A stretch of 64,000 nt of DNA, from positions 1 through 64,000 of the forward strand of contig JAUSFL010000008.1 in NCBI GenBank assembly GCA_030649735.1. Reading direction: 5' to 3'. The notes under the pieces were generated by a model that was not told where the DNA came from, searched no databases, and saw only the letters and a list, made by a program, of their open reading frames with translations. Below are positions 1-64,000 of this stretch, piece by piece. The DNA is from Candidatus Iainarchaeum sp. (GTDB lineage Archaea > Iainarchaeota > Iainarchaeia > Iainarchaeales > UBA10191). Each line of letters opens with the position of its first letter. Within the stretch, counting starts at the first letter, position 1. A program made the position numbers and the translations under genes.

Positions 1-183
1 GTTTTCTGAAAGAACTGCAATTCCGCCTTGCGGCGTTTTATAGAAAGAGCGGTTTTTTCCAGAATGCGCAAGCCTATTCCTTAAGGCCCAGCCTGGCTTT
101 CCCATTTTTTCAAAAAGTTCAGCAGCCAAATGCGGCTTTGGCTTTCTTAAAATTTGATTCTTTACAATTTTTCTCAAAGGCAT
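1..183 (-). CDS. 5' part of a basic hypothetical protein that runs off the window (MPLRKIVKNQILRKPKP...)
   Basis: Manual translation: ATG at 183, frame open to base 1; follows the 203..862 gene. Confidence 0.6.
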   Translation of the reverse strand, partial: MPLRKIVKNQILRKPKPHLAAELFEKMGKPGWALRNRLAHSGKNRSFYKTPQGGIAVLSEN

Positions 184-202
184 TTTTTTTAAGGCCATAA
201 TT

Positions 203-862
203 TTACTCGGCTGTCATTTTTTTTATGGTTTCAAACATTTCCAAGTCTGCATTGACTTCAGAGAGCTTTTTTGAAATGTCTTTTATTTTGTCTTCTGAAA
301 TTCCAGTCCTGAACTCTTGCACTTCATCCAGGTGCTTTGCCAATCGATTGCCTGAATTCTTGTAAACTATTGAATTCTGGACTGTTTCAGAAAGCTGTTT
401 TCTATAATCCAAATTGTTCACGAACATTTCAACCATTGCCTTGTATTTTTTGTCAGAAATTAGTTCTGCCGGAAGCTTCACTTTCTCGGCGTCATCCCTA
501 TAGTCCTTGTCTGTGATTTTTTTTCCGACATGCTTCCAGTAAGTCGGGCTCGCAAGCTTTTTTGCGTGAAGCTTCAAATGATAGACTTTTGCGTCACCAT
601 TGGCTTTCTTCCAGTCCTTTAGTTTCCTTTCAAACTGGTCTTTTAGGACTACAGAATCCTGCATTAACTGCTGCACGCGCGGCTTTGAGGGATAAATTAG
701 CTTTGGGAAAGAATCCTTGCTTTCTGAAGAAAACCTTGCGACTCCGCCTTTTTGAAAGTACCTTTTCAAGGCATTGATGCGCGAGTCTTCCTTAGCGTTC
801 AAAAACCCGGCTCCCTTGTATTTTTCCGCAAAAGCGGCTATTGAACTGATAATTTCAGGCAT
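203..862 (-). CDS. hypothetical protein, coiled-coil rich
   Basis: Long ORF; ATG at 862 (MPEIISS) chosen as the likely start. Confidence 0.75.
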   Translation of the reverse strand: MPEIISSIAAFAEKYKGAGFLNAKEDSRINALKRYFQKGGVARFSSESKDSFPKLIYPSKPRVQQLMQDSVVLKDQFERKLKDWKKANGDAKVYHLKLHAKKLASPTYWKHVGKKITDKDYRDDAEKVKLPAELISDKKYKAMVEMFVNNLDYRKQLSETVQNSIVYKNSGNRLAKHLDEVQEFRTGISEDKIKDISKKLSEVNADLEMFETIKKMTAE

Positions 863-941
863 GCAGTAACACAAGCTGAAACAGGTTAAAAATGTTTTTG
901 CATTATTTATTGCTTAATTAAAACAATTTGAAGGAATTTTC

Positions 942-1280
942 ATGTTTCCAGGAAAAATAAACCCGCGGCAAATGCAGGCAATGATGAAGCAAATGGGCAT
1001 TCAGACAGAAGACATTCCTGCAAAGCGCGTAATTATTGAAACTTCTGGAAAGCGAATTGTAATAGAGCCTGCCTCTGTGAACTGCATGATAGTTCAGGGC
1101 CAGAAAACCTATACTGTGAACGGCACTGAAAGCACTGAAGCCATTGAGCAGGAAATCTCGCTGGAAGACATTGAAATGGTTGCTGAACAGGCTGGAGTTC
1201 ACAAAGAAGTCGCGGAAAAAGCCTTGAAGGAAACAAAAGGCGACATTGCTGAAGCAATATTAAAATTAAAGAAAGACTGA
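942..1280 (+). CDS. nac: nascent polypeptide-associated complex protein (archaeal NAC)
   Basis: NPRQMQAMMKQMGI NAC motif; C-terminal UBA-like DIEMVAEQAG...GDIAEAILKL. Confidence 0.95.
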   Translation: MFPGKINPRQMQAMMKQMGIQTEDIPAKRVIIETSGKRIVIEPASVNCMIVQGQKTYTVNGTESTEAIEQEISLEDIEMVAEQAGVHKEVAEKALKETKGDIAEAILKLKKD

Positions 1281-1283
1281 ATT

Positions 1284-2666
1284 TTAGCTTTCCATTCCTT
1301 GCACTTGGATTATTTTGCCTCTTTGCACTTGAATTTGCATGCTGAAGTTGATGTCTTGCCCTATCGAATGGCCTGGCTTTCCAATAACTTGGAATGAATT
1401 AGAGTCTACTGGAAGGCTTGCGTTCAAGTCTTTAATGAACACTGAGCTTAAGTCAGTGTTTGCTGGCTGGAATGTTTCAATGGCAATTCCTTTGGGCTTG
1501 AAAAAGCCCTGCAGGTAATCAAAGGATTCTTGAGAATTCTCTGCTGTCAAGTTCAGGTCTAGGAAGAACTGAGATTCTGGTGCTTGGATTGAAATCTGGC
1601 TCTTTTTAAAGCTTGATTCCATTAATTGCCGGATGATTCCATTCTCCAATGCGTTCAAGTCTGAATTGTCATTTGCCAATGCGTCAATTGTGAAATTGTT
1701 TTCTCCCTTTCCAATCTCGAAAGAATTCAAGTCTTTAAGATTGGCGCTTTCAATCCTGTCTTTCACAATGTTCAAGTCATAATTTGAGTCGACTGCAGTG
1801 ACTGAAAAAGTGATGCTTTTCCCAAGCGCGGGCACTATTGCAGAGTTTATTTTGAAGTCTGAAAAATTCAACTGTGATTTTAGCGAGTTTTCATCAATGT
1901 AATTGCCGTACTTCATTGTTCCCTGCGCGAAAAGTTTTCTGTCCAATGAAGTCACTTTTGCGATTGCGTTTTCAAAAAAGCTCTTGGGCAGCGCTGTCTG
2001 GTTTGAAACCTCAAACACTTGCGGATTTCCCGCAATGTCGTTTGCAATGTTCACTTTTAATGAAACGCTTAGCAAGTCCCCTGTTTCAGTGCCCACGGAA
2101 ACAAAGGCCGCTGTCAGCTTTTGCTTTGGAGTGTAGTTCTTGTCAATGTTAAAGTCCGAGTTTGTTACGCTGATTTGCGCGGGCAGTTCAATAAGCGCTG
2201 TCCCAATGCTTTGAATGCCGGTCATCAAAACTGATTTTTCTTGAATGCTGGCGAAAACTTCGCTCGACTTTGCGTTAGGCGCTAAAGAAAGCGTCATTTT
2301 GTAAGTCATTGTCGCTCCAGGGTTTCCAACATAGCTTGCGTTAACAAGCCCGCGGATTCCGGGAATTTGCGCGATTTCAGAGTCAATCTTTGAAGGGTTT
2401 GTTTCCTTGGTTTGGCCCGCAATTATCAATTCAGGCAATACTTCAATCACTTTGGCGTCAAAATTCTTGCTTTCAAAATCCAGTCCCGGAATTTGCGGGT
2501 CGCTTGGGTTTGAAGGATTTGGGTTTGATGGCTCTTGCGGGTTTAATGCGCCTGAAAAAAGCAGGGCTATTGTAGAGCCGGCAAACATTACTATTACCAC
2601 TGCCACGAAAATGACTGCGCTGTTTTTTCGTTTTTTTTCGCCAGTTGTTTGTTCCAAGAAACACAC
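1284..2666 (-). CDS. membrane-anchored hypothetical protein
   Basis: 460-aa ORF, N-terminal TM helix then a Pro/Asn linker. Confidence 0.75.
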   Translation of the reverse strand: MCFLEQTTGEKKRKNSAVIFVAVVIVMFAGSTIALLFSGALNPQEPSNPNPSNPSDPQIPGLDFESKNFDAKVIEVLPELIIAGQTKETNPSKIDSEIAQIPGIRGLVNASYVGNPGATMTYKMTLSLAPNAKSSEVFASIQEKSVLMTGIQSIGTALIELPAQISVTNSDFNIDKNYTPKQKLTAAFVSVGTETGDLLSVSLKVNIANDIAGNPQVFEVSNQTALPKSFFENAIAKVTSLDRKLFAQGTMKYGNYIDENSLKSQLNFSDFKINSAIVPALGKSITFSVTAVDSNYDLNIVKDRIESANLKDLNSFEIGKGENNFTIDALANDNSDLNALENGIIRQLMESSFKKSQISIQAPESQFFLDLNLTAENSQESFDYLQGFFKPKGIAIETFQPANTDLSSVFIKDLNASLPVDSNSFQVIGKPGHSIGQDINFSMQIQVQRGKIIQVQGMES

Positions 2667-2777
2667 CTTTTTACGAATAATTTAATGCAAATGGTTAAAA
2701 TAGTTAGTTTTCACGTTAATTAGATACATTTGATTGAAAGCAATAAAAAGCTGTTTTTTTAGAAAGGTGAAGGACTA

Positions 2778-3557
2778 ATGCAAAAAGGCGAAATAGTATT
2801 GTTGGAATTGACTGGAAGAGAGCTTGAGAGCGGAAAGGTTTTTGAAACCTCTAATGCCGAAGTTGCAAAAAAGGAAGGAGTTTTTTCAGAAACCGCGCGC
2901 TATGCTCCAAACCCTGTTGTTGTCGGAAAGGGAAGAATGATTCAAGGCGTTGAGGAAGAATTATTGAAAATGAATGTTGGCGAGGAAAAGAAAATAATTT
3001 TAGAGCCTTCAATGGCTTTTGGGGACAGGAAGCCAGAATTGGTTGGCATTGTTCCATTGAAAGAATTCACTGCAAGAAAGCTTCAGCCTTTTCCTGGATT
3101 GATTGTTGACGTTAATGGAAATGCGGGAAGGGTTCAAAGCGTTTCAGGCGGCAGAGTGAGAGTTGACTTTAACTCTGACTTGGCCGGAAAAACTGTAGAA
3201 TACGAGCTAAAAATTGTGAAAAAGCTTGAAACTCCGGTAGAAAAGGCAAAAGCGATTATGGGAAAGCTTTTAGGCCTGAAGCTTGAAGAGCTCGAGGCAG
3301 AATTCAAGGCCGAAGGCGGAGAATTGGAGATTGAATTGCCTGAAAGCATTGAAAAAATGAAGGAAATTATTTTGATGAAGCAGTTTTTGAAGAAAGAACT
3401 GGCTGAAGACATTCCTGAAGCAAAGAAAATCAGCTTTAAGGGCACTCCAGTCATTGAAGGGCCTGCTGGTCCTGACCATTCAGCAGAGCAGGAAGGGCAC
3501 TCTCACGAAGGACATGACCACTCTCACGAGGGTTATGAGCACGCCCATAAGCACTAA
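2778..3557 (+). CDS. slyD: FKBP-type peptidyl-prolyl isomerase (SlyD-like) with His-rich tail
   Basis: GKVFETS, VVGKGRMIQGVEE, VDFNSDLAGK; GGTGA SD; HSHEGHDHSH tail. Confidence 0.92.
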   Translation: MQKGEIVLLELTGRELESGKVFETSNAEVAKKEGVFSETARYAPNPVVVGKGRMIQGVEEELLKMNVGEEKKIILEPSMAFGDRKPELVGIVPLKEFTARKLQPFPGLIVDVNGNAGRVQSVSGGRVRVDFNSDLAGKTVEYELKIVKKLETPVEKAKAIMGKLLGLKLEELEAEFKAEGGELEIELPESIEKMKEIILMKQFLKKELAEDIPEAKKISFKGTPVIEGPAGPDHSAEQEGHSHEGHDHSHEGYEHAHKH

Positions 3558-3670
3558 AACCAGCATTTTTTGGACGTTAGGGCTGGTTTTTTAAACATTT
3601 CTTTCTTAAATTTTAATTGATAGGTTAACTAAACTGTTTTTTAGCTTTTATTTAAGTTGGTGGTTTTAGT

Positions 3671-4306
3671 TTGAGCAAAAATAGTACTGAAAGCATGCAT
3701 ACTGGAACAACCACTGTCGGTGTTTTGGGAAAGGATGCCGTGGTTTTGGCGGCAGACATGAAGGCAACTTTGGGCAATATTGCTTCAGACACTAATGTCA
3801 CTAAAGTCTACAAAATCAATGACAAGGCGGCAATCACTATTGCCGGCGGAGTCGGGGATGCCTTGACTGTAGTGCGGTTTTTGAAAAGCCATGCAAAGCT
3901 TTTTGAGATTGAAAGGGAGAATGTAATGACTCCAAAGGCAATAATCACTTTTCTTTCAAACATCTTGAACAGCAACAGGTATTATCCATTCCAGGTATTT
4001 TTCATTATTGGCGGGTTTAATGGAAAGCCCGAACTTTACACTTCAGACCTTGTCGGCGGCTTTAATGAAGTTGACAAGTTCACTAGCACTGGCTCTGGCT
4101 TTGAGCTGGCTTATGGCTTTTTGGAAGACCAATTTAAGGAAGCGCTTTCAACTGAAAAGGCAATTGAATTGGCTGTCAAGGCAGTGAAAGTCGCAAAAAA
4201 GCGCGACATTTACACTGGCGGAGACGGCGTTAAAGTATTGGTCATTTCAAAAGACGGGGTCAAAGAACTAGGCAAGAAAGAAGTTGAAAAATACTTGGGC
4301 ACTTAA
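3671..4306 (+). CDS. psmB: proteasome beta subunit
   Basis: Propeptide plus GTTTVG, LAAD, GSG motifs; adjacent to aCPSF1 as is usual in archaea. Confidence 0.96.
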   Translation: MSKNSTESMHTGTTTVGVLGKDAVVLAADMKATLGNIASDTNVTKVYKINDKAAITIAGGVGDALTVVRFLKSHAKLFEIERENVMTPKAIITFLSNILNSNRYYPFQVFFIIGGFNGKPELYTSDLVGGFNEVDKFTSTGSGFELAYGFLEDQFKEALSTEKAIELAVKAVKVAKKRDIYTGGDGVKVLVISKDGVKELGKKEVEKYLGT

Positions 4307-4399
4307 AACCAGCAATATGAAAAATTATTCTTTTTCACGATTCTAAAAACCCTCATTCTAAATTAGGCAATTAGATGGGTTAGTAACCAATTAAACATA

Positions 4400-6292
4400 A
4401 TGGTCTTTATGACTACAGATTTGATAAAGCAAATTAAAGAAACAGTAATGAACAATGTTCCAGAAAGCGCCAAAGTCACTTCAGTGGACATTGAAGGGCC
4501 GGAAGTGGCAATTTACACTAAAAACCCGCGGGCTTTTTTCGAGAACGAAAACTTAGTGGCTAAAGTGGCTTTTGAATTAAAAAAGCGCGTGAACATTCGA
4601 ACAGACAAGAGCCTTTTGATGGAAGCCGACTTGGCTGAAAAGAAAATCAAGGAATTGGTTCCGGCAGAGGCAGACATTAGGAAAATTGATTTCAATCCCG
4701 CATTCAGTGAAGTTGTCATTGAAAGCATGAAGCCTGGCCTGGTCATCGGAAAGGAAGGAGTGACAAGCAAGAGCATTATTTTAGAGACTGGCTGGGTTCC
4801 AAACATAATCCGTTCTCCAACGTCCCCTTCAGAAATACTTAATGGAATAAGGCATCACTTGAGCAAGTATTCTGCAGAAAGGAAAAAAATCCTTCAGGCA
4901 ACTGCGGAAAAAATTTACCGCAATCCGGCAAACCCGAATAAATGGGTCAGGATTACTGCATTAGGCAGTTTTAGGGAAGTTGGCAGAAGTGCAATGCTGG
5001 TTGAAACCCAAGACACCAGGGTTTTATTGGATTGTGGAATAAACCCTGCAAACAATGAAGAGCCTTTTCCAATTCTTGAAGCGCTTCGTTATCCAGTGCA
5101 GGAAATTGACGCTGTAATAATCAGCCACGCTCACTTGGACCACGCCGGCTTTTTGCCTTACTTGTTCAAGCTAGGATACAAAGGGCCTGTTTATTGCACG
5201 CCTCCAACCAGGGATTTAATGGCCTTATTGCAGTTTGACTTCATTGATGTTTTTGTAAAGGAAGGAAAAGAGCCGCCTTATTCTGAAAGAGACGTCAAGG
5301 AAATGATAAAATATTGCATTCCACGCGAGTATCGTGAAGTTACTGACATTGCGCCAGACATGAGGCTTACATTCCATAATGCAGCGCACATTTTAGGCAG
5401 TGCAAGCGTTCACTTGCACATTGGAGAAGGCGCGCACAACCTAGTTTACAGCGCTGATTTAAAGTATGGGTTTACCCGCTTGTTTAACAATATTGACATT
5501 AATTATCCTCGCTTGGAAACCTTAATTTTAGAAAGCACTTATGCTGGAAAAGGCGAAATGCCTGACAGGCAATATTCAGAAGACGCGCTTATCAACATAA
5601 TTCGAGAGACAGTGACTAATGGCGGCAATGTTTTAATTCCCGTATTTTCTGTTGGAAGGGCGCAGGAAATAATGCTTGTAATTGAAGAATACTACCGCAG
5701 GGGCTCTTTGGAAGCAAAAGTCTTTATTGACGGAATGACTAAGGAAGCCTCGGCAATTCATACTGCATATCCTGAATACTTGAGAAAATCAGTCCAGCGG
5801 AGAATTTTGCAGAATGATTCTCCATTCACTTCAGAATTATTCCAGCTTGCAAACCACAAAAACAGGCAGGAAATAATTGACAATGGCGGGGCTGTAATCC
5901 TGGCAAGCTCTGGAATGCTGACTGGCGGAGCATCAGTGGATTATTTCCACAGAATGGCCGCAGACCCAAAAAACACAATGATTTTTGTAGGATACCAGTC
6001 TGAAGGCTCAATGGGAAGAAAAATTCAAGGCGGAGTGAAAACAATTCCAGTAATGGAAAACGGCAGGGCAAAAGCATTGGACATTAAAATGCGCGTTGAA
6101 ACAGTCGAAGGCTTTTCAGGCCATAGTTTTAGGAATGAGCTTTTGGCTTATTTAAGGACTTTAAATCCAAAGCCAAAAAGAGTGCTAGTAAACCATGGAG
6201 ATTCTACAGTAGAGTTTGCGAAATTTATTTCAAACAGATTCCGCATAAACACCACTGCTCCGCGCAATCTTGACGCTTTAAGGCTAAGATAA
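4400..6292 (+). CDS. fttA: beta-CASP ribonuclease aCPSF1 (FttA)
   Basis: N-terminal KH domains, SHAHLDH, AAHILGS, GFSGHS. Confidence 0.96.
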   Translation: MVFMTTDLIKQIKETVMNNVPESAKVTSVDIEGPEVAIYTKNPRAFFENENLVAKVAFELKKRVNIRTDKSLLMEADLAEKKIKELVPAEADIRKIDFNPAFSEVVIESMKPGLVIGKEGVTSKSIILETGWVPNIIRSPTSPSEILNGIRHHLSKYSAERKKILQATAEKIYRNPANPNKWVRITALGSFREVGRSAMLVETQDTRVLLDCGINPANNEEPFPILEALRYPVQEIDAVIISHAHLDHAGFLPYLFKLGYKGPVYCTPPTRDLMALLQFDFIDVFVKEGKEPPYSERDVKEMIKYCIPREYREVTDIAPDMRLTFHNAAHILGSASVHLHIGEGAHNLVYSADLKYGFTRLFNNIDINYPRLETLILESTYAGKGEMPDRQYSEDALINIIRETVTNGGNVLIPVFSVGRAQEIMLVIEEYYRRGSLEAKVFIDGMTKEASAIHTAYPEYLRKSVQRRILQNDSPFTSELFQLANHKNRQEIIDNGGAVILASSGMLTGGASVDYFHRMAADPKNTMIFVGYQSEGSMGRKIQGGVKTIPVMENGRAKALDIKMRVETVEGFSGHSFRNELLAYLRTLNPKPKRVLVNHGDSTVEFAKFISNRFRINTTAPRNLDALRLR

Positions 6293-6647
6293 GCTCAAGC
6301 ACAACTTATTTTTCTAAACAAACCTTAAAAATTACTTATTTTATTTTTAGGCTTCAGCGCTAGAAAGCACTGAAAGGAAATAAAGTATTTCTTAAAAAAA
6401 CAATTTCTTACATAAATAGAGTGCGACTACATAATCGCTATTTTCACCACCACTGACAAAACTTAATGTCTATATAATATCACAAACTATACATAAGTAA
6501 ACAAGTATTTTTCACACTCTTTTTGTTCAAAAAAGCACCTACAAGTGCGTTATGGTTAAGAAAAGCCCAATCCTTGCTCTTCAACCGAAAAGTATTTAAA
6601 CCCCTGAAGCGTTTTTTGATGTAGTTTTCCAAGCAGGATTGAGAAAG

Positions 6648-6788
6648 ATGATGACTGAAAGAAATTCAACAATTACCCCAAGATTTGAACTTTCCAGAAT
6701 GCTTGGAAAAGGGCTCAAATTACAGGACAATGTGCTTGCTTTCTCAAAAAAAGCAGGCCGGTCAACTAACATTCACCCCATTCAATAA
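6648..6788 (+). CDS. possible 46-aa small protein (MMTERNSTITPRFELSRMLGK...)
   Basis: Manual translation; BRE/TATA-like gaaaagtatttaaa at 6587-6600 and downstream hairpin. Confidence 0.35.
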   Translation: MMTERNSTITPRFELSRMLGKGLKLQDNVLAFSKKAGRSTNIHPIQ

Positions 6789-6800
6789 GAGAACAATTGA

Positions 6801-6835
6801 GCGCGGCATCCCAAATGCCGCGTTCTTCTTTTTTT
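6801..6835 (+). terminator. GC hairpin followed by a U-rich tract
   Basis: gcgcggcat-ccca-aatgccgcgt then tcttctttttt. Confidence 0.55.
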
Positions 6836-6897
6836 CGCGCTTTCAATTGCGAGCCAGTCTTTTTAACTCTTTTCAACAACTTTAATTGTTGGCTTTT

Positions 6898-7383
6898 ATG
6901 ATTGTTTTGATTACTGGAACTCCCGGAACTGGAAAATCCACTGTTGCAAAGGCATTGAAGGCAAGGCTTGGGCAAGGCTGGACAGTAATCAATGACCGCG
7001 AGTTTTGCAAAAAATTCAAGATTGGCTTTTTTGACAAGAAAGCGCAAGAGCTTGAAGTCCCGGTGAAAAAGCTTGAGGCTAAGCTAAAGCAAAAACTCAA
7101 AAAAGAAGGCAGCATAATCTTGGAAGGCCACTTGTTTTGCGAAACAAAAATTCCCGCAGACATTATAGTGCTTTTGCGCACCAGCCCAAAGCTTTTGGAA
7201 ACTCGCTTATTGGGAAAAGGCTATGGCCAGTTGAAGGTTTTGGATAATGTTTTTTGCGAAATGACTGATTACTGCAAAGCCAATGTTTTGAAAAATTTTG
7301 GCAAAAACAAGGTTTTGGAGTTGAATAATGATAAAGGCTTAAAAGAAATTACTGCCAAAATATTAAAGGAAATTAAAAATTGA
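6898..7383 (+). CDS. adenylate kinase, AK6/Fap7 family
   Basis: ITGTPGTGKST P-loop, ILEGH motif, LETRLLGKGY. Confidence 0.85.
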   Translation: MIVLITGTPGTGKSTVAKALKARLGQGWTVINDREFCKKFKIGFFDKKAQELEVPVKKLEAKLKQKLKKEGSIILEGHLFCETKIPADIIVLLRTSPKLLETRLLGKGYGQLKVLDNVFCEMTDYCKANVLKNFGKNKVLELNNDKGLKEITAKILKEIKN

Positions 7384-7390
7384 CCAAAGG

Positions 7391-8602
7391 TTGTTCTATT
7401 TGAAGTTCAAAATTCTTGCACTAATTGTTCTTTTGGCATTCTCTGGCTTTGCTTTGTCTGAAACTTTAAGCGAGGTTTCCTTAAAACAGGCAAACTTTCA
7501 AGGCCTGGTTGCTGAAGGCCAGGAAGTGCAGCAATGCGCCACTTATGCTTTCCTTAAAGAAGCAATCGCAGAGCAAAAAGGAGTCTTCATTGTTTTTTCA
7601 GCGCACGCCTTGTTTTCTCCAGCAAGCCAAGGCAATGCGAAAGTCAGTGTTTTCCTGAACAATTTTGAAACATTGGCTGAATTCAAGCCAGTTGATTTCC
7701 AGAATGGCTGGGCCAGAGTGGAAGTTCCAATCAATGGATTGCTTGAAAAAAATTCCTTGAAAGTCTGCGCGAAAACAACAAGCAGCATTACAAAAGTTGA
7801 AGTATTGGATGATTCAACAATCGGCTATTATAAAATGCCAAAATTCGAGCTTAAAAAAGCAGTTTCTGAAACCAGGCCGATAATTGGAAGAGAATTGGAA
7901 ATCACTTTGACTGCGACAAACATTGGAAGCGAGGCGGCAACTGCAAAAATCAGTTACTGGAACATTGAACTAAACATTGCGCAAATCACGCGCGGAGACT
8001 CTGAATTCAATGGAATAATCCAGCCAGGCCAAAGCGTTACAATGCGTTATTTTGTAAAGCCAAAGTATGCGGTCCAAATGGACTTGGCTTCAGCAATCCT
8101 TGAGTTTGACAATATTTTTGGGGAAAAGCAGACTGTTTATTCAAACAGGCCGACAATTTGGGTCCAAGAGCCAGAATTCAAGGTAAAGGCCTTTTACAGC
8201 ATTACAGAGCAAAAGGCATTCCAGCCAGGCCAAAGCACAACCTTGGTTTTGACTGCAAGGAATGAAGGCGTCAATGACTTGGAAAACATCAGCATTAAAG
8301 TCGTAAAGCCTGAAGGACTGATTGTTTCAAAAGACAGTTTTGAAAACATCAGCTTAAAGGCAGGCGCTTCAAAAACTTTTGAAATTTCAGCATCCAGCCT
8401 GGAAGAAGGCATTCTGCAAATTGGCTGCAGTGTGGAATATTCTGACTACAAGGTAGTGAACACAAAATGCGCCCCATTAAACATTGAGTTCGAAAAGCCA
8501 AAGCAAAACAACCTCTTGATTTTTGCAATAGTTCTTTTGATTGTTGGAGCGATAATTTATGCTTTCATTTACAGGCCTGAAAAGAAAAAAGCAGAAAAAT
8601 GA
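7391..8602 (+). CDS. surface protein with Ig-like (CARDB/BatD-like) domains and C-terminal TM anchor
   Basis: Signal peptide, ITLTATNIGSEAA and VLTARNEG repeats, terminal TM plus basic tail. Confidence 0.75.
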   Translation: MFYLKFKILALIVLLAFSGFALSETLSEVSLKQANFQGLVAEGQEVQQCATYAFLKEAIAEQKGVFIVFSAHALFSPASQGNAKVSVFLNNFETLAEFKPVDFQNGWARVEVPINGLLEKNSLKVCAKTTSSITKVEVLDDSTIGYYKMPKFELKKAVSETRPIIGRELEITLTATNIGSEAATAKISYWNIELNIAQITRGDSEFNGIIQPGQSVTMRYFVKPKYAVQMDLASAILEFDNIFGEKQTVYSNRPTIWVQEPEFKVKAFYSITEQKAFQPGQSTTLVLTARNEGVNDLENISIKVVKPEGLIVSKDSFENISLKAGASKTFEISASSLEEGILQIGCSVEYSDYKVVNTKCAPLNIEFEKPKQNNLLIFAIVLLIVGAIIYAFIYRPEKKKAEK

Positions 8603-8605
8603 TTT

Positions 8606-9739
8606 TTAGCCCTTTAGTTTTTTGAAAATTTTCAAGCCCAGGCTATAGTCTGTGATTATTGCCTTTTGAGGGCAGACTTCCTGGCAGCAAAAGCACTTGA
8701 TGCATTTGCTGTAATCAAAAACCGGCTTTTTTGTCTTGAAATCAATCGCGCCCGCAGGGCATGCTTCAAAGCATTTTCCGCAAGAAATGCACTTTTCACT
8801 GATCAATGCCGGCTTTTTGTTGAAGAACTTTCTCAAAAGTTTAGCCAAAAAATTGATTCTTGAAAGCCCATAATTGAAAGCCTTTGAAGGCTTGAAATCC
8901 TTCACTATTGGAAAATCCCCTGCTTTAAAGTCTCCAAGCAATTGAATTCTGTCAAACTCTTCCAAACCCAGTTTTTTTGCAAAAGCAAGCAAGGAAATTT
9001 TTTCAGGCCGTATTCCAACGCTTTGCACTGCAATAAAATCCAATGCAATCGCGCTTTCTGAAGCCAAAATTGCTCCAATTTGTTTTGGACTTCCCGCGCT
9101 TGGGCCTTCGCCCTCCATTCCAAAAACAGCGTCCATTATTGAAAGATTTGGCTTCACAATGCTGTGCAAGTCCAAAAGCATTTTGCTAAAGGAGTCGCTG
9201 TCTGGAAACTTCAAGTGATACTCGCCCTTGATTCTTTTAGGCACGCAGCCATAGCAGTTTTTCACTGCGCCAGTGAATCCAGTGAAAATGTGGGTTTTTA
9301 GCTTTGGCAAGTTGATTATAACGTCAAAATCATTGAGTTTTCTTGAAATAAACAGTTTTTTTGCGGCAAAGCCTGTTTTTGTCTTGGTTTCAACTGGCTC
9401 GGAAAGCTCAACAAGCCTTGCGCCGGTTTCCTTGCAAACTTGGGCAAAGCCAGCAGTTTCAGCGGATTTTTCAAAGCCAGAAACCGCGGGCGAATCGCCA
9501 ATAAAGACTTTGGCGCCTTGTTTTTTGCAAAGCAAAGCCACGGCCTTTACGATTGAAGGATGAGTTGTAACGCATTCTTCAGGCTTGCGGGACTCCAAAA
9601 GATTCACTTTCAAAAGAACCTTTTGGCCTTTCTTGACAAACTTTCCAAAACCACCCAAAGCATCAACTGCCTTTTTCACTGCTGCTTGGACTTGCTTTTC
9701 ATCATAGCTTAGGCATTTGATCATTGAAACTTTAACCAT
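8606..9739 (-). CDS. DUF362 protein with 2x[4Fe-4S] ferredoxin domain
   Basis: LLKVNL, VTTHP, NLPKLKTH, GEGP; two CxxCxxCxxxCP motifs. Confidence 0.9.
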   Translation of the reverse strand: MVKVSMIKCLSYDEKQVQAAVKKAVDALGGFGKFVKKGQKVLLKVNLLESRKPEECVTTHPSIVKAVALLCKKQGAKVFIGDSPAVSGFEKSAETAGFAQVCKETGARLVELSEPVETKTKTGFAAKKLFISRKLNDFDVIINLPKLKTHIFTGFTGAVKNCYGCVPKRIKGEYHLKFPDSDSFSKMLLDLHSIVKPNLSIMDAVFGMEGEGPSAGSPKQIGAILASESAIALDFIAVQSVGIRPEKISLLAFAKKLGLEEFDRIQLLGDFKAGDFPIVKDFKPSKAFNYGLSRINFLAKLLRKFFNKKPALISEKCISCGKCFEACPAGAIDFKTKKPVFDYSKCIKCFCCQEVCPQKAIITDYSLGLKIFKKLKG

Positions 9740-9842
9740 AAAAAATTAAGGAAGCGAATTGTTTAACAAAATGAGTTGTTTTGTCGACTGGAAATTTGGC
9801 CTCAAAGCGTTTATAAATTAGGAAAGCGTATTTTATTGAAAT

Positions 9843-10031
9843 AATTCGTGGACTTAAATTCACTTCAAGGCTGAAAGTGCTGGTTGTGAAAAATCAGGTT
9901 CGCGAACAACAAAAGTTATTCTCAAGAGGGCTACCGCAGGGCATGCGGAATGTAACGCTTATGGACTCGCAACAATAGTTGTGTGAAGGAAGTAAGAAAC
10001 CCGCACTCATTCAAGGGCGAGGGCATGTCAC
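9843..10031 (+). mobile_element. decayed IS200/IS605-family remnant: tnpB fragments plus omegaRNA/right end
   Basis: In-frame FKAESAGCE and ILKRATAGHAECNAYG resemble TnpB segments; degenerate subterminal hairpin ending in TCAC; no start codon. Confidence 0.75.
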
Positions 10032-10096
10032 AAGATTCTTCAAGCACGAAAGTAATTTTCCAAAAATCATTTTGAAATATTGCGGGAAAGAAAAGC

Positions 10097-10474
10097 ATGC
10101 GTTACGAGCACAGTGAAGAATGGACTTTGCGGGCAAAGGAAATTGCCAAGATTTTAGGCATGGATTACATTGACTTGGAAAGGATTGCGTGCGTTAAAAG
10201 CCAAGGCTCAAAGTCAAGGCGGACTATTGCAAGAATTCACACTATTGGGAAGGTAATGCAGCTTGGAATGCAGCAAAAGCCATTTTACACAATAGAGTTG
10301 ATTACTGAGCATTTTGACAAGCAGGAAAGGCAATATCAGGACAGGACAATAGTTCACGAGTTAATGCACATTCCAGAAGGATTCAAGGGCGGCTTTCGTC
10401 AGCATAGGCCTTTTGTGACGCAAAAAACAGTTGAAGCAATGTTCCAAAAGCTTAAGGAACAGACAAGAATTTAG
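10097..10474 (+). CDS. putative metallopeptidase
   Basis: HELMHIP (HExxH), TIARIH. Confidence 0.8.
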   Translation: MRYEHSEEWTLRAKEIAKILGMDYIDLERIACVKSQGSKSRRTIARIHTIGKVMQLGMQQKPFYTIELITEHFDKQERQYQDRTIVHELMHIPEGFKGGFRQHRPFVTQKTVEAMFQKLKEQTRI

Positions 10475-10574
10475 AAAAAGGAAAAAGATTATTTCTTTGA
10501 AAAAACCAACCCAATAAAAGCCATTGCAAGCAATCCTGCAAACAAAACATCCTTGTACAAAAACACTAATTCAT

Positions 10575-10889
10575 TCATTGAACCCACTCCTTCAGGTTTT
10601 GTATGATATTTTCGAGCTTTTCAGCTTTGTCTGTCAAATGATATTCTGTCTTCACTGGCGTTCCCAAGACCAAGCTCTTGTTCAAAAGCCCGCCTTTTTC
10701 CAAATCCTTCAAGCGCATTGAAAGAATTCGCGGGTTTAGCGTTGGAACATCACTCAAAAGCTGGTTGAATCTTCGCTTTCCCCTATTTTGCATTAAAGAG
10801 TCTAAAATCAAGAGATTGTATTTTTTTCCAACCAGTTGAAGCGCTCTTTCCAGCGAATTTGCTTTTTCCAGAGTTTTAGCCATTTTCAC
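10575..10889 (-). CDS. HxlR-family winged-helix regulator
   Basis: GKKYNLLIL, RFNQL, LSMRLKDLE, PVKTEYHLT. Confidence 0.9.
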   Translation of the reverse strand: MKMAKTLEKANSLERALQLVGKKYNLLILDSLMQNRGKRRFNQLLSDVPTLNPRILSMRLKDLEKGGLLNKSLVLGTPVKTEYHLTDKAEKLENIIQNLKEWVQ

Positions 10890-10982
10890 ACCAAATAAAG
10901 TATACTTAGTATAGTTAGTAACCTTTTTAAAGCTAATTGTTTAAATAAAGTTAAGTCGTTAGTTTAAAAGAGAGGCAAAAAA

Positions 10983-11246
10983 ATGGATTGGATTGAATTC
11001 GTAAGCAAGCATTCTGGAAGCCCGTTCGCGCCAAAAATGCGCCACCATAATATCCGCGGGATAGAGCTTTCAGCGAGCTTTTCGCGCATAGAGCAGAAGA
11101 TAGAGCAGAAAGTGGGCAGTTCAGCAAGCACCCTGGTTCAATGGCTAAGGGCCACAGAGCAAAAAATATCTTTGGATGATGCCTTAAAGTTTGACAGAAA
11201 ACTGCCTAAACTTTTAGTTGCGCAAAAAAACCAGCACCAGAGCTGA
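10983..11246 (+). CDS. hypothetical protein
   Basis: ORF with GAGG SD, divergent from the HxlR gene. Confidence 0.6.
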   Translation: MDWIEFVSKHSGSPFAPKMRHHNIRGIELSASFSRIEQKIEQKVGSSASTLVQWLRATEQKISLDDALKFDRKLPKLLVAQKNQHQS

Positions 11247-11282
11247 AAAAAGCAAAACCCCCCAATAGCTAAAACTGCTTTT

Positions 11283-11816
11283 TTATAAATCATTCAGGAT
11301 TCTTATAGCGGATAGCACTTTGCTTTTGGTTTTTCTTGAAGCTTTCAACCCATCAAGCTCTTCCAAAAATGCAAGCAATTCTTTCCTTTCAATGTCTGCC
11401 TGGTTCAAAACCAGCAAGTATGCAAAGTAACGTTTTTCAAAAATCGGATTTTTTTCAGGGAATTCTGCCATTAATGCCTTTGAAACCTGAGAGTGAATCA
11501 AGTCAAGCTCTTTTTGGGTCCTGCGCTTTCTGCTTTCGACTCTCCTCTTCAGCTTTTCCTTCAATACCTTAACATGCTTTTCAATTTTTTCCTTCACCAT
11601 TCTCTCGATTTTTCCAGAGACTTTTGGAATCTGCTTTTCAACATTCAATTCAACCAAAAGCCCTGCTTCAGCCTCTGAAAGCCCCAAGTCTTTCATTGTT
11701 TGCATTATTTCCTCAAACCCATAGCCGGCGCTCACCATTTCTTCAAGAATGTCCGCAAATGACGCGAAAGGGTCATTGTCCCGGTTTTTTGAATCCTCTT
11801 TAGTCATGTTACTCAC
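11283..11816 (-). CDS. hypothetical protein
   Basis: ORF, coiled-coil-like. Confidence 0.7.
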   Translation of the reverse strand: MSNMTKEDSKNRDNDPFASFADILEEMVSAGYGFEEIMQTMKDLGLSEAEAGLLVELNVEKQIPKVSGKIERMVKEKIEKHVKVLKEKLKRRVESRKRRTQKELDLIHSQVSKALMAEFPEKNPIFEKRYFAYLLVLNQADIERKELLAFLEELDGLKASRKTKSKVLSAIRILNDL

Positions 11817-12106
11817 TTTAATGCCTTTTTGGGTTTAAAATGATGCGCAAAGACCTCAAATCTTAGCTTTAAGGAAATTAGGATCACTGCCATGAGCAGT
11901 TCAATTGACATTGTTGCAATTATTGGAATGTCGTTGGTGAAAATCCCGTAAGAAACCCATAATGAAACCCCAAGGATATAAATTGAGTTCCAGACAAATG
12001 AAATGTCTTTTGTGGACTTTGTCTGCCATGATTTTATTATTTGCGGCAGCAAGGAAACAGCGACAATCACGCCCGCTGCATATCCTGTCAATTCTATTGC
12101 GGTCAT
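11813..12106 (-). CDS. SemiSWEET / PQ-loop transporter
   Basis: LLPQIIKSWQTKSTKDIS, LWVSYG; three TM helices. Confidence 0.88.
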   Translation of the reverse strand: MTAIELTGYAAGVIVAVSLLPQIIKSWQTKSTKDISFVWNSIYILGVSLWVSYGIFTNDIPIIATMSIELLMAVILISLKLRFEVFAHHFKPKKALK

Positions 12107-12229
12107 TCAATAATCAAGGAAAGCAAACAATAAAAATTGTTTTGCAATGTTGTACCAACAGTATTCTGTTTGGAATATTTCTTTCAAAAAAATATTATTT
12201 TTATACTTTTCCCTGCTCTTTTTGCTAGC

Positions 12230-13408
12230 ATGCAAGCCATTACGCAATTCATTGAAATCCCAGAGCTGAAGCTTTGCAGCGGAAAAAGCCTGAAGGACAT
12301 CAAGGTTGCCTTTGAGTCTTTGGGAAATTTGTCTCCAGAAAAGGACAATGCAGTCCTGGTTTTTCACGCGCTTTCAGGAAGCGCTCACATTTCCGGCGAA
12401 AACAATGAATTTGGCAAGCACTGCAAGTACTGGATTAGCGAAAACCATGTTGGATGGTGGAATGATTTTGTCGGAAACAGCCTTCTTGTTGACAGTGGAA
12501 AAAACTTTGTAGTTTGCATGAACATTCTTGGAGGCTGCTATGGGACTACTGGGCCAGGCAGCATTGACAAAAAGACCGGCAGGCCTTTTGCAAGCAATTT
12601 TCCTGAAATTGAAGTTGAAGACATGGCAAGGCTGCAAAAGCTGGTTTTGGAAAAGCTTGGAATTGAAAGGCTCAAGGCAGTGATTGGCAGTTCTTTGGGC
12701 GGCTATCTTGCATTGGAGTTTGCAATGCTTTTTGGAGATTCAGTCCAAAAAGTTGTTTTGATTGGAAGCGCTGCAAAAACTTCGAACTTGAACACTTTGC
12801 ACAATTTGGAGCAGATTTTTGCAATAGAAAACGACCCAAACTACAACAAAGGCGAGTATTATGAAGGAAAGCACCCTGACAATGGGTTAATGCTTGCGAG
12901 AATGATTGCTGTCAAGACTTACTTGGACATTGACACTATTGCAGAGAGAGCGCGTTCTGAAACAGTCAGTCCGAGCGATTACGTTTACAATTACAATCTT
13001 TCAACTCCAGTCGAGTCTTACATGTTCCACCAGGCGAAAAAGTTCGTGAAGCGCTTTGACGCCAATTCTTATTTGGCAATTACAAAGGCAATCCAAAAAT
13101 TCAATCTTTTCCAAAAGTACGGCAATGGCTCTTTAGAGAATGCGTTTTCCAAACTTTCTAAACAACTGCAGTTTTTGGTTGTTTCAATAGACTCTGACGT
13201 GTGCTTTTTCACTGAAGAGCAGGAAGCGCTGTTCAACGCGCTGCAAGCCAACAATATTGAATGCGAGTTTGAGCTAGTGCATTCAAATAAGGGCCATGAC
13301 TCTTTCCTTTTAGAGCCTGAAAAATACTCTTTCTTGAAGGAATTCCTTGAAAGGGAATGCAAGGCGATTGAAGAAATTAAAGCAAAAGCCCAAGTCCAGC
13401 TTGAATGA
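12230..13408 (+). CDS. metX: homoserine O-acetyltransferase family (MetX)
   Basis: HALSGSAH, GWW, GGCYGTTGP, GSSLGG, RFDANSY, GHDSFL; leaderless ATG at 12230 after a TATA box. Confidence 0.9.
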   Translation: MQAITQFIEIPELKLCSGKSLKDIKVAFESLGNLSPEKDNAVLVFHALSGSAHISGENNEFGKHCKYWISENHVGWWNDFVGNSLLVDSGKNFVVCMNILGGCYGTTGPGSIDKKTGRPFASNFPEIEVEDMARLQKLVLEKLGIERLKAVIGSSLGGYLALEFAMLFGDSVQKVVLIGSAAKTSNLNTLHNLEQIFAIENDPNYNKGEYYEGKHPDNGLMLARMIAVKTYLDIDTIAERARSETVSPSDYVYNYNLSTPVESYMFHQAKKFVKRFDANSYLAITKAIQKFNLFQKYGNGSLENAFSKLSKQLQFLVVSIDSDVCFFTEEQEALFNALQANNIECEFELVHSNKGHDSFLLEPEKYSFLKEFLERECKAIEEIKAKAQVQLE

Positions 13409-13409
13409 A

Positions 13410-13781
13410 TCACTTCATTTTGAGCTCAAACCATTCGACTTTCTTTTCCTCAACCAATTGCCTGATGCGCTTTTGCTTTTCTGAAAGCTGGCTTTTGCTT
13501 GCCTTGAACTCGCAAAAAACAATTTTATCATCTTCAAAAGCCACTCCATCGATTGGGTTTCCCAAAAACCTGAATGAGTCTGGATTGTAAGGAAACTGTT
13601 CAGACAATGGAATCCAGTTTTCTGACATTTTTCCGTATTTGACGCTTTGGGAGCTTTTCTCGAACTGCAGCCTTGAAAGCTCTTCCTTTAATTCGCCTGC
13701 CTCTTTCCAGAAAAGCCATGCAATGACCCCTAAGGTCAGAATCAGCGCAGCCAAAAGAATTTCAATCATTTCAAAAACCAC
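13410..13781 (-). CDS. Holliday-junction-resolvase-like endonuclease with N-terminal TM
   Basis: FRFLGNPIDGVAF...FCEFK PD-(D/E)xK motif. Confidence 0.85.
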   Translation of the reverse strand: MVFEMIEILLAALILTLGVIAWLFWKEAGELKEELSRLQFEKSSQSVKYGKMSENWIPLSEQFPYNPDSFRFLGNPIDGVAFEDDKIVFCEFKASKSQLSEKQKRIRQLVEEKKVEWFELKMK

Positions 13782-13819
13782 GCATTACAAATAAATAAAC
13801 CAAGCGCTTTAATGATTGA

Positions 13820-14020
13820 ATGAATTGCGCAATTTGCGGAAAGCCGGCAACAAAGATTAACGCCCAAGGCGCGCCTGCTTGCTCAACGCATGCCCGGCAA
13901 AGCGTGAAAGCCCCGGAATGCCCTAACTGCAAAGTTGAAATGACAATCAGGAAGGGAAAGTTCGGTAGCTTTTGGGGCTGCAAGGCATTCCCGATGTGCG
14001 ATGGAATCAGGAAAATCTAA
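13820..14020 (+). CDS. small zinc-finger protein (topoisomerase C4-type)
   Basis: CPNC...GKFGSFWGCKAFPMC. Confidence 0.85.
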   Translation: MNCAICGKPATKINAQGAPACSTHARQSVKAPECPNCKVEMTIRKGKFGSFWGCKAFPMCDGIRKI

Positions 14021-14673
14021 TGCTCTTTTTCATTCTGGCGCTCTTCTTCCATCATTTGGGTTTCCAATTCAATGATCATTTCGGTTATTGCCTCTTTTTC
14101 TTTTTCAGGATAGAATCTTTCAATGCGCTTTTTATTCTTGACAAGCCCAAAATTAACAATGCTTGACTCGTCAATTCTTCCATTTTTGTTAAGCCTGAAT
14201 TCAACCCAGCACGGCCGGTTTATGCTTTTCAAGAACATGTTTGTGATATAACTTCCGCTTTTGGTGATTTCCCACTTTTTTGGAATCGCGTGCACGCGCC
14301 TTGCAGTAATTGGCCTTTTAAATTCTAAAAGAGTCCTGTCTTTTCGCATTCTCAATGATGCTGGAGTGAATTGCTTGAAAATCCTTGAATGGCTTCCCGG
14401 AACTCTCTCTGCAGCGCGCAGCATTGCGTCAATGGTTATTGGCAATTCCTTGTTTTTGTCTTTGCTCCAGCGCCTGTTTTTCAGCCAGGCTTCAACAATC
14501 AGGCGTTTAGTGCGAAAGCTTGGATTGTAGCCTTTTTTTTGCGCTTTTCCGATCGCTAAAACAATCCGGTCTGAAACTAGGCCTCGGTTCACTGCCTCGC
14601 GGTAGTTTGAATGAATGTTTTTTGCCTGCTGCCTTAAAGCGGCAATTCTTGGGTTTCTTTTAGGAATTGGCAT
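14017..14673 (-). CDS. basic hypothetical protein
   Basis: 218-aa ORF starting MPIPKRNPR. Confidence 0.7.
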   Translation of the reverse strand: MPIPKRNPRIAALRQQAKNIHSNYREAVNRGLVSDRIVLAIGKAQKKGYNPSFRTKRLIVEAWLKNRRWSKDKNKELPITIDAMLRAAERVPGSHSRIFKQFTPASLRMRKDRTLLEFKRPITARRVHAIPKKWEITKSGSYITNMFLKSINRPCWVEFRLNKNGRIDESSIVNFGLVKNKKRIERFYPEKEKEAITEMIIELETQMMEEERQNEKEH

Positions 14674-14771
14674 TTTTTCAACTTCACTTTGAAAGAATAA
14701 TGGCTTTGCAAAATATAAAACTTCTTCGAGCGTTGCAAAGCTTTTTTATTTCCAAAAAACCTGTATTTTTA

Positions 14772-15281
14772 ATGCCTGCCAAGCCAATTGTGAAAAAGCC
14801 AAAGCCAGTAATAGTTCATTTGGGGAATGTTGGAGACAGCTTTGCTGCAAAAACTCGCGCTTACTCCAAAAGATTTCCAAACGCGCGCTTTGTTGGAATT
14901 GACATTAAATCCCAAATTTCTACAGTCAAGAATTGGAGGCAAATAAAAGCAGGGTTTGCTGAAGGCTTGAAAAAACTGCGGAACAATTCTGTTTCTGTAA
15001 TTAGCTCTGACATGGCCTTGGGGTATTATCCTGAAAGGAACAAAATCCAATATTCTGAAGAAACAATCCATTTGGCTTTTAGGAAGCTAAAGAAAGGCGG
15101 AAAATTATATGCTGCCGTGCATCCTGAAAGCTCAGGCATTCTTTCAGCAATTGCGCGGCTTGCCGGCTTTTCCCAAGTGAGAACAAGGCCTTTCACCAAA
15201 ATAGAGTATGAGCGGACTAGTTGGACAAGCGCGTTCAGGGAAAAAGGCCACTCTTTAGTTCAAATGGAAATTATAAAATAA
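14772..15281 (+). CDS. class I SAM-methyltransferase-like protein with basic N-terminus
   Basis: VHLG...FVGIDI...RKLKKGGKL pattern; start MPAKPIVKKPKP. Confidence 0.6.
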   Translation: MPAKPIVKKPKPVIVHLGNVGDSFAAKTRAYSKRFPNARFVGIDIKSQISTVKNWRQIKAGFAEGLKKLRNNSVSVISSDMALGYYPERNKIQYSEETIHLAFRKLKKGGKLYAAVHPESSGILSAIARLAGFSQVRTRPFTKIEYERTSWTSAFREKGHSLVQMEIIK

Positions 15282-15311
15282 AAAACTTCGAAAAGGCATG
15301 CTTGTTTTTGT

Positions 15312-15704
15312 CTATTGTTTTTTGAAATCTAAAGCCAGCGAATTAATGCAGTATCTTTTTCCATTGGGTTTTGGTCCATCCTCAAAAACATGCCCCAAAT
15401 GAGACCCGCATTTGGCGCACAATGCCTCAATCCTTGTCATTCCGTGAGAAAAGTCAGTATTTAATTCAATGCTTTCTTGCATTACAATGTCTGAAAAGCT
15501 CAGCCAACCGCTTCCAGAGTCAAACTTGCTTTCGGACTTGAACAAAGGGTTGCCGCAAGCCCTGCAGTAGTAAATTCCCTTTTCCTTGTTGTGCAATAGT
15601 TTTCCTGAAAACGCAGGCTCTGTGTGCTTTTCCCGCAATACCGTGAACTCTTCTTGGGAAAGAGCTTTCTTCCAATCTTTAGCAGGCTTTACAATCTTTT
15701 TCAT
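15312..15704 (-). CDS. msrB: methionine-R-sulfoxide reductase
   Basis: TEPAFSG, KFDSGSGW, HLGHVF, RYCINS. Confidence 0.96.
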   Translation of the reverse strand: MKKIVKPAKDWKKALSQEEFTVLREKHTEPAFSGKLLHNKEKGIYYCRACGNPLFKSESKFDSGSGWLSFSDIVMQESIELNTDFSHGMTRIEALCAKCGSHLGHVFEDGPKPNGKRYCINSLALDFKKQ

Positions 15705-15788
15705 AATAAAATCCATGCCTTGAAGTAAAATAATCTTTTGGGGCAAAACTCAATGATTGCCTTGCCAAAGGGCAGCGGAAGAAAAAGC

Positions 15789-16055
15789 CTATCTGCTTTT
15801 GCCGGCTTTTTTCTGCTGCTTTGAGTCAAAAATCCAAACCACAAAATCTTCATTGTCCTTGGCAATCTTTTTTGAATCGACCAAGTAGTCAAAAATCACG
15901 CAAAAAGTCTGGTACATCATTTTCTTGGGCAATGATTCCCACAATGCCTTCTTCTTGAAAAGCCCGCTGTTTGCCAGCACAAAATCCTCAACCATTAAAA
16001 TCGTGTCAAGCCTAGGGTAATGCAAGACATTCACTGAAGCCAAAGACTCTGCCAA
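15789..16055 (-). CDS. small hypothetical protein, probably winged-helix
   Basis: HYPRLDTILMVE...LPKKMMYQTF; TTG start at 16055 after a GGTG SD. Confidence 0.65.
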   Translation of the reverse strand: MAESLASVNVLHYPRLDTILMVEDFVLANSGLFKKKALWESLPKKMMYQTFCVIFDYLVDSKKIAKDNEDFVVWIFDSKQQKKAGKSR

Positions 16056-16067
16056 AAAAAAACACCA

Positions 16068-16085
16068 GTATATACTAGTATATAC
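16068..16085. promoter_or_regulatory. perfect 18-bp palindrome, candidate operator
   Basis: gtatatactagtatatac between divergent genes. Confidence 0.5.
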
Positions 16086-16154
16086 CTTGCTTTTATTTCT
16101 TTCTTCAATTGCCAAACCGACTGTTTTTTATTTGCAAAAGCAGTAATTTGAAAA

Positions 16155-16667
16155 ATGCCAAAACCAAACTTGATTGCCAGGGGCCTTGCAAGAAGAAAAT
16201 ACGGCCTTTTTGGAAGACTAGTCAAGGCAAGGCCAAAACCAGAACTGCCGCTTTCTCAAGGCGCGATTGAAAAAAAATTAAAGGCTGAAATTAAGGGCCT
16301 TGAAAAATTATCAAAGCATTCTGAATTCGGCAAAAGCCTGCGTGAAAAAAACTCCCTGCTGTTTGCAGTAAAAAACAAGGCGAAAGCAGTTGAAAAAAGG
16401 CTTCAGGCTGCAAGGACCGAAGTCTTGAAAATAATTGCGCAGCAAAAGCGCTTGCTGAAAATCAAGGGGCATTCTCAAATTGGAATAAAGTTCAGGATCA
16501 GGCTAACGCGGATTTCCACAGTAAGGCTTGACCAATTAAGGCATGAAATCCAGCAATTAAAGGATGAATTGGCCGCCAATAAAGAGCAGGAAAAAAGCCT
16601 GATTAGCTCGCTTCGCGAGGATTTTGCGGAAAGAAAAAAACTCAGCGTATTTTTAAGGCAAGTTTAA
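16155..16667 (+). CDS. basic coiled-coil hypothetical protein
   Basis: 170-aa ORF starting MPKPNLIARGLARRK. Confidence 0.7.
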   Translation: MPKPNLIARGLARRKYGLFGRLVKARPKPELPLSQGAIEKKLKAEIKGLEKLSKHSEFGKSLREKNSLLFAVKNKAKAVEKRLQAARTEVLKIIAQQKRLLKIKGHSQIGIKFRIRLTRISTVRLDQLRHEIQQLKDELAANKEQEKSLISSLREDFAERKKLSVFLRQV

Positions 16668-16693
16668 AATCCACTGAGTGCGTTATTCTTTTC

Positions 16694-17899
16694 ATGGGCA
16701 AGCCGTCAAGAAGACAGTCAAGAATTCAGAGAAACCAGGCAAAACAGGCAAAGCCAGGCATTGTTCGGCCAGGATTTTTCGCAAGGAACAAAAAAAAGGC
16801 GATTGTTTTTGGAACTGCCACTGCATTGGCTTTGGGGGGATTTGCGGGAGTCAAGGGAGTCAATGCATTAAGGTTTGCAAAATGGAAGCAAAACCAAAGC
16901 CTTACTGTAATGCTTGGAAGCCACCAGCATTCGACAGACGTCATTCCGTTGGCAAATGCCCTCGAAAAAGCAAGGCAGTCGGGAAGGCCTTTTGATTTTC
17001 TGGTTTTGGAAAACTCTGCAATAAGAGCTGGAGAAAGGAAAGAGAAGGAAAGAGTCTACAACAAGCACTGTGCCCAGGTAAGGCAAATGTTTGCTAGAGA
17101 ACTTGAGCAAGGCAACATTGCTCCAATCACAGAGTTCTTGAGGCAGAAAGGCGCTTTCAAGGGCAGTCCAGAACAAGTAAGCCATGGAAATGCATTGATA
17201 GCCTATGCAGCAAAGTATGGCTTGAGAATAAAGCTTGGGGAAGAATACTCGAGGCGCGAGTTTGAGAGAGCAGAAGCCCTCAGTGGCAAGCAAATGCAAT
17301 TGCTTGGAGAGAGCAAGGAAAACCTTCCAACAAGCGCTGTTTTGGAAAAGGCAAGGCAGGTCATAATTGCAGAGAAAAATTACCTGCGCTTGAGAAACCA
17401 GGCTTTGGCAAACATTACCTCTCGCGCTGCCGCAGAATTAAGGAAAGAAAATCCCGTGTTGAGAAGCCGTGAATTGAAAGGCGCAGTGCAGGCGGGCCTT
17501 GGGCATTTTGGCGTTGTTGAAGAAATCAAAAGAAAAGGCATTAAAGGAATGAAAGTTGACGTAATTGTCGACTTGTCCAAAGAGCGCTTTAAAAGAATTC
17601 CAGCAGGAACAAAGGGAGTTTTTTCAATTCCAGCAACAGACTTGCTTGCAGAATCAAGGGCCAAAGGCCAGAATGCAACTCCAGAACAAGTTGCATTGAC
17701 TTTTTTGATAGAGCCAATTTACAGGGGAGCAGTCAATGCTGGAGACTCAAAGCAGGCTGTCTGGATAGCACAGCAGGCTTTCAGGCAAACTCCGCAAAAT
17801 GCTTCAATGATTCTGTCACAGGTGCAAGGCCTTACGGGTCAGCCAAGGGTAATCAAAATTATGGAATTAATGACTGGGCAGAAAACAGTAATCCAGTAA
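16694..17899 (+). CDS. hypothetical protein: basic N-terminus, TM helix, globular domain
   Basis: 401-aa ORF. Confidence 0.8.
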   Translation: MGKPSRRQSRIQRNQAKQAKPGIVRPGFFARNKKKAIVFGTATALALGGFAGVKGVNALRFAKWKQNQSLTVMLGSHQHSTDVIPLANALEKARQSGRPFDFLVLENSAIRAGERKEKERVYNKHCAQVRQMFARELEQGNIAPITEFLRQKGAFKGSPEQVSHGNALIAYAAKYGLRIKLGEEYSRREFERAEALSGKQMQLLGESKENLPTSAVLEKARQVIIAEKNYLRLRNQALANITSRAAAELRKENPVLRSRELKGAVQAGLGHFGVVEEIKRKGIKGMKVDVIVDLSKERFKRIPAGTKGVFSIPATDLLAESRAKGQNATPEQVALTFLIEPIYRGAVNAGDSKQAVWIAQQAFRQTPQNASMILSQVQGLTGQPRVIKIMELMTGQKTVIQ

Positions 17900-17905
17900 G
17901 CAATT

Positions 17906-18415
17906 TCACTTTAGTTCCTTAAGCTTGCTTTCGAAAGGATTTGGCACTAAATCAGTATGGAATTTTTCTGAAACCTTGCCTGTTATTTTGTCAAGTTCAA
18001 ACCAGGCTTCTGTTAAATAGCTTAAGGCTTCAATCTTATACTTTAATGCCTCTTCCTTTATTGTCCAAAACTCTTCCTCTGGAATTTCCTTAATGCCTAA
18101 TTCTTTCTTTATTGAATTCACGAGCTTTTCAGAAACTTCGGCATTGCCAAAACCATTGCCCTTGCTTGTTGTTATTGAAGAATTTTCAGTGCTTTCATCA
18201 AAGCAGACAACCACTGAAGAGATTGATTTCTTTGCAAGCAATGGAATAAATTCGATTTTTTTCCTGAAAGAAACCACAACCCGCTTGTTGCCGCTTAAGA
18301 CCTTGACGCTGTCAAAAAATTCTGGCCTGAAGTCAGCCTCGTACTTTTTAACTGCCTCAACAGCCAGTTGGATTATTTGCTGCCTTTTCAACTTCAGCAA
18401 TTCAGAAACTTTCAT
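17906..18415 (-). CDS. hypothetical protein
   Basis: 169-aa ORF. Confidence 0.7.
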   Translation of the reverse strand: MKVSELLKLKRQQIIQLAVEAVKKYEADFRPEFFDSVKVLSGNKRVVVSFRKKIEFIPLLAKKSISSVVVCFDESTENSSITTSKGNGFGNAEVSEKLVNSIKKELGIKEIPEEEFWTIKEEALKYKIEALSYLTEAWFELDKITGKVSEKFHTDLVPNPFESKLKELK

Positions 18416-18514
18416 AATTCATGAAGAGAATTTTCAAAAATAAAAGGATTACTTCGACATAATTGATTGGGGGTTGTTGGTAAAGTTCTTTAATTCCTAA
18501 AACATTAATTTTGC

Positions 18515-19264
18515 ATGGGTTTAGATGGAATTTTCTCAAAAATAGCCAAATTCAAAAGAAAGGCATTTTTGCCAATAACTGCCCAGGGAGATTCAGGGCC
18601 CTTGGACTCTAAATTTTCGGGAATTCCATTCCTTGAAGAGGGAGAAAAATGGCCTGTTTGCCCAAACTGTAAAAAACCAATGCAGTTGTTCTTGCAGTTA
18701 AACCTGGATGAAGCGAAAAAACAAACAAAACAAGACTGTGGTTCTGGGCTTTTCCAATTGTTCTATTGCACTTCAGACACTGAACCGCGTTGTGACACAG
18801 TCTGCGATGGCAATGTTCCTGAAGGAACATGCGAGCTTGTAAGGGTAATAATTCCTAAAGGAAAACCGCAAAACATTGTAGTGCCTAAATTGGAGCCGAA
18901 CCAAATAAAACCAGTAAAAATCACTGGCTGGATGGAAGTTGAAGAATTTCCTTCAGGCACTGAAATTCAAGAACTTAACCTTGATGAAAAAATAGCAGAA
19001 GATTATGAGCTAATAGAGAAAATTGATGATGAAAATAACACAATCCAGCAAAAAGACAAGCTCGGCGGCTGGCCATTCTGGATACAATCCCCGTGGCTTT
19101 TAGAATGCAAAAAGTGCGGAAAGCCAATGCAATTATTCTTTCAATTGTGCTCGCAAGCAATTCCAGAAGCCAGCCTTGATTACTTCTTCTGCGATGGAAT
19201 CGGGTACATTTTCCAATGCCCGCAGCACAAGGAAGAAGTGGTTTTCTTTTATCAGGAAAGCTAA
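18515..19264 (+). CDS. DUF1963 / YwqG-like protein
   Basis: SKFSGIP..WPVCPNC..PMQLFLQLNL and KLGGWPFWIQ internal repeat. Confidence 0.82.
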   Translation: MGLDGIFSKIAKFKRKAFLPITAQGDSGPLDSKFSGIPFLEEGEKWPVCPNCKKPMQLFLQLNLDEAKKQTKQDCGSGLFQLFYCTSDTEPRCDTVCDGNVPEGTCELVRVIIPKGKPQNIVVPKLEPNQIKPVKITGWMEVEEFPSGTEIQELNLDEKIAEDYELIEKIDDENNTIQQKDKLGGWPFWIQSPWLLECKKCGKPMQLFFQLCSQAIPEASLDYFFCDGIGYIFQCPQHKEEVVFFYQES

Positions 19265-19309
19265 AAGCTCAAAACCCTTAAAAAATTGAAGCGCACAACA
19301 CAGAACTTG

Positions 19310-19371
19310 TACATAATCAAAATCCAACATTAAACAACTGGTTTACTAAAAAGATGGGAAGGAACAACTTC
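19310..19371 (+). repeat. dispersed intergenic repeat, copy 1
   Basis: First 40 nt are 36/40 identical to 25810-25849. Confidence 0.85.
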
Positions 19372-19390
19372 AAAATAGTGAAAATTGGTA

Positions 19391-20707
19391 TTAACTGAAG
19401 GCAGCCTTAATTTCAGGAATTTCCATCAAAATGGATTCTGCTATTTTGTTGTCAAGGAAAAAAGAATCGCCAGTTAGGAATGGCTCATTAAGCGGGAATG
19501 GCTTCACGGCATGGCCGCCCAAATTCAATAAAAAAGCCTGGTTGAAAACCACTCCTGTTTTGGAATATATTTGGCTTAAGTCGCTTAAATCGCCTTCAAA
19601 ACGCGAATGCGACCCGGTTTTTGTGGAATTCTGTAATTCAGTGAACAATTTGCTGGTTTTTTCAATGTCAAGCTGGAAAATTTTTGCTTTAGGGTTTTTC
19701 ATAACAAACTTGCGCAAGCTTGTGACTGATTTGTCAGGGGCTGAAGCAAGGAGTAATAAATTGTGCGGGAGTTGATCAATTACGTTTTTTCGCAATGCAT
19801 CATCCAATGGCAAAACAGCAAAAAACCCAGAAAGGTCTAGAATGCCTAAAAATGCAGATTTGGAGTCTTTGTTGAATACAAATGCAAATCTGTCAACAGC
19901 GCTTGAAATTTCAGGCTCTGGGCCTTTGAGATATTGGAGCGGCTCAAAAAGCTTCTCTAATTCCAAAAATTTAGGGTCTGTTTTTTTCATGCTGAAATTG
20001 TTTTTAGCCCCAAACCCATCAGAATGAATCTCAGTGTCTTTTCCACCTACCCAAACATTGAAATAACAAAAATCCCCGCAATTAGAATCTGGCCCAAAGT
20101 CAGCGGCTAAATCTTTCTTAATTGAAACTTTCTCTGCCGGAACTTGCTTTGCAATTTTAATTGCTTTCTCAAAAAGGTCTTCAATTGTCTTTTTGTCAAC
20201 AATAATTTGATTTTTGCTGTGGAAAATTCCAGCCCGATCAAGGGTGAATGCTTTTCTTGTATGCTCACATTCGCCTCTTCTTCTAGTGCCTTCGCTGAAA
20301 GAAATAAAATCTCCAGCGTTCCCGCGACTTTTCCTAAGCTCTTCAATGCTTAAAATTCCAGAATTCTCAAGAGCTTCAACAATCTTGAAGAATGAAGGAA
20401 CTGCCTTTCCTTCAGAAAGCAAAAAGTAGATATTTTGCTCTGAAAAACCCTCTAGAAAAATGCAGGCATAACTCATTTCTTTTAAAGTATTCTCGATTGG
20501 CTTTTCACTTGTTTTTGAAGACAATGCTATTTTTCCTAAATTTGAAAACAAGCTTTCAGACTGTTTTTTCTCAAGAATTCCGCAAGATGAAATCCCAAAA
20601 TAAGAAAGTCCGGCCCAGCTTTCTTGGTTTATTTCAAGCAAACTTTTTCTGTAAGCGCTAGAATTATCGCCAGCAACTCCAAATTGTGAATAAAAAACCA
20701 CTCTCAA
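19391..20707 (-). CDS. hypothetical protein
   Basis: 438-aa ORF, TTG start after a GGTG SD. Confidence 0.75.
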   Translation of the reverse strand: MRVVFYSQFGVAGDNSSAYRKSLLEINQESWAGLSYFGISSCGILEKKQSESLFSNLGKIALSSKTSEKPIENTLKEMSYACIFLEGFSEQNIYFLLSEGKAVPSFFKIVEALENSGILSIEELRKSRGNAGDFISFSEGTRRRGECEHTRKAFTLDRAGIFHSKNQIIVDKKTIEDLFEKAIKIAKQVPAEKVSIKKDLAADFGPDSNCGDFCYFNVWVGGKDTEIHSDGFGAKNNFSMKKTDPKFLELEKLFEPLQYLKGPEPEISSAVDRFAFVFNKDSKSAFLGILDLSGFFAVLPLDDALRKNVIDQLPHNLLLLASAPDKSVTSLRKFVMKNPKAKIFQLDIEKTSKLFTELQNSTKTGSHSRFEGDLSDLSQIYSKTGVVFNQAFLLNLGGHAVKPFPLNEPFLTGDSFFLDNKIAESILMEIPEIKAAFS

Positions 20708-20788
20708 GTTTCAGCACCTTAAACTACTTACTGAAAAGCAGGACTTTGGCATTAATATTTTTTTCTTTTCAAAAACCAATGCTTTTTT

Positions 20789-20995
20789 ATGCGAAAGAGC
20801 CATAACTTACAAATGAACAAAGCAGAAGTCAAGGCAGGGGATTCAAGGCAAGCCGCCTTTATTGCCCAAGTTGTTTTCAAGCAAACCCAGCAAAGCGCTT
20901 CAAGAATCATTGGCCAATTGCACGGCTTGACTGGCAAAGCAAGGGCAGTAAAAATGATGGAGTTAATGACTGGCCAAAAGACAGTAATTCAATAG
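20789..20995 (+). pseudogene. orphan copy of the C-terminal 55 aa of the 16694..17899 protein
   Basis: Colinear, 36/55 aa identical, identical end MELMTGQKTVIQ. Confidence 0.7.
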
Positions 20996-21001
20996 GCTGT
21001 T

Positions 21002-21583
21002 TCATTTTACTTTCAAATCATTCACTTTGTTGAACAATTCTTCCAAAAACTCGTGCACTGCCAAAAGCTTTTCGTCAATTGGAATTCTTGCATTGCTTTT
21101 TTCCGAAAGCCTTGCCTTAATTTTTAGCAATTCTTCTATTCTTTTAAGGTCTTGCCTAAAGCCGCTGGTTTTTTCGCCTTTCAAGTACAAAATGCCGCGA
21201 AGGATTTTCTTCAGGCTTTGAGGGATTGAATTGAACAATTCACGCTTTTCAAAAAACCCGGTATCCAAGAAAGCATGCCTGTACTGTATTAAAAACAGCA
21301 TTAGCTCGCGCTCTATTTCAAGCCTTAATTCTTTCTTGTCAAACTTGATTTTTTCAAGGCAGTTCTTGCCTGCCAAAAGCCTTGCTGTCAATGCAATCTG
21401 GAAAAGATAGTAAGGCATTGAATCAGTTGTTTTCTTTAGTTCATCCAAAGTCAAGATTGTCGTGAAAACTTTGGGATTGAATATTTTCTTGGCTTTCAAG
21501 GCATTTTTAAGCCTGAAGCTTTTCAGGACAATGAAATGCTTTTTTCTGAAAGTCCCGTATTCAAGAACGCATTCTGCATTCAC
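21002..21583 (-). CDS. degenerate nucleotidyltransferase-like protein, apparently 5'-truncated
   Basis: VLEYGT...FIVLK, ILTLDEL, ELRLEIEREL pattern; catalytic DxD absent. Confidence 0.5.
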   Translation of the reverse strand: MNAECVLEYGTFRKKHFIVLKSFRLKNALKAKKIFNPKVFTTILTLDELKKTTDSMPYYLFQIALTARLLAGKNCLEKIKFDKKELRLEIERELMLFLIQYRHAFLDTGFFEKRELFNSIPQSLKKILRGILYLKGEKTSGFRQDLKRIEELLKIKARLSEKSNARIPIDEKLLAVHEFLEELFNKVNDLKVK

Positions 21584-21890
21584 GGGAGAAAAAGTCTCAA
21601 TTAGTCCAAAGCTTGGCGGAAAAATAGAAGCATACGGCGGCTACATAACTGGAATTAATTTGGAACTAATTCCTGAAAAAAAGATAGTTCAAACTTGGCG
21701 CGCCAGCGACTGGTCTGAAGGCTTGGAGTCTAAAGTGATTTTTGAATTCGCGGAAGCCGCAAATAGAAAAACAACATTGGTTTTTACTCACTCCGGAATT
21801 CCAGCCGAACAATTCGAAGAAATCAAGAAAGGCTGGCAGCAATGGTACTGGAAGCCGCTCAAAAAGCATTGGAAAAAAATGCAAAAATGA
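21462..21890 (+). CDS. SRPBCC/AHSA1-domain protein, N-terminus apparently missing
   Basis: HSAFTG...GYITG.NLEL.P.KKIVQTWR...GWQQWYWKPLK; homology starts near 21570. Confidence 0.7.
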   Translation: MKTLGLNIFLAFKAFLSLKLFRTMKCFFLKVPYSRTHSAFTGEKVSISPKLGGKIEAYGGYITGINLELIPEKKIVQTWRASDWSEGLESKVIFEFAEAANRKTTLVFTHSGIPAEQFEEIKKGWQQWYWKPLKKHWKKMQK

Positions 21891-21897
21891 TTCTTTC

Positions 21898-23175
21898 TCA
21901 AATGAAGAATTTGAAAAAGAACCACTGGATTTGGGCAATAAAATCGTGCATTTGCACTGTAATGCCGCCAGACTTTAATTGATTTTTTGCTTCAGCAGCC
22001 TGGTCTGAAGCCTTGCTGATTGCATTCACCGCATTTTCAGTAATAGTGATTGTTCCGCGCGTTTGAGCAACTGGCGAAGTTGAAACCACGGTTTGGTTGA
22101 TTATTTTTACAAAGTATTTTTGGTCAGCGCCAGAGTTTGGCTTGTAAATAACGTCATAAACTCCATCGCCAAGTATTATGATTGAGGACGGCACTGTAAA
22201 GCTTGAAGAATCTCCTGAAGAGCATTCAACAAACATTTCCCTGAAAAATCCTGAAATGTCATAATCACAGTCTGCATTAACATTGCATGCAGGGCAGACT
22301 TGGCAATTATTGGCTGCTTTTTCGCAAGCAAGGCCTGTTTGTGGAGGGCCATTGCAGTAAAAGCCTGCCTTGCTGCCATTTACGCTAGTAGTGGCTGAAG
22401 CAGTTGGGTGAAAGCTCTTGCAGGATTCATTGCTAAAGTCAGTGTATCCAACACAGGTTTTTCCAAAGCTCTTGCAAACTTTATTGCCGGTGTTTTTTGA
22501 AGAGTCTGTTGAAGAAACAACGCAGTAAGTTTTTCCATTCACGATTTTGCAATCTGTTGGCTCGGCTTGTATTGGCGCCGGTTTTGGCTGGTCATTAACT
22601 GGCTGGGAATTGTTGAAAAAGAAAACCCCGTTCTGGCTTGAAATTTGAGAAGCCTGAACTCCCATGCAAGTTGCCAATTGGGTTGTTGTTTGAGAATTGC
22701 AGGGGGCATTTGCCACGCAATTAGTTGCCTGCCATTTATTGCAGCCTGGAGAGGAAGAGTCTGGAACGCATTTTTGAAAAGCAAAAGCGCTAGCGCAAGA
22801 AACTTGGTTTAATGCACAGTCATTGTAAGAACAAGAGGGGGCTTGGCCTCCAACAACAACAGGGCCTGATTCAAGATAGGTTGTATTGCTGCAGCGCACT
22901 TGATTTGCAGGGCCTGAGTGAGAAACCTGGCAAACAATGCTGCCAGTCTGTCCCGGAGTGTTGTTAGTGCATGACGTATTGTTTCCAAAAGTTGCTGTGC
23001 CGGTAATAGTCATTGCAAGCTTGCAAAAAGTCTGGCCTGCATTGACTGCATTACAGTTCACTTGGCCTTGGTTTTTGAAAACACACTGGTAATTTGCAGA
23101 GCTTGCGGAAACTGCAAAAAAGCTTAAAATCAGCAAAGAAATTAATAAAAATTGAAACTTATTCAAACAAAACAC
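21898..23175 (-). CDS. secreted cysteine-rich protein
   Basis: Signal peptide, many Cys, hydrophobic/aromatic C-terminus. Confidence 0.8.
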   Translation of the reverse strand: MFCLNKFQFLLISLLILSFFAVSASSANYQCVFKNQGQVNCNAVNAGQTFCKLAMTITGTATFGNNTSCTNNTPGQTGSIVCQVSHSGPANQVRCSNTTYLESGPVVVGGQAPSCSYNDCALNQVSCASAFAFQKCVPDSSSPGCNKWQATNCVANAPCNSQTTTQLATCMGVQASQISSQNGVFFFNNSQPVNDQPKPAPIQAEPTDCKIVNGKTYCVVSSTDSSKNTGNKVCKSFGKTCVGYTDFSNESCKSFHPTASATTSVNGSKAGFYCNGPPQTGLACEKAANNCQVCPACNVNADCDYDISGFFREMFVECSSGDSSSFTVPSSIIILGDGVYDVIYKPNSGADQKYFVKIINQTVVSTSPVAQTRGTITITENAVNAISKASDQAAEAKNQLKSGGITVQMHDFIAQIQWFFFKFFI

Positions 23176-23323
23176 CCCTCACTTTTAACAATGCATTCTA
23201 AAAGTTTAATAATTCCTCGGTTTTAAAGCACAAAAACACTCAATGATTAAACATAATTTAGATTTTAATTCAAAAACCCAAGAAAAGCCAATAATATAAA
23301 TAAAGAAAAGCACTACTTTTTGC

Positions 23324-23773
23324 ATGCCAGTAAACCGCTTGCGGAACAAGACCATTCGAAAAGCCACAAGAACAGTTAACACTGGCTTTGTTTTAAGGAA
23401 TGCCGGCAAAGGAAGCGCTTTTGCAGGCTTGGGTGCCGGAACAATGGCAATGCTTGAAAAAAGAAACCCAGTGCCTTTGGCAATTGCAGGCGGAGCAGGA
23501 GTTGGAACCGGGCTTCTATTGAACAAGATTGCGGGCAGAATTGAAGGAAAAATTGCGGCAAGGCTTGTTGGAAAGCCAAGGGCTGCAGCCTTAATTGCGC
23601 AAAACGCCAAAGACCTTGCCTTGAAAACAATGCTTGAAACACTCTCAAAAATAGATTACAGGAAAGTCAGCAAAACACAAAAAGAAGCATTGAGAAAATT
23701 GCTGCTTGGAACAGCAGACGCTACAGAAACAAACGTGGCGATTCGAATACTGAAAAAGCACTTGCCGCAATGA
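23324..23773 (+). CDS. basic protein with glycine-zipper-like hydrophobic hairpin
   Basis: GSAFAGLGAG and LAIAGGAGVGTG; leaderless ATG. Confidence 0.7.
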   Translation: MPVNRLRNKTIRKATRTVNTGFVLRNAGKGSAFAGLGAGTMAMLEKRNPVPLAIAGGAGVGTGLLLNKIAGRIEGKIAARLVGKPRAAALIAQNAKDLALKTMLETLSKIDYRKVSKTQKEALRKLLLGTADATETNVAIRILKKHLPQ

Positions 23774-23824
23774 GACGAAATTTCTGAGGCAAGTTTTTTA
23801 ATTCTGAAAAGCATAGGTTTTATC

Positions 23825-24154
23825 ATGGCTTCTTTCAGGCAACCAAGGAAAGTTCGAAGCGTGCGTAAAAACCCCGCGCAATTAATTCCCATTAAGCCCT
23901 TGTCAAGCCGAATTCCTTTAGCAATGCAGTCAGAGGTTAACCGATTGGAAAATCAAATAAGGCACTTGGAAGAAATGGGCTTGGATGCTGGCAGTTACAA
24001 GAATGCGCTATTGCGTGTCAAGGCAAATATTGAATTGCAAAAATCAAAAATGAGAAAACTCGCAAAACCTAGCGATGTTTTACGGGTGAAAAATGGAATT
24101 GCGCAAGCGCTTAACCGAATACTTGCTGAAAGAGCCAAGAACGAAGGCAAGTAA
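23825..24154 (+). CDS. basic hypothetical protein
   Basis: 109-aa ORF starting MASFRQPRKVRSVRK. Confidence 0.65.
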   Translation: MASFRQPRKVRSVRKNPAQLIPIKPLSSRIPLAMQSEVNRLENQIRHLEEMGLDAGSYKNALLRVKANIELQKSKMRKLAKPSDVLRVKNGIAQALNRILAERAKNEGK

Positions 24155-24593
24155 AAAACAATTGCCGGATGTGAAATTCCTGAGAGCTACTGATTTTAAG
24201 AAAAAGTTTACGTCGCTTGTTACTAAAACAGACAAGGAAGTTCTTATTCGTTGGGTTGTTGTTTGTGCTCGCCGCGTTCTTCCATACTTTGAGAAAAAGT
24301 ACCATAAAGACAAAAGGCCTAGAGTGGCTTTAGAAACAGCAAAGAAATGGTTGAAGGGTGGCTATGCAAAAGTTCCCTTTAAGGAAATTCGCAAGGCTTC
24401 TTTAGACGCTCACGCTGCAGCACGCGCAGCGCCAGAAAACAGCCAGGCAAGGTTTGCTGCAAGGGCTTGTGGGCAAGCTGTTGCAACAGTTCATGTAAAG
24501 ACTCATGCACTAGGGCCGGTTTACTACATTGGAAAGTTCAAGCCTAAAGAAATCGAATGGCAAATGAAGCTGCTTGAAAAATTTGCGGCTTAA
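24093..24593 (+). CDS. Imm5-like putative immunity protein (true start probably downstream)
   Basis: CARRVLPYFE...DKRPRVALE...AHAAAR...AARACGQAVATVHV.THA. Confidence 0.7.
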   Translation: MELRKRLTEYLLKEPRTKASKKQLPDVKFLRATDFKKKFTSLVTKTDKEVLIRWVVVCARRVLPYFEKKYHKDKRPRVALETAKKWLKGGYAKVPFKEIRKASLDAHAAARAAPENSQARFAARACGQAVATVHVKTHALGPVYYIGKFKPKEIEWQMKLLEKFAA

Positions 24594-25312
24594 TCGCTGT
24601 CTGTGTGGTATAAATTTCTGTAAATAGTTTGAGAATTTCCTTCATTAATTATTCCCAGTTCTGCATTAAAATTAGTAAAATATTGCTTATTTTTATCTAC
24701 TAAGGAAGAATAAGTTATTTTGCCGTTTAAGTCAATAATATTGCTAGTTATTTGAGCCCGCCCGAAAGAAACACTCCGAGTTGATAATATAATATCTGAG
24801 TCTTGCGGGAATATTGTAAAGTTGATTGGTTGTTCTCCACTATTATAACTGTTTTTGTTTTTTAAATTAAGAAAATTTGAATTCAATACTAATTTTGAGT
24901 TAGCGAAAACAAAAGCGGGGAATTTTCCTATATTTTTTGCATAAAATATGATCCTCATGTTTTTGTCTGATTGACTTTTGAAAAATTCGTTAATATATTT
25001 AGCGCAGGTAGAGTCATCCATTTCAACCGCACTTAAAAAACACTCGTGCCGTCCATCTGAAAAGGAATTAAACCGTACGCTGGCAAAACTGTAATTGTTA
25101 ATGGGCAATTGAAATTGGTAAGTTATTTTTGAAATTTCCAGCCACGGCCGATTTTCAGAATCAAATTGATTCTGAAGAATATTGACTTGGTCTTGAGTCT
25201 GAAGATTTGTCCAAACAGTACAAATCAGGACGCCAACAGTCAAAACTGCAATAATGTTATTTGGGTCTTGAAGCCAGTTAATGACTTTTCTTTTTGCTGA
25301 TTGACTAGGCAT
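24590..25312 (-). CDS. AT-rich membrane-anchored hypothetical protein
   Basis: N-terminal TM helix; atypical Asn/Ile-rich composition. Confidence 0.7.
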   Translation of the reverse strand: MPSQSAKRKVINWLQDPNNIIAVLTVGVLICTVWTNLQTQDQVNILQNQFDSENRPWLEISKITYQFQLPINNYSFASVRFNSFSDGRHECFLSAVEMDDSTCAKYINEFFKSQSDKNMRIIFYAKNIGKFPAFVFANSKLVLNSNFLNLKNKNSYNSGEQPINFTIFPQDSDIILSTRSVSFGRAQITSNIIDLNGKITYSSLVDKNKQYFTNFNAELGIINEGNSQTIYRNLYHTDSD

Positions 25313-25469
25313 GGTGATTACTTAACAAAAAACTATAATTTCTTAGCTTAAAAAACAACCCAATATTCAACATAATTATTGGGTAAAAATTTGAAGAATT
25401 TGGAGCATTCTCATTTCTTCAATCCGCTTACTACTTGAGGAAGCCTTTTTGGAATTTGATGAAATTATA

Positions 25470-25757
25470 TTAGAAAGGCTTAGCAACTTTCGCCTCATCT
25501 ACAATTATTTTATGGGAGAGAATCACAGATTTTACTTGTTCATGGAATTTCGTCATAGAAATATTTCCATTGCGAGCATTTGATAGTGCAAGAAACCCCT
25601 CTTCTTTGCTAAGATTTAAGCCCAATGCCATCGCACCCATATTGAAGCCAAGCTGTACTTTTAACTCTTCTGAAAGATCGTTCCAATTGTTCACTTGCGT
25701 GAAACGCAGAACTTGCTCACAAGCATGTTTAGTAAACTCTTCTTTTGTCAGCGCCAT
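25470..25757 (-). CDS. hypothetical protein
   Basis: 95-aa ORF with upstream TATA-like element. Confidence 0.7.
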   Translation of the reverse strand: MALTKEEFTKHACEQVLRFTQVNNWNDLSEELKVQLGFNMGAMALGLNLSKEEGFLALSNARNGNISMTKFHEQVKSVILSHKIIVDEAKVAKPF

Positions 25758-25809
25758 TTATGAATTGGGTAATATTTCTTTATAAAAGAAGTCCGCCAGA
25801 CTAAAATTA

Positions 25810-25872
25810 TACATAACCAAAATGCAACCTTAACCAACTGGTTTACTAAGAAAATAGGAAAGAACAAATTCA
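25810..25872 (+). repeat. dispersed intergenic repeat, copy 2
   Basis: Matches 19310-19371. Confidence 0.85.
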
Positions 25873-26018
25873 TTCTGGAAACGCGCCAAAATACGTCTAA
25901 TTGCTAATTCTTGCAACCCTAAAGCGACCGTAGAGAACTCTATTTTTCGCGCGTTCGTCGATTCTCTACATTTTACCCCATTCTAGCGCAAGCCCCGAAC
26001 CCCCCTAAGACCCCTATT

Positions 26019-26046
26019 TTGAGGTATAATCATCATTATACCGAGT
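26019..26046. other. candidate dif-like Xer recombination site
   Basis: TTGAGGTATAA-TCATCA-TTATACCGAGT: 11-6-11 layout with inverted inner arms, intergenic. Confidence 0.55.
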
Positions 26047-26149
26047 CCCATAGAGGGGAGTTTTTCAAAAAGCCTTGTTTTTTTGAAATGCGGTAAAACA
26101 CCAAAATAGTGGAATTTTCGCGCGCGCGAAAAAAAGCCGAGAGCGGCTC

Positions 26150-26195
26150 AAAATGGCTTGAAAATGGCTTCGTAAGATGGCTTTGAAAGATGGCT
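26150..26195 (+). repeat. four short tandem repeats AARATGGCT
   Basis: Copies at 26150, 26161, 26174, 26187. Confidence 0.8.
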
Positions 26196-26258
26196 CTGTT
26201 ATGTAGTTGGTGTGGTTTTTGGGAAAGTTTTAAATTCCAAAAATGCCTGCTAAACTGC

Positions 26259-26618
26259 ATGCTCAAGCGCGCAGGAAACTGGCTCAAAACCCAAAAGCAC
26301 AAATTCAAGTCTTTGCGGGAAATTCAAAAACAAATTGGGCAAGTAAGAACTGAAAATGGAGTAGTAATTGGTCTGAAAGATGGTGGTTCAGTTCCGGCAG
26401 TAAAAATGCTCAACCTAGCAATTCATGCAAGTTATTTGCCAGCGAAAACGCGCAGGAACGAAATAATCAAATGGGTTAATCAAATTAAACTACATTTGAT
26501 TGCTTCAGAAGCATCAAAAATCCCTAGACCCCCATATCAAGAAAAAATGAGGGAAATTAATGCGTATGCGGAGCAGCTTGTTGCTGAATCTTTGCGGATG
26601 GCTGACTTGAAAAGTTAG
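26259..26618 (+). CDS. hypothetical protein
   Basis: Leaderless ATG about 30 nt after TATA ttttaaat (26228). Confidence 0.65.
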   Translation: MLKRAGNWLKTQKHKFKSLREIQKQIGQVRTENGVVIGLKDGGSVPAVKMLNLAIHASYLPAKTRRNEIIKWVNQIKLHLIASEASKIPRPPYQEKMREINAYAEQLVAESLRMADLKS

Positions 26619-26803
26619 GCACTACAAATTTGCGGAGCATTGTTTTGAAAGAAAATAATTAGGCACTACATTTTTTAAAACTTTAAAACCCAAAAAATTA
26701 AAGAAATGAGAGAGTTTATTGCTCCGCAAATTGAGTTATGTAGTTGTGTGGGGGTTGGGAAGAATTTTTATATTCGCAAAACTTAAATAATTAGGTTGTT
26801 TTT

Positions 26804-27163
26804 TTGGGAAAGCCAAGTTTAAACAGAAAGCGTTTTGAGCGTTTAGGAGTTAAAGTTTCCAAAGCTTCTAAAGTTAAGCACCCGCAAGTTTTTCCAGTGA
26901 AAATACTGCTTGAATCAAGGCTTGCCTTCATTGAAAAGATAGAGAAAGAAAAAGGGCTGCCAGAGGCATTAAGTGCCTGCAAGGGGCTTTTAGAATCTAT
27001 TTCCTTTAGGCGAATAAAACCGGGTGAAGATTTTTCATCACGAAAAAAAAAGCTTCCAAGATTGCCTTTCTCTCGCGAAGAGCTTCTTTTCATGCGTTTT
27101 AAACTAAAGCAAAAATTAACGCAATTGGAAAGAGCAAGCGGCTTAAAGGCCAGAAAGAGTTAG
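26804..27163 (+). CDS. basic hypothetical protein
   Basis: 119-aa ORF, TTG start, MGKPSLNRKRFER. Confidence 0.6.
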   Translation: MGKPSLNRKRFERLGVKVSKASKVKHPQVFPVKILLESRLAFIEKIEKEKGLPEALSACKGLLESISFRRIKPGEDFSSRKKKLPRLPFSREELLFMRFKLKQKLTQLERASGLKARKS

Positions 27164-27339
27164 GTACTACAATTTTTAAAGCCCGGAAAATTTGAGAAAC
27201 GAAAAAATATTGCTCCGCAAAAAAAGAGCAATTATGTATGTTGCTTGGCGTAAATTGTTAGCAATCTAAATCCCGCATTAAAGCAATGGTTTGTTTTGTT
27301 AATTGAAAATTCTTAAATTCTAGTATGATTTATTTAGTT

Positions 27340-27587
27340 GAGCCAGAAGCCAACTAGTGGACAGTTCGGTTGTCCTGGAAAGGATGTGACCATAAAAGCC
27401 TCTGTAAAGCATTCGGCTATAAATGCAATGACTGGACTATAACTCACTGCATGAAATCTGTGCTTTGTTAAGCGTTTTATGGCGCGTAGAAGATAACCTT
27501 AAAGTTTGAAGGCAGGTTAAGAACGACGCCTGAAAGCAACTTGAGGAACTTTCTACACCGAGTCCAGAAAATGTCGGTTTCTGGTTT
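27340..27587 (+). ncRNA. candidate structured RNA of unknown class with long-range pseudoknot
   Basis: ORF-free; promoter-like element at 27305-27318; terminal helix, nested helices and 7-bp CTGGACT/AGTCCAG complementarity. Confidence 0.65.
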
Positions 27588-27607
27588 TATACTTTAAAGG
27601 TCAAAGA

Positions 27608-27766
27608 ATGGTCAAGAAAAAAAAGCTTTCAAAAAAGCCAGTGAAAAAAACTGTCAAGCAAAAAAAAGCAGTTTCTAAAAAATACGCTGGCCGCAAGCCA
27701 AGCAAGAAAGGCAAAGAGTCCAAAGTCAAAAAATTGAAAAAGCTCTTCTCTAAGAAAAAGCGCTAG
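27608..27766 (+). CDS. 52-aa extremely Lys-rich protein
   Basis: MVKKKKLSKKPVKKTVKQKKAVSKKYAGRKPSKKGKESKVKKLKKLFSKKKR; AAGGT SD; below the ORF-track cutoff. Confidence 0.75.
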   Translation: MVKKKKLSKKPVKKTVKQKKAVSKKYAGRKPSKKGKESKVKKLKKLFSKKKR

Positions 27767-27845
27767 CTGTCTTCCAACTGCCTGTTTTTGAATAAAAGCC
27801 AACAGCAAGCCTCATTAACCACTTTAACAGCAGTCTGTACAAGAG

Positions 27846-28040
27846 TTGGATTTTATGCCTTTGATTGAGAGAAAAAGCCAAGACATGATTAATTGGGAAA
27901 GCTGGCAAAAGCACTTGAACAAGAAGTTTGGAGTCAAGGAAGACGAGTTTTTGGAAAAGGCCGAAGAGCCAAAAGAAGCAGAGACCGAAAGCCAGGAAGA
28001 AATTGTTTCCTTGGAGTTTTTGGAAAAGCCAGTTGAGTGA
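27846..28040 (+). CDS. small acidic protein
   Basis: Glu-rich ORF; stop overlaps the next start. Confidence 0.6.
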   Translation: MDFMPLIERKSQDMINWESWQKHLNKKFGVKEDEFLEKAEEPKEAETESQEEIVSLEFLEKPVE

Positions 28041-30088
28041 AGCAAGTGCCTGCAAAAGCAAGAAAAGCAAAGCCTAAAAAAGCAAGATTGCCATATCTTT
28101 CAATAGCTTTAATTTTATTGGCAGTGATTGTTTTGGCTGGATTGTTTTCATTTGATTTCCTGAAAAATTACAAAATCAAGGAATTTACAGCAGGCGACAA
28201 TTCTTTTTCTTTCAGCTATCCGGAATTCAAGGGCTGGGAAGTTTCCGGACCGCAAAGCCCTGAAGAGGTTGTTCCGGCAACTAATTGGACTTTTTTCCTT
28301 AACAATCCGACAAAAATCAATTTTGAGTTTGCTCCGCAATTCACGGTTTCAAAGCATGCTTTTACTGGCGGAGACTACAAGCATCCTTTTCCGTCAATTT
28401 CAAAAAGCCCTAATGGTTACTCGTTCAATATCGAGCCCTCAGACCCTAACAAAGTATTAGTTTACGGGAAAGATTACTCATATTACATTAATTCTGTAGA
28501 CTTCAACAAAATCACGTTTTATGCGCAAGATTTCTCATTAGCCATTGTCTTGTCTTCAGTTTCTGAAAAAGACGGTTTTTCAAGAAAGAAGTTTTTTGAA
28601 GAAATAATCAAGAGCTTCAAGGCTGGGGGAAATCAAGCGAATGGAAAATTGGTTTACTCTGATTCTGGTTTTGTTCCAATGAACTCTTCAGGTAGAACCA
28701 TGCCTGTCGAGAGTTTTGAAGGAATTATTGAATTATCTGATGATTTGGGAATTAGTTATTTTGCCTTGGTTCTTGACAAAAATTCTCCAAGCAATCTTGG
28801 CCCTGATGCTAATCCAACTGTTAATGAATGGAATAAACGCCTCGGATTGCGAGATTCAAGGCATAATTTGTTTTCTTCCAGTGACGAATTGCTGAAAAGC
28901 CTTGTTGGAAAGCGCGTGAAAATTGAAGGAATACTAAACGAGAGCAATATGGCTCCAGGCCGGTTTATTATTACAAAATCAATTTGGCTGGTTTCTGAAG
29001 GAAATTCCAGCCCTCAAGAGTTTGAAGTGCGCGCAAGCTTTTTGCAAGATTTGTATTATGGCCTTGAAATTGTCAGGCTTTCAGACAACAAGGTAATCCA
29101 AACCATCAGCGTGAGAAATGCCGTTGATTTGACAAAGCCCGGCGTTGTTGAGTTGATTGACTTGAACAATGACGGATTTAAGGACTTGCGGGTTATTGGC
29201 GGCTATGATGGGAAAAAGCCATTGTATAAAGTGTGGTATTTTGACACTAAAACCCAGTCTTTTGTTTGGCTAGAGCAAAAGCAAGACCCTGTCTTGAGAA
29301 TGCCAGTCCGCCCTAATGTTGTCTTGAACTTGTGGCATTTCACTTTCGATCCTGATGACAAAAACAGGTTTGGTTTTGAAGTCAGCATTGACGGCCAAAG
29401 AGTAGAAAGCCAGATGTTGGGAAATGACGACTCGCTAACCGCCTTTCTGATTTTGACTGAAGGAAAGCACAAGCTTTTGGCAGTTAGTTATTCTGGAGAC
29501 AGTAATTTTAACGGCGCTTTTGGAAGGGGAATTGCTTTCAAGAAAGAAATTGAAATAAATGTTCAAGAAGGAAAAATGAATTCTTTGGATTTTTTTTACG
29601 CTTCTGCCATAAAAGGCCAAATGGTAACGAAAACAATCAGCCGCCCGTATTTTGACTTTGTGCTTTCAAGCGACAGCCTTCCTTCGGATTCGCCAATTCC
29701 AATCAGGGGCGGGCATCAGCAAGGCCAGGAGGCTGTTTTGACTAAAACTTCTCCAAATTTTGTTCTCGAGCCTCCAGTCGGAAGCGATTATACTGCGGCT
29801 CCTGCAATGAAAGTTTTGGCTTTTTTTGACGGAAAAGATGCATTGGCTTCAAACTTTGCATTGACTCTTTCCAAAGGCCCCCATGTTTTAAAGGCTGAAG
29901 GAATTTACGTTGAATTCAATGAAACAGACTATTTTGAGGCTTTCTTTTCTCTTACAGATGAAGCAACTTACAATTACGTTTACTTGGATTTTATGCCTTT
30001 GAGAAGCACTAGTGAAGACTACCGCAAGGTTTTCGCAAGCTCTTTTTCTTTTAGGATTGCGCAGCAGCAGGCAAGGTTTTACCAGTAA
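28037..30088 (+). CDS. large membrane-anchored multi-domain surface protein
   Basis: N-terminal TM helix; DLNNDGFKDL Ca-binding/FG-GAP-like loop; beta-rich. Confidence 0.8.
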   Translation: MKQVPAKARKAKPKKARLPYLSIALILLAVIVLAGLFSFDFLKNYKIKEFTAGDNSFSFSYPEFKGWEVSGPQSPEEVVPATNWTFFLNNPTKINFEFAPQFTVSKHAFTGGDYKHPFPSISKSPNGYSFNIEPSDPNKVLVYGKDYSYYINSVDFNKITFYAQDFSLAIVLSSVSEKDGFSRKKFFEEIIKSFKAGGNQANGKLVYSDSGFVPMNSSGRTMPVESFEGIIELSDDLGISYFALVLDKNSPSNLGPDANPTVNEWNKRLGLRDSRHNLFSSSDELLKSLVGKRVKIEGILNESNMAPGRFIITKSIWLVSEGNSSPQEFEVRASFLQDLYYGLEIVRLSDNKVIQTISVRNAVDLTKPGVVELIDLNNDGFKDLRVIGGYDGKKPLYKVWYFDTKTQSFVWLEQKQDPVLRMPVRPNVVLNLWHFTFDPDDKNRFGFEVSIDGQRVESQMLGNDDSLTAFLILTEGKHKLLAVSYSGDSNFNGAFGRGIAFKKEIEINVQEGKMNSLDFFYASAIKGQMVTKTISRPYFDFVLSSDSLPSDSPIPIRGGHQQGQEAVLTKTSPNFVLEPPVGSDYTAAPAMKVLAFFDGKDALASNFALTLSKGPHVLKAEGIYVEFNETDYFEAFFSLTDEATYNYVYLDFMPLRSTSEDYRKVFASSFSFRIAQQQARFYQ

Positions 30089-30391
30089 CCAAAACCAGAG
30101 TTATGTATAGAAACTCTTTTATTTTTTTGAAAGTTTTTGTTTTTTCATGAATGCAAAGACTTTCCTGGTTTCAAACATTATAGGCAATTTTTTCGCTTTG
30201 CTTGCGGCAAGGTTGGTAATTGCAAAGTTTTCAGGCAAGGCTTGAAGTTTGAATTCTGCCCTGGAAAGGTTTATTAACTCAAATTCTTTTGATTTGTGTG
30301 CCTTTTAACTAACGGTGGTAACTCCCATGAGAATTCGAAGATCAAAATCCATTGTAATAGCTTCAAGCTATCCTCCATTGATTTTGAGAGC

Positions 30392-30949
30392 TTAAATTTT
30401 TGAGTTTTTCAAAATTTGCTTTTTTGTTTCAGGCTTTGCTTTATTGGCGTAATAGTCCAGGACTTCTTTTCCAGTCCATGCTTTTGCATCGCTTGCCTTA
30501 AAGCCAAGCAATTTAACGTATTTTTCCAGGACTTTTTCGCTTGGCGCCTCAATTTCCAAGAATGTTGGAATGCCCTTAAAAGTGTCGAATTCAAAGTGCG
30601 TTTTTTCAATGTTGTAGGAAAGCCTGTGCTTTTTTGAAATTTTTTCAAGCCTTAATCCAATGCTTTCGAGGATTTTTTGAGTTCTTGAAAAGTCTGGCAC
30701 ATTGACTTCGATTTCTTCGGAAATTTTGGCTTTTGCTTTGGAAACGCGCTTTTTAAAGGTCAATTCAACTATTTTGCCTTTTTTCCTGAGCCTTAGCATG
30801 CTTTTTTGGTTGTGGAGTTTTCTGCCTGGAAAGTCGTAAAAGAATGCAGTCACTTTTTCGTCAAGGTTTTTTTTCGCACCTAATGCCTTTAATTTTTTGA
30901 CTAGCCTTGGCGTGTTGACTTCAAGGATTTTTGCCTCAATTTCGCGCAT
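30392..30949 (-). CDS. CYTH-domain protein (class IV adenylate cyclase/triphosphatase)
   Basis: MREIEAK, LRLRK, LTFK, FLEIE. Confidence 0.9.
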   Translation of the reverse strand: MREIEAKILEVNTPRLVKKLKALGAKKNLDEKVTAFFYDFPGRKLHNQKSMLRLRKKGKIVELTFKKRVSKAKAKISEEIEVNVPDFSRTQKILESIGLRLEKISKKHRLSYNIEKTHFEFDTFKGIPTFLEIEAPSEKVLEKYVKLLGFKASDAKAWTGKEVLDYYANKAKPETKKQILKNSKI

Positions 30950-30996
30950 TGAAAGTATTGACAAGGTTTATATTTAAAAATGCCTTTATTTTTCCC

Positions 30997-31641
30997 ATGG
31001 CTGACTCTTTGGACAAGTCCGAAAAGAAACTCGAGCAAAAAATTGAGAAAAAAGTAGAGGCTAAAGTCGAGAAGGATTTGGAGAAAAAATGGGCTGTGAA
31101 GAATTCTGACCTAAAGCACGAAATGCCGAAAAACGAGGTTGGAATTTTAATTCATGACTATGATTTTTTGTTTTCTGACTTTGACCCTCGGCCTTTGGCC
31201 CAAAGGGCGATTTCTGACGACTTTTTGCGCGAGGTGAGAAAATTCACTTTTGAGGAAAGCCCCGGAATTGCTGAACTGCGTTTTTTGGTTCCTGCCGGAG
31301 TTCGTAACAGCAATTCTGAAGCAATAATCAAGAAGCGCTTGAGAGACCACTTCAAAAAGCATTTTTTGGAATTTGAGAAAGAACAAAAGAAAGTTGTTGG
31401 GCTTGGCCTTTTAGGTTTTTTTTCAGGCCTTGGATTGACCGTGGCTGCCGGAGTTTTGGTTTACCATTTTGCTGAAAGCAACCTTGCTGCCGCAATTCTT
31501 ATTTCTCTATTGGAACCTGCCGGCTGGTTTATTTTTTGGACTGGTTTGGATAGTTTGATTCATGAGTCCAAAGTGCTCTTTCCCGTGCTTGACTTTTACA
31601 AGCGCATGAGCAAGGCGGATATTGTATTTGACTCTTACTAA
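30997..31641 (+). CDS. hypothetical membrane protein with two TM helices
   Basis: FSDFDPRP..RAISDDFL, EPAGWF. Confidence 0.8.
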   Translation: MADSLDKSEKKLEQKIEKKVEAKVEKDLEKKWAVKNSDLKHEMPKNEVGILIHDYDFLFSDFDPRPLAQRAISDDFLREVRKFTFEESPGIAELRFLVPAGVRNSNSEAIIKKRLRDHFKKHFLEFEKEQKKVVGLGLLGFFSGLGLTVAAGVLVYHFAESNLAAAILISLLEPAGWFIFWTGLDSLIHESKVLFPVLDFYKRMSKADIVFDSY

Positions 31642-31653
31642 AGGTGTTGTTTT

Positions 31654-31986
31654 TTGGAACTTGTTGCATTGCTTGAATTTCTTGCAGGAATCACGGGCTT
31701 TTTGATGTCTATTGCTTATTTTCCCCAGGCTTGGAAGATTTTTAATAACAAAAGTGCTGAGGATGTTTCAATAATTTCTTATGTAATTTTTGCTGTTGGC
31801 ACTTGGATTTGGCTTTTGTGGGGGTTTTTTTCTGGCTCTTTCACTGTGATTGTTGGCTTTGCTTTTGGGGCTTTAGGCTCAACTTTGGTTTTGGCTTTGA
31901 GCATTTATTACAGGTTTGTCAAGCCACCACGCCATAGAATTTGCGTTCCAAAAAAAACATTTGTAAAAAAGCCTGCAAAGCATTAA
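31654..31986 (+). CDS. SemiSWEET / PQ-loop transporter, second copy
   Basis: YFPQAWKIFNNKSAEDVS, IWLLWG. Confidence 0.85.
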   Translation: MELVALLEFLAGITGFLMSIAYFPQAWKIFNNKSAEDVSIISYVIFAVGTWIWLLWGFFSGSFTVIVGFAFGALGSTLVLALSIYYRFVKPPRHRICVPKKTFVKKPAKH

Positions 31987-32047
31987 ATACTTGCAAGGAA
32001 TTAATTATTAGGAAAGGAAAAACTTTCTTTTTCGTGGTTTTTGGAGT

Positions 32048-32545
32048 TTGGTGGATTTAATGGCTAAGGTGAAGAATGAATTTCCTGAATCTGAGTTAGT
32101 GCGCAGGACTTTCATGATTCGCGAAATGGACTTGCCGCCTCAAGTCCAGCTTACGCGGCGTTCAATGCTGCGCTGGTTTGCCTTGGCTTCTGGAATGATT
32201 TCTGAAAAGGAATCCCGCTCCACAGTGCTTGAGGTTTTGGATGCTTTGTTTTACTTTCAATTCCAGAAAAAGCAGGATCCTACTGCTCAGGAAGTGATCA
32301 AGTACATTAAGGAAAAGCACGGCAAGATTGTTTCTGAAAAGCTCTTGCGCTATCATTTGAACAGGTTGATTTTGCTTAATCTTTTGCAGAGGAAATCAAG
32401 CCGTTATTTCTTCAATCCTTCCCCTTACGCGGAGCGCAAGGATTTGAAGGCTTCCTTTAATTATTGGATTCGCGAGCATTTGGAAAAGTCCTTGAAAGAC
32501 TGTGAATTTGTGCTTGGAAAACTGCAGGATAATTACAGCAAGTGA
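32048..32545 (+). CDS. winged-helix-like hypothetical protein
   Basis: VSEKLLRYHLNRL HTH-like segment. Confidence 0.7.
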   Translation: MVDLMAKVKNEFPESELVRRTFMIREMDLPPQVQLTRRSMLRWFALASGMISEKESRSTVLEVLDALFYFQFQKKQDPTAQEVIKYIKEKHGKIVSEKLLRYHLNRLILLNLLQRKSSRYFFNPSPYAERKDLKASFNYWIREHLEKSLKDCEFVLGKLQDNYSK

Positions 32546-32551
32546 TGAAGA

Positions 32552-32926
32552 ATGCCTGGTTTGGGAAGCGTTTTTTTAAGGCCTGGAAGAAAAATGCAGC
32601 CAAAGCAGCCCCTGTTCAATAATAAGCCTAAAGCCTTGCCTGTTCAAAAGGCACGCGCGCCCGCGGCTGCAAGACCTATTTTGCGGGCTCGAATAAATTC
32701 TCAAAAGCGCCGGCTTCTTTCGCGAGAAGAGCAAATCAGGAATTCTGCAGTTCGTGCTGAACGAGCCGCAATAATCCGCAGAGTTAATGTTCCGTTCGAG
32801 CAAAGGCTTGCGAGAGTTGCTGCAGATGTTAAAGCAAGAAAATTGTCTTTTGATAATGGAGCTAAAATAATTGACAGGATTAATTTGCAGAGGGAAATTG
32901 CATTGAGGAGATTGGGCTTGAAATGA
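32552..32926 (+). CDS. Arg-rich hypothetical protein
   Basis: 124-aa ORF starting MPGLGSVFLRPGRK. Confidence 0.6.
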   Translation: MPGLGSVFLRPGRKMQPKQPLFNNKPKALPVQKARAPAAARPILRARINSQKRRLLSREEQIRNSAVRAERAAIIRRVNVPFEQRLARVAADVKARKLSFDNGAKIIDRINLQREIALRRLGLK

Positions 32927-32927
32927 C

Positions 32928-33728
32928 TTATTCCCAAACCACGCTTGCGTATCCTACAACGCTTGTTTTGTCTTTTGTGGCGCGCGCTGAAGTGTAATAA
33001 TCGAGCAGTTTGGCCTTTAACTTTTTTTCTTTGGCAAATTCTAAAAGCGCTGTAATGCCAGCGTATCCGCAGATTGAAAGGTCGTTTTCAAACACCAGGT
33101 CAAAAAAACCCTCAACACGATTATGTAGTATTTGTTCTATTGCTTCGTCGTCTTTTTTTTTCGCGCTTTCTTCAGTTTCAAAATGCGTGAAATCGCTGCT
33201 TGCAATAAGCCCAAAGTCGAATTGCTTATGCAGTTCGGCAAGTGCCTGCCCGAGCTTTTTTAAGACTTGCAGGTCTTGCCCTGCAATGCAAACAACCACT
33301 AGTTTGAAGTCTGTCCCGAATTTTTTTTGCAGTAAAATCAGCTGCATTTCTGCAGAATGCTCTTGCAAATGCGCTTTTTCGTCAGATTTGGCTTCAGGCA
33401 CTAATTCAATCAGCCTTTCCGCAAGTTCTTTGTTGATTTCGTTCATTCCTTGAATTGTTTGCCATTCGCCGGCTGGATAGATGCTTATTTTCTCTCCAAG
33501 GCCTGTGTGATTTGGACAGAGAATTATGTAGTTGCTGCTTTTTCTTAGGCTGTTAATGCTTTTTCCTGCAATTTCTCCGCTGTAAATCAGGCCCGCGTGC
33601 GCTGAAATGCAAGCTATTGCTTTTCCTTCTGTTTCTGGCTTTGGAATGTTTTTTGCCAGCTGCTTTTCCAGCAATGCTTTAGAATTAGGGTAAAACAGGC
33701 CTTGCACTGCAGGCTGTCTAATTGCCAT
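32928..33728 (-). CDS. MEMO1 family (AmmeMemoRadiSam B)
   Basis: IRQPAVQGLFYP, HAGLIYSG, EHSAE, SSDFTH, VVGY. Confidence 0.93.
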   Translation of the reverse strand: MAIRQPAVQGLFYPNSKALLEKQLAKNIPKPETEGKAIACISAHAGLIYSGEIAGKSINSLRKSSNYIILCPNHTGLGEKISIYPAGEWQTIQGMNEINKELAERLIELVPEAKSDEKAHLQEHSAEMQLILLQKKFGTDFKLVVVCIAGQDLQVLKKLGQALAELHKQFDFGLIASSDFTHFETEESAKKKDDEAIEQILHNRVEGFFDLVFENDLSICGYAGITALLEFAKEKKLKAKLLDYYTSARATKDKTSVVGYASVVWE

Positions 33729-33730
33729 TT

Positions 33731-34552
33731 TTACTCACCAGGCTTTGAGAATGACGGCCTTGGCCTGCTGCTAGAGCTGCCAAAGCTTCTTCCTCTTCCA
33801 AAGCGGCCTCTGCCAAACCTTGATTGTTTTGCCTCGGCTGCTTCCTGCTCTGCCTTGATGTCGTCTTCAGTAAGCTTGTATTCAAAGTCTTCGATCTTTT
33901 TGTCGAATTGCTCGTCTTTGGTTATCAATTCTTTTGCCTTCAAAACTTCCCTGGCCAAAAGCCAGTAAACTAGCGCAAGGCTTTTTCTTCCCTTGTTGTT
34001 TGCAGGAACAACCAGGTCAATGTTTTTTGTTGAATTGTTTGTTGAGCAGATTCCAATGACTATAGCCTTGGTCCTGCCTGCTTCGCTGATTGATTGGCTG
34101 TCGCTTTCAGGCTCTGTTGCAATTATCAATCGCGGCTCGAAAAAATCAGTGTGGTTTGCGTTAGTGAAAGTGCCTGGAACAAACCTGCTTGTGAAAGCCC
34201 TTGCGCCAATGGCTTCAGCGAATCTTTCGCTCGGGGTTTTTCCATAAAGCCTTCTTGCAACAACCGCAATCTTTTCTGCGGGAATTCTTGCAATGAATTG
34301 TGCGGCAATCCTGATTCTCTCGTCAAGCGTTTGGACGTCAAGGACGCTTAGTCCGTCAGGGCGCATTTTGTAAATGTATTTTTTCATGTCGCCTGACTTG
34401 AAGCGCGTTCCGATATGAGCTCCGCTTTTCAGGTACTTGTCTGCCCCAACCAATAGGTTTTGGCCGGCAATTTGCAATTGCTCTTCAATGATTACTTCTT
34501 TTTCCTGCGGGATTTCTGTGTCTTTTTTCATCAAACTGTTCACCAAACTCAA
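33731..34552 (-). CDS. rps2: 30S ribosomal protein uS2
   Basis: [20 protein letters not shown]. Confidence 0.96.
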
Positions 34553-34758
34553 ATTTTGTATTTCATTATATCGTCGATTGCTTCAACATGGCTGAAGATT
34601 GTCCTTCTGCAGCAGTAGCGCGTTATTCCCAAGTCGTCAAGCACTTTTTCAGGCTTTTCCTTGTTGTTTTGGGTTCTTTTCACGTATTCTTCGAAAACTT
34701 CAGAAACAAGTTTTCCGCAACTAAAGCACCTTACTGGAATAATCATATTCTCTTTCAC
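34549..34758 (-). CDS. rpoN: RNA polymerase subunit Rpo10 (N)
   Basis: [17 protein letters not shown]. Confidence 0.97.
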
Positions 34759-34771
34759 CTTCTTTTTTCAG

Positions 34772-35203
34772 TCATCTGAAAGACAGTTGTTTTTTTGCGC
34801 GGGCTCCTCTTCCCAGCGGTTTTTTTGATTCTTTTCTTCTTGCATCGTCAACAAGCAAGTTTCGGTCATACTTTAAGAGTTTTTCCTTGAGTTTTTTTTC
34901 CCCGTAATAATTCACTAGAGCTTTTGCGATTGCAGTTCTGGCTGAAAGCGCTTGCGCCATTGCGCCGCCGCCTTGAATGTTGATGTCAATGTCGACTTCA
35001 GCGTTTAATGGCTCTATTATTTCCAATGGCTCATTGATTAATTCTCGAATGTACCTGCTTCCGTAAACATTCAAGTTCATCCTGTTGATTCGGATTGTTC
35101 CTTTTCCTTTCCGTATTACAGCGCGTGCGATTGCTGTCTTTTTCTTTGACTTTGATGTAATGCCTTTGGCTTTTTTCTTTTTCTTAGCAACTTCTGCAGT
35201 CAT
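34772..35203 (-). CDS. rps9: 30S ribosomal protein uS9
   Basis: KTAIARA, GGG, GARAKKQLSFR. Confidence 0.96.
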   Translation of the reverse strand: MTAEVAKKKKKAKGITSKSKKKTAIARAVIRKGKGTIRINRMNLNVYGSRYIRELINEPLEIIEPLNAEVDIDINIQGGGAMAQALSARTAIAKALVNYYGEKKLKEKLLKYDRNLLVDDARRKESKKPLGRGARAKKQLSFR

Positions 35204-35213
35204 GTTTGATCAC

Positions 35214-35639
35214 TTAAAATTTTGCCCCTTGAATTCTGGAGATTTCCCCAATTGTCATTGATTTTTTGAAATTGTCTTTTTTTGCGTTCTCGATTGTTTC
35301 TGCCTTTTCGTTTTTTAGCGCTGCCGGAACTCCGACCCAAACGCGAAGGTTTCCGAAGGCTTTTCTTCCGCGAGTGCTGTATTTTGGAAGCATGTTCCTT
35401 ACTGCAGAGCGAATCATGCGGTCTGGCATTCTGGAAATGTGCGGGCCTTTTGTTGGATTGCTTTTTGGCGCCCTTGCGAGCTTTACGCGGACTTTTTCAA
35501 GAATGAATGGCTTGCTGCCTGACATTACTGCCTTTTCTGCATTGACTATTTCGACTTTTTCCCCGGAAAGGAGCGTTTTTGCGACTTTGCTTGCCATTCT
35601 TCCAAGGACAAGCCCTTCTGCATTGATTATTATTGCCAT
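35214..35639 (-). CDS. rpl13: 50S ribosomal protein uL13
   Basis: VLGRMASKVAK, VRNMLP. Confidence 0.96.
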   Translation of the reverse strand: MAIIINAEGLVLGRMASKVAKTLLSGEKVEIVNAEKAVMSGSKPFILEKVRVKLARAPKSNPTKGPHISRMPDRMIRSAVRNMLPKYSTRGRKAFGNLRVWVGVPAALKNEKAETIENAKKDNFKKSMTIGEISRIQGAKF

Positions 35640-35657
35640 TTTTTCATCAACTCAATT

Positions 35658-36026
35658 TTATGCCGTAATCATTAATTTTGAAGCCGTGAATTTTTTTCCA
35701 AGGGCTTCTTTCAAGAGCATTGCGCTTCCTTTTTTTTCTTCGATTGCTTTTTTTGCGCTTGCCGAATAGCTTAATGCAATTACTTCGAGCTTTGCCTCGA
35801 TTTTTTTGTTTCCCAAAACTTTTCCCGGAACAACCATTGTTTTTTCAGGGAATTTTCCGCTCAAGAACTCAAGCTTTGAAGCGTTGACGTTAATCCTTTG
35901 CCTTGTTGGAAGCGCGATTTTGTCTGCGACTGCCTTCCAGACTGCCTGCTTTTCAGCTTTTGCCTTTTTTTTAAGCTTGTCTATGAGCATTTTGGTGCTT
36001 TGCTTTGTTGGTCCTGTTCTCTTCAT
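35658..36026 (-). CDS. rpl18e: 50S ribosomal protein eL18
   Basis: VVPGKVLG; synteny. Confidence 0.95.
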   Translation of the reverse strand: MKRTGPTKQSTKMLIDKLKKKAKAEKQAVWKAVADKIALPTRQRINVNASKLEFLSGKFPEKTMVVPGKVLGNKKIEAKLEVIALSYSASAKKAIEEKKGSAMLLKEALGKKFTASKLMITA

Positions 36027-36069
36027 TTCATTTCACTTTTTTTTGGCTGGTAATTTTGTAAGCGAGTTT

Positions 36070-36182
36070 TGCAGGGGAAGGGATTTGAACCCTTGAAGGC
36101 ACTAAGCCACAGGATCGCTAACCCATTTTTGTTCCCTTATAGGGCTTAAGTCCTGCCCCTTTGGCCGCTCGGGAACCCCTGC
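36070..36182 (-). tRNA. tRNA-Leu(TAA) with 29-nt intron (36116-36144) at position 37/38
   Basis: Cloverleaf GCAGGGG...CCCCTGCA, long variable arm, GGTTCAAAT T-loop, relaxed BHB; no encoded CCA. Confidence 0.93.
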
Positions 36183-36237
36183 AAGTATAATATTTTTCGA
36201 ACGTGCTTTTTATAACACCCTTGTTTTTTTCTCCCAA

Positions 36238-36999
36238 TCATTCCTTTAATGAATTAATGCTTTTTTTGAATTCCGAAACTTTTTCTTTCAATGCCTCAAT
36301 TGCGTGGAGCGCGACTTCTTCGCTGTCTGATTGCCCGTGGCTTTCAATGAAGAACACAAAGTTTTCAGGGTCTGTTTCCAGCTTGATGTGGCCTTTGTCG
36401 CAGTAGTTTACGCAGGCCTTGCATGCATTGCACTTTAAGGCGTCTGTAATCACGATTTTTTTTGCCTTGACTTCCAGGATGTTTTTTGGGCAGTGCTTTA
36501 CGCAGTCTTCGCAGGCATTGCATTCTTTGTCCACTGTTATAGTGTGGGTGTTCCTGTAGCCTACTATTGCAGGCTGCCATTTTGAGTGCTCTTTGCCAGT
36601 GCTTATTGTCGCAATCAATTCCATTTTCACTCTTTGCCCCTTGTTTAATTTCACGAGCGGGACTTTTTTGCCTATGATTTCGACTGAAGGGTCTGCGCTT
36701 TTGATGTCTTTTCCATAGACTGTGCAAGGGCCTTCCTTGTCTAGAGTGAATTTTGCTGTTTCGTTCTTTTTGTAGTCTTTCAAGTCTGCCTTGATTGGAA
36801 TCATTCCAATCCTGTGCGCGAGAAATTCGTCAAACATTACTGAATTGTTTTCAAAGAAAGTGACTTCTTCGATTGCAAGTGTTGGAACTTCAAGCATTAT
36901 TGCTCTCCTGAAAGAGTTCATTAATTCCGGAGTTGCCCCCTTGATTAGGAGTTTTAGCAAATTTCCTTTCTTTTCCAATTGTTTGACTTCAAGATTCAT
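36238..36999 (-). CDS. rpoD: RNA polymerase subunit Rpo3 (D) with ferredoxin-like domain
   Basis: NSFRRAIMLEVP, HRIGMIP, EHSKWQP; two CxxCxxCxxxC motifs. Confidence 0.96.
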   Translation of the reverse strand: MNLEVKQLEKKGNLLKLLIKGATPELMNSFRRAIMLEVPTLAIEEVTFFENNSVMFDEFLAHRIGMIPIKADLKDYKKNETAKFTLDKEGPCTVYGKDIKSADPSVEIIGKKVPLVKLNKGQRVKMELIATISTGKEHSKWQPAIVGYRNTHTITVDKECNACEDCVKHCPKNILEVKAKKIVITDALKCNACKACVNYCDKGHIKLETDPENFVFFIESHGQSDSEEVALHAIEALKEKVSEFKKSINSLKE

Positions 37000-37017
37000 G
37001 CATTTTCTCTCCTTTGA

Positions 37018-37404
37018 TTAATGTTTTTTGCCCCTGTCTCTTTTTCTTTTCCTGCAGCCGTCGTGCGGAACTGGAGTCACGTTTTCTATTGTCCTGATTC
37101 TCATTCCCATTCTTGTAAGCATTCTGATTGCGGCTTCAGCCCCTGGTCCAGGGCTTTTTGACCTTAAGCCTCCTTGGCCTCTTACGCGCACTTCAACTTC
37201 TGAAATTCCTTTTTCGCGGGCTTTTTGCGCGACTACTTCCGCGACTTTCATTGCGGCGTAAGGCGAGGCTTCCTTGTGCTGTGCCTTGACCACGATTCCG
37301 CCAGAGCATTTTGCTATTGTTTCAGCGCCTGTAATGTCTGTGAGCAGAATGATTGTGTCATTGTGCGAGGCGTAAATGTGGATTATCCCGTTCTTTGAAG
37401 CCAT
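37018..37404 (-). CDS. rps11: 30S ribosomal protein uS11
   Basis: SPYAAM, PGPGA, VTPVPHDG. Confidence 0.97.
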   Translation of the reverse strand: MASKNGIIHIYASHNDTIILLTDITGAETIAKCSGGIVVKAQHKEASPYAAMKVAEVVAQKAREKGISEVEVRVRGQGGLRSKSPGPGAEAAIRMLTRMGMRIRTIENVTPVPHDGCRKRKRDRGKKH

Positions 37405-38006
37405 TACTTTTCACCTTCTGCTTTTTCTTCAATTACTTTTTCTATAGCTTCTTCAGTCGCTGCTGATTCTTCAAAGTCTTTCTTCAAGTCTTTTTTTCCT
37501 TTCTTTTCCTGTTCTGGAGTCAATAGCTTCATTGGCTCTTTATAGTATGCCACTGTTGATTCCAGGTCTTTTGGAATGATGTATCCCGGAGTTGAGGCCT
37601 TTTTTCCGTTGACTGAAATTTTGCCGTGCGTTATGAATTGCCTGGCTTGCTTTGCAGTCAGTGAAAGGTTTTTCCTCATGACTATTGTCTGCAGCCTTCT
37701 TTCAAGCAAGGATTCAATCTTTAATCCCAGAATGTCATCGATTGTCGCGTTTGTTTTCAAAAGCCCTATTCTTGCAAGGCTGTTGATTAATTCTTTTTCG
37801 CGCTTTGCCCTTTCTTCAATGCTTAATGCCAGCATTTTCCTGGCATTCTGCCTCTTTTGGCGCAAAAATGTTTCTGCCTTCCAGATTTCACGCATGTTTT
37901 TCAGGCCGTAAGTGGCTTTTAATTTTCTGTCTTTCCCAAGCCTTTCCAAGTCCCAGACTTTTCTTGGCTTTTCGAAAGTTTTTCTTCTCTTTTTAGGGTC
38001 TCCCAT
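37404..38006 (-). CDS. rps4: 30S ribosomal protein uS4
   Basis: MGDPK, YGLKN, LERRLQT. Confidence 0.97.
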   Translation of the reverse strand: MGDPKKRRKTFEKPRKVWDLERLGKDRKLKATYGLKNMREIWKAETFLRQKRQNARKMLALSIEERAKREKELINSLARIGLLKTNATIDDILGLKIESLLERRLQTIVMRKNLSLTAKQARQFITHGKISVNGKKASTPGYIIPKDLESTVAYYKEPMKLLTPEQEKKGKKDLKKDFEESAATEEAIEKVIEEKAEGEK

Positions 38007-38021
38007 TCAAATTACACCTTT

Positions 38022-38546
38022 TTATTTTTTCTTCTCTTCTTTTGCGCCTGCTGCCGGCTTGGCTGGGCCTGCCGCGGTTTTTGCGTCTTTCTTCATTACT
38101 CCGACAGTTGCTCCGCGCTTTCTGAAAGAGCTTCTGGTTCTTTGTCCCCTGACTGGAAGCCCGTACATGTGCCTTACTCCGCGGTATGATTTTATGCGTT
38201 TCATTCTTTCAAGGTCTTTTCTCAAGTCAAAGTCGAGGTCAACCATTACGTGATGAATGTCAGTTCCTGTTTCAATGTCTTTTTGGCGGTTGAATGTCCA
38301 TTTTGGAATCCCGAATTTTTGCGGGCTTTGTATGATTTCTTCAAGCTTTGAGTCCATGTTTTCCTGCAGGTTTCCCAATTGCATGTCAAATGGCACTTTG
38401 GTGTTTTTTTCGAAAACATATGCTATGCTTCTTGCCATCCTGTGGCTTATTCCCTTTATTTTCATCAAGGCCCTGTAGATTGGAAGCCTTCCGTCAAGGT
38501 CTTTGTTGACTATTCTTACAATCAGCCTTAGTTCCTGCTCTTGCAT
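38022..38546 (-). CDS. rps13: 30S ribosomal protein uS13
   Basis: SYRGVRH..GLPVRGQRTRS. Confidence 0.97.
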   Translation of the reverse strand: MQEQELRLIVRIVNKDLDGRLPIYRALMKIKGISHRMARSIAYVFEKNTKVPFDMQLGNLQENMDSKLEEIIQSPQKFGIPKWTFNRQKDIETGTDIHHVMVDLDFDLRKDLERMKRIKSYRGVRHMYGLPVRGQRTRSSFRKRGATVGVMKKDAKTAAGPAKPAAGAKEEKKK

Positions 38547-38547
38547 T

Positions 38548-38775
38548 TTACATTCCTTCCTTTAGTGCTTTTGTTATTTCTTCCCTTGAAGCATTCCTCA
38601 ACTCAACTTTGGATGCCGTGGGAAACAAGTGCCTTGCGTTGCATTTTTTCTTTTTGACTGTTATGCCTTCAATTGTCGGCTGTCCTTTTGCATCGACTTG
38701 TATGACTATTACTTTTTGGCCTGCATTGCGGCCTGTCCTTAAAACGCAAATTCTTCCTTCTTCAATCAATGCCAT
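38548..38775 (-). CDS. rpl14e: 50S ribosomal protein eL14
   Basis: IEEGRICV..GRNAG, CNARHL. Confidence 0.92.
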   Translation of the reverse strand: MALIEEGRICVLRTGRNAGQKVIVIQVDAKGQPTIEGITVKKKKCNARHLFPTASKVELRNASREEITKALKEGM

Positions 38776-38789
38776 AATTTCACCGTTTT

Positions 38790-39260
38790 TTATTTTTGGA
38801 TTTTTTCAAGGAATTTTTCAATGAGGTTTATTGTTGAATTTTCGTCAAGCCTGTCAATGTTCAGCATCAGGTCCAGCTCTTCTGGAACAAATGCTTCTGT
38901 CCCAAAGATTGTCTTGGCGCTTTTTTCAAGGCTTTGCTGTTCTTCTTCAATCAGTTCCAGCGCTGAAGCGACAGGGATTTTTTCAAGCTCTGCAATGCTT
39001 TTTGCGCGGCTTCTTTTGGCGGAGTTCAAGAACACTTTGACTGATTTTTGAACCTGCTTTCCTGCAATCATGCTGTCTGTGACGAATTTTCCTTTTTTTT
39101 CCTCCTCTTGGATCCTTTGCTTTAATTCTTCCCATCCTTTTTCTTTCATTATTTTTTCAGCGTCTTCCTTTCCAAAATGCCTCAGCCCAAACCTTAATGC
39201 AATTGTCTTGCACAATTTTTTGGTCTGTGTGCCTGGAAATGCTGTTATGATAAGAATCAT
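38790..39260 (-). CDS. cytidylate-kinase-like protein with degenerate P-loop
   Basis: Occupies the cmk position between eL34 and eL14; IITAFPGTQTKK replaces Walker A. Confidence 0.7.
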   Translation of the reverse strand: MILIITAFPGTQTKKLCKTIALRFGLRHFGKEDAEKIMKEKGWEELKQRIQEEEKKGKFVTDSMIAGKQVQKSVKVFLNSAKRSRAKSIAELEKIPVASALELIEEEQQSLEKSAKTIFGTEAFVPEELDLMLNIDRLDENSTINLIEKFLEKIQK

Positions 39261-39275
39261 TTCAAACCTCGGTTT

Positions 39276-39611
39276 TCACTTCATTTTCTTCATTGTCTGG
39301 TTCACGAATTTTTTGAGGCTTAAGTCAACGTTTTGGATGTTTTTTGAGTTTTGCTTTACCATTATTGCCTCGTCAATGACTTTGCGCCTGCATCTAGAGC
39401 AGAGCTTTCCGCCGAAAATCGCGCTTGGCCTTTTTTCTGTCTTGCTCATGGCTGCGAGCATTGCCTTGCTTTTTCCGTGCGGCACTCCATGCAATTGCTT
39501 CTTGCATAGGATGCATGTCCTTTTTTTTGTTTTCTTGACTTGCTGGCCGACTCGCACCTTTCCTGAAATTGTCCGAAAGAACTTTTTTCTCTTCATTTTT
39601 GCGCTTGCCAT
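39276..39611 (-). CDS. rpl34e: 50S ribosomal protein eL34
   Basis: CILC..LHGVP, KRP..FGGKLC. Confidence 0.93.
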   Translation of the reverse strand: MASAKMKRKKFFRTISGKVRVGQQVKKTKKRTCILCKKQLHGVPHGKSKAMLAAMSKTEKRPSAIFGGKLCSRCRRKVIDEAIMVKQNSKNIQNVDLSLKKFVNQTMKKMK

Positions 39612-39612
39612 T

Positions 39613-40080
39613 TCAAATCATTCCTTTTTCTTCCAATTTTCCTATAATAAAATTCAATGCCAGTGAAATAATTGCTCCTGAAACAAAGTATAGCTTTAAC
39701 CAGCCCCATTTTGCGCCGAGCAGTGGAATGTCCCAAGGCAAATGGACCAAGTAACCTGAATCTCCGTAATAAATCCTTATTAGCGTGAATGGCGGCAAGA
39801 ATATTATCAGGCTGATAATCATTTGTTTCGGAAGGTTTTTGAACTGTTCTCCCATGTCCGCCATTACCTGCTTTTGCAGTTCTTCGGCTTCTTTTTTCGA
39901 GTGTTCATCGCCTTTTTTCATCAGCTCCATTGCTTTCTTGTTTTTTTCCTGAATGCTCCTTTGCAATTGCCTTGTTTTTTTCCAGTTGAGGAATTTTATC
40001 TGCACAATGATTGAAACTGCCCCTAATATTGCCGCAAACATGATTATGTCAATTGTTGGGCTGATTATTTGAAAGCTCAA
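39613..40080 (-). CDS. EMC3/TMCO1 (DUF106) membrane protein
   Basis: TM, coiled coil, two TM helices; follows secY. Confidence 0.88.
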   Translation of the reverse strand: MSFQIISPTIDIIMFAAILGAVSIIVQIKFLNWKKTRQLQRSIQEKNKKAMELMKKGDEHSKKEAEELQKQVMADMGEQFKNLPKQMIISLIIFLPPFTLIRIYYGDSGYLVHLPWDIPLLGAKWGWLKLYFVSGAIISLALNFIIGKLEEKGMI

Positions 40081-40093
40081 TCATTCACCTTTT

Positions 40094-41473
40094 TTATTTC
40101 CCCAAAAATCCCCGCAATAGAGGGTTCATTTCTGCAACCTGCTCTTTTGCTACTTCTTCGTAAAGCCTGTAAACTATTCCGACAGTGAGCAGTATTCCGG
40201 TTCCTGAAACCAGCGCTCCGGTAATTATGTCCGCAAAGCCTGCAAGAAGCCCGACAATTATTGATCCTAGTATTGTAATTGGGGGAATGTACCTGTTCAG
40301 TACTCCTTCAATGATTCTTGGATCGCGCCGAAATCCAGGAATGTACATTCCTGACTTTTGCAATTGGTTGGAAACATTTTCAGTGCTTTGGCCGCCGAGT
40401 TCCACCCAGAATTTTCCAAAAATAACGCATAGTACGACCAGCACTGAAATAAACACTGCGGCGTGCAATACTTCAAACAGCACTTTTTGGCTTGGCCCTA
40501 AAATGAGCAGTGCTTCAAGAATGCTGTAGCTGTCAACGCGCGGCACGCTAGTCATCCAGCTAATGCCGCCCACAATTGTCCCAAGTATTCCTGCCTTTAT
40601 GATTGATGCCATTATTTGAATGTTTGCAAAGAGAGCGCCGGCTAGGATGACTGGCATATTGCTTACGTAAAGCAGTTTCACTGGATACCTGCCCCCAAAT
40701 CCCTTGGGGCCCATGGCTATTGGAATGTTAACGTGCATTCCTTCCGCGAAAGTGACTGCAACAAATATTAGTATTGCAAACACTATGGGAATTATCAGCG
40801 TCAATGCAATAATGACTTTTCCTGAAACAATGTTTTCGAAAATTTGCCAAAGCATTGCCCTTGCTCCCGGAATTGGCGGAGAGAACACTTGCCAGAAGAA
40901 TCCTTGCGCGACTCCTGCCGCAATGAACAGGCCGACTCCGGACCCTATTCCGTACTTGCTTACTATTTCATCCATGTACATTACAATGATTGCGCCAATC
41001 ACGATTTGCGCGAAAACTATCAAAAACATGCCGTCGTTTGGGGTTATGAGGCTTGGAACTATTCCAAATCCAGTGTATGCTCCTGCTTCAAAGAATGCGA
41101 CAACAATTGTCAATACTTTTTGAATGCTTGAAAATTTTGCCCTTTGCTTTGGGTCTGTCAAGTCCATTTTGACAAAGCCGCCGCCGACAAGCAATTGCAA
41201 AACAATTGACGCAAGCACTATTGGCCCAATTCCCAAAGTCATTATTGTTCCCATATGGCTTGCGAGCAGGTCTTGGTAGATTCGCAGCTGCTCGAAGCTT
41301 CCTGACTGTATTCCGATGACTGGGATTGCCCCTAAAATGTAAAACAAAACCAGGATTGCGGCTGTCCAAAGAAGCCTTTTCTTGAAGCTTTGCTTTTGCT
41401 CTGGAGTCTTGACTTCTGGAATGAATCTTGAAAGAGATTCTATTGCGTCCAAAATTCCCATTCTATTGCTCAC
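40094..41473 (-). CDS. secY: preprotein translocase SecY
   Basis: LGIGPIV, GIGSGVGLFI, IPGFRRDP, SGTGILL. Confidence 0.98.
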   Translation of the reverse strand: MSNRMGILDAIESLSRFIPEVKTPEQKQSFKKRLLWTAAILVLFYILGAIPVIGIQSGSFEQLRIYQDLLASHMGTIMTLGIGPIVLASIVLQLLVGGGFVKMDLTDPKQRAKFSSIQKVLTIVVAFFEAGAYTGFGIVPSLITPNDGMFLIVFAQIVIGAIIVMYMDEIVSKYGIGSGVGLFIAAGVAQGFFWQVFSPPIPGARAMLWQIFENIVSGKVIIALTLIIPIVFAILIFVAVTFAEGMHVNIPIAMGPKGFGGRYPVKLLYVSNMPVILAGALFANIQIMASIIKAGILGTIVGGISWMTSVPRVDSYSILEALLILGPSQKVLFEVLHAAVFISVLVVLCVIFGKFWVELGGQSTENVSNQLQKSGMYIPGFRRDPRIIEGVLNRYIPPITILGSIIVGLLAGFADIITGALVSGTGILLTVGIVYRLYEEVAKEQVAEMNPLLRGFLGK

Positions 41474-41915
41474 CCTTGCTTTGTGCTTTGGCTTTTTTTA
41501 ATTCAATGCTTCCGCCAGCGTGCTTTATGCTTTCAGCTGCGTTTTCAGTGGCCTTGATATTTTTCAAAACCAGTTTCTCTTTTAACTCTTTGTTTCCGAA
41601 AACTCTTGCAATTCTTGCTGTTTTTCCGTCAATTATGATTTTTCCATCCTCTCTTTTGGCTTTTTTCTTCAGGATCAATTGCTCAAGCCTGCTTTCCAGG
41701 TCTTCAAGGCTTATTGCCTTTCCAAAAAATTTTTTGGACTTTAATTTTACCTTGTTTCCAAAATGGTCAAGAAAGCTGGAGTACTTGTGCTTGTGGCCGC
41801 CTGCGTTTCCAGTGCCGCCCCTGCATCCGGCTCCGCGCCTGTTTTTTGTGTTGCCGCCGCCGTGCGTCCTGTTTCCGCGCATTTTGTTTTTTTTCTTTCT
41901 ATGCCTTACAACCAT
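41463..41915 (-). CDS. rpl15: 50S ribosomal protein uL15
   Basis: RGNRTHGGG..RGAG.RGG.GNAG. Confidence 0.96.
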   Translation of the reverse strand: MVVRHRKKKNKMRGNRTHGGGNTKNRRGAGCRGGTGNAGGHKHKYSSFLDHFGNKVKLKSKKFFGKAISLEDLESRLEQLILKKKAKREDGKIIIDGKTARIARVFGNKELKEKLVLKNIKATENAAESIKHAGGSIELKKAKAQSKGEQ

Positions 41916-41931
41916 TTCAAACCACTTTCTT

Positions 41932-42393
41932 TTACATCATTCTTTCAATAAGCTCGTTTATTTTTTCTTTGCGGTTCCCAAGCGCGCCGCCGACAGTGAA
42001 TGGCTTTTTGATTCCTTGCCTTTCAAAGCCTTTTTTTGGAGGCGCCAATCTAAACACTGGCTTTATTTCAAGCTTTCTCAAGTTGGCTTTTCCCGCAATC
42101 AATTCTTTCGCCAATGCGTCAAAGCCAGAGATTTTTTTGCCTTTCAAGAACTCTAAAGTCAATCGCTTGTTGCCTGCAATTCTTCCGCGCTTTTCCAAAA
42201 GCTTTGCGAGAGTTTTTTCGTTGATTTGCCCGAAAGTCGAATAATCCTGCACTTTTTGGATCATTCCTTTTGTCGAGTCGTTTTCTGGAAGCAGAACTGC
42301 CTGGTTGCATACTTTAAGGTTGAGCATTCTGAAAGTGTCCTTGATGTCCCATTTGACGTCAATGCTTCCCCTGATTCTTACAAGCGCAATCAT
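41932..42393 (-). CDS. rpl30: 50S ribosomal protein uL30
   Basis: VRIRG, FRLAPPKKG, INELIERM. Confidence 0.96.
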   Translation of the reverse strand: MIALVRIRGSIDVKWDIKDTFRMLNLKVCNQAVLLPENDSTKGMIQKVQDYSTFGQINEKTLAKLLEKRGRIAGNKRLTLEFLKGKKISGFDALAKELIAGKANLRKLEIKPVFRLAPPKKGFERQGIKKPFTVGGALGNRKEKINELIERMM

Positions 42394-43136
42394 TGCATTT
42401 CCCTCTTTTCAAGTTTTTGCCTTAGCTCGTCTGACACTTTCACATTGCTTGTGTTCCGTAAGGCGTCAACTGCTGCCTGTATGAAATTCAATTTTGTTCC
42501 AGTGCTTCCCCTGCTTTGGCACCAAACGTCAGTTACGCCGCCGAATTTTAAGACATCCTTGATGTTGTTTCCGCAGACTAGGCCTGTTCCTTTAGGCGCT
42601 GGAAGCAGTATTACTCTTACTGAAGCGCTTTTTCCCATTGTCTTGAATGGAATGCTGTGGTTTGTTGAGCAGCCGCATTCCCAGCTTCCGCAGCCTTTTT
42701 TGACTGTGATTAAATTCATTTTTGCGGCTGAAGTCGCTTTTTTTATTGCTGGCATTCTTTCCTTGTCTTTTGCAATTCCCAGTCCAACATGCCCGTAATG
42801 GTCTCCGACAAGCACTGATGCCCTGAAGCTGAAGCTTCTTCCTTGCCTTGTGACTCTTGTGGTTTTTCTGAATTCAACAAGCTTTTCCGCCAAGTCTGGA
42901 AGCAATGAATCAATGATTTCAGGCTCTAAAAGCGGGAGGTTTTTTTCCGCAAGCTGGTCAAAGCTTGTTATTTCATTCTTGATTATCATTCGTCCCAAGT
43001 CTGTTTTTGGAATCCAGTCTATCAAGGCCTTTTCTTTCCTTTGCTTTTCCCTGCTTTCCATGAATTCCTGCCTTTCGGCATTTTCCTGGGGGGTTCTTTT
43101 CCTTCTAGGGCTTCTTGCATTATTTCTTACAGGCAT
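42390..43136 (-). CDS. rps5: 30S ribosomal protein uS5
   Basis: WIPKTDLGR, GCGSWEC, PAPKGTGL. Confidence 0.97.
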   Translation of the reverse strand: MPVRNNARSPRRKRTPQENAERQEFMESREKQRKEKALIDWIPKTDLGRMIIKNEITSFDQLAEKNLPLLEPEIIDSLLPDLAEKLVEFRKTTRVTRQGRSFSFRASVLVGDHYGHVGLGIAKDKERMPAIKKATSAAKMNLITVKKGCGSWECGCSTNHSIPFKTMGKSASVRVILLPAPKGTGLVCGNNIKDVLKFGGVTDVWCQSRGSTGTKLNFIQAAVDALRNTSNVKVSDELRQKLEKREMQ

Positions 43137-43154
43137 TTAATTTTCACCATTCTT

Positions 43155-43736
43155 TCACTTGAATTTTTCCTCGATTGTTTTTTTTGCTTTTTCAAAGTAT
43201 TCAGGGATTTTTTTCGGGTCTTGCCCTGTTGAGTAGTATTTTGAGAATTGCTTTTTTGCATCTTCCGGGGAAAGTTTTCCCGCAAAGTCTGCAATGTGCT
43301 TTCCTGAAATCCTTTCAATTGGAGGAAATGCTTTTTCATTGGCTGGAATTTTCAATCCTGCATCTATTGCGCCTTTTAATGCCGCAAAGCATCTGCTTCC
43401 TTGAATCGTGCTTGTCAACCCAACGTCCAGTATTGCTTCCTTCACTCCGTTCTTAAGGCCTTTTTTTGCGCATAGGAATCCAGTCAAGTATGCTGCCGGA
43501 AGATTCGAGTTTGCCGCCTTCCAGCCGTACTCTTCAAGCTCTTTGGAAACCGCTGTAGCCAAAGTAATGTCTCCTTCTGGCTTGAATTCTATTAATTGCG
43601 CGGAATAATTCTTGTTGAAACCGCGAACAACAAGCCTTGTCTTCTTGCTTTTCAAAAGCTGCAGGCGCTTTGCAAAGTCTGTTTTTCCTTCCCTTCTTCG
43701 CCTGAATTTTGTCTCAAATGTTGTCTTGCTTGCCAT
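43155..43736 (-). CDS. rpl18: 50S ribosomal protein uL18
   Basis: RRRREGKTD, NLPAAYLTG. Confidence 0.97.
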   Translation of the reverse strand: MASKTTFETKFRRRREGKTDFAKRLQLLKSKKTRLVVRGFNKNYSAQLIEFKPEGDITLATAVSKELEEYGWKAANSNLPAAYLTGFLCAKKGLKNGVKEAILDVGLTSTIQGSRCFAALKGAIDAGLKIPANEKAFPPIERISGKHIADFAGKLSPEDAKKQFSKYYSTGQDPKKIPEYFEKAKKTIEEKFK

Positions 43737-43747
43737 TTTGCTTCACC

Positions 43748-44221
43748 TTAGTCTTCTTTAGCTTTTGCTGTTTTGCTTGTTGCTGTTCCTTTCACTGCTT
43801 CTTCAAGCTGTTTTCTTCCCTTGAAGTAATTTCCTTTGATAAGCTTGTAGAATTTCTTGTACTGCCCTTCAGGAATTTCGCCTTTGGCTTTTAACTCAGT
43901 GAGTTTTTTCCTCAAGGCACGCACTCTTTTAATCCATGATTCGCGGGTTTTCATTCTTGCCTTTTGGGTTCCTTTTCTTTTTCCCTTTCCTTTTTTCCTG
44001 CCTTTTCTTTTCTGCGCCTGCAAAATCCTTGCAGTTCCGCGGCTGTGGAAGTTTTCGTGCTTTTTCTTGATTGTTGCGCTTTTGATGAGTGCCTTGACGT
44101 CTTCTGTTGTAATTGCTTCCTTCACTTTTGCGCCTTGCGCTTGGTCAATCCATACTTTGGACTGCCCGCAATTCAGCAGTTTTGCCGCAATTCTTCTAAC
44201 GCTTTGTATTCTCACTTTCAT
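43748..44221 (-). CDS. rpl19e: 50S ribosomal protein eL19
   Basis: RIAAKLL.CG..KVWID, GKRKG..KAR. Confidence 0.96.
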   Translation of the reverse strand: MKVRIQSVRRIAAKLLNCGQSKVWIDQAQGAKVKEAITTEDVKALIKSATIKKKHENFHSRGTARILQAQKRKGRKKGKGKRKGTQKARMKTRESWIKRVRALRKKLTELKAKGEIPEGQYKKFYKLIKGNYFKGRKQLEEAVKGTATSKTAKAKED

Positions 44222-44225
44222 TCAC

Positions 44226-44912
44226 CTAATAATTCAAAACATGGATTCCCAAATTGTTTGCTTGCTTTACAATTTCCCTTCTTTTCTTCTGGCCCACTGT
44301 CCCCAAAATCCTGACTGCAGTGTTTTCTTTTTGCACGCCTGCCAATTGCTTTGGGTTTGCAACAAGCACTTCCTTGAATCCTGAAGGATGAATGCTTTTT
44401 GTCTCGGCGAGCGATCCATACCCTGGCCTTGGGCTTGCGCCGTTTTCTTTTTTTCTTTTAGTGTCAATTCCGCGAGGCTTTCTCCATTTGCCGAATTTTT
44501 CAATATTGTGCCTTCTGATGTTTTCGCAGCCGAATTTTCCCCTGAAGACTGGAAGCCTGTTTTTTTCCTTTATTTTGTCCCTTAGGCTTTTCACTGCATC
44601 GCTTTTTCTGACTTTCATCAAGGCTACTTTTTCCTTGGGCTTCTTTTTCTTGGCTTCTTTTTTTCCTGCTTCTGAGTCTTTCTTTGCAGTCAATTTTCCT
44701 GTTTTTACCGCTGGCTTTGCGGGCGCTTTTGCTTCAGCGTGCTTGTGGCCGACGGGATCTTGCTTTTCGCTTTGCGCGTGCTCGTGTTCCGCATGCTCGT
44801 GAACGTGACTGTGCAGTTCTTCATTGTGTTCGCGGCTGTGGCCTTCGTGCTCTTTTGGAACATGGTCTTTTTCCGCTTCTTTGTCAATGTGCTTTTTTTC
44901 AGTGGTTGCCAT
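44226..44912 (-). CDS. rpl32e: 50S ribosomal protein eL32 with long His/Glu/Lys-rich N-terminal extension
   Basis: WRKPRG, GYGS, HPSG, VLN. Confidence 0.93.
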   Translation of the reverse strand: MATTEKKHIDKEAEKDHVPKEHEGHSREHNEELHSHVHEHAEHEHAQSEKQDPVGHKHAEAKAPAKPAVKTGKLTAKKDSEAGKKEAKKKKPKEKVALMKVRKSDAVKSLRDKIKEKNRLPVFRGKFGCENIRRHNIEKFGKWRKPRGIDTKRKKENGASPRPGYGSLAETKSIHPSGFKEVLVANPKQLAGVQKENTAVRILGTVGQKKRREIVKQANNLGIHVLNY

Positions 44913-45442
44913 TATTTATCGCCTTTGCTTGTTATGAATATTCCGTCTTGGAAAACTCTTCTGTCCTTGTCTTTTAAGCGTGTCAATTGCTCAATGTTTG
45001 CCGCTGTCTGCCCGACTTCTTCCTTGCTTGTTCCTTTCACTGTAATGTCTTTTCCCTTGATTTCAACAGTTGTTTTTCCCACGATTTTTGCGGCCCTTGC
45101 TTTTTTGCTTCCTAAAAAATTCATTATTTCAACTGTGTTTTCTTTTTTTACGGCTGTTAGTGGAAAGTGCGCGTAAACTATTGCGAGCTTGTAAACGTAT
45201 TCTTTCTGGCTTCCTTCAATCATGTTGTTCAAGTGCGCTTCAATGGAGTTCATCAATTTTTTCTCTTTTTTTGAGTCTTTTTCAGCGCTGATTTTGATTT
45301 TGCTTCCTTCGGCTTTGAAGCTGATTCCCAGTGCCCTGAACTCTTTTGACACTTCGCCTTTTGGGCCTTTTACTGTGACCTTGTTTCCCTGAATGTGGGC
45401 TTGGGTTCCTTGAGGCAATTCAATTATTGATTCCATAAACAT
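44912..45442 (-). CDS. rpl6: 50S ribosomal protein uL6
   Basis: YAHFP, NFLG, DRRVFQDGI. Confidence 0.97.
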   Translation of the reverse strand: MFMESIIELPQGTQAHIQGNKVTVKGPKGEVSKEFRALGISFKAEGSKIKISAEKDSKKEKKLMNSIEAHLNNMIEGSQKEYVYKLAIVYAHFPLTAVKKENTVEIMNFLGSKKARAAKIVGKTTVEIKGKDITVKGTSKEEVGQTAANIEQLTRLKDKDRRVFQDGIFITSKGDK

Positions 45443-45460
45443 GCACTATTTTTTCTTTTT

Positions 45461-45856
45461 TCAGTAGACAAAGGCAAGTAGCCTTCCTCCGGTGTTTTGC
45501 TTTTTTGCTTCCCTGTGCGTTATTACTCCTTTTGGGGTTGTGACTATCAGGATTCCAATGTCCCTTGAAGGCAGGTATCTTTTCTCGAATTTTTCGAACT
45601 CTTCCTTTTTGACTGCGTAGCGTGGCTTTATTGCCTTGCATTCGTTGATTTTTCCTTCAAGCATTACTTTGACTTGCGCGTGGTTGTTTTGGTCTTTTGC
45701 TGGCTCAAATCCTTTAATGTAGCCTTGGTCTTTCATTACTTTTAAGACTGCATTGAGCAGTTTGCTGGCTGGCTTGAGCGTGCATTCTTTCTTTGCGGTC
45801 TTTTCCTGATTTTTCATGTTTATTAGCGCGTCTGCTAATGGATCTGACATTGTCAT
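45461..45856 (-). CDS. rps8: 30S ribosomal protein uS8
   Basis: [21 protein letters not shown]. Confidence 0.97.
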
Positions 45857-45865
45857 TTTTTCACC

Positions 45866-46024
45866 TTAACTGTATTTTTTGAACCCCAATTGCTCTGCAA
45901 CGTCCTTGAAGCAACGCCTGCAAAGGTTAATTCCGTACTTGTGAATCATGCCCTTGTTGTTGTGGCAGATTTTGCAGTAAATGTGCTTTTTTGTCCTTTT
46001 TTTCTTTGGTCCTGTATTATTCAT
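45866..46024 (-). CDS. rps14: 30S ribosomal protein uS14 (absent from the ORF track)
   Basis: Manual translation MNNTGPKKKRTKKHIYCKICHNNKGMIHKYGINLCRRCFKDVAEQLGFKKYS. Confidence 0.95.
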   Translation of the reverse strand: MNNTGPKKKRTKKHIYCKICHNNKGMIHKYGINLCRRCFKDVAEQLGFKKYS

Positions 46025-46533
46025 GCTACTTCAACCCCGAAAGTTTGCCTTATGAATTCCATGGCTTCCTCTTTTTTCACAGCGTGCTTTGAGATTTTTT
46101 TTGTCTTGAACATTCTGCGTTTAATCCTGTATCCTGGCTTTTCCAAAGTGACTAGGACGTCAAATCCTTTCATTCCTAATTTTGGATCGTACTTTGCGCC
46201 TGGCAAGTCAATGTATTCCTTGATTCCAAAGCCAAAGTTGCCTAGCGCGTCAAAGCTTGCTGCCTTGAGCTTTTTTTCCTTTGCCGCGAATGCTGTTTTC
46301 AAGAATTCCAACGCCTTTTTTCCGCGGATTGTGACTTTCACTCCGATTGGAAGCCCTTCCCTGATTCCCCAAGTCGGCTGCTTTATTTTGCAGATTGTCT
46401 GGATTGGCTTTTTGCCAGTGATTCTTTTGAGTATTTCCTCTGCTTTTTTGAGCTCGTCGCCGGCCTGGCCTACTCCAATGTTGAGGGTGATTTTTTCAAC
46501 CCTGACGTTTTGCATTCTATTGGTCAACTTCAT
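46021..46533 (-). CDS. rpl5: 50S ribosomal protein uL5
   Basis: KITLNIGVG, GNFGFGI.EYID. Confidence 0.97.
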   Translation of the reverse strand: MKLTNRMQNVRVEKITLNIGVGQAGDELKKAEEILKRITGKKPIQTICKIKQPTWGIREGLPIGVKVTIRGKKALEFLKTAFAAKEKKLKAASFDALGNFGFGIKEYIDLPGAKYDPKLGMKGFDVLVTLEKPGYRIKRRMFKTKKISKHAVKKEEAMEFIRQTFGVEVA

Positions 46534-47255
46534 TCACCTTTGAAAACTTCAATTTCCGCTTTTTCCTTTCCAATGACCAGGATGTTTTTTTCAGTTGTCT
46601 GGAATTCTTCGCTTCCGGAATTCAACTGCAAAATGCGCTCTTTTGTCAATGTGCCCGGAATTATTTCCGCGACTTTTGCTGTTTTTCCAACGTGCTTTCC
46701 TGCAATTAGCAGCACTGTGCTTCCTTCCTGTAGTTTGAGCTCTTGAATTATCTTGTTTTCTGGCACTTGCGTCTTGACGCTGTCGCCTGGCTTCAAGTCT
46801 GTTTTTGCAAGAATGAAGTTTCTTCCGTCACTGCTTGAAAGCATTATTTTTCCGCCTTTCATTGCCTTTTTTGACATGATTCTTGCAATCTTGAAGTTTT
46901 TTCCTGCGGGAAGCTCGCGAATTACAAGCCTTCCATTAGTGTCTATAAGAACCCTGAATGATTTTTTCAATTCTTTAATCTCAATAATGTCAAACAGCCC
47001 GATTGGAAAATTTCTTTCTTTCCTTACAATTCCGTCAACTTCAATTTGGCTGTTGTTGAGCAGGAATTTGATTTCTTTCGTGTTTTTGACAATTTTCATT
47101 ATGTCCCTTAGCGCAAACCCTAAAGGGACGCTTAATTTTTTCGCGTGAGTTCCCGGCCTGTAGGCTATTGTCCAGTTTTTTGTCTTGCGCGGCATGAAGT
47201 GCGATTTTGGGGCGCTTAGTGTCTTTTGCTGTTTTGAACCTTGCTTTTTTGCCAT
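46530..47255 (-). CDS. rps4e: 30S ribosomal protein eS4
   Basis: PGTH, VDGIVR, PIGLFD, AGKHVG. Confidence 0.95.
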   Translation of the reverse strand: MAKKQGSKQQKTLSAPKSHFMPRKTKNWTIAYRPGTHAKKLSVPLGFALRDIMKIVKNTKEIKFLLNNSQIEVDGIVRKERNFPIGLFDIIEIKELKKSFRVLIDTNGRLVIRELPAGKNFKIARIMSKKAMKGGKIMLSSSDGRNFILAKTDLKPGDSVKTQVPENKIIQELKLQEGSTVLLIAGKHVGKTAKVAEIIPGTLTKERILQLNSGSEEFQTTEKNILVIGKEKAEIEVFKGE

Positions 47256-47259
47256 TTTC

Positions 47260-47631
47260 TCACTTTCCCTTCTTTGCAGGCTTTGGTTTTTTCTGCTTCA
47301 GTCTTTTGTCGTCATTCCTGTCAATTTCTGTAACTATCAAGTTTGAAGCGTTGATTCCCAATGGCTTTTCTGTGCCGTCGCTTTTTTTTACTTTGATTCC
47401 GTCAATGAAGACCCTGAACTTGTGCCTGTCAATGCCCGTGACTTTTCCATTGGCTTTGGTGTGCTCTCCGCGCATTACTTTGACAGTGTCGCCTTTTTTT
47501 ACTGTGATGTTTCTTAAGCCGAGCTCTTTTCGCAATTCCTTGCTCAAGTGCGCCTTGACGAATTTTTTCCTGTCTTTCAGGCTTGCTGAAAGCATTTCTT
47601 TCCTTTGCTTTTTAGGCTTTTTTGACACCAT
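47260..47631 (-). CDS. rpl24: 50S ribosomal protein uL24
   Basis: LSKELR, KGDTVKVMRG. Confidence 0.96.
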   Translation of the reverse strand: MVSKKPKKQRKEMLSASLKDRKKFVKAHLSKELRKELGLRNITVKKGDTVKVMRGEHTKANGKVTGIDRHKFRVFIDGIKVKKSDGTEKPLGINASNLIVTEIDRNDDKRLKQKKPKPAKKGK

Positions 47632-47664
47632 CTTAATTCACCAATATATCAACTTATATAATAT

Positions 47665-48063
47665 TCAAATTACTGCAGTTGCGAGCCCAGCTACTTTTGC
47701 CCAGCGTTCTCCAACTTCTTTTGCGACTACTCCTTTCACTTCGCTTGCTTTTGGAAGGCCTTTTTCATCCACTAGGACCACTGCGTTGTCTTCGAATTTA
47801 ATGCGTGTTCCGTCAGGCCTTTTGTACTCTTTCTTGACTCGGACTACAACTGCCCTTTCGATTTTTTTCTTGATTTCCGGCTTTCCCTTGCTTACCACGA
47901 CATTCACCATGTCTGCAATTCCTGCAGCCGGCTTTTGCCTGTATTTTGTATGGTGCCCGAAAACAGTGATTATGTAGACCTCTTTTGCTCCGCTGTTGTC
48001 AGTGCAAACGCAGGTTGTGTTCTGGTTCAGTGTTTTTGTTATTGAAGCGCTGATTGGTTTCAT
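47665..48063 (-). CDS. rpl14: 50S ribosomal protein uL14
   Basis: DNSGAK, FEDNAVV. Confidence 0.97.
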   Translation of the reverse strand: MKPISASITKTLNQNTTCVCTDNSGAKEVYIITVFGHHTKYRQKPAAGIADMVNVVVSKGKPEIKKKIERAVVVRVKKEYKRPDGTRIKFEDNAVVLVDEKGLPKASEVKGVVAKEVGERWAKVAGLATAVI

Positions 48064-48440
48064 TGCTTTTCACCTTTTATTGCCGCTGTTTTTATTTTCT
48101 TGTCGGGCTTTTTTGCCATTGATTCTTTCTTTTCTTCCGGCCTTTCGGCGCGCTTGTCAATGCTCATGATTGTGAAGTTTTTTGTCTTGCTTAATTTTCT
48201 TGTTTCCCCGACTGTTACAATGTCTCCTTCTTTGGCGTTCATGCAGCCCGGATTGTGTGCCGCAATCTTTGACTTGACTTTCTTGTATCTCTCGTACTTT
48301 TTCACGAAATGCACCACTTCTCTTTCTACTTTGATTGTCTTTGGGGCTTTTGCCGAGACTACTTTGCCAGTAAAGACATTTCCCCTTACCTTGACATTGC
48401 CGTGAACATAGCATTTTTCATCATTGCATTCTTGCGCCAT
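48060..48440 (-). CDS. rps17: 30S ribosomal protein uS17
   Basis: C.D.KC..HG, KYERY, LSKTK. Confidence 0.96.
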   Translation of the reverse strand: MAQECNDEKCYVHGNVKVRGNVFTGKVVSAKAPKTIKVEREVVHFVKKYERYKKVKSKIAAHNPGCMNAKEGDIVTVGETRKLSKTKNFTIMSIDKRAERPEEKKESMAKKPDKKIKTAAIKGEKQ

Positions 48441-48443
48441 TTT

Positions 48444-48749
48444 TTACACCATTGCCTTCATTTTTTTCGCGAGAGCTTTTATTCGGTCTTCGGGCCTGAA
48501 TTCAATCAGTTCTCCGGAAATCCGCGCTTTTTTTCCCGCAATTTCAAACTCAAAAATGTTTCCTTTCTTTTCCACCTTTTTCATTCCGTTTTTTGTTTCA
48601 ATCTCGAATGTTTTTTTCGTTTCCCACAGCAATCTTCCGCTGAGTCCTTTTTTTGAAGGGTCTTTGCTTTCCGCAATCCTGACTTGCAGTCCATTAAGCT
48701 CGTGCATTGGAAGCAATTCCGCACAAAGCCCAAAATCATGCTCCTTCAA
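48444..48749 (-). CDS. rnp1: RNase P protein Rpp29
   Basis: HELNGL, ETKKT, RPEDR; synteny. Confidence 0.9.
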   Translation of the reverse strand: MKEHDFGLCAELLPMHELNGLQVRIAESKDPSKKGLSGRLLWETKKTFEIETKNGMKKVEKKGNIFEFEIAGKKARISGELIEFRPEDRIKALAKKMKAMV

Positions 48750-49044
48750 TCAATTCCTCCTTGTATCCTTGCTGTTTAAGCATTTCTTTGACTTTCTTTC
48801 GATGGTCGCCTTGCAATTCAATGGTTTTGTCCTTTAAGGTTCCGCCGCAGGCAAGCTTTTTTTTCAAAAGCTTCTCTAGCTCTTTGGCTTTTTCCTTGTC
48901 GTCAAAACCGCTTACTGTTGTCACGATTTTCTTGAAGCTTGTTCGCATCAGCCTTATTTTGATTTTTTGCGTTTCTTTCTCGATTTCAACGCAAACGCAA
49001 AGGCTTTTCGGCAAGCCGCAAGTCTGGCATATTTCCTCGACCAT
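48736..49044 (-). CDS. translation initiation factor SUI1 (aIF1)
   Basis: CGLPKSLCVC, LACGGT, IELQGDH. Confidence 0.95.
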   Translation of the reverse strand: MVEEICQTCGLPKSLCVCVEIEKETQKIKIRLMRTSFKKIVTTVSGFDDKEKAKELEKLLKKKLACGGTLKDKTIELQGDHRKKVKEMLKQQGYKEELIEGA

Positions 49045-49287
49045 TTACTTTTTTGCCTCCGTTTTTTTGCTTGCGTTTTGCAAACTTTTAGTCTGCTTTT
49101 CCTGAATGATTGTCAAGCATCTTGCAATGTCCCTGCGCAGGTTTCCTATTGTTGCGGGCTTTTCAGGCCTTGTTCCAGAGCTTTTAATGCTTCTTTCTTT
49201 CGCGAGCTTTGCCTTTAACTCTGCTGCCTTGTCCTCTAGCTCTTGCACTCCAAGGCCCCTGAACTGCGAGATTTTTTTCTTAGTCAT
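49045..49287 (-). CDS. rpl29: 50S ribosomal protein uL29
   Basis: LRRDIARCLTI; synteny. Confidence 0.92.
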   Translation of the reverse strand: MTKKKISQFRGLGVQELEDKAAELKAKLAKERSIKSSGTRPEKPATIGNLRRDIARCLTIIQEKQTKSLQNASKKTEAKK

Positions 49288-50264
49288 TTTTCTTCACTTT
49301 TTTCTTTTGCTTCTTTTTCATGCTCTTTGTGGACTTCTTTCTTTTCAGAATGCTCTTTTTTCTCGTGCTCTTTGTGCGCTGGAGCCTCTTTCTTTTCTTC
49401 CTTGTGAACGTGAGTTTCGTGTTCCTTGTGTGAATGCGCTTCATGCTCTTTTTTTTCATGAGTGTTAGATTGTGCTTCTTTCTTTTCTGAGTGCTCTTTT
49501 TTCTCCACTGTTTTCTTTTTTTCCTCTTGCTTGTCTTCTGCTTTGACTTTTTCAGTCTCGAATTCTAAAGGCTTTGTTATTGTCCCTTCGGTTTTTGTTG
49601 AGAGCGCTTCTTCCGCCTTTTTTGTCGCGTTTTCTATCGCTTCCTGCCTTTTTGCAAAAAGCTCTTTCAAGTTTATCTTGTCAGGGAATACTGTGTCTGG
49701 ATGCACTATGCGCAGTTTTATTCCAATCGCGCCGTATTTTGGGTATGCTGTGACTTTGGCGTAATCGACAAGCTTTACCTGGTCTCCGGTTTTTTTCATG
49801 TATCCTGTCGCAATCCTTTGCTTTCTTTTTCTTTCTCCTTTTCCGCCCAATGCTCCTGCAAGCACTAATTCCACTCCTTGCGCGCCTTTCATTGAAATGT
49901 CATGCACTACTTTGTAGGCAATGCTTCTCCAGCTGTATCCGCGCTCTAAAAGCATTTTCAGCCTGTCTGCTGTTGCCTTGGCGTCAAGTTCTGGAACTTT
50001 GATTTCTTGGATTTCCAATTGCGGGTTTTCAATCTTGAATTTTTCCCCAAGCTCGAGAGTTAAGCGTTTTATGTTTTGCCCGCTTTTTCCGATTGCAAGC
50101 CCCGGGTGCGTTACATTAACTATGATTCTAGTGACTAGTGGAGTTTTCACTATGTCAAGCTTTGTGAATCCTGCCCTGTCCATGTTCTTTCGGATGTAGT
50201 TTTCTAGCTCGATTTTTTTCATGTTTTGCTGAATAAAGGTTCTTTCAATCAAGTTTTTCACCAT
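49284..50264 (-). CDS. rps3: 30S ribosomal protein uS3 with long His/Glu/Lys-rich C-terminal tail
   Basis: PGLAIGKSG KH domain, GAQGVE, G.IGIK. Confidence 0.96.
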   Translation of the reverse strand: MVKNLIERTFIQQNMKKIELENYIRKNMDRAGFTKLDIVKTPLVTRIIVNVTHPGLAIGKSGQNIKRLTLELGEKFKIENPQLEIQEIKVPELDAKATADRLKMLLERGYSWRSIAYKVVHDISMKGAQGVELVLAGALGGKGERKRKQRIATGYMKKTGDQVKLVDYAKVTAYPKYGAIGIKLRIVHPDTVFPDKINLKELFAKRQEAIENATKKAEEALSTKTEGTITKPLEFETEKVKAEDKQEEKKKTVEKKEHSEKKEAQSNTHEKKEHEAHSHKEHETHVHKEEKKEAPAHKEHEKKEHSEKKEVHKEHEKEAKEKSEEK

Positions 50265-50265
50265 T

Positions 50266-50754
50266 TTATGCCGCGTTTTCCCTTGCTATTACTTCCAAAT
50301 GTGCCGCTTTTTTAACGTGGGTTTTTCCTGAAATTTTTCCCTGCTTTTGATGGCTTGTCCTTCCAACGCCTTTGCTTGCAAAAGCATGAATGATTATCAA
50401 ATTTTCTGCGTTAAGCCCTTTGTAGTCTGCGTTTGCTTTCAATTGCTCTAAAAGCTCGACCCATTTTGTCGCGCATCTTTTAGGGTATCTTCCTGTTTTT
50501 GTGTGGCTTATTGCGTCTCCTTTCCTGTGCGGGACTTCCTTGTTGTAGCGCCTTAAAGGCAAGTGCCTTGTTTTTTCAGCGACTGCCTTCAGGAATTGTA
50601 TTGCCCACGCGACTCTTTTGCCCTTGATTTCACGGCTTATTTCAGTGCTGTACTTCAGGCTTACTGGCGCGTTGTTTGCTATGGCCTTGGCTATTGTTTT
50701 TTCAGTGCCGAGAGAGAATTGAACATTGTAATTTTTCTTGCTCATTCCAATCAT
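50266..50754 (-). CDS. rpl22: 50S ribosomal protein uL22
   Basis: VSLK, GRYPK, ANADYKGL. Confidence 0.96.
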   Translation of the reverse strand: MIGMSKKNYNVQFSLGTEKTIAKAIANNAPVSLKYSTEISREIKGKRVAWAIQFLKAVAEKTRHLPLRRYNKEVPHRKGDAISHTKTGRYPKRCATKWVELLEQLKANADYKGLNAENLIIIHAFASKGVGRTSHQKQGKISGKTHVKKAAHLEVIARENAA

Positions 50755-51152
50755 CCTCTTGCGTTAACTGCTGTGGAGCTTCTTGTTGCTCCAATTCCTG
50801 CCTTTCCGTGCTGTAAGCGTTTTCTTGTTTGCGAGAATTCCCCTAAAGTGTGCCCTATCATTTCGTCCTTTGCTTCCATTAAAATGAACTCGTGGCCGTT
50901 GTATATTGCAAACTTTAATCCAACAAACTTTGGCAGAATGATTGCTTCTCTTTTGTGGGTCCTGATTGATTTTGGCTCTTTTCCAGCCAGTTTTTCTTTC
51001 AATGCCTTGTCAACGCGTTTCATTAATGGGGAGTCAGTTCCGCGAAGAAGGCTTCTTCTTCTCCTGGATTTCGCGATTTTCGCGAATTCTTCATTTGACA
51101 TTTCCTTTAACTCGCCTAGAGTTTTTCCCTTGTAATTGAATTCTTTAGCCAA
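50751..51152 (-). CDS. rps19: 30S ribosomal protein uS19
   Basis: IRTH.R, MIGH.LGEF, GIGATRSS. Confidence 0.97.
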   Translation of the reverse strand: MAKEFNYKGKTLGELKEMSNEEFAKIAKSRRRRSLLRGTDSPLMKRVDKALKEKLAGKEPKSIRTHKREAIILPKFVGLKFAIYNGHEFILMEAKDEMIGHTLGEFSQTRKRLQHGKAGIGATRSSTAVNARG

Positions 51153-51165
51153 TTTTTCACCTTGA

Positions 51166-51888
51166 TTATTTCTTTAATCTTCCTGTTCTTTTGCTTGCAA
51201 TTGCCCCGACTTTTCTTCCAGGAGGAGCATGCCTTGAAGTAGACTTTGACTTTCCTGCGTGATGCTGGCCTCCGCCGAATGGATGGCTTAAAGGATTCAT
51301 TGCGACTCCTCTCACGCTTGGGTACTTGTGGTGCTTTGCGCGCATTTTGTGGAATGCAGCCCCTGCCTTTACCAATGGCTTTTCGCCTCTTCCGCTTCCT
51401 GCTCCGCACCCGATTGTTGCCCTGCAGCCTGGATTTAATTGCACTGTTTGGCCTGAAGGCAGTTTTACAAAAACTGTCTTGCTGTCTTTTGTCATTACCA
51501 GCCCGTACAGTCCGGAGCTTTTTATCAAGACTCCGCCATCGCCTGGTGTTTTTTCAACGCAAAATACTGGGGCTCCTTCAACAATTTCTCTTAATGGAAG
51601 CACGTTTCCGACACTCAATGCGGCTTTTTTTCCAAGCTCTATGTTTTGCCCCACGCTTAATCCTTCAGCAGCCAGCATTACGACTTCTTTGCCGTTTTCG
51701 AAATTTACTTTTGCCAATACTCCGCTGTGCAATTGGTCAATGAATAATTCTGAAACTCTTCCCCTGATTAATTCAGCGTCTTTAACGTCGTTTAATGTCA
51801 AGTATCCACTCTTGGCTTTGGCGTTCATTGACGCCTTGTAGGTTGGAGAACCTTTTCCTGCCCTTTGAGTCCTTGTTCTTTGCGCCAT
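51166..51888 (-). CDS. rpl2: 50S ribosomal protein uL2
   Basis: VRGVAMNP..HPFGGG, PPGRKVG. Confidence 0.97.
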   Translation of the reverse strand: MAQRTRTQRAGKGSPTYKASMNAKAKSGYLTLNDVKDAELIRGRVSELFIDQLHSGVLAKVNFENGKEVVMLAAEGLSVGQNIELGKKAALSVGNVLPLREIVEGAPVFCVEKTPGDGGVLIKSSGLYGLVMTKDSKTVFVKLPSGQTVQLNPGCRATIGCGAGSGRGEKPLVKAGAAFHKMRAKHHKYPSVRGVAMNPLSHPFGGGQHHAGKSKSTSRHAPPGRKVGAIASKRTGRLKK

Positions 51889-51894
51889 AAAATA

Positions 51895-52386
51895 TTACAC
51901 TACTCCAAGCTTTGTCGCCAATTCTTGGGCCTTGAATGCCTTTCCTAATTTAACAATTGCCTTTTTCCTGCCTTGATTGTCCCTTAATGTCTGCACGCTT
52001 TCTACTTTTACTGCATAAAGCTTTTCTATTGCAGTCCTGATGTCTATTTTTGATGCTTTTTGGTTTACAATGAATGTGATTTTGTTTTGCGCTTCAATCG
52101 CGCCGACTGCCTTTTCTGAAATTAATGGAAAAATCAATACTTCATTCAATTCCATTCCAGACTCTGTTTTTTCATGGCTTGCTTTTGGGACAAAGATTGC
52201 CTTTTCTTTCTTGGTCTCTTTTTTCTCGGCTGCTGCCTTTTTTGAACTTACTGCCTCTTCGCTCCAAATGTCTTCCTTTTCCGCCTTTGCAGCGTCTTTC
52301 TTCAATTTTGCAGCCTTTGGCTGGTTTGAAGCCTTGCTTTTCAAGTCTGCTTTTGCGCCTTTTGAAGTGTAGTCTTTTTCAGTCAT
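51895..52386 (-). CDS. rpl23: 50S ribosomal protein uL23 with N-terminal K/A/E extension
   Basis: PLISEKA, ITFIV, KKAIVKL. Confidence 0.94.
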   Translation of the reverse strand: MTEKDYTSKGAKADLKSKASNQPKAAKLKKDAAKAEKEDIWSEEAVSSKKAAAEKKETKKEKAIFVPKASHEKTESGMELNEVLIFPLISEKAVGAIEAQNKITFIVNQKASKIDIRTAIEKLYAVKVESVQTLRDNQGRKKAIVKLGKAFKAQELATKLGVV

Positions 52387-53189
52387 TGCAATTCCTTCAA
52401 TGCTTTTTCAGTAATAATCGTCAATCTTCCCGCATTGGTTCCTGGAGCCAATTGCTCAGCGTTCAATAATTTTGCTGCAACAACGTCAACGCCTTCAAAA
52501 TTCCTTGCCGCTTTTTCGACAGTTGTTTTTGATTTTGAAACAATAATAAGCAGGCTTTTTCTTTTTTTGTACCTTCTTCCCCTTGACTTTCCTTTTCCTG
52601 CCCTTATTTGCTTTTTTGACTTTGCTTTTTCAATGTCTTGCATTACTCCAAGGCTTTCCAATACTTTTGCGACTTCTTTTGACTTTAGCAATTCTTCAAA
52701 CTTGTCTTCAATGATTATTGGAGTTTCCTTGATGATTGATTCGTCAAAAACATGCCCTCTTTTTTTCACGATTTCCTTGTCAGCGATTGCTGCAAGCGCT
52801 GAATGAGTTGCCTTTTGCTTTTCTTTCTTGTTAATGCTTTCCTGCAATACTCTCATGCTTTTTGGAGGATGCGCTTTAGGGCCTCCAACAACTCCGGCAA
52901 TTCCTGCAACTCTTCCGTAAAGCAAGAATCTCCTGTTTCTCAAGCGTGGCTTTCTTGCCCTTCCAGTATTGATTGTTCTCATTGGAGTCGGGTAATGCCT
53001 TGCTCCAATGTATTCTGCAGTGTTAGTTCTGCCTGCGCGAGGGTTTGCCCCATAGCTTTTCCGCTTTGCAGAGCGGATTGCCAATACTGCTCTTTTGATT
53101 AGATTAAAGTCAACTTCTTCATTGAATGCTTCAGGCAATTCAACGTGCTTTAATGCCTTGCCTTCTAGTGAAAAAACGCTTGCTTTCAT
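52383..53189 (-). CDS. rpl4: 50S ribosomal protein uL4
   Basis: GG.KAHPPK, RAGKGKSRGRRY, LAPG. Confidence 0.97.
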   Translation of the reverse strand: MKASVFSLEGKALKHVELPEAFNEEVDFNLIKRAVLAIRSAKRKSYGANPRAGRTNTAEYIGARHYPTPMRTINTGRARKPRLRNRRFLLYGRVAGIAGVVGGPKAHPPKSMRVLQESINKKEKQKATHSALAAIADKEIVKKRGHVFDESIIKETPIIIEDKFEELLKSKEVAKVLESLGVMQDIEKAKSKKQIRAGKGKSRGRRYKKRKSLLIIVSKSKTTVEKAARNFEGVDVVAAKLLNAEQLAPGTNAGRLTIITEKALKELQ

Positions 53190-54196
53190 AATGCCACACC
53201 TGTGCTTGGCTGTGTGCTGAAGCTTTCAATAGGTCCAATCTTCCACTTGCTTTCCAGAGTCTTTCTTGCAGGCTCCCTTAATGCAATAAGCCTTTTCACA
53301 ATGCCTGGAGTGCTTCCGGCAATCAAAATGAAATCATTCCTCAAGTCTCCGTAATCCTCAAATCCTGCTGAAGGATTGATTTTCTTGAAATCGCTTGAAA
53401 TTAGCAAAACTTTCTTGTTGAATTCCACGCGCGCGTGGTATCCGTGCTGTCCTGCCCTTGCGACAGTGAACATGATGGAGCTTGGATTCCAAGGCCCGTA
53501 AGTTCCAGGCTTTCTGTGGTATTTTCCTTTTCTTCCAAAAACCTTGACTCCAAATCTTTTTACTGGGCCTGTAGTCCCAAATCCTTTAGTGACTGCCTTG
53601 ACATCAACAAACTGGCTGTCCTTGAAAACATCCTGTGCTTTCAATTCTTGCCCTAGCTTTGATTTTGCAAAATTGAATTGCTCTTCTGGAGTCCCGCTTA
53701 ACGCAATTTCTGAAATTGCAGGCTTTTTCTTGCCCATTGTGGTCATTGCAGGATTAGTATGAACTAATAAGTGAACTTCTGAAATTTCTGATTTTCTAGC
53801 TTCCAAGTCCTCGATTTTGTGCTCTTTTTTCTTTTTTGCAAAGCTTTGCTGCCTTCTTGCCAAGTTCTTGTCAAGCTTTGCAGTCAAGACTTCGCCCAAA
53901 ACATGGCTTCCGTAAGAGTCTTTAGTGTAGGCCCTTACTCCAAAAACCTTTAATGGAGGGCATTCGAGCACAGTGCAGGGAATTTGCATTGTCATTCCTT
54001 TCTTGTGGGATTTTGCATGGTCGTTTTTTGCCATTACGTGAACCATGCCTGCCTTGTAGCCGAAAAAATTCAATGGCTTAACGCCTTCAATTTTTGAGAC
54101 AGTCTTAAAGCTAGTGAAGACTGGAGTTTCCTTTAGAGCGCGCTTTCTTGGATAGAAAGCCATGCTTCCTTCTCTTGGCTTGTGCTTTTTTCCCAT
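53186..54196 (-). CDS. rpl3: 50S ribosomal protein uL3
   Basis: PREGS..F.PRKR, GYKAGM, GPVKRFG. Confidence 0.97.
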   Translation of the reverse strand: MGKKHKPREGSMAFYPRKRALKETPVFTSFKTVSKIEGVKPLNFFGYKAGMVHVMAKNDHAKSHKKGMTMQIPCTVLECPPLKVFGVRAYTKDSYGSHVLGEVLTAKLDKNLARRQQSFAKKKKEHKIEDLEARKSEISEVHLLVHTNPAMTTMGKKKPAISEIALSGTPEEQFNFAKSKLGQELKAQDVFKDSQFVDVKAVTKGFGTTGPVKRFGVKVFGRKGKYHRKPGTYGPWNPSSIMFTVARAGQHGYHARVEFNKKVLLISSDFKKINPSAGFEDYGDLRNDFILIAGSTPGIVKRLIALREPARKTLESKWKIGPIESFSTQPSTGVAL

Positions 54197-54469
54197 TAAA
54201 TTTCACGTGGTTGGTGTTAAAGCTGTTTTTAGAGCATCGGCATTAGGGTGCCGAAACAAAAAAATGCTTTTTGGTGGCTAAATTTTTACTGAAAAAGGAC
54301 CAGCGTTAAAACACTGGGCTTTTTGCATTTCCAGATGAAAAAACTCTCCTGGAAGTGTGCTTTATTACCTTAATATTTCAGGAAAAAGTATTTAAAGGGA
54401 AAGGTCGCTTTGCCTTTCCAGAACTCCTTAAAAACTACTTGGCATTTCCGCTCTTATTCTCAATTATTT

Positions 54470-55930
54470 TCATGGCCCCTCGCGGCCTGTGCTAATGCAG
54501 ATCGCATTGCACGCTCCTGGATTTTGGCAAGAATCTATTGTTGAAGGATTATTGTCATTGCACTCTGAGCTTGAAAAACAGTAAGGAGTTGTGCAGTTTC
54601 CATTGCAGACTACTTGAGTTGGTTGGCAATTTCTTCCAATATTTATTTCGGCAGAGTAAATATTCTGTATTTCGCTTAGCGAGAGCTGCCGCCCGTAAAT
54701 TTTTAAGTTATCTATTCTTCCATTAAATGTTCCGCTGAATGGAATGCTTCCTGACTGGTATGCCCCGTAAGTTGTTCCAATAAGCAAGTCTCTAGTTGCA
54801 GTTACGTCAATTTTTGGAGTGTTCTCATCGTAATCAGTCCAACTATTTGGGTAGGTTACAGTGTAATTCCTCAAGCCGCCGTCAATTATTGTAATGATTT
54901 TTATTGAATCAGCAGCTCTTTCGACAGTATAAGCCAAGTGGTGCCAGTTTCCGTCCATCCAACTGCCGCCTAAGTTTCCGAGCCAAGCACTGAATGCCTG
55001 GTTTGGCGGAGGGCTTATTGGCGAAGTGTGCCTTATGTCTCCGTCAGTAACATAAAACCTGTCCCTGTAAATTCCGAAGCCCGGGCCCACATCATAATAT
55101 GCATTTGCAAGCACTGCCTGCTGTAAAGTGTCGCCAGTGTTCAATGCCTTTGCCCAAAGCATTACTGTAAAGTTTGTGTTTTTTCCAAAGTTCAGGCTTT
55201 CGTTTCCTTGGATTTTTGGAATTTTGACATAGCTATTTGCTCGCCTGTCAATCACAAGCACTTTTCCCCTGACTGGATCGTTTTCTATGGCTGCGCTTCC
55301 AACAATTATTCCGTTGTTTCCAAGCCCTGACTTGTCCAGCACGTCAGTTTCAAAAGGCAAGAATAGTCTCAAATCGCTTGTGCATTTTGAAGTGTCAAAT
55401 GACTTGCAGTCTGTGCTGCATCCTAAAGTCCCGCTAATAAATCCTTGGGTCTGGCAAGTCTGTCCGCTAAGATCATTGCTGTCACAGACTTCGATGCCTT
55501 GCTTTATTCCATCGCCGCATTTGAAATTGTAGCATTCTGAAGTGTCAAACTGGCAGTCTTTGCAATATAGACCTCCGCCATCAAATCCCAGGTCTTTGCA
55601 AAGCTTTCCGCCAAGATTTGTACTGTCGCATTGCTCATTTTCGTCAATTATTTCATTGCCGCAAACTGCTTGAGTACTGCATGCTCCCAGGCAGCATCTT
55701 GAAGTGTCGCTTGCTGAAGTCCAGTCTTGCGAGCAGTTTTCTTTTTCATTGCATGTAATTCCATTTTGCTCTTGGCAGGTTTTCAGTGTTTGCTGGCAGT
55801 CTTGAGAGCAAGTGTATTGGTCTTCTCCTTGTTCGCAAACTCTGTTTCCGCAATATGCTGGCGGGTTAACGCATCCTGAAATCAAAATTAAGACGCTAGC
55901 AAACAATAACACAAATAATGCTTTTTTCAA
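54470..55930 (-). CDS. Cys-rich surface lipoprotein-like protein with LamG/ConA-like domain
   Basis: ISGC lipobox-like motif; CG..I....E.CD repeats; WHHLAYT, FNGRIDNLKIY; TTG start at 55930. Confidence 0.85.
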   Translation of the reverse strand: MKKALFVLLFASVLILISGCVNPPAYCGNRVCEQGEDQYTCSQDCQQTLKTCQEQNGITCNEKENCSQDWTSASDTSRCCLGACSTQAVCGNEIIDENEQCDSTNLGGKLCKDLGFDGGGLYCKDCQFDTSECYNFKCGDGIKQGIEVCDSNDLSGQTCQTQGFISGTLGCSTDCKSFDTSKCTSDLRLFLPFETDVLDKSGLGNNGIIVGSAAIENDPVRGKVLVIDRRANSYVKIPKIQGNESLNFGKNTNFTVMLWAKALNTGDTLQQAVLANAYYDVGPGFGIYRDRFYVTDGDIRHTSPISPPPNQAFSAWLGNLGGSWMDGNWHHLAYTVERAADSIKIITIIDGGLRNYTVTYPNSWTDYDENTPKIDVTATRDLLIGTTYGAYQSGSIPFSGTFNGRIDNLKIYGRQLSLSEIQNIYSAEINIGRNCQPTQVVCNGNCTTPYCFSSSECNDNNPSTIDSCQNPGACNAICISTGREGP

Positions 55931-55993
55931 AACCCACCAACTCCTTTTTAGGAAAATTAAATATTTAAAGCTGAAATGCACAGCAGAAGCAAT

Positions 55994-58432
55994 TTATTTT
56001 GCTTCCACTGTCTCGCTAACCTTAAACCTATACCCAGGCAGCATGAAATATGCAGTTCCATCAGCAACCCTGGCAATTGCTCCAGTGTCATCGTATGCTT
56101 TTGCATAGTATGAGTCTGGAGTGTCGCTCCTTAGGTTCAATGCCTGGATGTTTGTTTCGGCAATTCTTTGGACTTGGTAGTTATATCCTGACAAATTTGC
56201 GTTAGGCAATGTTATCAAGCTGCCATCACCGTATTTTGTTGAAATATGCGTTTTCCATTCAATATTTCCATTGGCTTGTCCATTGCCTTGCGCTCCAGAA
56301 TCTATGTAAAATTCTGCAACATAAAAAGTGTTGTCTGCTGCATCTCCACCAAATGCTGCATCATCTGGCCTGTAGTATTTTGTTTCTGGCATTGCATCTT
56401 CTCCAGCATCAGTTCCGTCAAACACTATTTTTTTGTTGAGCTGTGTTATAAATTCTTGGTTTGCCATTACTAGCCATAGTTTGCTGTCCCCTTCTCTGAC
56501 TTGCAAGGCATACTTGAAGGTTTGCGAGTTTGCGCCTTCTAATTTGAAAGCCTCTCCTCTTGGATCCCAAACTTGTCCATCAGTGTAGTAGACATATCCA
56601 TAACCTGGCGAGGTTGTGTTAAAGTCTCCAATGTACGCCAATGAATCTGCGCTTCTGGTTGTTGAGTTCTTCAAGAATTGGATTTTTCCGCTTGTTGAAA
56701 GCCAGACAAAATTTGGCCCTCGTCCAGTTATGTTGTAAGTCACTCCGTCAACACTAAGACCGCTTGGGTTTCCCAATTGCCTTATGCCTGCCACTATTAT
56801 TGAATTGCTGTCTATAATCCATTGTCTTCCGTTAATGATGTTTCCGCTGTTGACTTTAAAGTTAGTATCTGTTTTGTCGACTTGGTAGTTGATTGTTTTG
56901 CCGTCGAAAGTGAATGCCTGCCACTGGTCGTCTGAGGCATCGCCCTTGTAAACCATTGGGATTGAATGCGATACTCCGTCAAGGTCGGCATATCCTATTT
57001 GCTCTCTTCCGATTTTAATTTCTGTGACTTGCTGGGCTGGCCCAAATCCATTGAAGGTTATGCTGTATTTTCCGCCAGTAAATTGTGCTGTTTGGCTGCC
57101 ATCCAATGCTTTTGCGTCAGTCCATCTTTGGTTGGAATTGCTGATTTCAATTCCAGTCAAGGCATCGTTGGCTATAATTAATTTTGCTTTCCAATCGTAA
57201 ATTCCAGTAGTGTTGTTTGGGTCGTAAGGGAATCCTTTATTGTTGAAAATTGTCATTACTGGTTGGCTCAAGTCTGATTCTTTTCCTAAAACAAGCTGTT
57301 CATTTCCGGCCGAATCCAGTTTGAGCGATATGACTGAGTATAATTTTCCAAGTAATGGAATGTTTCGGTTAGTTCCTGGAGTTATTGCATTGAAAGCAAC
57401 AACATACTTGAATGCTCCAGCATCAATGTCCAATGCCATTCTTTCAACGTCTGATGCTGTATTGAATCTTGGGTTTGCCGCAAGAACAAGTTTTTCTCCA
57501 TCAAGCAAACTAGTCAATTCTGTTTTGGTTAAAGTTTTATTGAATCCTGCTTCTAAAGGAGTTGTTGCAGAAATCAAATTGTCGCTTAAAGTGACTTTAG
57601 AGCTTGTTTGAACGCAGTCTTGCGGGCAGTTTGAAGTGTCTTCTGTTGCTTCGCAAACGCTGTTTCCGCAAATTACTTCCCTAATGTATTCTTTTCCGTC
57701 CTTGGAATAGCTTTCAAAAACGCTTGATCCTCCAATGCTTCCATCTCCTGAAAGATAGCTTAATTTCAGCACGCAGGCTCCTGAATTGTAAACATTCCTT
57801 TGGAAGTAATACCTGCAGTTTGTTCCTTGATTATAGTCAATGCCTTCAGAGCACACCGGCTCGCCGTAAGTTGCCAGGTGGATGTTAAAGCAATTGTCAA
57901 AGCCCGAAGCTAGTTGGGCACTGTTTAATTGTCCTTTTCCATCCTTGAAGTTTGCCCAAACCCTGTGGCTGTCTCCGCCAGCTCCAATGTCAAATGACGG
58001 CGCTGAATATTGCTGGGTTTGGATTTTTTCCAATACTACTATAAAATTCTGATTTTCTTTAAGAACTATTTCAATTTCTTTTTTTGGGTAATATCCATCC
58101 AGGCTTACATTGGCCAAGTAAGTGTCTGGCTCAAGCACGAATGTCGCGCTTCCTTCAGAGTCTGTGCTTCTTTGATCTGTTGGCCCATAGTTAACTCCGT
58201 CAACTTCAATCATTGCGCCCGCAAGCGGATTTCCGTCAACATCTTTTGCCATGAATTTTAATTCAAAAGTCTGCTGTGTGCAATCTTGTGCGCAGTATGT
58301 TGGAAGGCTTGAATTGTCTTCAAGGCCTTGCTCGCAAATATTGTCTCCACAGACTGGATTGGGCGGGTTTACGCATCCAGAAATCAATATTATTCCGACA
58401 GCAAACAGTAATGCAAATAGAACTTTTTTCAA
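55994..58432 (-). CDS. large surface (S-layer-like) lipoprotein-like protein
   Basis: Same ISGCVNPP leader; carboxypeptidase-regulatory-like domain; beta-rich C-terminal half. Confidence 0.8.
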   Translation of the reverse strand: MKKVLFALLFAVGIILISGCVNPPNPVCGDNICEQGLEDNSSLPTYCAQDCTQQTFELKFMAKDVDGNPLAGAMIEVDGVNYGPTDQRSTDSEGSATFVLEPDTYLANVSLDGYYPKKEIEIVLKENQNFIVVLEKIQTQQYSAPSFDIGAGGDSHRVWANFKDGKGQLNSAQLASGFDNCFNIHLATYGEPVCSEGIDYNQGTNCRYYFQRNVYNSGACVLKLSYLSGDGSIGGSSVFESYSKDGKEYIREVICGNSVCEATEDTSNCPQDCVQTSSKVTLSDNLISATTPLEAGFNKTLTKTELTSLLDGEKLVLAANPRFNTASDVERMALDIDAGAFKYVVAFNAITPGTNRNIPLLGKLYSVISLKLDSAGNEQLVLGKESDLSQPVMTIFNNKGFPYDPNNTTGIYDWKAKLIIANDALTGIEISNSNQRWTDAKALDGSQTAQFTGGKYSITFNGFGPAQQVTEIKIGREQIGYADLDGVSHSIPMVYKGDASDDQWQAFTFDGKTINYQVDKTDTNFKVNSGNIINGRQWIIDSNSIIVAGIRQLGNPSGLSVDGVTYNITGRGPNFVWLSTSGKIQFLKNSTTRSADSLAYIGDFNTTSPGYGYVYYTDGQVWDPRGEAFKLEGANSQTFKYALQVREGDSKLWLVMANQEFITQLNKKIVFDGTDAGEDAMPETKYYRPDDAAFGGDAADNTFYVAEFYIDSGAQGNGQANGNIEWKTHISTKYGDGSLITLPNANLSGYNYQVQRIAETNIQALNLRSDTPDSYYAKAYDDTGAIARVADGTAYFMLPGYRFKVSETVEAK

Positions 58433-58517
58433 AACCCACCAACTCCTCTATAAAAATAATCCTTGAAACAAGAAGCGGTTAAGGAGTATATTAACTTTTT
58501 GTGCGGCTTTTAAGCGC

Positions 58518-60854
58518 TTAAAGGTTTGCCGGCAAATCAGTTTGCGGTTCCTTGATTGCCGATTTTACTTTAATCAGGATTGCGGCCTGTATCAGGAACA
58601 CAATTACTGCTCCGGGAATTTCGAAAAGCCTTGCCGCAATCAAAGGCGCTATCATGAAAGTTGCCGCAATGAAAATTATAAGCAAGTACTTGAGCTTTGA
58701 CTTTTGGGTCTGCATGAAATGGTTTGTTATTACTGTAGTAAAAACTAGCATTGTTATTGCAGCCAATATCAGGAAGTACAAAAATCCATTCTCTGCTGTC
58801 GCCTGCTTTCCTGCAATGCTTTCAATTTTTTTGGATTCTATTGGCAGTCCGGGAATCACGTTGATTATTGGCTTTCTTACTGTGAATTCTCCGCTGATTT
58901 TTTGGCCTTCAAATGATATTTGGAAGAAAGTCTTGCCGTACTTGTCTACCTTGAACACAAATTCTCCATTTGAGTTTGGCTGCAGCACTTGGGTGTTGCC
59001 GTCAGGCGTGGCAAGCAATAATGTCGCGTTTTTTATTGTGTTCTGGTTTTCGTCCTTTACTGAGATTATTTGATAGTCTCCAACATCAACCACTTGGCTA
59101 AAAACTGCCTTTGGAGGCTGTTTTTTCGCTGGAGGCAGTATTACCGGCTTGTTAGTGTCTTTTTTTGGTGGTGGCACTGGTGGAGTAATTCCCCCGCCTG
59201 GTGGATTTCCGCCTCCCCCTCCTCCGCCCCCACCGCCGCCTGGAGGTTGTGTTATTGTATTGTTTACGCAGGTTGAACTGCAAGTTCCCGGGCTAGTGCA
59301 AGAATCTGATGTGGAAGGATTGCTGTCGTCGCATTCTGCGCCTGAAGAGCAGTAAGGAGTTGTGCAATTGTGGTTGCAGAGTATTTGGTTTCCAGTGCAA
59401 GTAGGGTCTGTTGGGGAATTGACGCACAGCGCATTGCACAATCCTGCATTAGTGCAAATGTCCAATGTTAAAGGATTATTGTCATTACATTGTGAACTCA
59501 AAGTGCATGTTGGGGTAATGCAGCTTCCAGTGCACAGGATTTTTCCCGCAGTGCAAGTAATTAAAGTGTGAGTGCAGGAAGCAGTGCAAGAGCTTGGGTT
59601 ATTGCAAACGTCAATAGTGTTTGCGTTGCTGTCATTGCACGCTGAATTTGAATCGCATGCTGGAACTATGCAGTTTCCGCTGCAAGACAATTGAGGCAGG
59701 ACACAGATTGCCTGGTTTGTTTTGGCAGGCAGGTTCGCGCTTAAATTGCTTTCATTGCCTACATTGTCTAATGCGCTGATTTGGAAGTTGTAGTCTGTGT
59801 TTGGCGTTAAGCCAGTTACCTTGTATGTTATTGCCGGCTTGTTGACTTTTGTCACTAGCGCTCCGTTAGAGTATATCCTGTAAGCGTTCAAGTCTGTTTC
59901 AAAGTTTGCGTTCCATGCTAGAGTGACGCTGTTTGAGTCTTTTGTTGAAACCCTAAAGTTTGCCGGGGTGTTTGGCGCATTATTGTCTGCTGAAATCGGG
60001 TCTGTTTTAATTGTTAGAATGCCGCTTCTTGGGCTTTCGTTTTGAGTATGGTCTAGCGCTGTGATTTGGAAATTATAATCAGTGTTTTGCGTCAAGCCAA
60101 TTGCAGTATAGGTTACTGTTGGCTTGTTGACCTTAATCAAAAAAACATTGTTTTTGTAAATTTTGTAAGAGTTCAGGTCTGTTTCAGGGTTTGCGTTCCA
60201 TGCAAGGCTTATGCTGTTTGTGGTGTTGGCTGTAGAGCGAAAGTTTGTTGGGGTGTTTGGCGCATTGGTGTCTGTTGTTGTCTGGCAGTATGAATTGCAA
60301 GATCTTGGCTGAATGCAAGTTTGGCCTGCACTGCAGTTTGAATCCTGAAAGCACGCTATTGCATGGCCGCAGGTTGAAACTGACCCATTGGTTACTGTAA
60401 ATGCAATTGGCTGGCCTGAATTGTTTGAAAGCTGTGCATTGACAATGCTTATTCCGCTGAAATAGTTGGTGTCTGCATGAAATGTCAGTGTTGCCAGAGT
60501 TCCATTTGCTGTAATCCCCCCAGTAGCCATGCGCACGCAAGTTAATTTTGAAACAAGGCCAGAACCGACTTGCCAAATGCTTGAGTCAGTGCACCAAACG
60601 TCAGTTCCGACAATCCCTATAATATTTGCAAATCTTGCGTTCTGGAATGAAATAACGCTTCCATTGTACTGCACGTCAAATTGGAAGCCGTAAAGATTGC
60701 TGATGCTTTCTGCGGAAATGTTCACGTCAAAGTTGGAATTCAATGACGCAATGCCGTTTGCTGGCTGGACCAAGAGCTTTTGCGCGCTTACAAGCGCGGC
60801 TGGTAGAAGAAAACAAAGCAGAATTGCAGTTAAAAACAATGAAGCCTTTCGCAT
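58518..60854 (-). CDS. membrane-anchored protein: cohesin, two FN3, Cys-rich repeats, Gly/Pro linker, C-terminal TM helices
   Basis: NLYGFQFDVQYN...GTLATLTF cohesin-like segment; two AP.TP..F...LAW...YNFQI.ALD FN3 repeats. Confidence 0.85.
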   Translation of the reverse strand: MRKASLFLTAILLCFLLPAALVSAQKLLVQPANGIASLNSNFDVNISAESISNLYGFQFDVQYNGSVISFQNARFANIIGIVGTDVWCTDSSIWQVGSGLVSKLTCVRMATGGITANGTLATLTFHADTNYFSGISIVNAQLSNNSGQPIAFTVTNGSVSTCGHAIACFQDSNCSAGQTCIQPRSCNSYCQTTTDTNAPNTPTNFRSTANTTNSISLAWNANPETDLNSYKIYKNNVFLIKVNKPTVTYTAIGLTQNTDYNFQITALDHTQNESPRSGILTIKTDPISADNNAPNTPANFRVSTKDSNSVTLAWNANFETDLNAYRIYSNGALVTKVNKPAITYKVTGLTPNTDYNFQISALDNVGNESNLSANLPAKTNQAICVLPQLSCSGNCIVPACDSNSACNDSNANTIDVCNNPSSCTASCTHTLITCTAGKILCTGSCITPTCTLSSQCNDNNPLTLDICTNAGLCNALCVNSPTDPTCTGNQILCNHNCTTPYCSSGAECDDSNPSTSDSCTSPGTCSSTCVNNTITQPPGGGGGGGGGGGNPPGGGITPPVPPPKKDTNKPVILPPAKKQPPKAVFSQVVDVGDYQIISVKDENQNTIKNATLLLATPDGNTQVLQPNSNGEFVFKVDKYGKTFFQISFEGQKISGEFTVRKPIINVIPGLPIESKKIESIAGKQATAENGFLYFLILAAITMLVFTTVITNHFMQTQKSKLKYLLIIFIAATFMIAPLIAARLFEIPGAVIVFLIQAAILIKVKSAIKEPQTDLPANL

Positions 60855-60898
60855 AATATACCTAATTTAGAAAGCTCTTTGCCTATTTATACTTTTTC

Positions 60899-63019
60899 TC
60901 AGCATGCTGTTCCAAAATGCTTTGCAACTTCCTGCAGGTCTTGGATGTTGACTCCGTCATTTCCTATAATGTCTGCTGGGTCTCCTGTTGTATTGCCTAA
61001 GCGCAGGCTGACAAAGACCAGGTCAAACACGTCAACTTTTAAGTCCAAGGTTAAGTCAAAGCAGGTTCTTGCCGGGATTGGAGTGTGGGTGCAGTTTGCA
61101 GTGCAATTGCTTGGATTATTGCAAGTGTCTGTTGTCAAAGAATTGCTGTCGTTGCAGGCTGCATTGCTAGAGCAGGCTGGAGTAATGCAAGAGCTGCTGC
61201 ACAATATTTGCGGCAAAACACAAGAAGGTAAACTGCCAGAATACTCGAAAGCGCCAATGTCTGGAGAATCAATTATTGGGTTTCCTGCATAGTCGCTTGT
61301 CAAGCCCACGTCAGTTCCTGCATTGATTGCCTGGCTGCCTTGCTTTAGCTGGAAGTCTCCTGGATTTCTGAAGCTTCCGCTTGCATTAATTAATTGCGGG
61401 TCAGCAAGCCAGGAGTTGGAGTCGCCAGACTTTACAACCCAATCAGCATAGTTTGTCGAGTCTTTTCCAAGCCAGCGGAACTTGTTGTTTCCGCTTAAAG
61501 TGTCTGGCCAGTACAAGTTGTTGCTGATTTTAATTAAATTATTGCTAGTGACTGCAGGCATTGGGGTGTAATAGAAATTTCCACCGCTTTTTGGATTTAG
61601 CGTTATATTATTCTTTGCGGTAAACCCAATTCCTCCAGGCAAGTGAGGATAATAAATTTTAGAACTTGGCGGGTTTTCGTATCTTCCCAAATCTGCCCAG
61701 AAAATTCCCCCAGCAACATCATGGAATACATTGTTGTAAATTGCTGCAGGCACTTCCCCGCCATCTCCTTTGCCGCGAATTGCATAGCCTACTCCAAGGG
61801 TTTCCGGATTGTTTTTTGTGCCAATGTTGCTGAAAATATTATTATAAATTTGCCAATTGTTTGAGCGCGAGCCAAAGTTTGCAGCATTAGTTCCATGCTT
61901 TGCAACTCCGTAATGCAAGTGTGCGCCTTCATCATCATTTAAGTTTGTAAAACTGTTGCGGCGAATTGTTACGTTTTCCATTTTTCCAGTCGAGCCCATG
62001 TAATCAATTACTCCATCGCCATGCCAGTCGTGAATATTAGAATCTTCAATAAGCAGGTTTGACATGTTTTGCCCGCCGATTGCATGCGCGTCATTATTTC
62101 CAAAAATATTGTAGTGGCGCTGTTCTCCACTGTAGATTTCAACTTTACTGAATGTCCAGTTATTGTGAGCTGCTCCGCCGCCGTAAATTGCATAGCTTCC
62201 GCAGGTTACATCGTGAATTTTCACGTTTTCAATTAGGATGTTGTCAGTGCTTGCTCCTTGCGCATAAACTGCAGTGTAATTCCCGAATGCAATTTCGCTG
62301 TCAATGATTGAGATATTTGAGGTTGGTGTTGGGTTTGGGTCTGTGGCTTTTACCAATCGAATTCCGCCGTCATTTCCAGAGCCTCCAAAAAGCCTTAGGT
62401 TTCTGTATTCAATGAAATCACTTCCCCGGTTATACCAGGAGGCAGTCCAATTCCAGTAAATGTCATCCAATTTTCCAAGTGGATTGACATACATTATTCT
62501 TGCATTTGCGTCAATCCATGCGCTGCCGTCAGTATTTGCAACTTCGCTTGGAGTATTTACATTATTGTAAGACCGCAATAAAATTGGAGAATTTGCGGGG
62601 TCGCCCTGCCAAAAATAAGCACCGCCGTATCCTCCAGTTGGCGCTGAAAAGCTTCCGTCATGCAAATCAGTGAATGACGCTTTCAGCATCTTTCTTGCTG
62701 CAATAATAACTCCTGGATTGTTTGGGCAGTTTCCGCGGATTATAATATGCTTGTCGGCAGTGCCGCTTGCAAGCGTTTGGTTAGAGCCATAATTGAAATC
62801 CACTGGATAAATGAAGGTTCCGCAAATGTAAAGAGTGTCGCCCGCCTTAACGCCGCTAGCGCCCCACACAATTTTTTGAAAGCCGTCAAAAGCAGTTTCA
62901 AAACTAGTTCCGTTTTCTGTTGCATTCTCAAATTGGGTTGCAGGCCTTACAAACCAGTCTGTCGCAAAAGCAAAGCCTGAAAGAAAAAGTAATGCAACAA
63001 TCGCAAATGCAAATCGCAT
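60899..63019 (-). CDS. secreted right-handed beta-helix (pectate-lyase-like) protein with C-terminal dockerin
   Basis: AGDTLYI, beta-helix repeats, DFQL..GSQAINAG, PDIGAFEY; duplicated DLTLDLKVDVFDL / DIIGNDGVNIQDL. Confidence 0.85.
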   Translation of the reverse strand: MRFAFAIVALLFLSGFAFATDWFVRPATQFENATENGTSFETAFDGFQKIVWGASGVKAGDTLYICGTFIYPVDFNYGSNQTLASGTADKHIIIRGNCPNNPGVIIAARKMLKASFTDLHDGSFSAPTGGYGGAYFWQGDPANSPILLRSYNNVNTPSEVANTDGSAWIDANARIMYVNPLGKLDDIYWNWTASWYNRGSDFIEYRNLRLFGGSGNDGGIRLVKATDPNPTPTSNISIIDSEIAFGNYTAVYAQGASTDNILIENVKIHDVTCGSYAIYGGGAAHNNWTFSKVEIYSGEQRHYNIFGNNDAHAIGGQNMSNLLIEDSNIHDWHGDGVIDYMGSTGKMENVTIRRNSFTNLNDDEGAHLHYGVAKHGTNAANFGSRSNNWQIYNNIFSNIGTKNNPETLGVGYAIRGKGDGGEVPAAIYNNVFHDVAGGIFWADLGRYENPPSSKIYYPHLPGGIGFTAKNNITLNPKSGGNFYYTPMPAVTSNNLIKISNNLYWPDTLSGNNKFRWLGKDSTNYADWVVKSGDSNSWLADPQLINASGSFRNPGDFQLKQGSQAINAGTDVGLTSDYAGNPIIDSPDIGAFEYSGSLPSCVLPQILCSSSCITPACSSNAACNDSNSLTTDTCNNPSNCTANCTHTPIPARTCFDLTLDLKVDVFDLVFVSLRLGNTTGDPADIIGNDGVNIQDLQEVAKHFGTAC

Positions 63020-63080
63020 GGCAACAAATAGAAATTCAGAATATTTAAGGTTTTTTAATTAAGAAAGCAATTGGCCGGAA

Positions 63081-63845
63081 TTATCTCTTTTTCTTTGCAA
63101 AGACCTTGTCGAGGTTTCTTGCCAAGTCCAGCACTTCAACCGGGATTGCAATGACTACTGTGTTGCTTGAAGTTGGCCCGAGGCCGTCCAAGGTCTGCAA
63201 AGTCCTGAGTTGCATTGCTCCGGGGCTTTTTGCCATTACTGAGGCTGCCTTTGCCAGGTTTTCCGAGGCCATTCTGTCTCCCTCGGACTTTATGATTGTG
63301 GCCCTTTTTTCCCTTTCACTGGAAGCCTGCCTGCTCATAAGCCTTTTCAAGTCTTCAGGCATGTCAATGTCTTGCAGCTTGATGTCTGTGACTTCAATGC
63401 CCCAGTTTTTTGAGGCTTCTTCAACAATTTGCTCAATGTCTTTTCCAATGCGCTCTCTTTCGCCAAGCACTTGGTCAAGGGTCATGCTGCCTACAACATC
63501 CCTTAATGCTGTCTGCGCGTATTGTGAAACAGCGTACTGGAAGTCCTGCACTTTAATGATTGCGGTTGCAGCGTCAACAACCTTGAAGTAGACCACTCCG
63601 TTAATGTTCATTGGAACATTGTCTTTTGAGATCACTTGCTGTCTTGGAATGTCAATTGTCAGAATTCTCATGTCTATTTTGTGCACTATGTCAAATATTG
63701 GGACCACAAAATTCAGCCCTGGTTGCAAGGTTCCCTTGTATCTTCCAAGCCTGAATTTCACCCCGGTTTCCCACTGGTTGACAATGCGAATGCTTGCAAG
63801 GATTATGACAATTATTACAATTAGCAAAATTATTTCCAGAACCAT
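63081..63845 (-). CDS. SPFH/stomatin (slipin) family protein
   Basis: FRLGR, QQVISKDNV, AQTALR, AMQLRTLQTL. Confidence 0.95.
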   Translation of the reverse strand: MVLEIILLIVIIVIILASIRIVNQWETGVKFRLGRYKGTLQPGLNFVVPIFDIVHKIDMRILTIDIPRQQVISKDNVPMNINGVVYFKVVDAATAIIKVQDFQYAVSQYAQTALRDVVGSMTLDQVLGERERIGKDIEQIVEEASKNWGIEVTDIKLQDIDMPEDLKRLMSRQASSEREKRATIIKSEGDRMASENLAKAASVMAKSPGAMQLRTLQTLDGLGPTSSNTVVIAIPVEVLDLARNLDKVFAKKKR

Positions 63846-63921
63846 ATTCTCTGAATGAATTTTGAGAAGTAATGCTTAAAAAGCGTTTCTTTTGGCTTTA
63901 AAAAAAGAAAAAGGGCAAGAC

Positions 63922-63999
63922 TTAGTTTCTTGCCGCAATGTTTGCAAAGAATTTCCTGGCTTTTGCGAAAAAGCCGGCTTTTTTTGCCTTGAATTTGGC
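63922..63999 (-). CDS. 3' end of a basic protein entering from outside the window
   Basis: Open frame AKFKAKKAGFFAKARKFFANIAARN*. Confidence 0.4.
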   Translation of the reverse strand, partial: AKFKAKKAGFFAKARKFFANIAARN

Positions 64000-64000
64000 T

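Follow-up and report, generated by a model that had tools for sequence, protein, structure and literature searches.

The heptamer TACATAA, which changes strand at a single dif-like site in the genome of a DPANN archaeon (Iainarchaeia/Diapherotrites; G000), appears to be a genuine direction signal that had not been described before, since the arrangement recurs in distant relatives and is more general than the original prediction could tell. The window, that is, the whole 64,000-nucleotide stretch of DNA analysed here, holds 14 copies, six on the forward strand left of 26.0 kb and eight on the reverse strand right of it. The polarity is without exception, forward copies ending at or before 25816 and reverse copies starting at or after 26199, and 13 of the 14 lie between 6.4 and 33.5 kb. 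The full count thus bears out the predicted flip, with no mixing of orientations on either side; all 13 copies listed in the earlier manual scan were right in coordinate and strand, while its list was incomplete, a fourteenth copy at 31779 on the reverse strand having been overlooked. Two listed variants, TTCGACATAA at 18453 and TTCAACATAA at 25366, are also present. The fuller form of the word is TT[A/C]TACATAA[C/T], and with at most one mismatch to TTMTACATAAY the window gives nine matches against 1.86 expected, six forward on the left and three reverse on the right.

Shuffling predicts 2.68 copies in the window, and none of 100 dinucleotide shuffles reached 14. Most copies had been described as intergenic, and nine of the 14 do fall outside a crude longest-ORF gene set, by which 'intergenic' is defined throughout; the share rises to 10 of 14 if 26199 is added on the view that the ORF covering it extends too far at its 5′ end, and the copy at 47970 is scored antisense in this set because a forward-strand ORF overlapping the L14 gene was kept. 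From the density elsewhere in the genome, 1.03 intergenic copies are predicted for the window (Poisson P=1.4e-6), and TACATAA ranks top for local intergenic excess among the 3189 words tested, so that the corrected P is roughly 0.005–0.01. Base skew, named in the original prediction as a test of the polarity, accounts for only part of it: all 14 TACATAA copies face inward, whereas composition-matched control words (104 permutations of A4T2C1) do so in 58% of cases within the window (845 in, 603 out), and the local-skew probabilities of the observed strands multiply to 0.0015. Perfect strand flips are not rare in the window; among 7-mers represented by 10 or more copies, with no fewer than four on each strand, 16 of 1806 have one. 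Over the whole contig (C30), 20 copies point inward and three outward, the intergenic subset giving 12 and one; these G000 polarity figures are contig-scale, as its contigs are not orientable to replichores. A genome-wide count, proposed as a check, found the word ordinary rather than over-represented in G000 (85 copies, 44+/41−, against 54–65 expected; rank 3563 of 13408). The proposed hairpins around 27232 and 30101 have the described stem sequences, but shuffled sequences fold just as well (z = 0.18 and 0.03).

The strands switch at a palindrome, TTGAGGTATAA-TCATCA-TTATACCGAGT, which occurs once in G000 and is built as an imperfect inverted repeat (11-6-11) containing TATAA-N6-TTATA; judged by its sequence, it has the architecture of an archaeal XerA/dif site. 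The dif of Thermococcus kodakarensis, as described in PMC11840125, has the same core. Of the 195 other genomes of the order, 27 have a related site, with co-varying arms, and 26 of these have just one, whereas a reversed-site control matched five of 196 genomes. A XerA-like gene is also present. The terminus position of the site is seen in both closed genomes, G019 and G005, where it is found near the cumulative GC-skew maximum; in G005 it is ~147 degrees from orc1, which sits at the opposite skew turning point, while in G019 orc1 is just 123 kb away, so that the terminus assignment there relies solely on skew and on gene orientation, gene strands converging on the site region at the 100-kb scale. 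The orc1 genes of G000 are on contigs other than that of the site, and the ~150–200 nt separating the inner TACATAA copies from it contain no ORF. Most likely, this is where the archaeon resolves entangled chromosome copies.

The polarity replicates in independent genomes, which supports the predicted polar signal flipping at the dif-like site. Within 300 bp of 25 dif-like loci from other genomes of the order, all but the two closed ones being fragmented metagenome bins, 50 TACATAA copies point inward and one outward, against 343 in and 185 out for composition-matched words. Inward copies stand on both sides at 20 of the 25 loci, and homologues of the inner-left and of the inner-right copy are each present in 21 of 25 genomes; the word is absent within 300 bp at three loci, and no inner right copy exists in G005. 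Gaps between word and site range from 22 to 237 bp (median 111), so that direction stays constant while distance and neighbouring genes vary. In an unbiased k-mer count near seven sites (14 flanks, at least two of them shortened by a contig end), TACATAA came first, in nine of the 14 flanks.

Farther from the site, polarity in the two closed genomes exceeds that of composition-matched words out to 100–300 kb. The cumulative orientation skew of intergenic copies in G019 peaks at 963,876, the copy adjoining the site at 964,003; within 300 kb, 27 intergenic copies point inward and six outward (matched words, 52.5% inward), and TACATAA is fourth of 1719 words for inward polarity. A rival top polar word of this genome, TGGGTTG (15 in, 0 out), fails to replicate in the window. 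Within 100 kb in G005, intergenic copies number 12 in and two out (matched, 52% inward) and all copies 30 in and 12 out (matched, 46%). The polarity is uneven and weakens with distance, G005 having six in and four out within 20 kb and 61 in and 52 out within 300 kb, and the far half of G019 showing about even orientations. The caution that in-gene copies may merely reflect codon usage holds in part, as genic copies, obtained by subtraction in three genomes, are ~67% inward (62 in, 30 out) against a background of 46–59%. Density is about one copy per 5–15 kb, higher near dif, and intergenic DNA, 9.7% of the G019 genome, holds 53 of its 140 copies, a ~4-fold enrichment.

Direct arrays recur at other conserved positions: upstream of ftsZ1 (G000, G001, G002, G003 and G019), beside xerA and the PRC-barrel gene (G000 and G019), and in the gap between FttA and an AAA_18 gene, where three copies are present in G000, three in G001 of the same genus and four in G019 of a different family, the position being kept although the intervening genes differ. 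A conserved TATA element, caaccgaaaagtatttaaac, lies ~95–105 nt downstream of the array after FttA in the window, followed by a 46-codon ORF that matches no Pfam family. Intergenic enrichment and orthologous arrays together suggest that TACATAA is bound by a protein.

Table 1. TACATAA copies and associated features of the 64-kb window
Feature	Position	Strand	Remarks
FttA	4400-6292		
Direct TACATAA array, three copies (6409, 6428, 6490)	6409..6496	+	Between FttA and 46-codon ORF/AAA_18 gene
Conserved 46-codon ORF, C-terminus LAFxKKAGR..NIHPIQ, then conserved hairpin	6648..6788	+	tblastx, G000 versus G001
TACATAA in 85-nt repeat D1 (19288-19372)	19310..19316	+	D1 duplicates the DNA flanking the dif-like site on the left (25788-25872) at 79% identity
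Intergenic TACATAA	21642..21648	+	59 nt upstream of start of − strand ORF 21002-21583
Inner left TACATAA (TTATACATAAC)	25810..25816	+	Faces the 28-bp site from 202 nt to its left; on −, precedes the TATA box of leaderless gene 25757<-25470 by 22 nt
dif-like site TTGAGGTATAA TCATCA TTATACCGAGT	26019..26046	.	Perfect core palindrome 26023-26042
Four direct ATGGCT repeats, period 11-13 bp	26153..26195	+	Read by eye; between site and inner right copy; ATGGC words also near dif-like site in other genomes
Inner right copy	26199..26205	−	152 nt right of site, pointing at it; BRE/TATA-like GGGAAAGTTTTAAAT 22 nt downstream of TTATGTA
TACATAA copy	26736..26742	−	22 nt upstream of TATA-like TTTTTATAT of ORF 26804-27163
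Copy in AGCAA...TTGCT loop	27232..27238	−	After ORF 26804-27163
Copy in AGAGTT...AACTCT loop	30101..30107	−	13 nt after ORF 28037-30088; then T-run
In-gene copy, PQ-loop gene 31654-31986	31779..31785	−	Antisense; overlooked in earlier scan
Two in-gene copies (33121, 33524), Memo-like gene 32928-33728	33121..33530	−	Sense strand
In-gene copy, ribosomal protein L14 gene 47665-48063 (Pfam-supported, − strand)	47970..47976	−	Sense

We lean, with moderate confidence, towards TACATAA being an orientation-specific, putative protein-binding word that is read directionally and marks the terminus side of the chromosome in this DPANN order. One copy per side would point at the single XerA/dif-like site, with further copies up to 100–300 kb away sharing that direction on each replichore. 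The word, its polarity and its conservation are shown, as are the dif-like character and terminus position of the site; the reading of the word by a protein, and its effect, are inferred. In the likeliest mechanism, a putative DNA-binding factor reading the word directionally would guide to dif, or halt there, a machine that tracks along DNA (a translocase, an SMC loop extruder or a replisome), which would bring both dif copies to XerA at division. Such a job would be equivalent to that of KOPS/FtsK or Ter/Tus in bacteria. Against this reading, many copies are located 22–25 nt upstream of TATA boxes, where ordinary activators or repressors also bind, and tandem arrays and inverted pairs are what one expects of transcription-factor sites rather than of KOPS or Ter.

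Like KOPS (GGGNAGGG)/FtsK and SRS/SpoIIIE, TACATAA is a short non-palindromic word that switches at dif, faces inward on both replichores and, as with KOPS, becomes denser near dif (KOPS properties as given in Cortez 2010, PMC2958812). It differs from KOPS in its A/T-rich, unrelated sequence, in its intergenic enrichment, in its tandem arrays and inverted pairs at promoters, and in its ordinary genome-wide abundance in G000 and the fading of its polarity beyond 100–300 kb; moreover, a search of G000 found no FtsK-gamma domain, and archaea are generally without FtsK according to the same source. The ASPS words described there (GTTG, GTTC, TGGT), polarized in Thermococcales and other archaea, resemble TACATAA in having a cumulative skew with its maximum on or close to the predicted dif. 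As that source presents them, ASPS are 4-mers with a genome-wide statistical skew and no fixed copies, whereas TACATAA is a 7-11-mer with a conserved copy close to dif on each side and gene-specific arrays. In T. kodakarensis, the DNA around dif, rather than dif/XerA, has an additional chromosome-organising function, a boundary at which Smc-ScpAB meets a TrmBL2 roadblock (Yamaura et al. 2025, PMC11840125). This boundary requires a filament-forming nucleoid protein and properties of AT-rich DNA, not a defined oriented word, and the parts of that paper used here describe no inward-facing motif pair.

Two opposed groups of polar sites also bracket the terminus and dif in the Ter/Tus system of Escherichia coli and the Ter/RTP system of Bacillus subtilis; TACATAA is far shorter than the 23-bp Ter and has many more copies, and the search for readers found no Tus homologue. 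The sole RTP-like match was rejected as an ordinary PadR regulator beside an ABC transporter. To our knowledge, no fork trap is known in archaea. At cer and psi, the proteins that bind the accessory sequences (ArgR, PepA, ArcA) double as transcription factors. There, as at XDS, protein-binding DNA beside a Xer core controls the recombination outcome or SMC traffic; cer/psi accessory sequences, however, are one-sided with fixed phasing, and XDS look like the dif arm, whereas TACATAA does not change along with the arms.

A first alternative, which we consider unlikely, is that TACATAA is simply where the transcription factor of a cell-division regulon binds, the direction of the word being set by promoters co-oriented with replication and its dif-flanking copies regulating the neighbouring genes. 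Both ftsZ1 and the small ORF that follows FttA have a conserved array 100–200 nt ahead of them, which fits this, as do the copies between xerA and the PRC-barrel gene, PRC-barrel proteins being archaeal division proteins (bioRxiv 10.1101/2023.03.28.534520, 10.1101/2023.03.28.534543). TTATGTA also stands 22 nt upstream of a TATA element at 25810, 26199 and 26736, and inverted pairs (TTATGTA-N9-TACATAA) precede the TATA of small genes by ~22–25 nt at 13 of 25 loci. However, orientation follows no rule relative to gene starts (in G019, 32 copies point to a gene start and 21 to a gene end) and varies by locus, TACATAA reading toward ftsZ and TTATGTA toward the PRC-barrel gene. At no fewer than five loci the inner-left copy points at the site even though the neighbouring gene has its 3′ end towards it, the genes flanking the site are non-homologous between genomes while direction is kept 50 to 1, and genic copies share the inward bias.

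It is distinctly improbable that TACATAA acts as a weak, variant TATA box (TTATACATAA) from which short transcripts converge on dif, keeping the site open or setting up a boundary of topological or SMC type there. In favour are an A/T-rich, quasi-palindromic sequence (TTAT-AC-ATAA) with A-rich positions 5–7 nt upstream of it, the ORF-free DNA between the inner copies of G000 and the site, the recurrence at 19310 of the 60 nt that follow 25810, and the T. kodakarensis dif, which is described as lying between convergent genes and forming a chromosomal domain boundary (PMC11840125). Clear G000 promoters nevertheless look different (GAAAG+TTTTAAAT and AAAAG+TATTTAAA), the 18–22 bp spacing of the arrays makes no sense for promoters, and the polarity of genic copies is left without explanation.

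Archaeal replication origins carry inverted origin-recognition boxes (ORBs) around a central region. A comparable layout would make the palindrome region an origin and TACATAA a set of ORB-like Orc1/Cdc6 sites, and the window genes do diverge locally from 26.0 kb (− at 19.4–25.8 kb, + at 26.2–32.9 kb), direct ATGGCT repeats adjoin the site and orc1 is close to it in G019. Such an origin is very improbable, given the position of the site near the skew maximum and not the minimum in both closed genomes, orc1 at the opposite turning point in G005, the large-scale convergence of gene strands in G019, the Xer-type core, a site region that is not AT-rich and the location of the G000 orc1 genes on different contigs.

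Equally hard to credit are XerA half-sites, either XDS-like single arms or the Xer-integration scars of the original prediction. The terminal ATAA equals the end of the inner dif arm, the copies concentrate near dif and xerA, and XerD half-sites in the B. subtilis terminus unload SMC, as cited in PMC11840125, where XDS denotes such XerD-dependent unloading sites. The arm match, however, covers only four of seven positions (GGTATAA versus TACATAA), TT[AC]TACATAA[CT] is unlike GCnGTATAA, and the arms vary and co-vary (GGTATAA, AGTATAA, CGTATAA, GGCATAA) while TACATAA is invariant. Chance, with post-hoc selection and local A/T skew, would explain how the 7-mer with the strongest local enrichment among about 8000 came to be picked (its excess over the genome-average density of 4.24 per 64 kb has an estimated P of about 1e-4, roughly the best of 8000 by chance), alongside other perfect flips and the inward bias of matched words, yet it is refuted by the replication of a pre-specified word at 25 loci and in two closed genomes, as well as by conserved arrays at orthologous sites.

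Under the favoured reading of TACATAA as a directional terminus mark, the same factor may also act at the promoters of division-linked genes (ftsZ1, PRC-barrel genes and xerA), through tandem arrays or inverted pairs. If so, terminus processing would be tied to the division programme in these archaea.

TACATAA occurs 14 times in the window, as against 2.68 copies in dinucleotide shuffles, none of which (0 of 100) reaches 14. The original prediction, that this word reads on the forward strand up to a dif-like palindrome and as TTATGTA beyond it, is borne out by the full count, which is perfectly polar, with six forward copies followed by eight reverse ones; all positions then listed are recovered, and one reverse copy, at 31779, had been overlooked. 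The description of the copies as mostly intergenic holds for nine of the 14, or ten if 26199 is the start of an over-extended ORF, in a crude longest-ORF gene set; the density elsewhere in the genome predicts 1.03 intergenic copies (P=1.4e-6), which puts TACATAA at the top of the 3189 words tested. All 14 copies point inward, towards the palindrome, compared with 58% for 104 matched words (permutations of the same composition, A4T2C1, used as a control for base skew). The observed strand pattern has a local-skew probability of 0.0015, and base skew accounts for only part of the polarity in the window. One-mismatch variants of the extended word are inward in nine cases of nine, with 1.86 matches expected. 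Perfect strand flips are not rare in the window (16 of 1806 words) and TACATAA was chosen post hoc as its best word; from the window alone, the case for a polar signal is only suggestive.

Across the 1.28 Mb of the window's own genome (G000), a strand-specific count finds the word ordinary, with 85 copies (44 forward, 41 reverse) vs 54-65 expected and rank 3563 of 13408, figures that rule out a KOPS-like word dense throughout the genome. The hairpins whose loops were said to hold copies (27232, 30101) fold no better than shuffles. Paralogous gene duplication was rejected as an explanation for the copies: in tblastn, eight local proteins matched only themselves, and the only duplicated stretch is an 85-nt direct repeat (D1). 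A fixed promoter element facing genes was likewise discarded, orientation relative to gene starts being inconsistent. Rfam and tRNA scans of the window return nothing at the gathering threshold, the region 25.7-28.1 kb giving a weak chance match to PhrS (E=0.46).

Features located in the window and in the genomes compared with it (window positions unless a genome is named)
Feature	Position	Strand	Remark
TACATAA copies	6409, 6428, 6490, 19310, 21642, 25810	+	25810 is the inner-left copy
TACATAA copies	26199, 26736, 27232, 30101, 31779, 33121, 33524, 47970	-	26199 is the inner-right copy
dif-like palindrome	26019-26046		Inside a 430-bp intergenic region
46-codon ORF	6648-6788	+	…LAFxKKAGR…NIHPIQ*; promoter and terminator hairpin also conserved; lies between FttA and AAA_18
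85-nt direct repeat	19288-19372, 25788-25872		79% identical; includes the inner-left copy
Four direct ATGGCT repeats	26153-26195		11-13 bp period, between palindrome and inner-right copy
Probable unannotated structured RNA	~27330-27600		Nothing in Rfam
(GAG)TTAGGCACTAC copies in window	26616, 26660, 27161	+	
(GAG)TTAGGCACTAC copy in window	18887	-	
(GAG)TTAGGCACTAC elsewhere in G000, examples	C44 43-63 kb, C23 6-24 kb, C49 1.7-4.7 kb, C45 38.4-39.4 kb		
Predicted XerA-like gene	G000 C49:3751-4725		Phage_integrase, 158 bits, and SAM-like N-terminal domains
198-213-aa protein gene	G000 C49:2503-3144	-	After xerA and PRC-barrel gene
198-213-aa protein gene	G019 979,498-980,109		After xerA and PRC-barrel gene
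Best XerA match in G005	G005:C1:767,905-768,765		Two in-frame TAA codons reported; ~450 kb from dif-like site
dif-like palindrome L070	G176:C8:173-196		Directly after an apparent intron-containing tRNA gene; no TACATAA within 300 bp; second, weaker site elsewhere in G176

The strand flips at a unique palindrome, TTGAGGTATAA TCATCA TTATACCGAGT, which pairs at seven of 11 arm positions, including all seven inner ones, and whose 11-6-11 layout with TAA-N6-TTA is the archaeal dif architecture, in which two 11-bp arms form an imperfect inverted repeat about a 6-bp spacer. Its TATAA-N6-TTATA core is shared with TTTTGATATAA TGTACC TTATATGACAA, the dif of T. kodakarensis, and the source of that sequence gives TAA(N)6-8TTA as a criterion (PMC11840125). 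The site is a single intergenic copy in G000. A GC-flanked search pattern (GCGGTATAA-N6-TTATACCGC, up to two mismatches) has a match in 27 of the 195 other genomes in the order vs 5 of 196 for the reversed control, with one site in 26 of the 27 and two in the other; the site is present in all seven genomes of genus g28, and an identical 20-mer of the palindrome occurs in one genome of another family. Across genomes the arms are paired as GCAGTATAA/TTATACTGC, GCCGTATAA/TTATACGGC and GCGGCATAA/TTATGCCGC, and they co-vary (GCAG../..CTGC, GCCG../..CGGC, GGCATAA/TTATGCC), as is expected where one protein, a recombinase, binds both. Only the GC-flanked pattern separates signal from control: a first palindrome search (up to one mismatch, no GC flanks, 40 relatives) was uninformative, with seven hits vs five control genomes, and a loose scan of G000 for 11-6-11 repeats yields 48 candidates and no discrimination. 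In G001-G003, the nearest three relatives (81-91% complete), no such site was detected, and no neighbouring genes are conserved past close relatives. Folding of the palindrome (z=-2.3) is that of any palindrome. The palindrome is read as the putative chromosomal dif.

Two closed genomes of the same order place the site in the replication terminus, G000 itself being in 51 unoriented contigs. In G005 (839,632 bp), just one 9-of-11 candidate contains GC, GGTCGGCATAA TATCTC TTATGCCGAAA at 319,967; it lies 20-40 kb off the cumulative GC-skew peak (340-kb bin), with orc1 (817.6 kb) ~147 degrees away at the other turning point of the curve. In G019 (1,241,428 bp), the site at 964,003 is within ~40 kb of the GC-skew peak (1000-kb bin) and gene strands converge on 840-1040 kb, yet orc1 is only 123 kb from it.

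The polarity recurs in related genomes. Within 300 bp of the site, at 25 loci of other genomes (two of 27 being left out as missed by the site pattern), TACATAA is found 50 times inward and once outward, whereas matched words at the same loci are 343 inward and 185 outward. An inward copy stands on both sides in 20 loci, on one side in two and on neither in three, at 22-237 bp from the site (median 111). The flanks give the consensus TT[A/C]TACATAA[C/T], and an unbiased k-mer count on seven flanks ranks TACATAA first. Genes neighbouring the site are non-homologous between genomes and at five or more loci the inner-left copy faces the 3' end of a gene; orientation hence follows the site and not the genes. 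Nearly all these genomes are fragmented bins with crude gene sets, and kin are not independent.

Farther from the site, the cumulative orientation of intergenic copies in G019 peaks at 963,876, the copy adjoining the site. Within 300 kb, its intergenic copies are 27 inward and six outward, vs 52.5% inward for matched words (fourth of 1719 words), and all copies are 63 inward and 24 outward; farther away the two are about even. In G005, intergenic copies within 100 kb are 12 inward and two outward and all copies 30 and 12 (matched words 52% and 46%), with six and four within 20 kb and 61 and 52 within 300 kb. The whole G000 contig with the site has 20 inward and three outward. Genic copies, by subtraction across G000, G005 and G019, are 62 inward and 30 outward. 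Three other words surpass TACATAA in polarity among intergenic copies within 300 kb of the G019 site: TGGGTTG (15 inward, none outward), GGGTTGA (12, none) and GCAAAGC (18, one). TGGGTTG was considered as a rival polar word and is not polar in the window.

The word also stands at conserved positions away from the site. Direct arrays lie upstream of ftsZ1 in G000 (four copies), G001 (three), G002 and G003 (one each) and G019 (two), all reading TACATAA toward ftsZ, though the upstream neighbour varies. The array at 6409-6496, between FttA and an AAA_18 gene, recurs in G001 (three copies) and G019 (four), ~100 nt upstream of a TATA and a 46-codon ORF, both conserved; the ORF may encode a small protein or be part of an RNA. 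Further copies lie between xerA and a strongly conserved PRC-barrel gene (76% identity, G000 vs G019); two preprints report a role of PRC-barrel proteins in archaeal division. At the start of the following gene, 11-39 nt before its start, is an inverted pair, TTATGTA-N9-TACATAA, and at 13 of the 25 loci the same pair recurs at a distance of 486-689 bp from the dif-like site. Many copies are 22-25 nt upstream of TATA boxes, and 53 of the 140 copies in G019 fall within the 9.7% of its DNA called intergenic.

The genes xerA, PRC-barrel and a 198-213-aa protein confined to Iainarchaeota (441 homologues) form a conserved trio. The last has no Pfam family, a PDB profile search gives E>=0.058 and Foldseek is without a match at E<=0.001; its AF2 model (pLDDT 87) has a ferredoxin-like N-terminal domain and a helical bundle, and VIA-align (best Z 7.1) retrieves generic ferredoxin-like and helical folds. 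None of these searches marks DNA binding, and it was set aside as an identified reader of the word; it is a candidate reader or division factor.

The DNA around the site is itself variable. Archaeal Pfam families in the window include NAC, proteasome, FttA, ribosomal proteins L19e/L32e/L34e, RpoN, SUI1 and RNase P p29, and by the public names of homologous proteins the genome belongs to the DPANN group Iainarchaeia/Diapherotrites. The 12-33 kb region is strain-variable and non-syntenic in the same-genus G001, and contains genes of immunity and nuclease type (Imm5-like, DUF1963, Holliday-junction-resolvase-like nuclease, phage metallopeptidase). Contigs from two related groundwater populations show strain variation at 17.7-20.9 kb and to the right of 25787. 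The stretch 17722-20926 is skipped in a related population, and homology to a related population's contig ends exactly at 25787. A joint 26676->27202 in such contigs rests on 21 letters and was dropped as too weak. Between the two copies of the 85-nt repeat lie 6.5 kb of accessory genes, the Imm5-like immunity gene among them; the arrangement may mark an insertion or duplication next to dif. ATGGC words are also close to the site in several other genomes. The probable structured RNA includes a stretch, 27360-27568, that is conserved in G001 (76%) and G003 (69%), unlike the DNA on either side; in other populations, high-depth contigs have matches to 27357-27424. No other 10-mer of G000 comes near (GAG)TTAGGCACTAC in over-representation, TAGGCACTAC occurring 50 times vs 0.39 expected. 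Eighteen copies lie in ORFs of at least 100 codons, always in the LGTT frame of unrelated proteins; in six its TAG is the ORF stop codon, including xerA and two small ORFs right of the site. Copies sometimes form inverted pairs, this element is also repeated in G001, and it has ACTACA in common with cAACTACATAA.

A conserved, direction-keeping word brackets the dif-like terminus site, and conserved copies stand at division-linked promoters. Among the rival explanations, a pure transcription-factor regulon fits the arrays and is unfit for the strict direction at dif and for the genic polarity. The copies might alternatively be putative variant TATA boxes that drive convergent transcripts. Were they Xer half-sites, with TTATACATAAC as the putative XerA target, they would be expected to follow the dif arms, with which TACATAA does not co-vary. 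A replication origin at the site is contradicted by the GC skew and the orc1 placement in G005, and chance is refuted by the replication of the polarity in other genomes. On the reading of a polar signal, a sequence-specific protein would read TACATAA; at the terminus, the orientation of the word would guide a machine that tracks along DNA to dif, as KOPS do, or halt it there, as Ter sites do, and at promoters the same reader would act as a regulator.

As with KOPS and FtsK, the orientation switches at the dif-like site and points toward it, whereas no gamma (winged-helix) reader of the FtsK/SpoIIIE type is found in G000 (92.7% complete): FtsK-gamma (PF09397) has no match, and the PF01580 hits, all of them sub-threshold, belong to two ATPases, one HerA/VirB4/TraG-like (on contig C3) and one T2SSE. 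Like Ter fork traps, oppositely oriented groups occupy the two sides of the terminus, but neither terminator protein is found in G000, Tus (PF05472) having no match and the one 22-bit sub-threshold hit to RTP (PF02334) being a PadR-family regulator beside a MacB/FtsX transporter. ASPS, in the available text of Cortez 2010 (PMC2958812), are statistical archaeal 4-mers, the most skewed word having a cumulative skew that peaks at dif; TACATAA, in contrast, is a word of 7-11 nt with fixed flanking copies. A TrmBL2/SMC boundary is described at the T. kodakarensis dif in the accessible portion of PMC11840125. As these sources present them in the parts available, none of the four systems has a defined 7-11-bp word in fixed inward copies beside an archaeal dif. 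No published description of a polar TACATAA/TTATGTA word in archaea was found in the literature available in part, the supplementary dif-flank figures of Cortez 2010 lying outside the search.

How, in archaea without FtsK, dif sites meet, replication terminates and dimer resolution is timed has been approached only through ASPS 4-mer skews and the TrmBL2/SMC boundary of one species. A defined 7-11-bp word, pointing at dif from either side, with its direction held over 100-300 kb and recurring before ftsZ and other division-linked genes, makes the question testable. TACATAA can serve as bait for the reader protein and as a guide to dif and the terminus where a DPANN genome is fragmented; in one closed genome it revealed, at the GC-skew peak, a dif-like site overlooked by the palindrome search. 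We tentatively propose, as a possibility that falls somewhat short of an even chance, that this would be the first polarity signal defined by its sequence at the terminus of an archaeal chromosome, a counterpart of KOPS or of a Ter fork trap that works without FtsK. Its reader would bracket XerA/dif and occupy the ftsZ1, PRC-barrel (CdpB-like) and xerA promoter arrays, and so would link FtsZ-based division in DPANN archaea, both physically and through transcription, with the resolution of chromosome dimers or with termination.

Follow-up and report, generated by a model that had tools for sequence, protein, structure and literature searches.

Among described systems, the XerA/dif pair of the Thermococcales (Pyrococcus abyssi and Thermococcus kodakarensis) offers a close parallel to the locus analysed here. 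Passages of PMC2958812 (Cortez et al. 2010) and PMC11840125 (Yamaura et al. 2025) describe this dif as a 28-bp site of 11-6-11 design built on TAA-N6-TTA, present as one intergenic copy per chromosome, accompanied by conserved flanks and by flanking inverted repeats (PMC2958812), and located at a skew inversion between converging genes; according to the same passages, these organisms have a single XerA and no FtsK. In PMC11840125, TAA(N)6-8TTA is called the most conserved feature of archaeal dif. Recombination by XerA at dif has been demonstrated in vitro for Thermoplasma acidophilum (Jo et al. 2017, as cited in passages of PMC11840125 and PMC8371274), and a section of a review adds that this XerA tolerates variant arms in vitro with dif1/dif2. 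Excerpts on H. volcanii place a dif-like site upstream of the xerA operon.

The window considered here is a stretch of 64,000 nucleotides, the first 64 kb of contig C30 (149,140 bp), from an archaeal genome of 1.28 Mb (G000; 51 contigs, 92.7% complete), and it holds a 28-mer of the same 11-6-11 design in a gene-free gap (Table 1). From its sequence and that of its relatives, we consider it highly likely that this 28-mer is the dif of the chromosome, the target of its single XerA, and probable that it lies at a terminus-type boundary rather than at an origin. This reading is supported by the match of its core to the TAA(N)6-8TTA pattern quoted above from a passage of PMC11840125. The likeness to the Thermococcales sites, as the passages above present them, is one of design and description rather than letter by letter: the arms of the present family are TGCNGTATAA, those of the window's own site are less symmetric (7/11), and its flanks carry polar C and G runs, whereas the passage of the Thermococcales paper on flanks describes them as A/T-rich. 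G000 likewise encodes one XerA, and FtsK dependence is not expected. With T. acidophilum dif1/dif2 the likeness holds at the level of the class, the exact core TGCNGTATAA-N6-TTATACNGCA occurring in 13 Thermoplasmata records; Thermoplasmata sites read ...GTATAAC NNNN GTTATAC..., those of this order ...GTATAAT NNNN ATTATAC.... Bacterial XerCD/dif systems use two recombinases acting on asymmetric arms under FtsK/KOPS control. The present site has in common with them the 11-6-11 layout, the ATAA-N6-TTAT core and a probable terminus location, and differs from them in having one recombinase, arms that are symmetric in most relatives, and the same lack of an expected FtsK dependence.

The 28-bp site had been picked out, in an earlier note made from the DNA letters alone, as an 11-6-11 arrangement in a non-coding gap; its position and letters proved exact, and the ORF map agrees with the gap. 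An exact search of G000 found the 28-mer once. Its inner 8+8 bases, GGTATAAT/ATTATACC, are perfectly complementary, and the full 11-bp arms are complementary at 7 of 11 positions, against 9-11 of 11 in many relatives. The surrounding stretch without genes measures 314-500 bp; to its left stands a minus-strand pair, made up of a 95-aa ORF from 25757 and an overlapping, hydrophobic 41-codon ORF. Only short repeats are seen in this region, namely TTTTCGCGCG, present twice in the gap, and four copies of ATGGCT spaced 11-13 bp apart. Rfam and tRNA scans of the window gave no match, and BLAST of a 501-bp region against 40 relatives returned short matches at chance level only. When contigs from public runs were compared with the 22-30 kb portion of the window, the contig from the likely source sequencing run was found to span the site without variants, with no joint there, and two other public runs contained relatives' fragments only.

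Table 1. Features at and around the candidate dif (window coordinates)
Feature	Position	Strand	Description
Candidate dif core	26019..26046	.	left arm TTGAGGTATAA 26019-26029, spacer TCATCA 26030-26035, right arm TTATACCGAGT 26036-26046; presumably bound and cut by a pair of XerA monomers
Left flanking box	25998..26016	.	AACCCCCCTAAGACCCCTA (C-runs); conserved beside the core in relatives; candidate accessory-protein site
C-runs left of the 28-mer	26000-26005; 26011-26014		CCCCCC; CCCC
Right flanking box	26050..26072	.	ATAGAGGGGAGTTTTTCAAAAAG (G-run, then T and A tracts); roughly mirrors the left box
G-run right of the 28-mer	26055-26058		GGGG
Gene-free gap	25874..26189	.	between divergent ORFs: minus-strand 41-codon ORF from 25873, plus-strand ORF from 26190
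ATGGCT repeats	26150-26195		four copies
Proteasome subunit	3671-4306	plus	Pfam-confirmed
aCPSF1/FttA	4400-6292	plus	Pfam-confirmed
S2, S9, L13, Rpo, S4, SecY	from 33.7 kb	minus	Pfam-confirmed

Taken alone, the 28-mer is not beyond chance. The pattern ATAA-N6-TTAT occurs at 31 sites in the genome, nine of which have an arm symmetry of at least 7/11; seven of these, the window's site included, have exactly 7. A looser pattern, GGTATAA-N6-TTATACC with up to one mismatch, is not enriched: it matches 28 of 196 genomes, whereas its backward control matches about 50. About 10 of these looser matches, from different families, nevertheless have longer arms in common (TTTTGC-GGTATAA-N6-TTATACC-GCAAAA), and the correspondingly extended pattern, TGCGGTATAA-N6-TTATACCGCA with up to three mismatches, was detected in 39 of the 196 genomes of the order, G000 included, against 9 of 196 for the backward control. 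Nearly all of these genomes carry it in one place; G111 and G176 carry it in two. A structure-aware covariance model built from 40 aligned sites (R1) and applied at E<=1e-3 to genomes at least 85% complete matched 56 of 125 genomes of the order, 33 of 55 high-quality genomes among them, and did so at one place per genome in all 56; at this threshold it gave no match in the other 69, and only one in the 14 genomes of family f3. With a leave-one-out model (R2), for which the window's own site was withheld and the 39 others, all from different genomes, were used, the sole match in the whole of G000 at E<=10 was C30:26016-26049 (33.1 bits; E 2.2e-5, the E-values of these short-calibrated models being rough). 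The relatives thus alter the picture given by the lone 28-mer, since this model singles out the window's place only. Judged by these comparisons, the window's site is a member of a single-copy family, TGCNGTATAA-N6-TTATACNGCA, that is conserved across more than 15 families. Conservation among relatives, which the earlier note had put forward as a check, is found in this form, though it is weak within the same genus and family.

The anatomy of the core was read from the alignment of the 40 sites. Columns T12, A13, A14, T22 and G28 are invariant, giving TAA-N6-TT, and the length of the spacer is fixed while its central bases are free to vary. The window's site keeps all five invariant columns and seven of the nine that are nearly invariant, departing at C7 and A30; its deviating letters recur in single-copy sites elsewhere: G098, G026 and G126 likewise have A at column 7, and six further sites have A at column 29. 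Changes in the arms tend to come in pairs that preserve the dyad symmetry: pair 8-27 is GC in 15 sites, AU in 7, GU in 6 and CG in 3, and pair 10-25 is UA in 25, CG in 3 and GC in 2. Covariation scored over the whole helix (34 columns) did not rise above shuffled alignments, 46 of 500 of which reached the same score; since the outer four pairs contribute noise, the per-pair counts were relied on rather than the whole-helix score. Symmetric arms around a variable centre of fixed length are what one would expect of a site that two molecules of a single recombinase occupy, leaving between them a crossover region without protein contacts.

The corresponding enzyme is present in the genome. The single XerA of G000 (C49:3754-4725, 324 aa) is encoded on a contig other than that of the site, scores 273.5 bits on the NCBIfam equivalog NF040815 (recomb_XerA_Arch; cut-off 220), and has P. 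abyssi XerA (4A8E, E 1.2e-57) and T. acidophilum XerA (5HXY, E 5.2e-46) as its best solved relatives; what we take to be the HxxR...H...Y box is visible in its sequence. Across the order, 172 of 196 genomes have a XerA homologue; among the 55 of high quality, 54 do. The orc1/cdc6 genes of G000 are on C49 and C13, and a search of the window's contig found neither xerA nor orc1/cdc6, so that the absence first noticed in the window holds for the entire contig. Of the 56 site-holding genomes, 16 have xerA on the contig that carries the site; in 11 of these (G033, G085, G084, G087, G086, G007, G026, G051, G126, G027 and G019) they are 0.7-13.7 kb apart, an arrangement like that of the haloarchaeal xerA-dif modules, and in the other five 42-668 kb. 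G000 itself, with site and gene on different contigs, and the complete genome G032, where 455 kb separate them, are unlike such modules. Random placement in genomes of ~1 Mb would bring ~3% of pairs within 14 kb of each other, and the linkage seen in 11 of 56 genomes far exceeds this expectation, despite the bias of same-contig pairs toward short distances in fragmented assemblies. Together with the single-copy family and the XerA of the genome, this linkage supports the initial proposal of a Xer-type dif.

The site might nonetheless be a relic or a secondary Xer site, either a pseudo-dif or the attachment scar of a XerA-integrated element (IMEX-like, or an integron-like cassette platform), in which case the functional dif would sit in a part missing from the assembly, close to xerA at the C49 end. 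The local context lends this some colour, in that the stretch around the site is low in GC (0.37-0.39 vs 0.41-0.43) and the ORFs between 16.7 and 30 kb, a region described at the outset as rich in accessory genes, are mostly orphans by Pfam and include an Imm5-like protein; the outer arm positions are also off consensus, the assembly is incomplete (92.7%, in 51 contigs) with xerA 3.7 kb from a contig end, and two relatives, G111 and G176, do have a second site. We regard this explanation as improbable, however. Pattern and model searches of the 92.7% complete G000 assembly found no second full or half site, and nothing else in the window exceeds 12 bits; a second (pseudo-)site bracketing an IMEX or integron-like platform was thus found in neither the genome nor the window. 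Moreover, the score of the site (33-36 bits) falls inside the range of the relatives' single-copy sites (26.6-46 bits), its deviating letters are also found among those sites, and the contig from the likely source run continues across the site with no variants.

A second alternative is that the 28-mer is the operator of a local transcription factor, placed in a divergent promoter region and controlling the flanking small genes only. The ORFs on either side are indeed divergent, the arms contain TATA-like TATAA/TTATA, and dyad symmetry with a variable centre would suit dimeric regulators as well as a recombinase. In the loci of 40 relatives the site is intergenic too, with a gap of 25-818 bp per side, but the genes beside it change: 116 of the 155 neighbouring ORFs, over 41 loci, are singletons. 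Since the neighbours are not conserved, the site is unlikely to be a gene-specific operator, and we hold this reading to be very improbable, all the more as one copy per genome is kept across many families, as the site is linked both to xerA and to the skew switch, and as the same core recurs in Thermoplasmata, the class of Thermoplasma acidophilum with its worked-out XerA/dif.

The dif reading also carries an expectation about chromosome position, and the evidence for a terminus-type boundary comes mainly from relatives. In the complete genome G019 (1,241,428 bp), where the site lies at 964,002, raw cumulative purine skew is highest at 964,212 and lowest at 282,280 over the whole chromosome. 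Third-position purine skew corrected for gene strand is highest at an ORF whose centre is at 963,061 and lowest at 319,503. Whether raw or corrected, the global purine-skew maximum is therefore 0.2-0.9 kb away from the site, which stands opposite the minimum; the strand bias of genes also increases from 283 kb up to it. Such a profile fits replication that starts near 0.3 Mb and ends at the site, with replichores that take up roughly 53% and 47% of the chromosome. Elsewhere, the corrected purine maximum lies 0.5 kb from the site in G027, 7.5 kb in G026 (where the corrected AT3 maximum is at 1.3 kb), 8 kb in G032, 16 kb in G126 (raw maximum at 0.3 kb) and 28 kb in G079, and the raw maximum lies 13.5 kb from it in G014. 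The orc1/cdc6 genes of G019 (839,789 and 1,127,072) are 124-163 kb from the site, neither opposite it nor at the skew minimum. An archaeal dif, according to an excerpt from the literature, is not necessarily at 180 degrees.

Support for a terminus-type boundary from the window's own contig, where the corresponding switch is at 25-30 kb, is weaker than that from relatives. In cumulative plots over the 149-kb contig, the uncorrected skews reverse direction at 28-33 kb (keto skew with a minimum at 28,085, AT skew with a maximum at 28,087, purine skew at 29,580 and GC skew at 32,925), so that the change of the plus strand from A/C-rich to G/T-rich, which the earlier note had made out by eye, is real. 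Much of this raw skew is gene direction. After strand correction, the third-position purine and AT skews have their maxima at ORF 24590-25312 and fall from ORF 28037, two ORFs that bracket the site, although the first 14 kb show no rise, the left arm is short, codon bias of the ribosomal-protein genes drives much of the fall, and the underlying gene calls, as throughout the skew analysis, are crude longest-ORF picks that include some antisense false ORFs. Strand-corrected GC3 skew has no inflection at 26 kb, and is uninformative in the complete G019 as well. An inflection of third-position skew near 26 kb, suggested earlier as a check, is accordingly seen, with these confounders, for purine and AT skew and not for GC3. 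The convergence of housekeeping genes on this region, with the proteasome subunit and aCPSF1 on the plus strand and the ribosomal cluster on the minus strand, was confirmed by Pfam (Table 1).

The further remark that the classical skew rule would here mean an origin did not hold: the keto minimum that suggests one is dominated by an A-to-T change that follows the purine loading of coding strands, and GC skew itself, which peaks there, points to a terminus. That the locus is a replication origin, its A/T-rich palindrome serving as unwinding element and its inverted C/G-run boxes binding Orc1/Cdc6, seems to us scarcely credible, for although an A/T-rich centre does stand between inverted C-run and G-run boxes, a keto-skew minimum is near, and both orc1/cdc6 genes of G019 are within 124-163 kb, no orc1/cdc6 is found on the contig or adjoining the site in G019, G032 and G027 (at least 124 kb away or on another contig), genes converge on the site instead of diverging from it, GC skew peaks here, the site of G019 lies at the purine-skew maximum with gene strand bias climbing from 283 kb to it, and the core fits the Xer dif pattern. 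The nature of the landmark, which had initially been left between terminus and origin, thus resolves toward a terminus-type replichore boundary on the strength of the converging genes, the GC-skew peak and the purine maximum of G019, and we infer that the switch marks the replication terminus.

For the 28-mer read as dif, binding and cleavage are presumed on the established Xer/dif model. By analogy with that model, one XerA monomer would bind each 11-bp arm, and the dif copies of two sister chromosomes that homologous recombination had fused into a dimer would pair with each other. XerA would then cut at the edges of the 6-bp spacer and exchange strands via a Holliday junction, returning two monomers. 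The C-rich and G-rich boxes outside the arms would probably bind an accessory or boundary protein, which is the most speculative part of the scheme.

These boxes are not peculiar to the window. C-runs to the left of the 28-mer and G-runs to its right had been noticed from the start, and the trend is shared by the site family: among the 80 flanks of the 40 sites, 37 have a C-run reading toward the site and 15 a G-run. In families f1 and f30 a CCCCC box on the left is paired with a right-hand box of the GAGGGGA-T/A-tract type. Five genomes of these two families share invariant CCCCC and CC..TA columns in the left box, with f30 sites reading ATCCCCCTAAGTTCCATTA-TTTTGCGGG, and at equal offset the right box reads TACGAGGGGAACTTTTTGAAAAA in G001, of the same genus, and ATAGAGGGAACTTTTCTCAAAA in G002, of the same family. 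In several families, AAATCCCTTCGTAA immediately adjoins one arm.

The closest relatives also show how flanks and arms can part ways. A 3-kb contig of G001 (C87) is collinear with the window at 25.8-27.6 kb and has a site at the matching place, with the same flanks and degenerate arms; the XerA of this same-genus genome is 76% identical. Scores are weakest among such nearest relatives, with 15.2 bits for the syntenic site of G001 (E 1.6) and 12.7 bits for that of G002 (E 9), and the family model found no site in G003. It is chiefly these degenerate arms in the nearest relatives that hold our confidence in the dif reading at its level. Since family f1 has preserved its flanks better than the arms for XerA, the comparison hints that the function of the flanks may be under stronger constraint there, the arms perhaps drifting with a tolerant XerA. 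More tentatively, and as a possibility that we would rate as unlikely though worth stating, the selected unit could be a composite landmark of ~90 bp, in which the dif core stands between a polar C-run box and a G-run box carrying T/A tracts, and whose flanks would bind a second, terminus-organising protein. Such a protein may, for example, act as a roadblock to SMC loop extrusion, by analogy with the TrmBL2-dependent boundary beside the T. kodakarensis dif.

Archaeal dif sites being already known, what is new here is very probably the example in tiny, uncultured archaea; a literature search for dif in DPANN or Iainarchaeota found no paper. The finding changes nothing in the mechanism of Xer recombination. 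It would provide a sequence-level anchor (dif, and likely the terminus) for the chromosomes of an uncultured archaeal order with small genomes, which helps to orient and close metagenome-assembled genomes (MAGs) and to read replication-related strand bias. The family motif with its flanks could likewise serve to locate dif in further archaeal MAGs and to examine how general boundary elements adjacent to dif are in archaea.

The reach of the core beyond this order was gauged with a scan for the exact TGCNGTATAA-N6-TTATACNGCA in one genome per species, which returned 48 records against ~9-17 expected at random. Beside the 13 Thermoplasmata records, these comprise ~15 from this order, 1 from Heimdallarchaeota and ~19 from bacteria, the last including six Dehalococcoidia/SAR202 records with extended palindromes. 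Judged from these letters, a dif core is common to Thermoplasmata and this DPANN order, and would thus span the distance from that class to a DPANN-type lineage. Separately, three small viral contigs in IMG/VR carry the exact core together with shared flanks of their own.

A single-copy non-coding stretch to the right of the dif core (the 28-bp predicted target of the genome's XerA) resembles an unannotated structured RNA. Homologues span three families within the order, with 76% identity to the relative from the same genus (G001) and 69–72% to three others (G003, G034, and G013), and a consensus fold of five sequences has 64 pairs, of which 33 display compensatory changes. Rfam gave no match to the stretch with the threshold relaxed to E ≤ 1, and it is distinct from RNase P RNA and SRP RNA, which this genome encodes at C46:10693-10955 and C37:37044-37320, respectively. 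In two groundwater runs, contig depth over the first 50–70 nt of the candidate RNA was much higher than in the adjacent DNA, and many contigs terminate within these same nucleotides. The homologues in G013 and G034 are unlinked to dif.

Features of the region surrounding dif, with positions in the window or, for genes compared between relatives, the loci concerned
Feature	Position or loci	Strand or orientation	Remarks
Candidate structured RNA	27359-27567	+	~210 nt non-coding, 1.3 kb right of dif
85-nt repeat copies	25748-25873 and 19288-19373	both -	direct repeat, hydrophobic ORF
Paralogous promoter-like upstream blocks	26198-26231 and 26735-26768	before two + strand ORFs	GTTATGTAGTTG...GGGAA...TTTTAAATT
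Imm5-like immunity protein	24093-24593	+	PF21805, E 2e-33
DUF1963 protein	18515-19264	+	low-GC stretch
~118-aa family near dif	L043, L044, L050, L052-L058, L067, L069, L074	3' end toward dif	neighbour-gene comparison
dif-adjoining ORF cluster	L046, L056, L058, L060, L077		f2, f21, f27, f30

Between dif and this candidate RNA, each of two small plus-strand ORFs is preceded by one of the paralogous promoter-like blocks, and a 3' motif, TTAGGCACTACA, occurs three times (26610, 26654, and 27155). Together, the upstream blocks and the repeated 3' motif look like tandem small-gene units adjoining dif. Two relatives, G001 and G032, likewise have GTTATGT at a distance of ~160 bp from their dif site. 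Closer still, four (A)AATGGCT(T) units with 11–13 bp spacing stand immediately right of the dif flank (26150-26195), and TTTTCGCGCG is present twice near dif, at 25944 and 26115. The dif flanks of relatives likewise carry phased A/T-tract repeats, for example two copies of TGCCTCAAAA in G053. Repeats of these kinds may represent bent DNA or a protein array.

Left of dif, the two copies of the 85-nt direct repeat are 6.5 kb apart and 79% identical. The repeat coincides with a 41-codon hydrophobic ORF (MNLFFPIFLVNQLVKVAFWLCIILV...), the second copy of which has a TTG start and is interrupted by TGA after 18 codons. The Imm5-like and DUF1963 proteins are both encoded within the low-GC orphan stretch on this side, and no cognate toxin was identified.

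Among the 41 dif loci analysed for neighbour genes, a ~118-aa protein family without any Pfam match was found ~0.15–1.2 kb from dif in 13, spanning at least five families within the order, in each case with its 3' end pointing toward dif. In the complete relative G019 a member lies 7 kb from dif, and the sole copy in the genome studied here is on a different contig (C9:5300-5638). Members of one ORF cluster directly adjoin dif in 5 of the 41 loci, from four families. The Pfam scan covered one of them, the 247-aa ORF of L058, and identified it as a free-standing LAGLIDADG endonuclease; tblastn detected none of this cluster in G019 or in the genome studied here.

Assemblies seem to break close to dif: 12 of the 56 dif sites matched by covariance model R1 (one per genome, among 125 genomes at least 85% complete) are at most 3 kb from the first base of their own contig, and several further sites are close to the last base (e.g., G053:C50, G078:C33, G081:C18, and G188:C16). 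As raw counts, these may point to strain-level variation near dif.

In G019, the orc1/cdc6 genes (839,789 and 1,127,072) are both distant from the origin inferred from the skew minimum at 282–320 kb; they lie on either side of the dif region, 124 and 163 kb away from it. Two readings fit: the origin of this lineage lies away from orc1/cdc6, or it is not marked by the skew.

The exact dif core, TGCAGTATAAT....ATTATACTGCA, is also present in three contigs of 4.2–4.7 kb from the IMG/VR viral collection (L236–L238) with a common flank, TATCAG...GAGCATGCTC. These contigs may be small elements exploiting the Xer system of a host.
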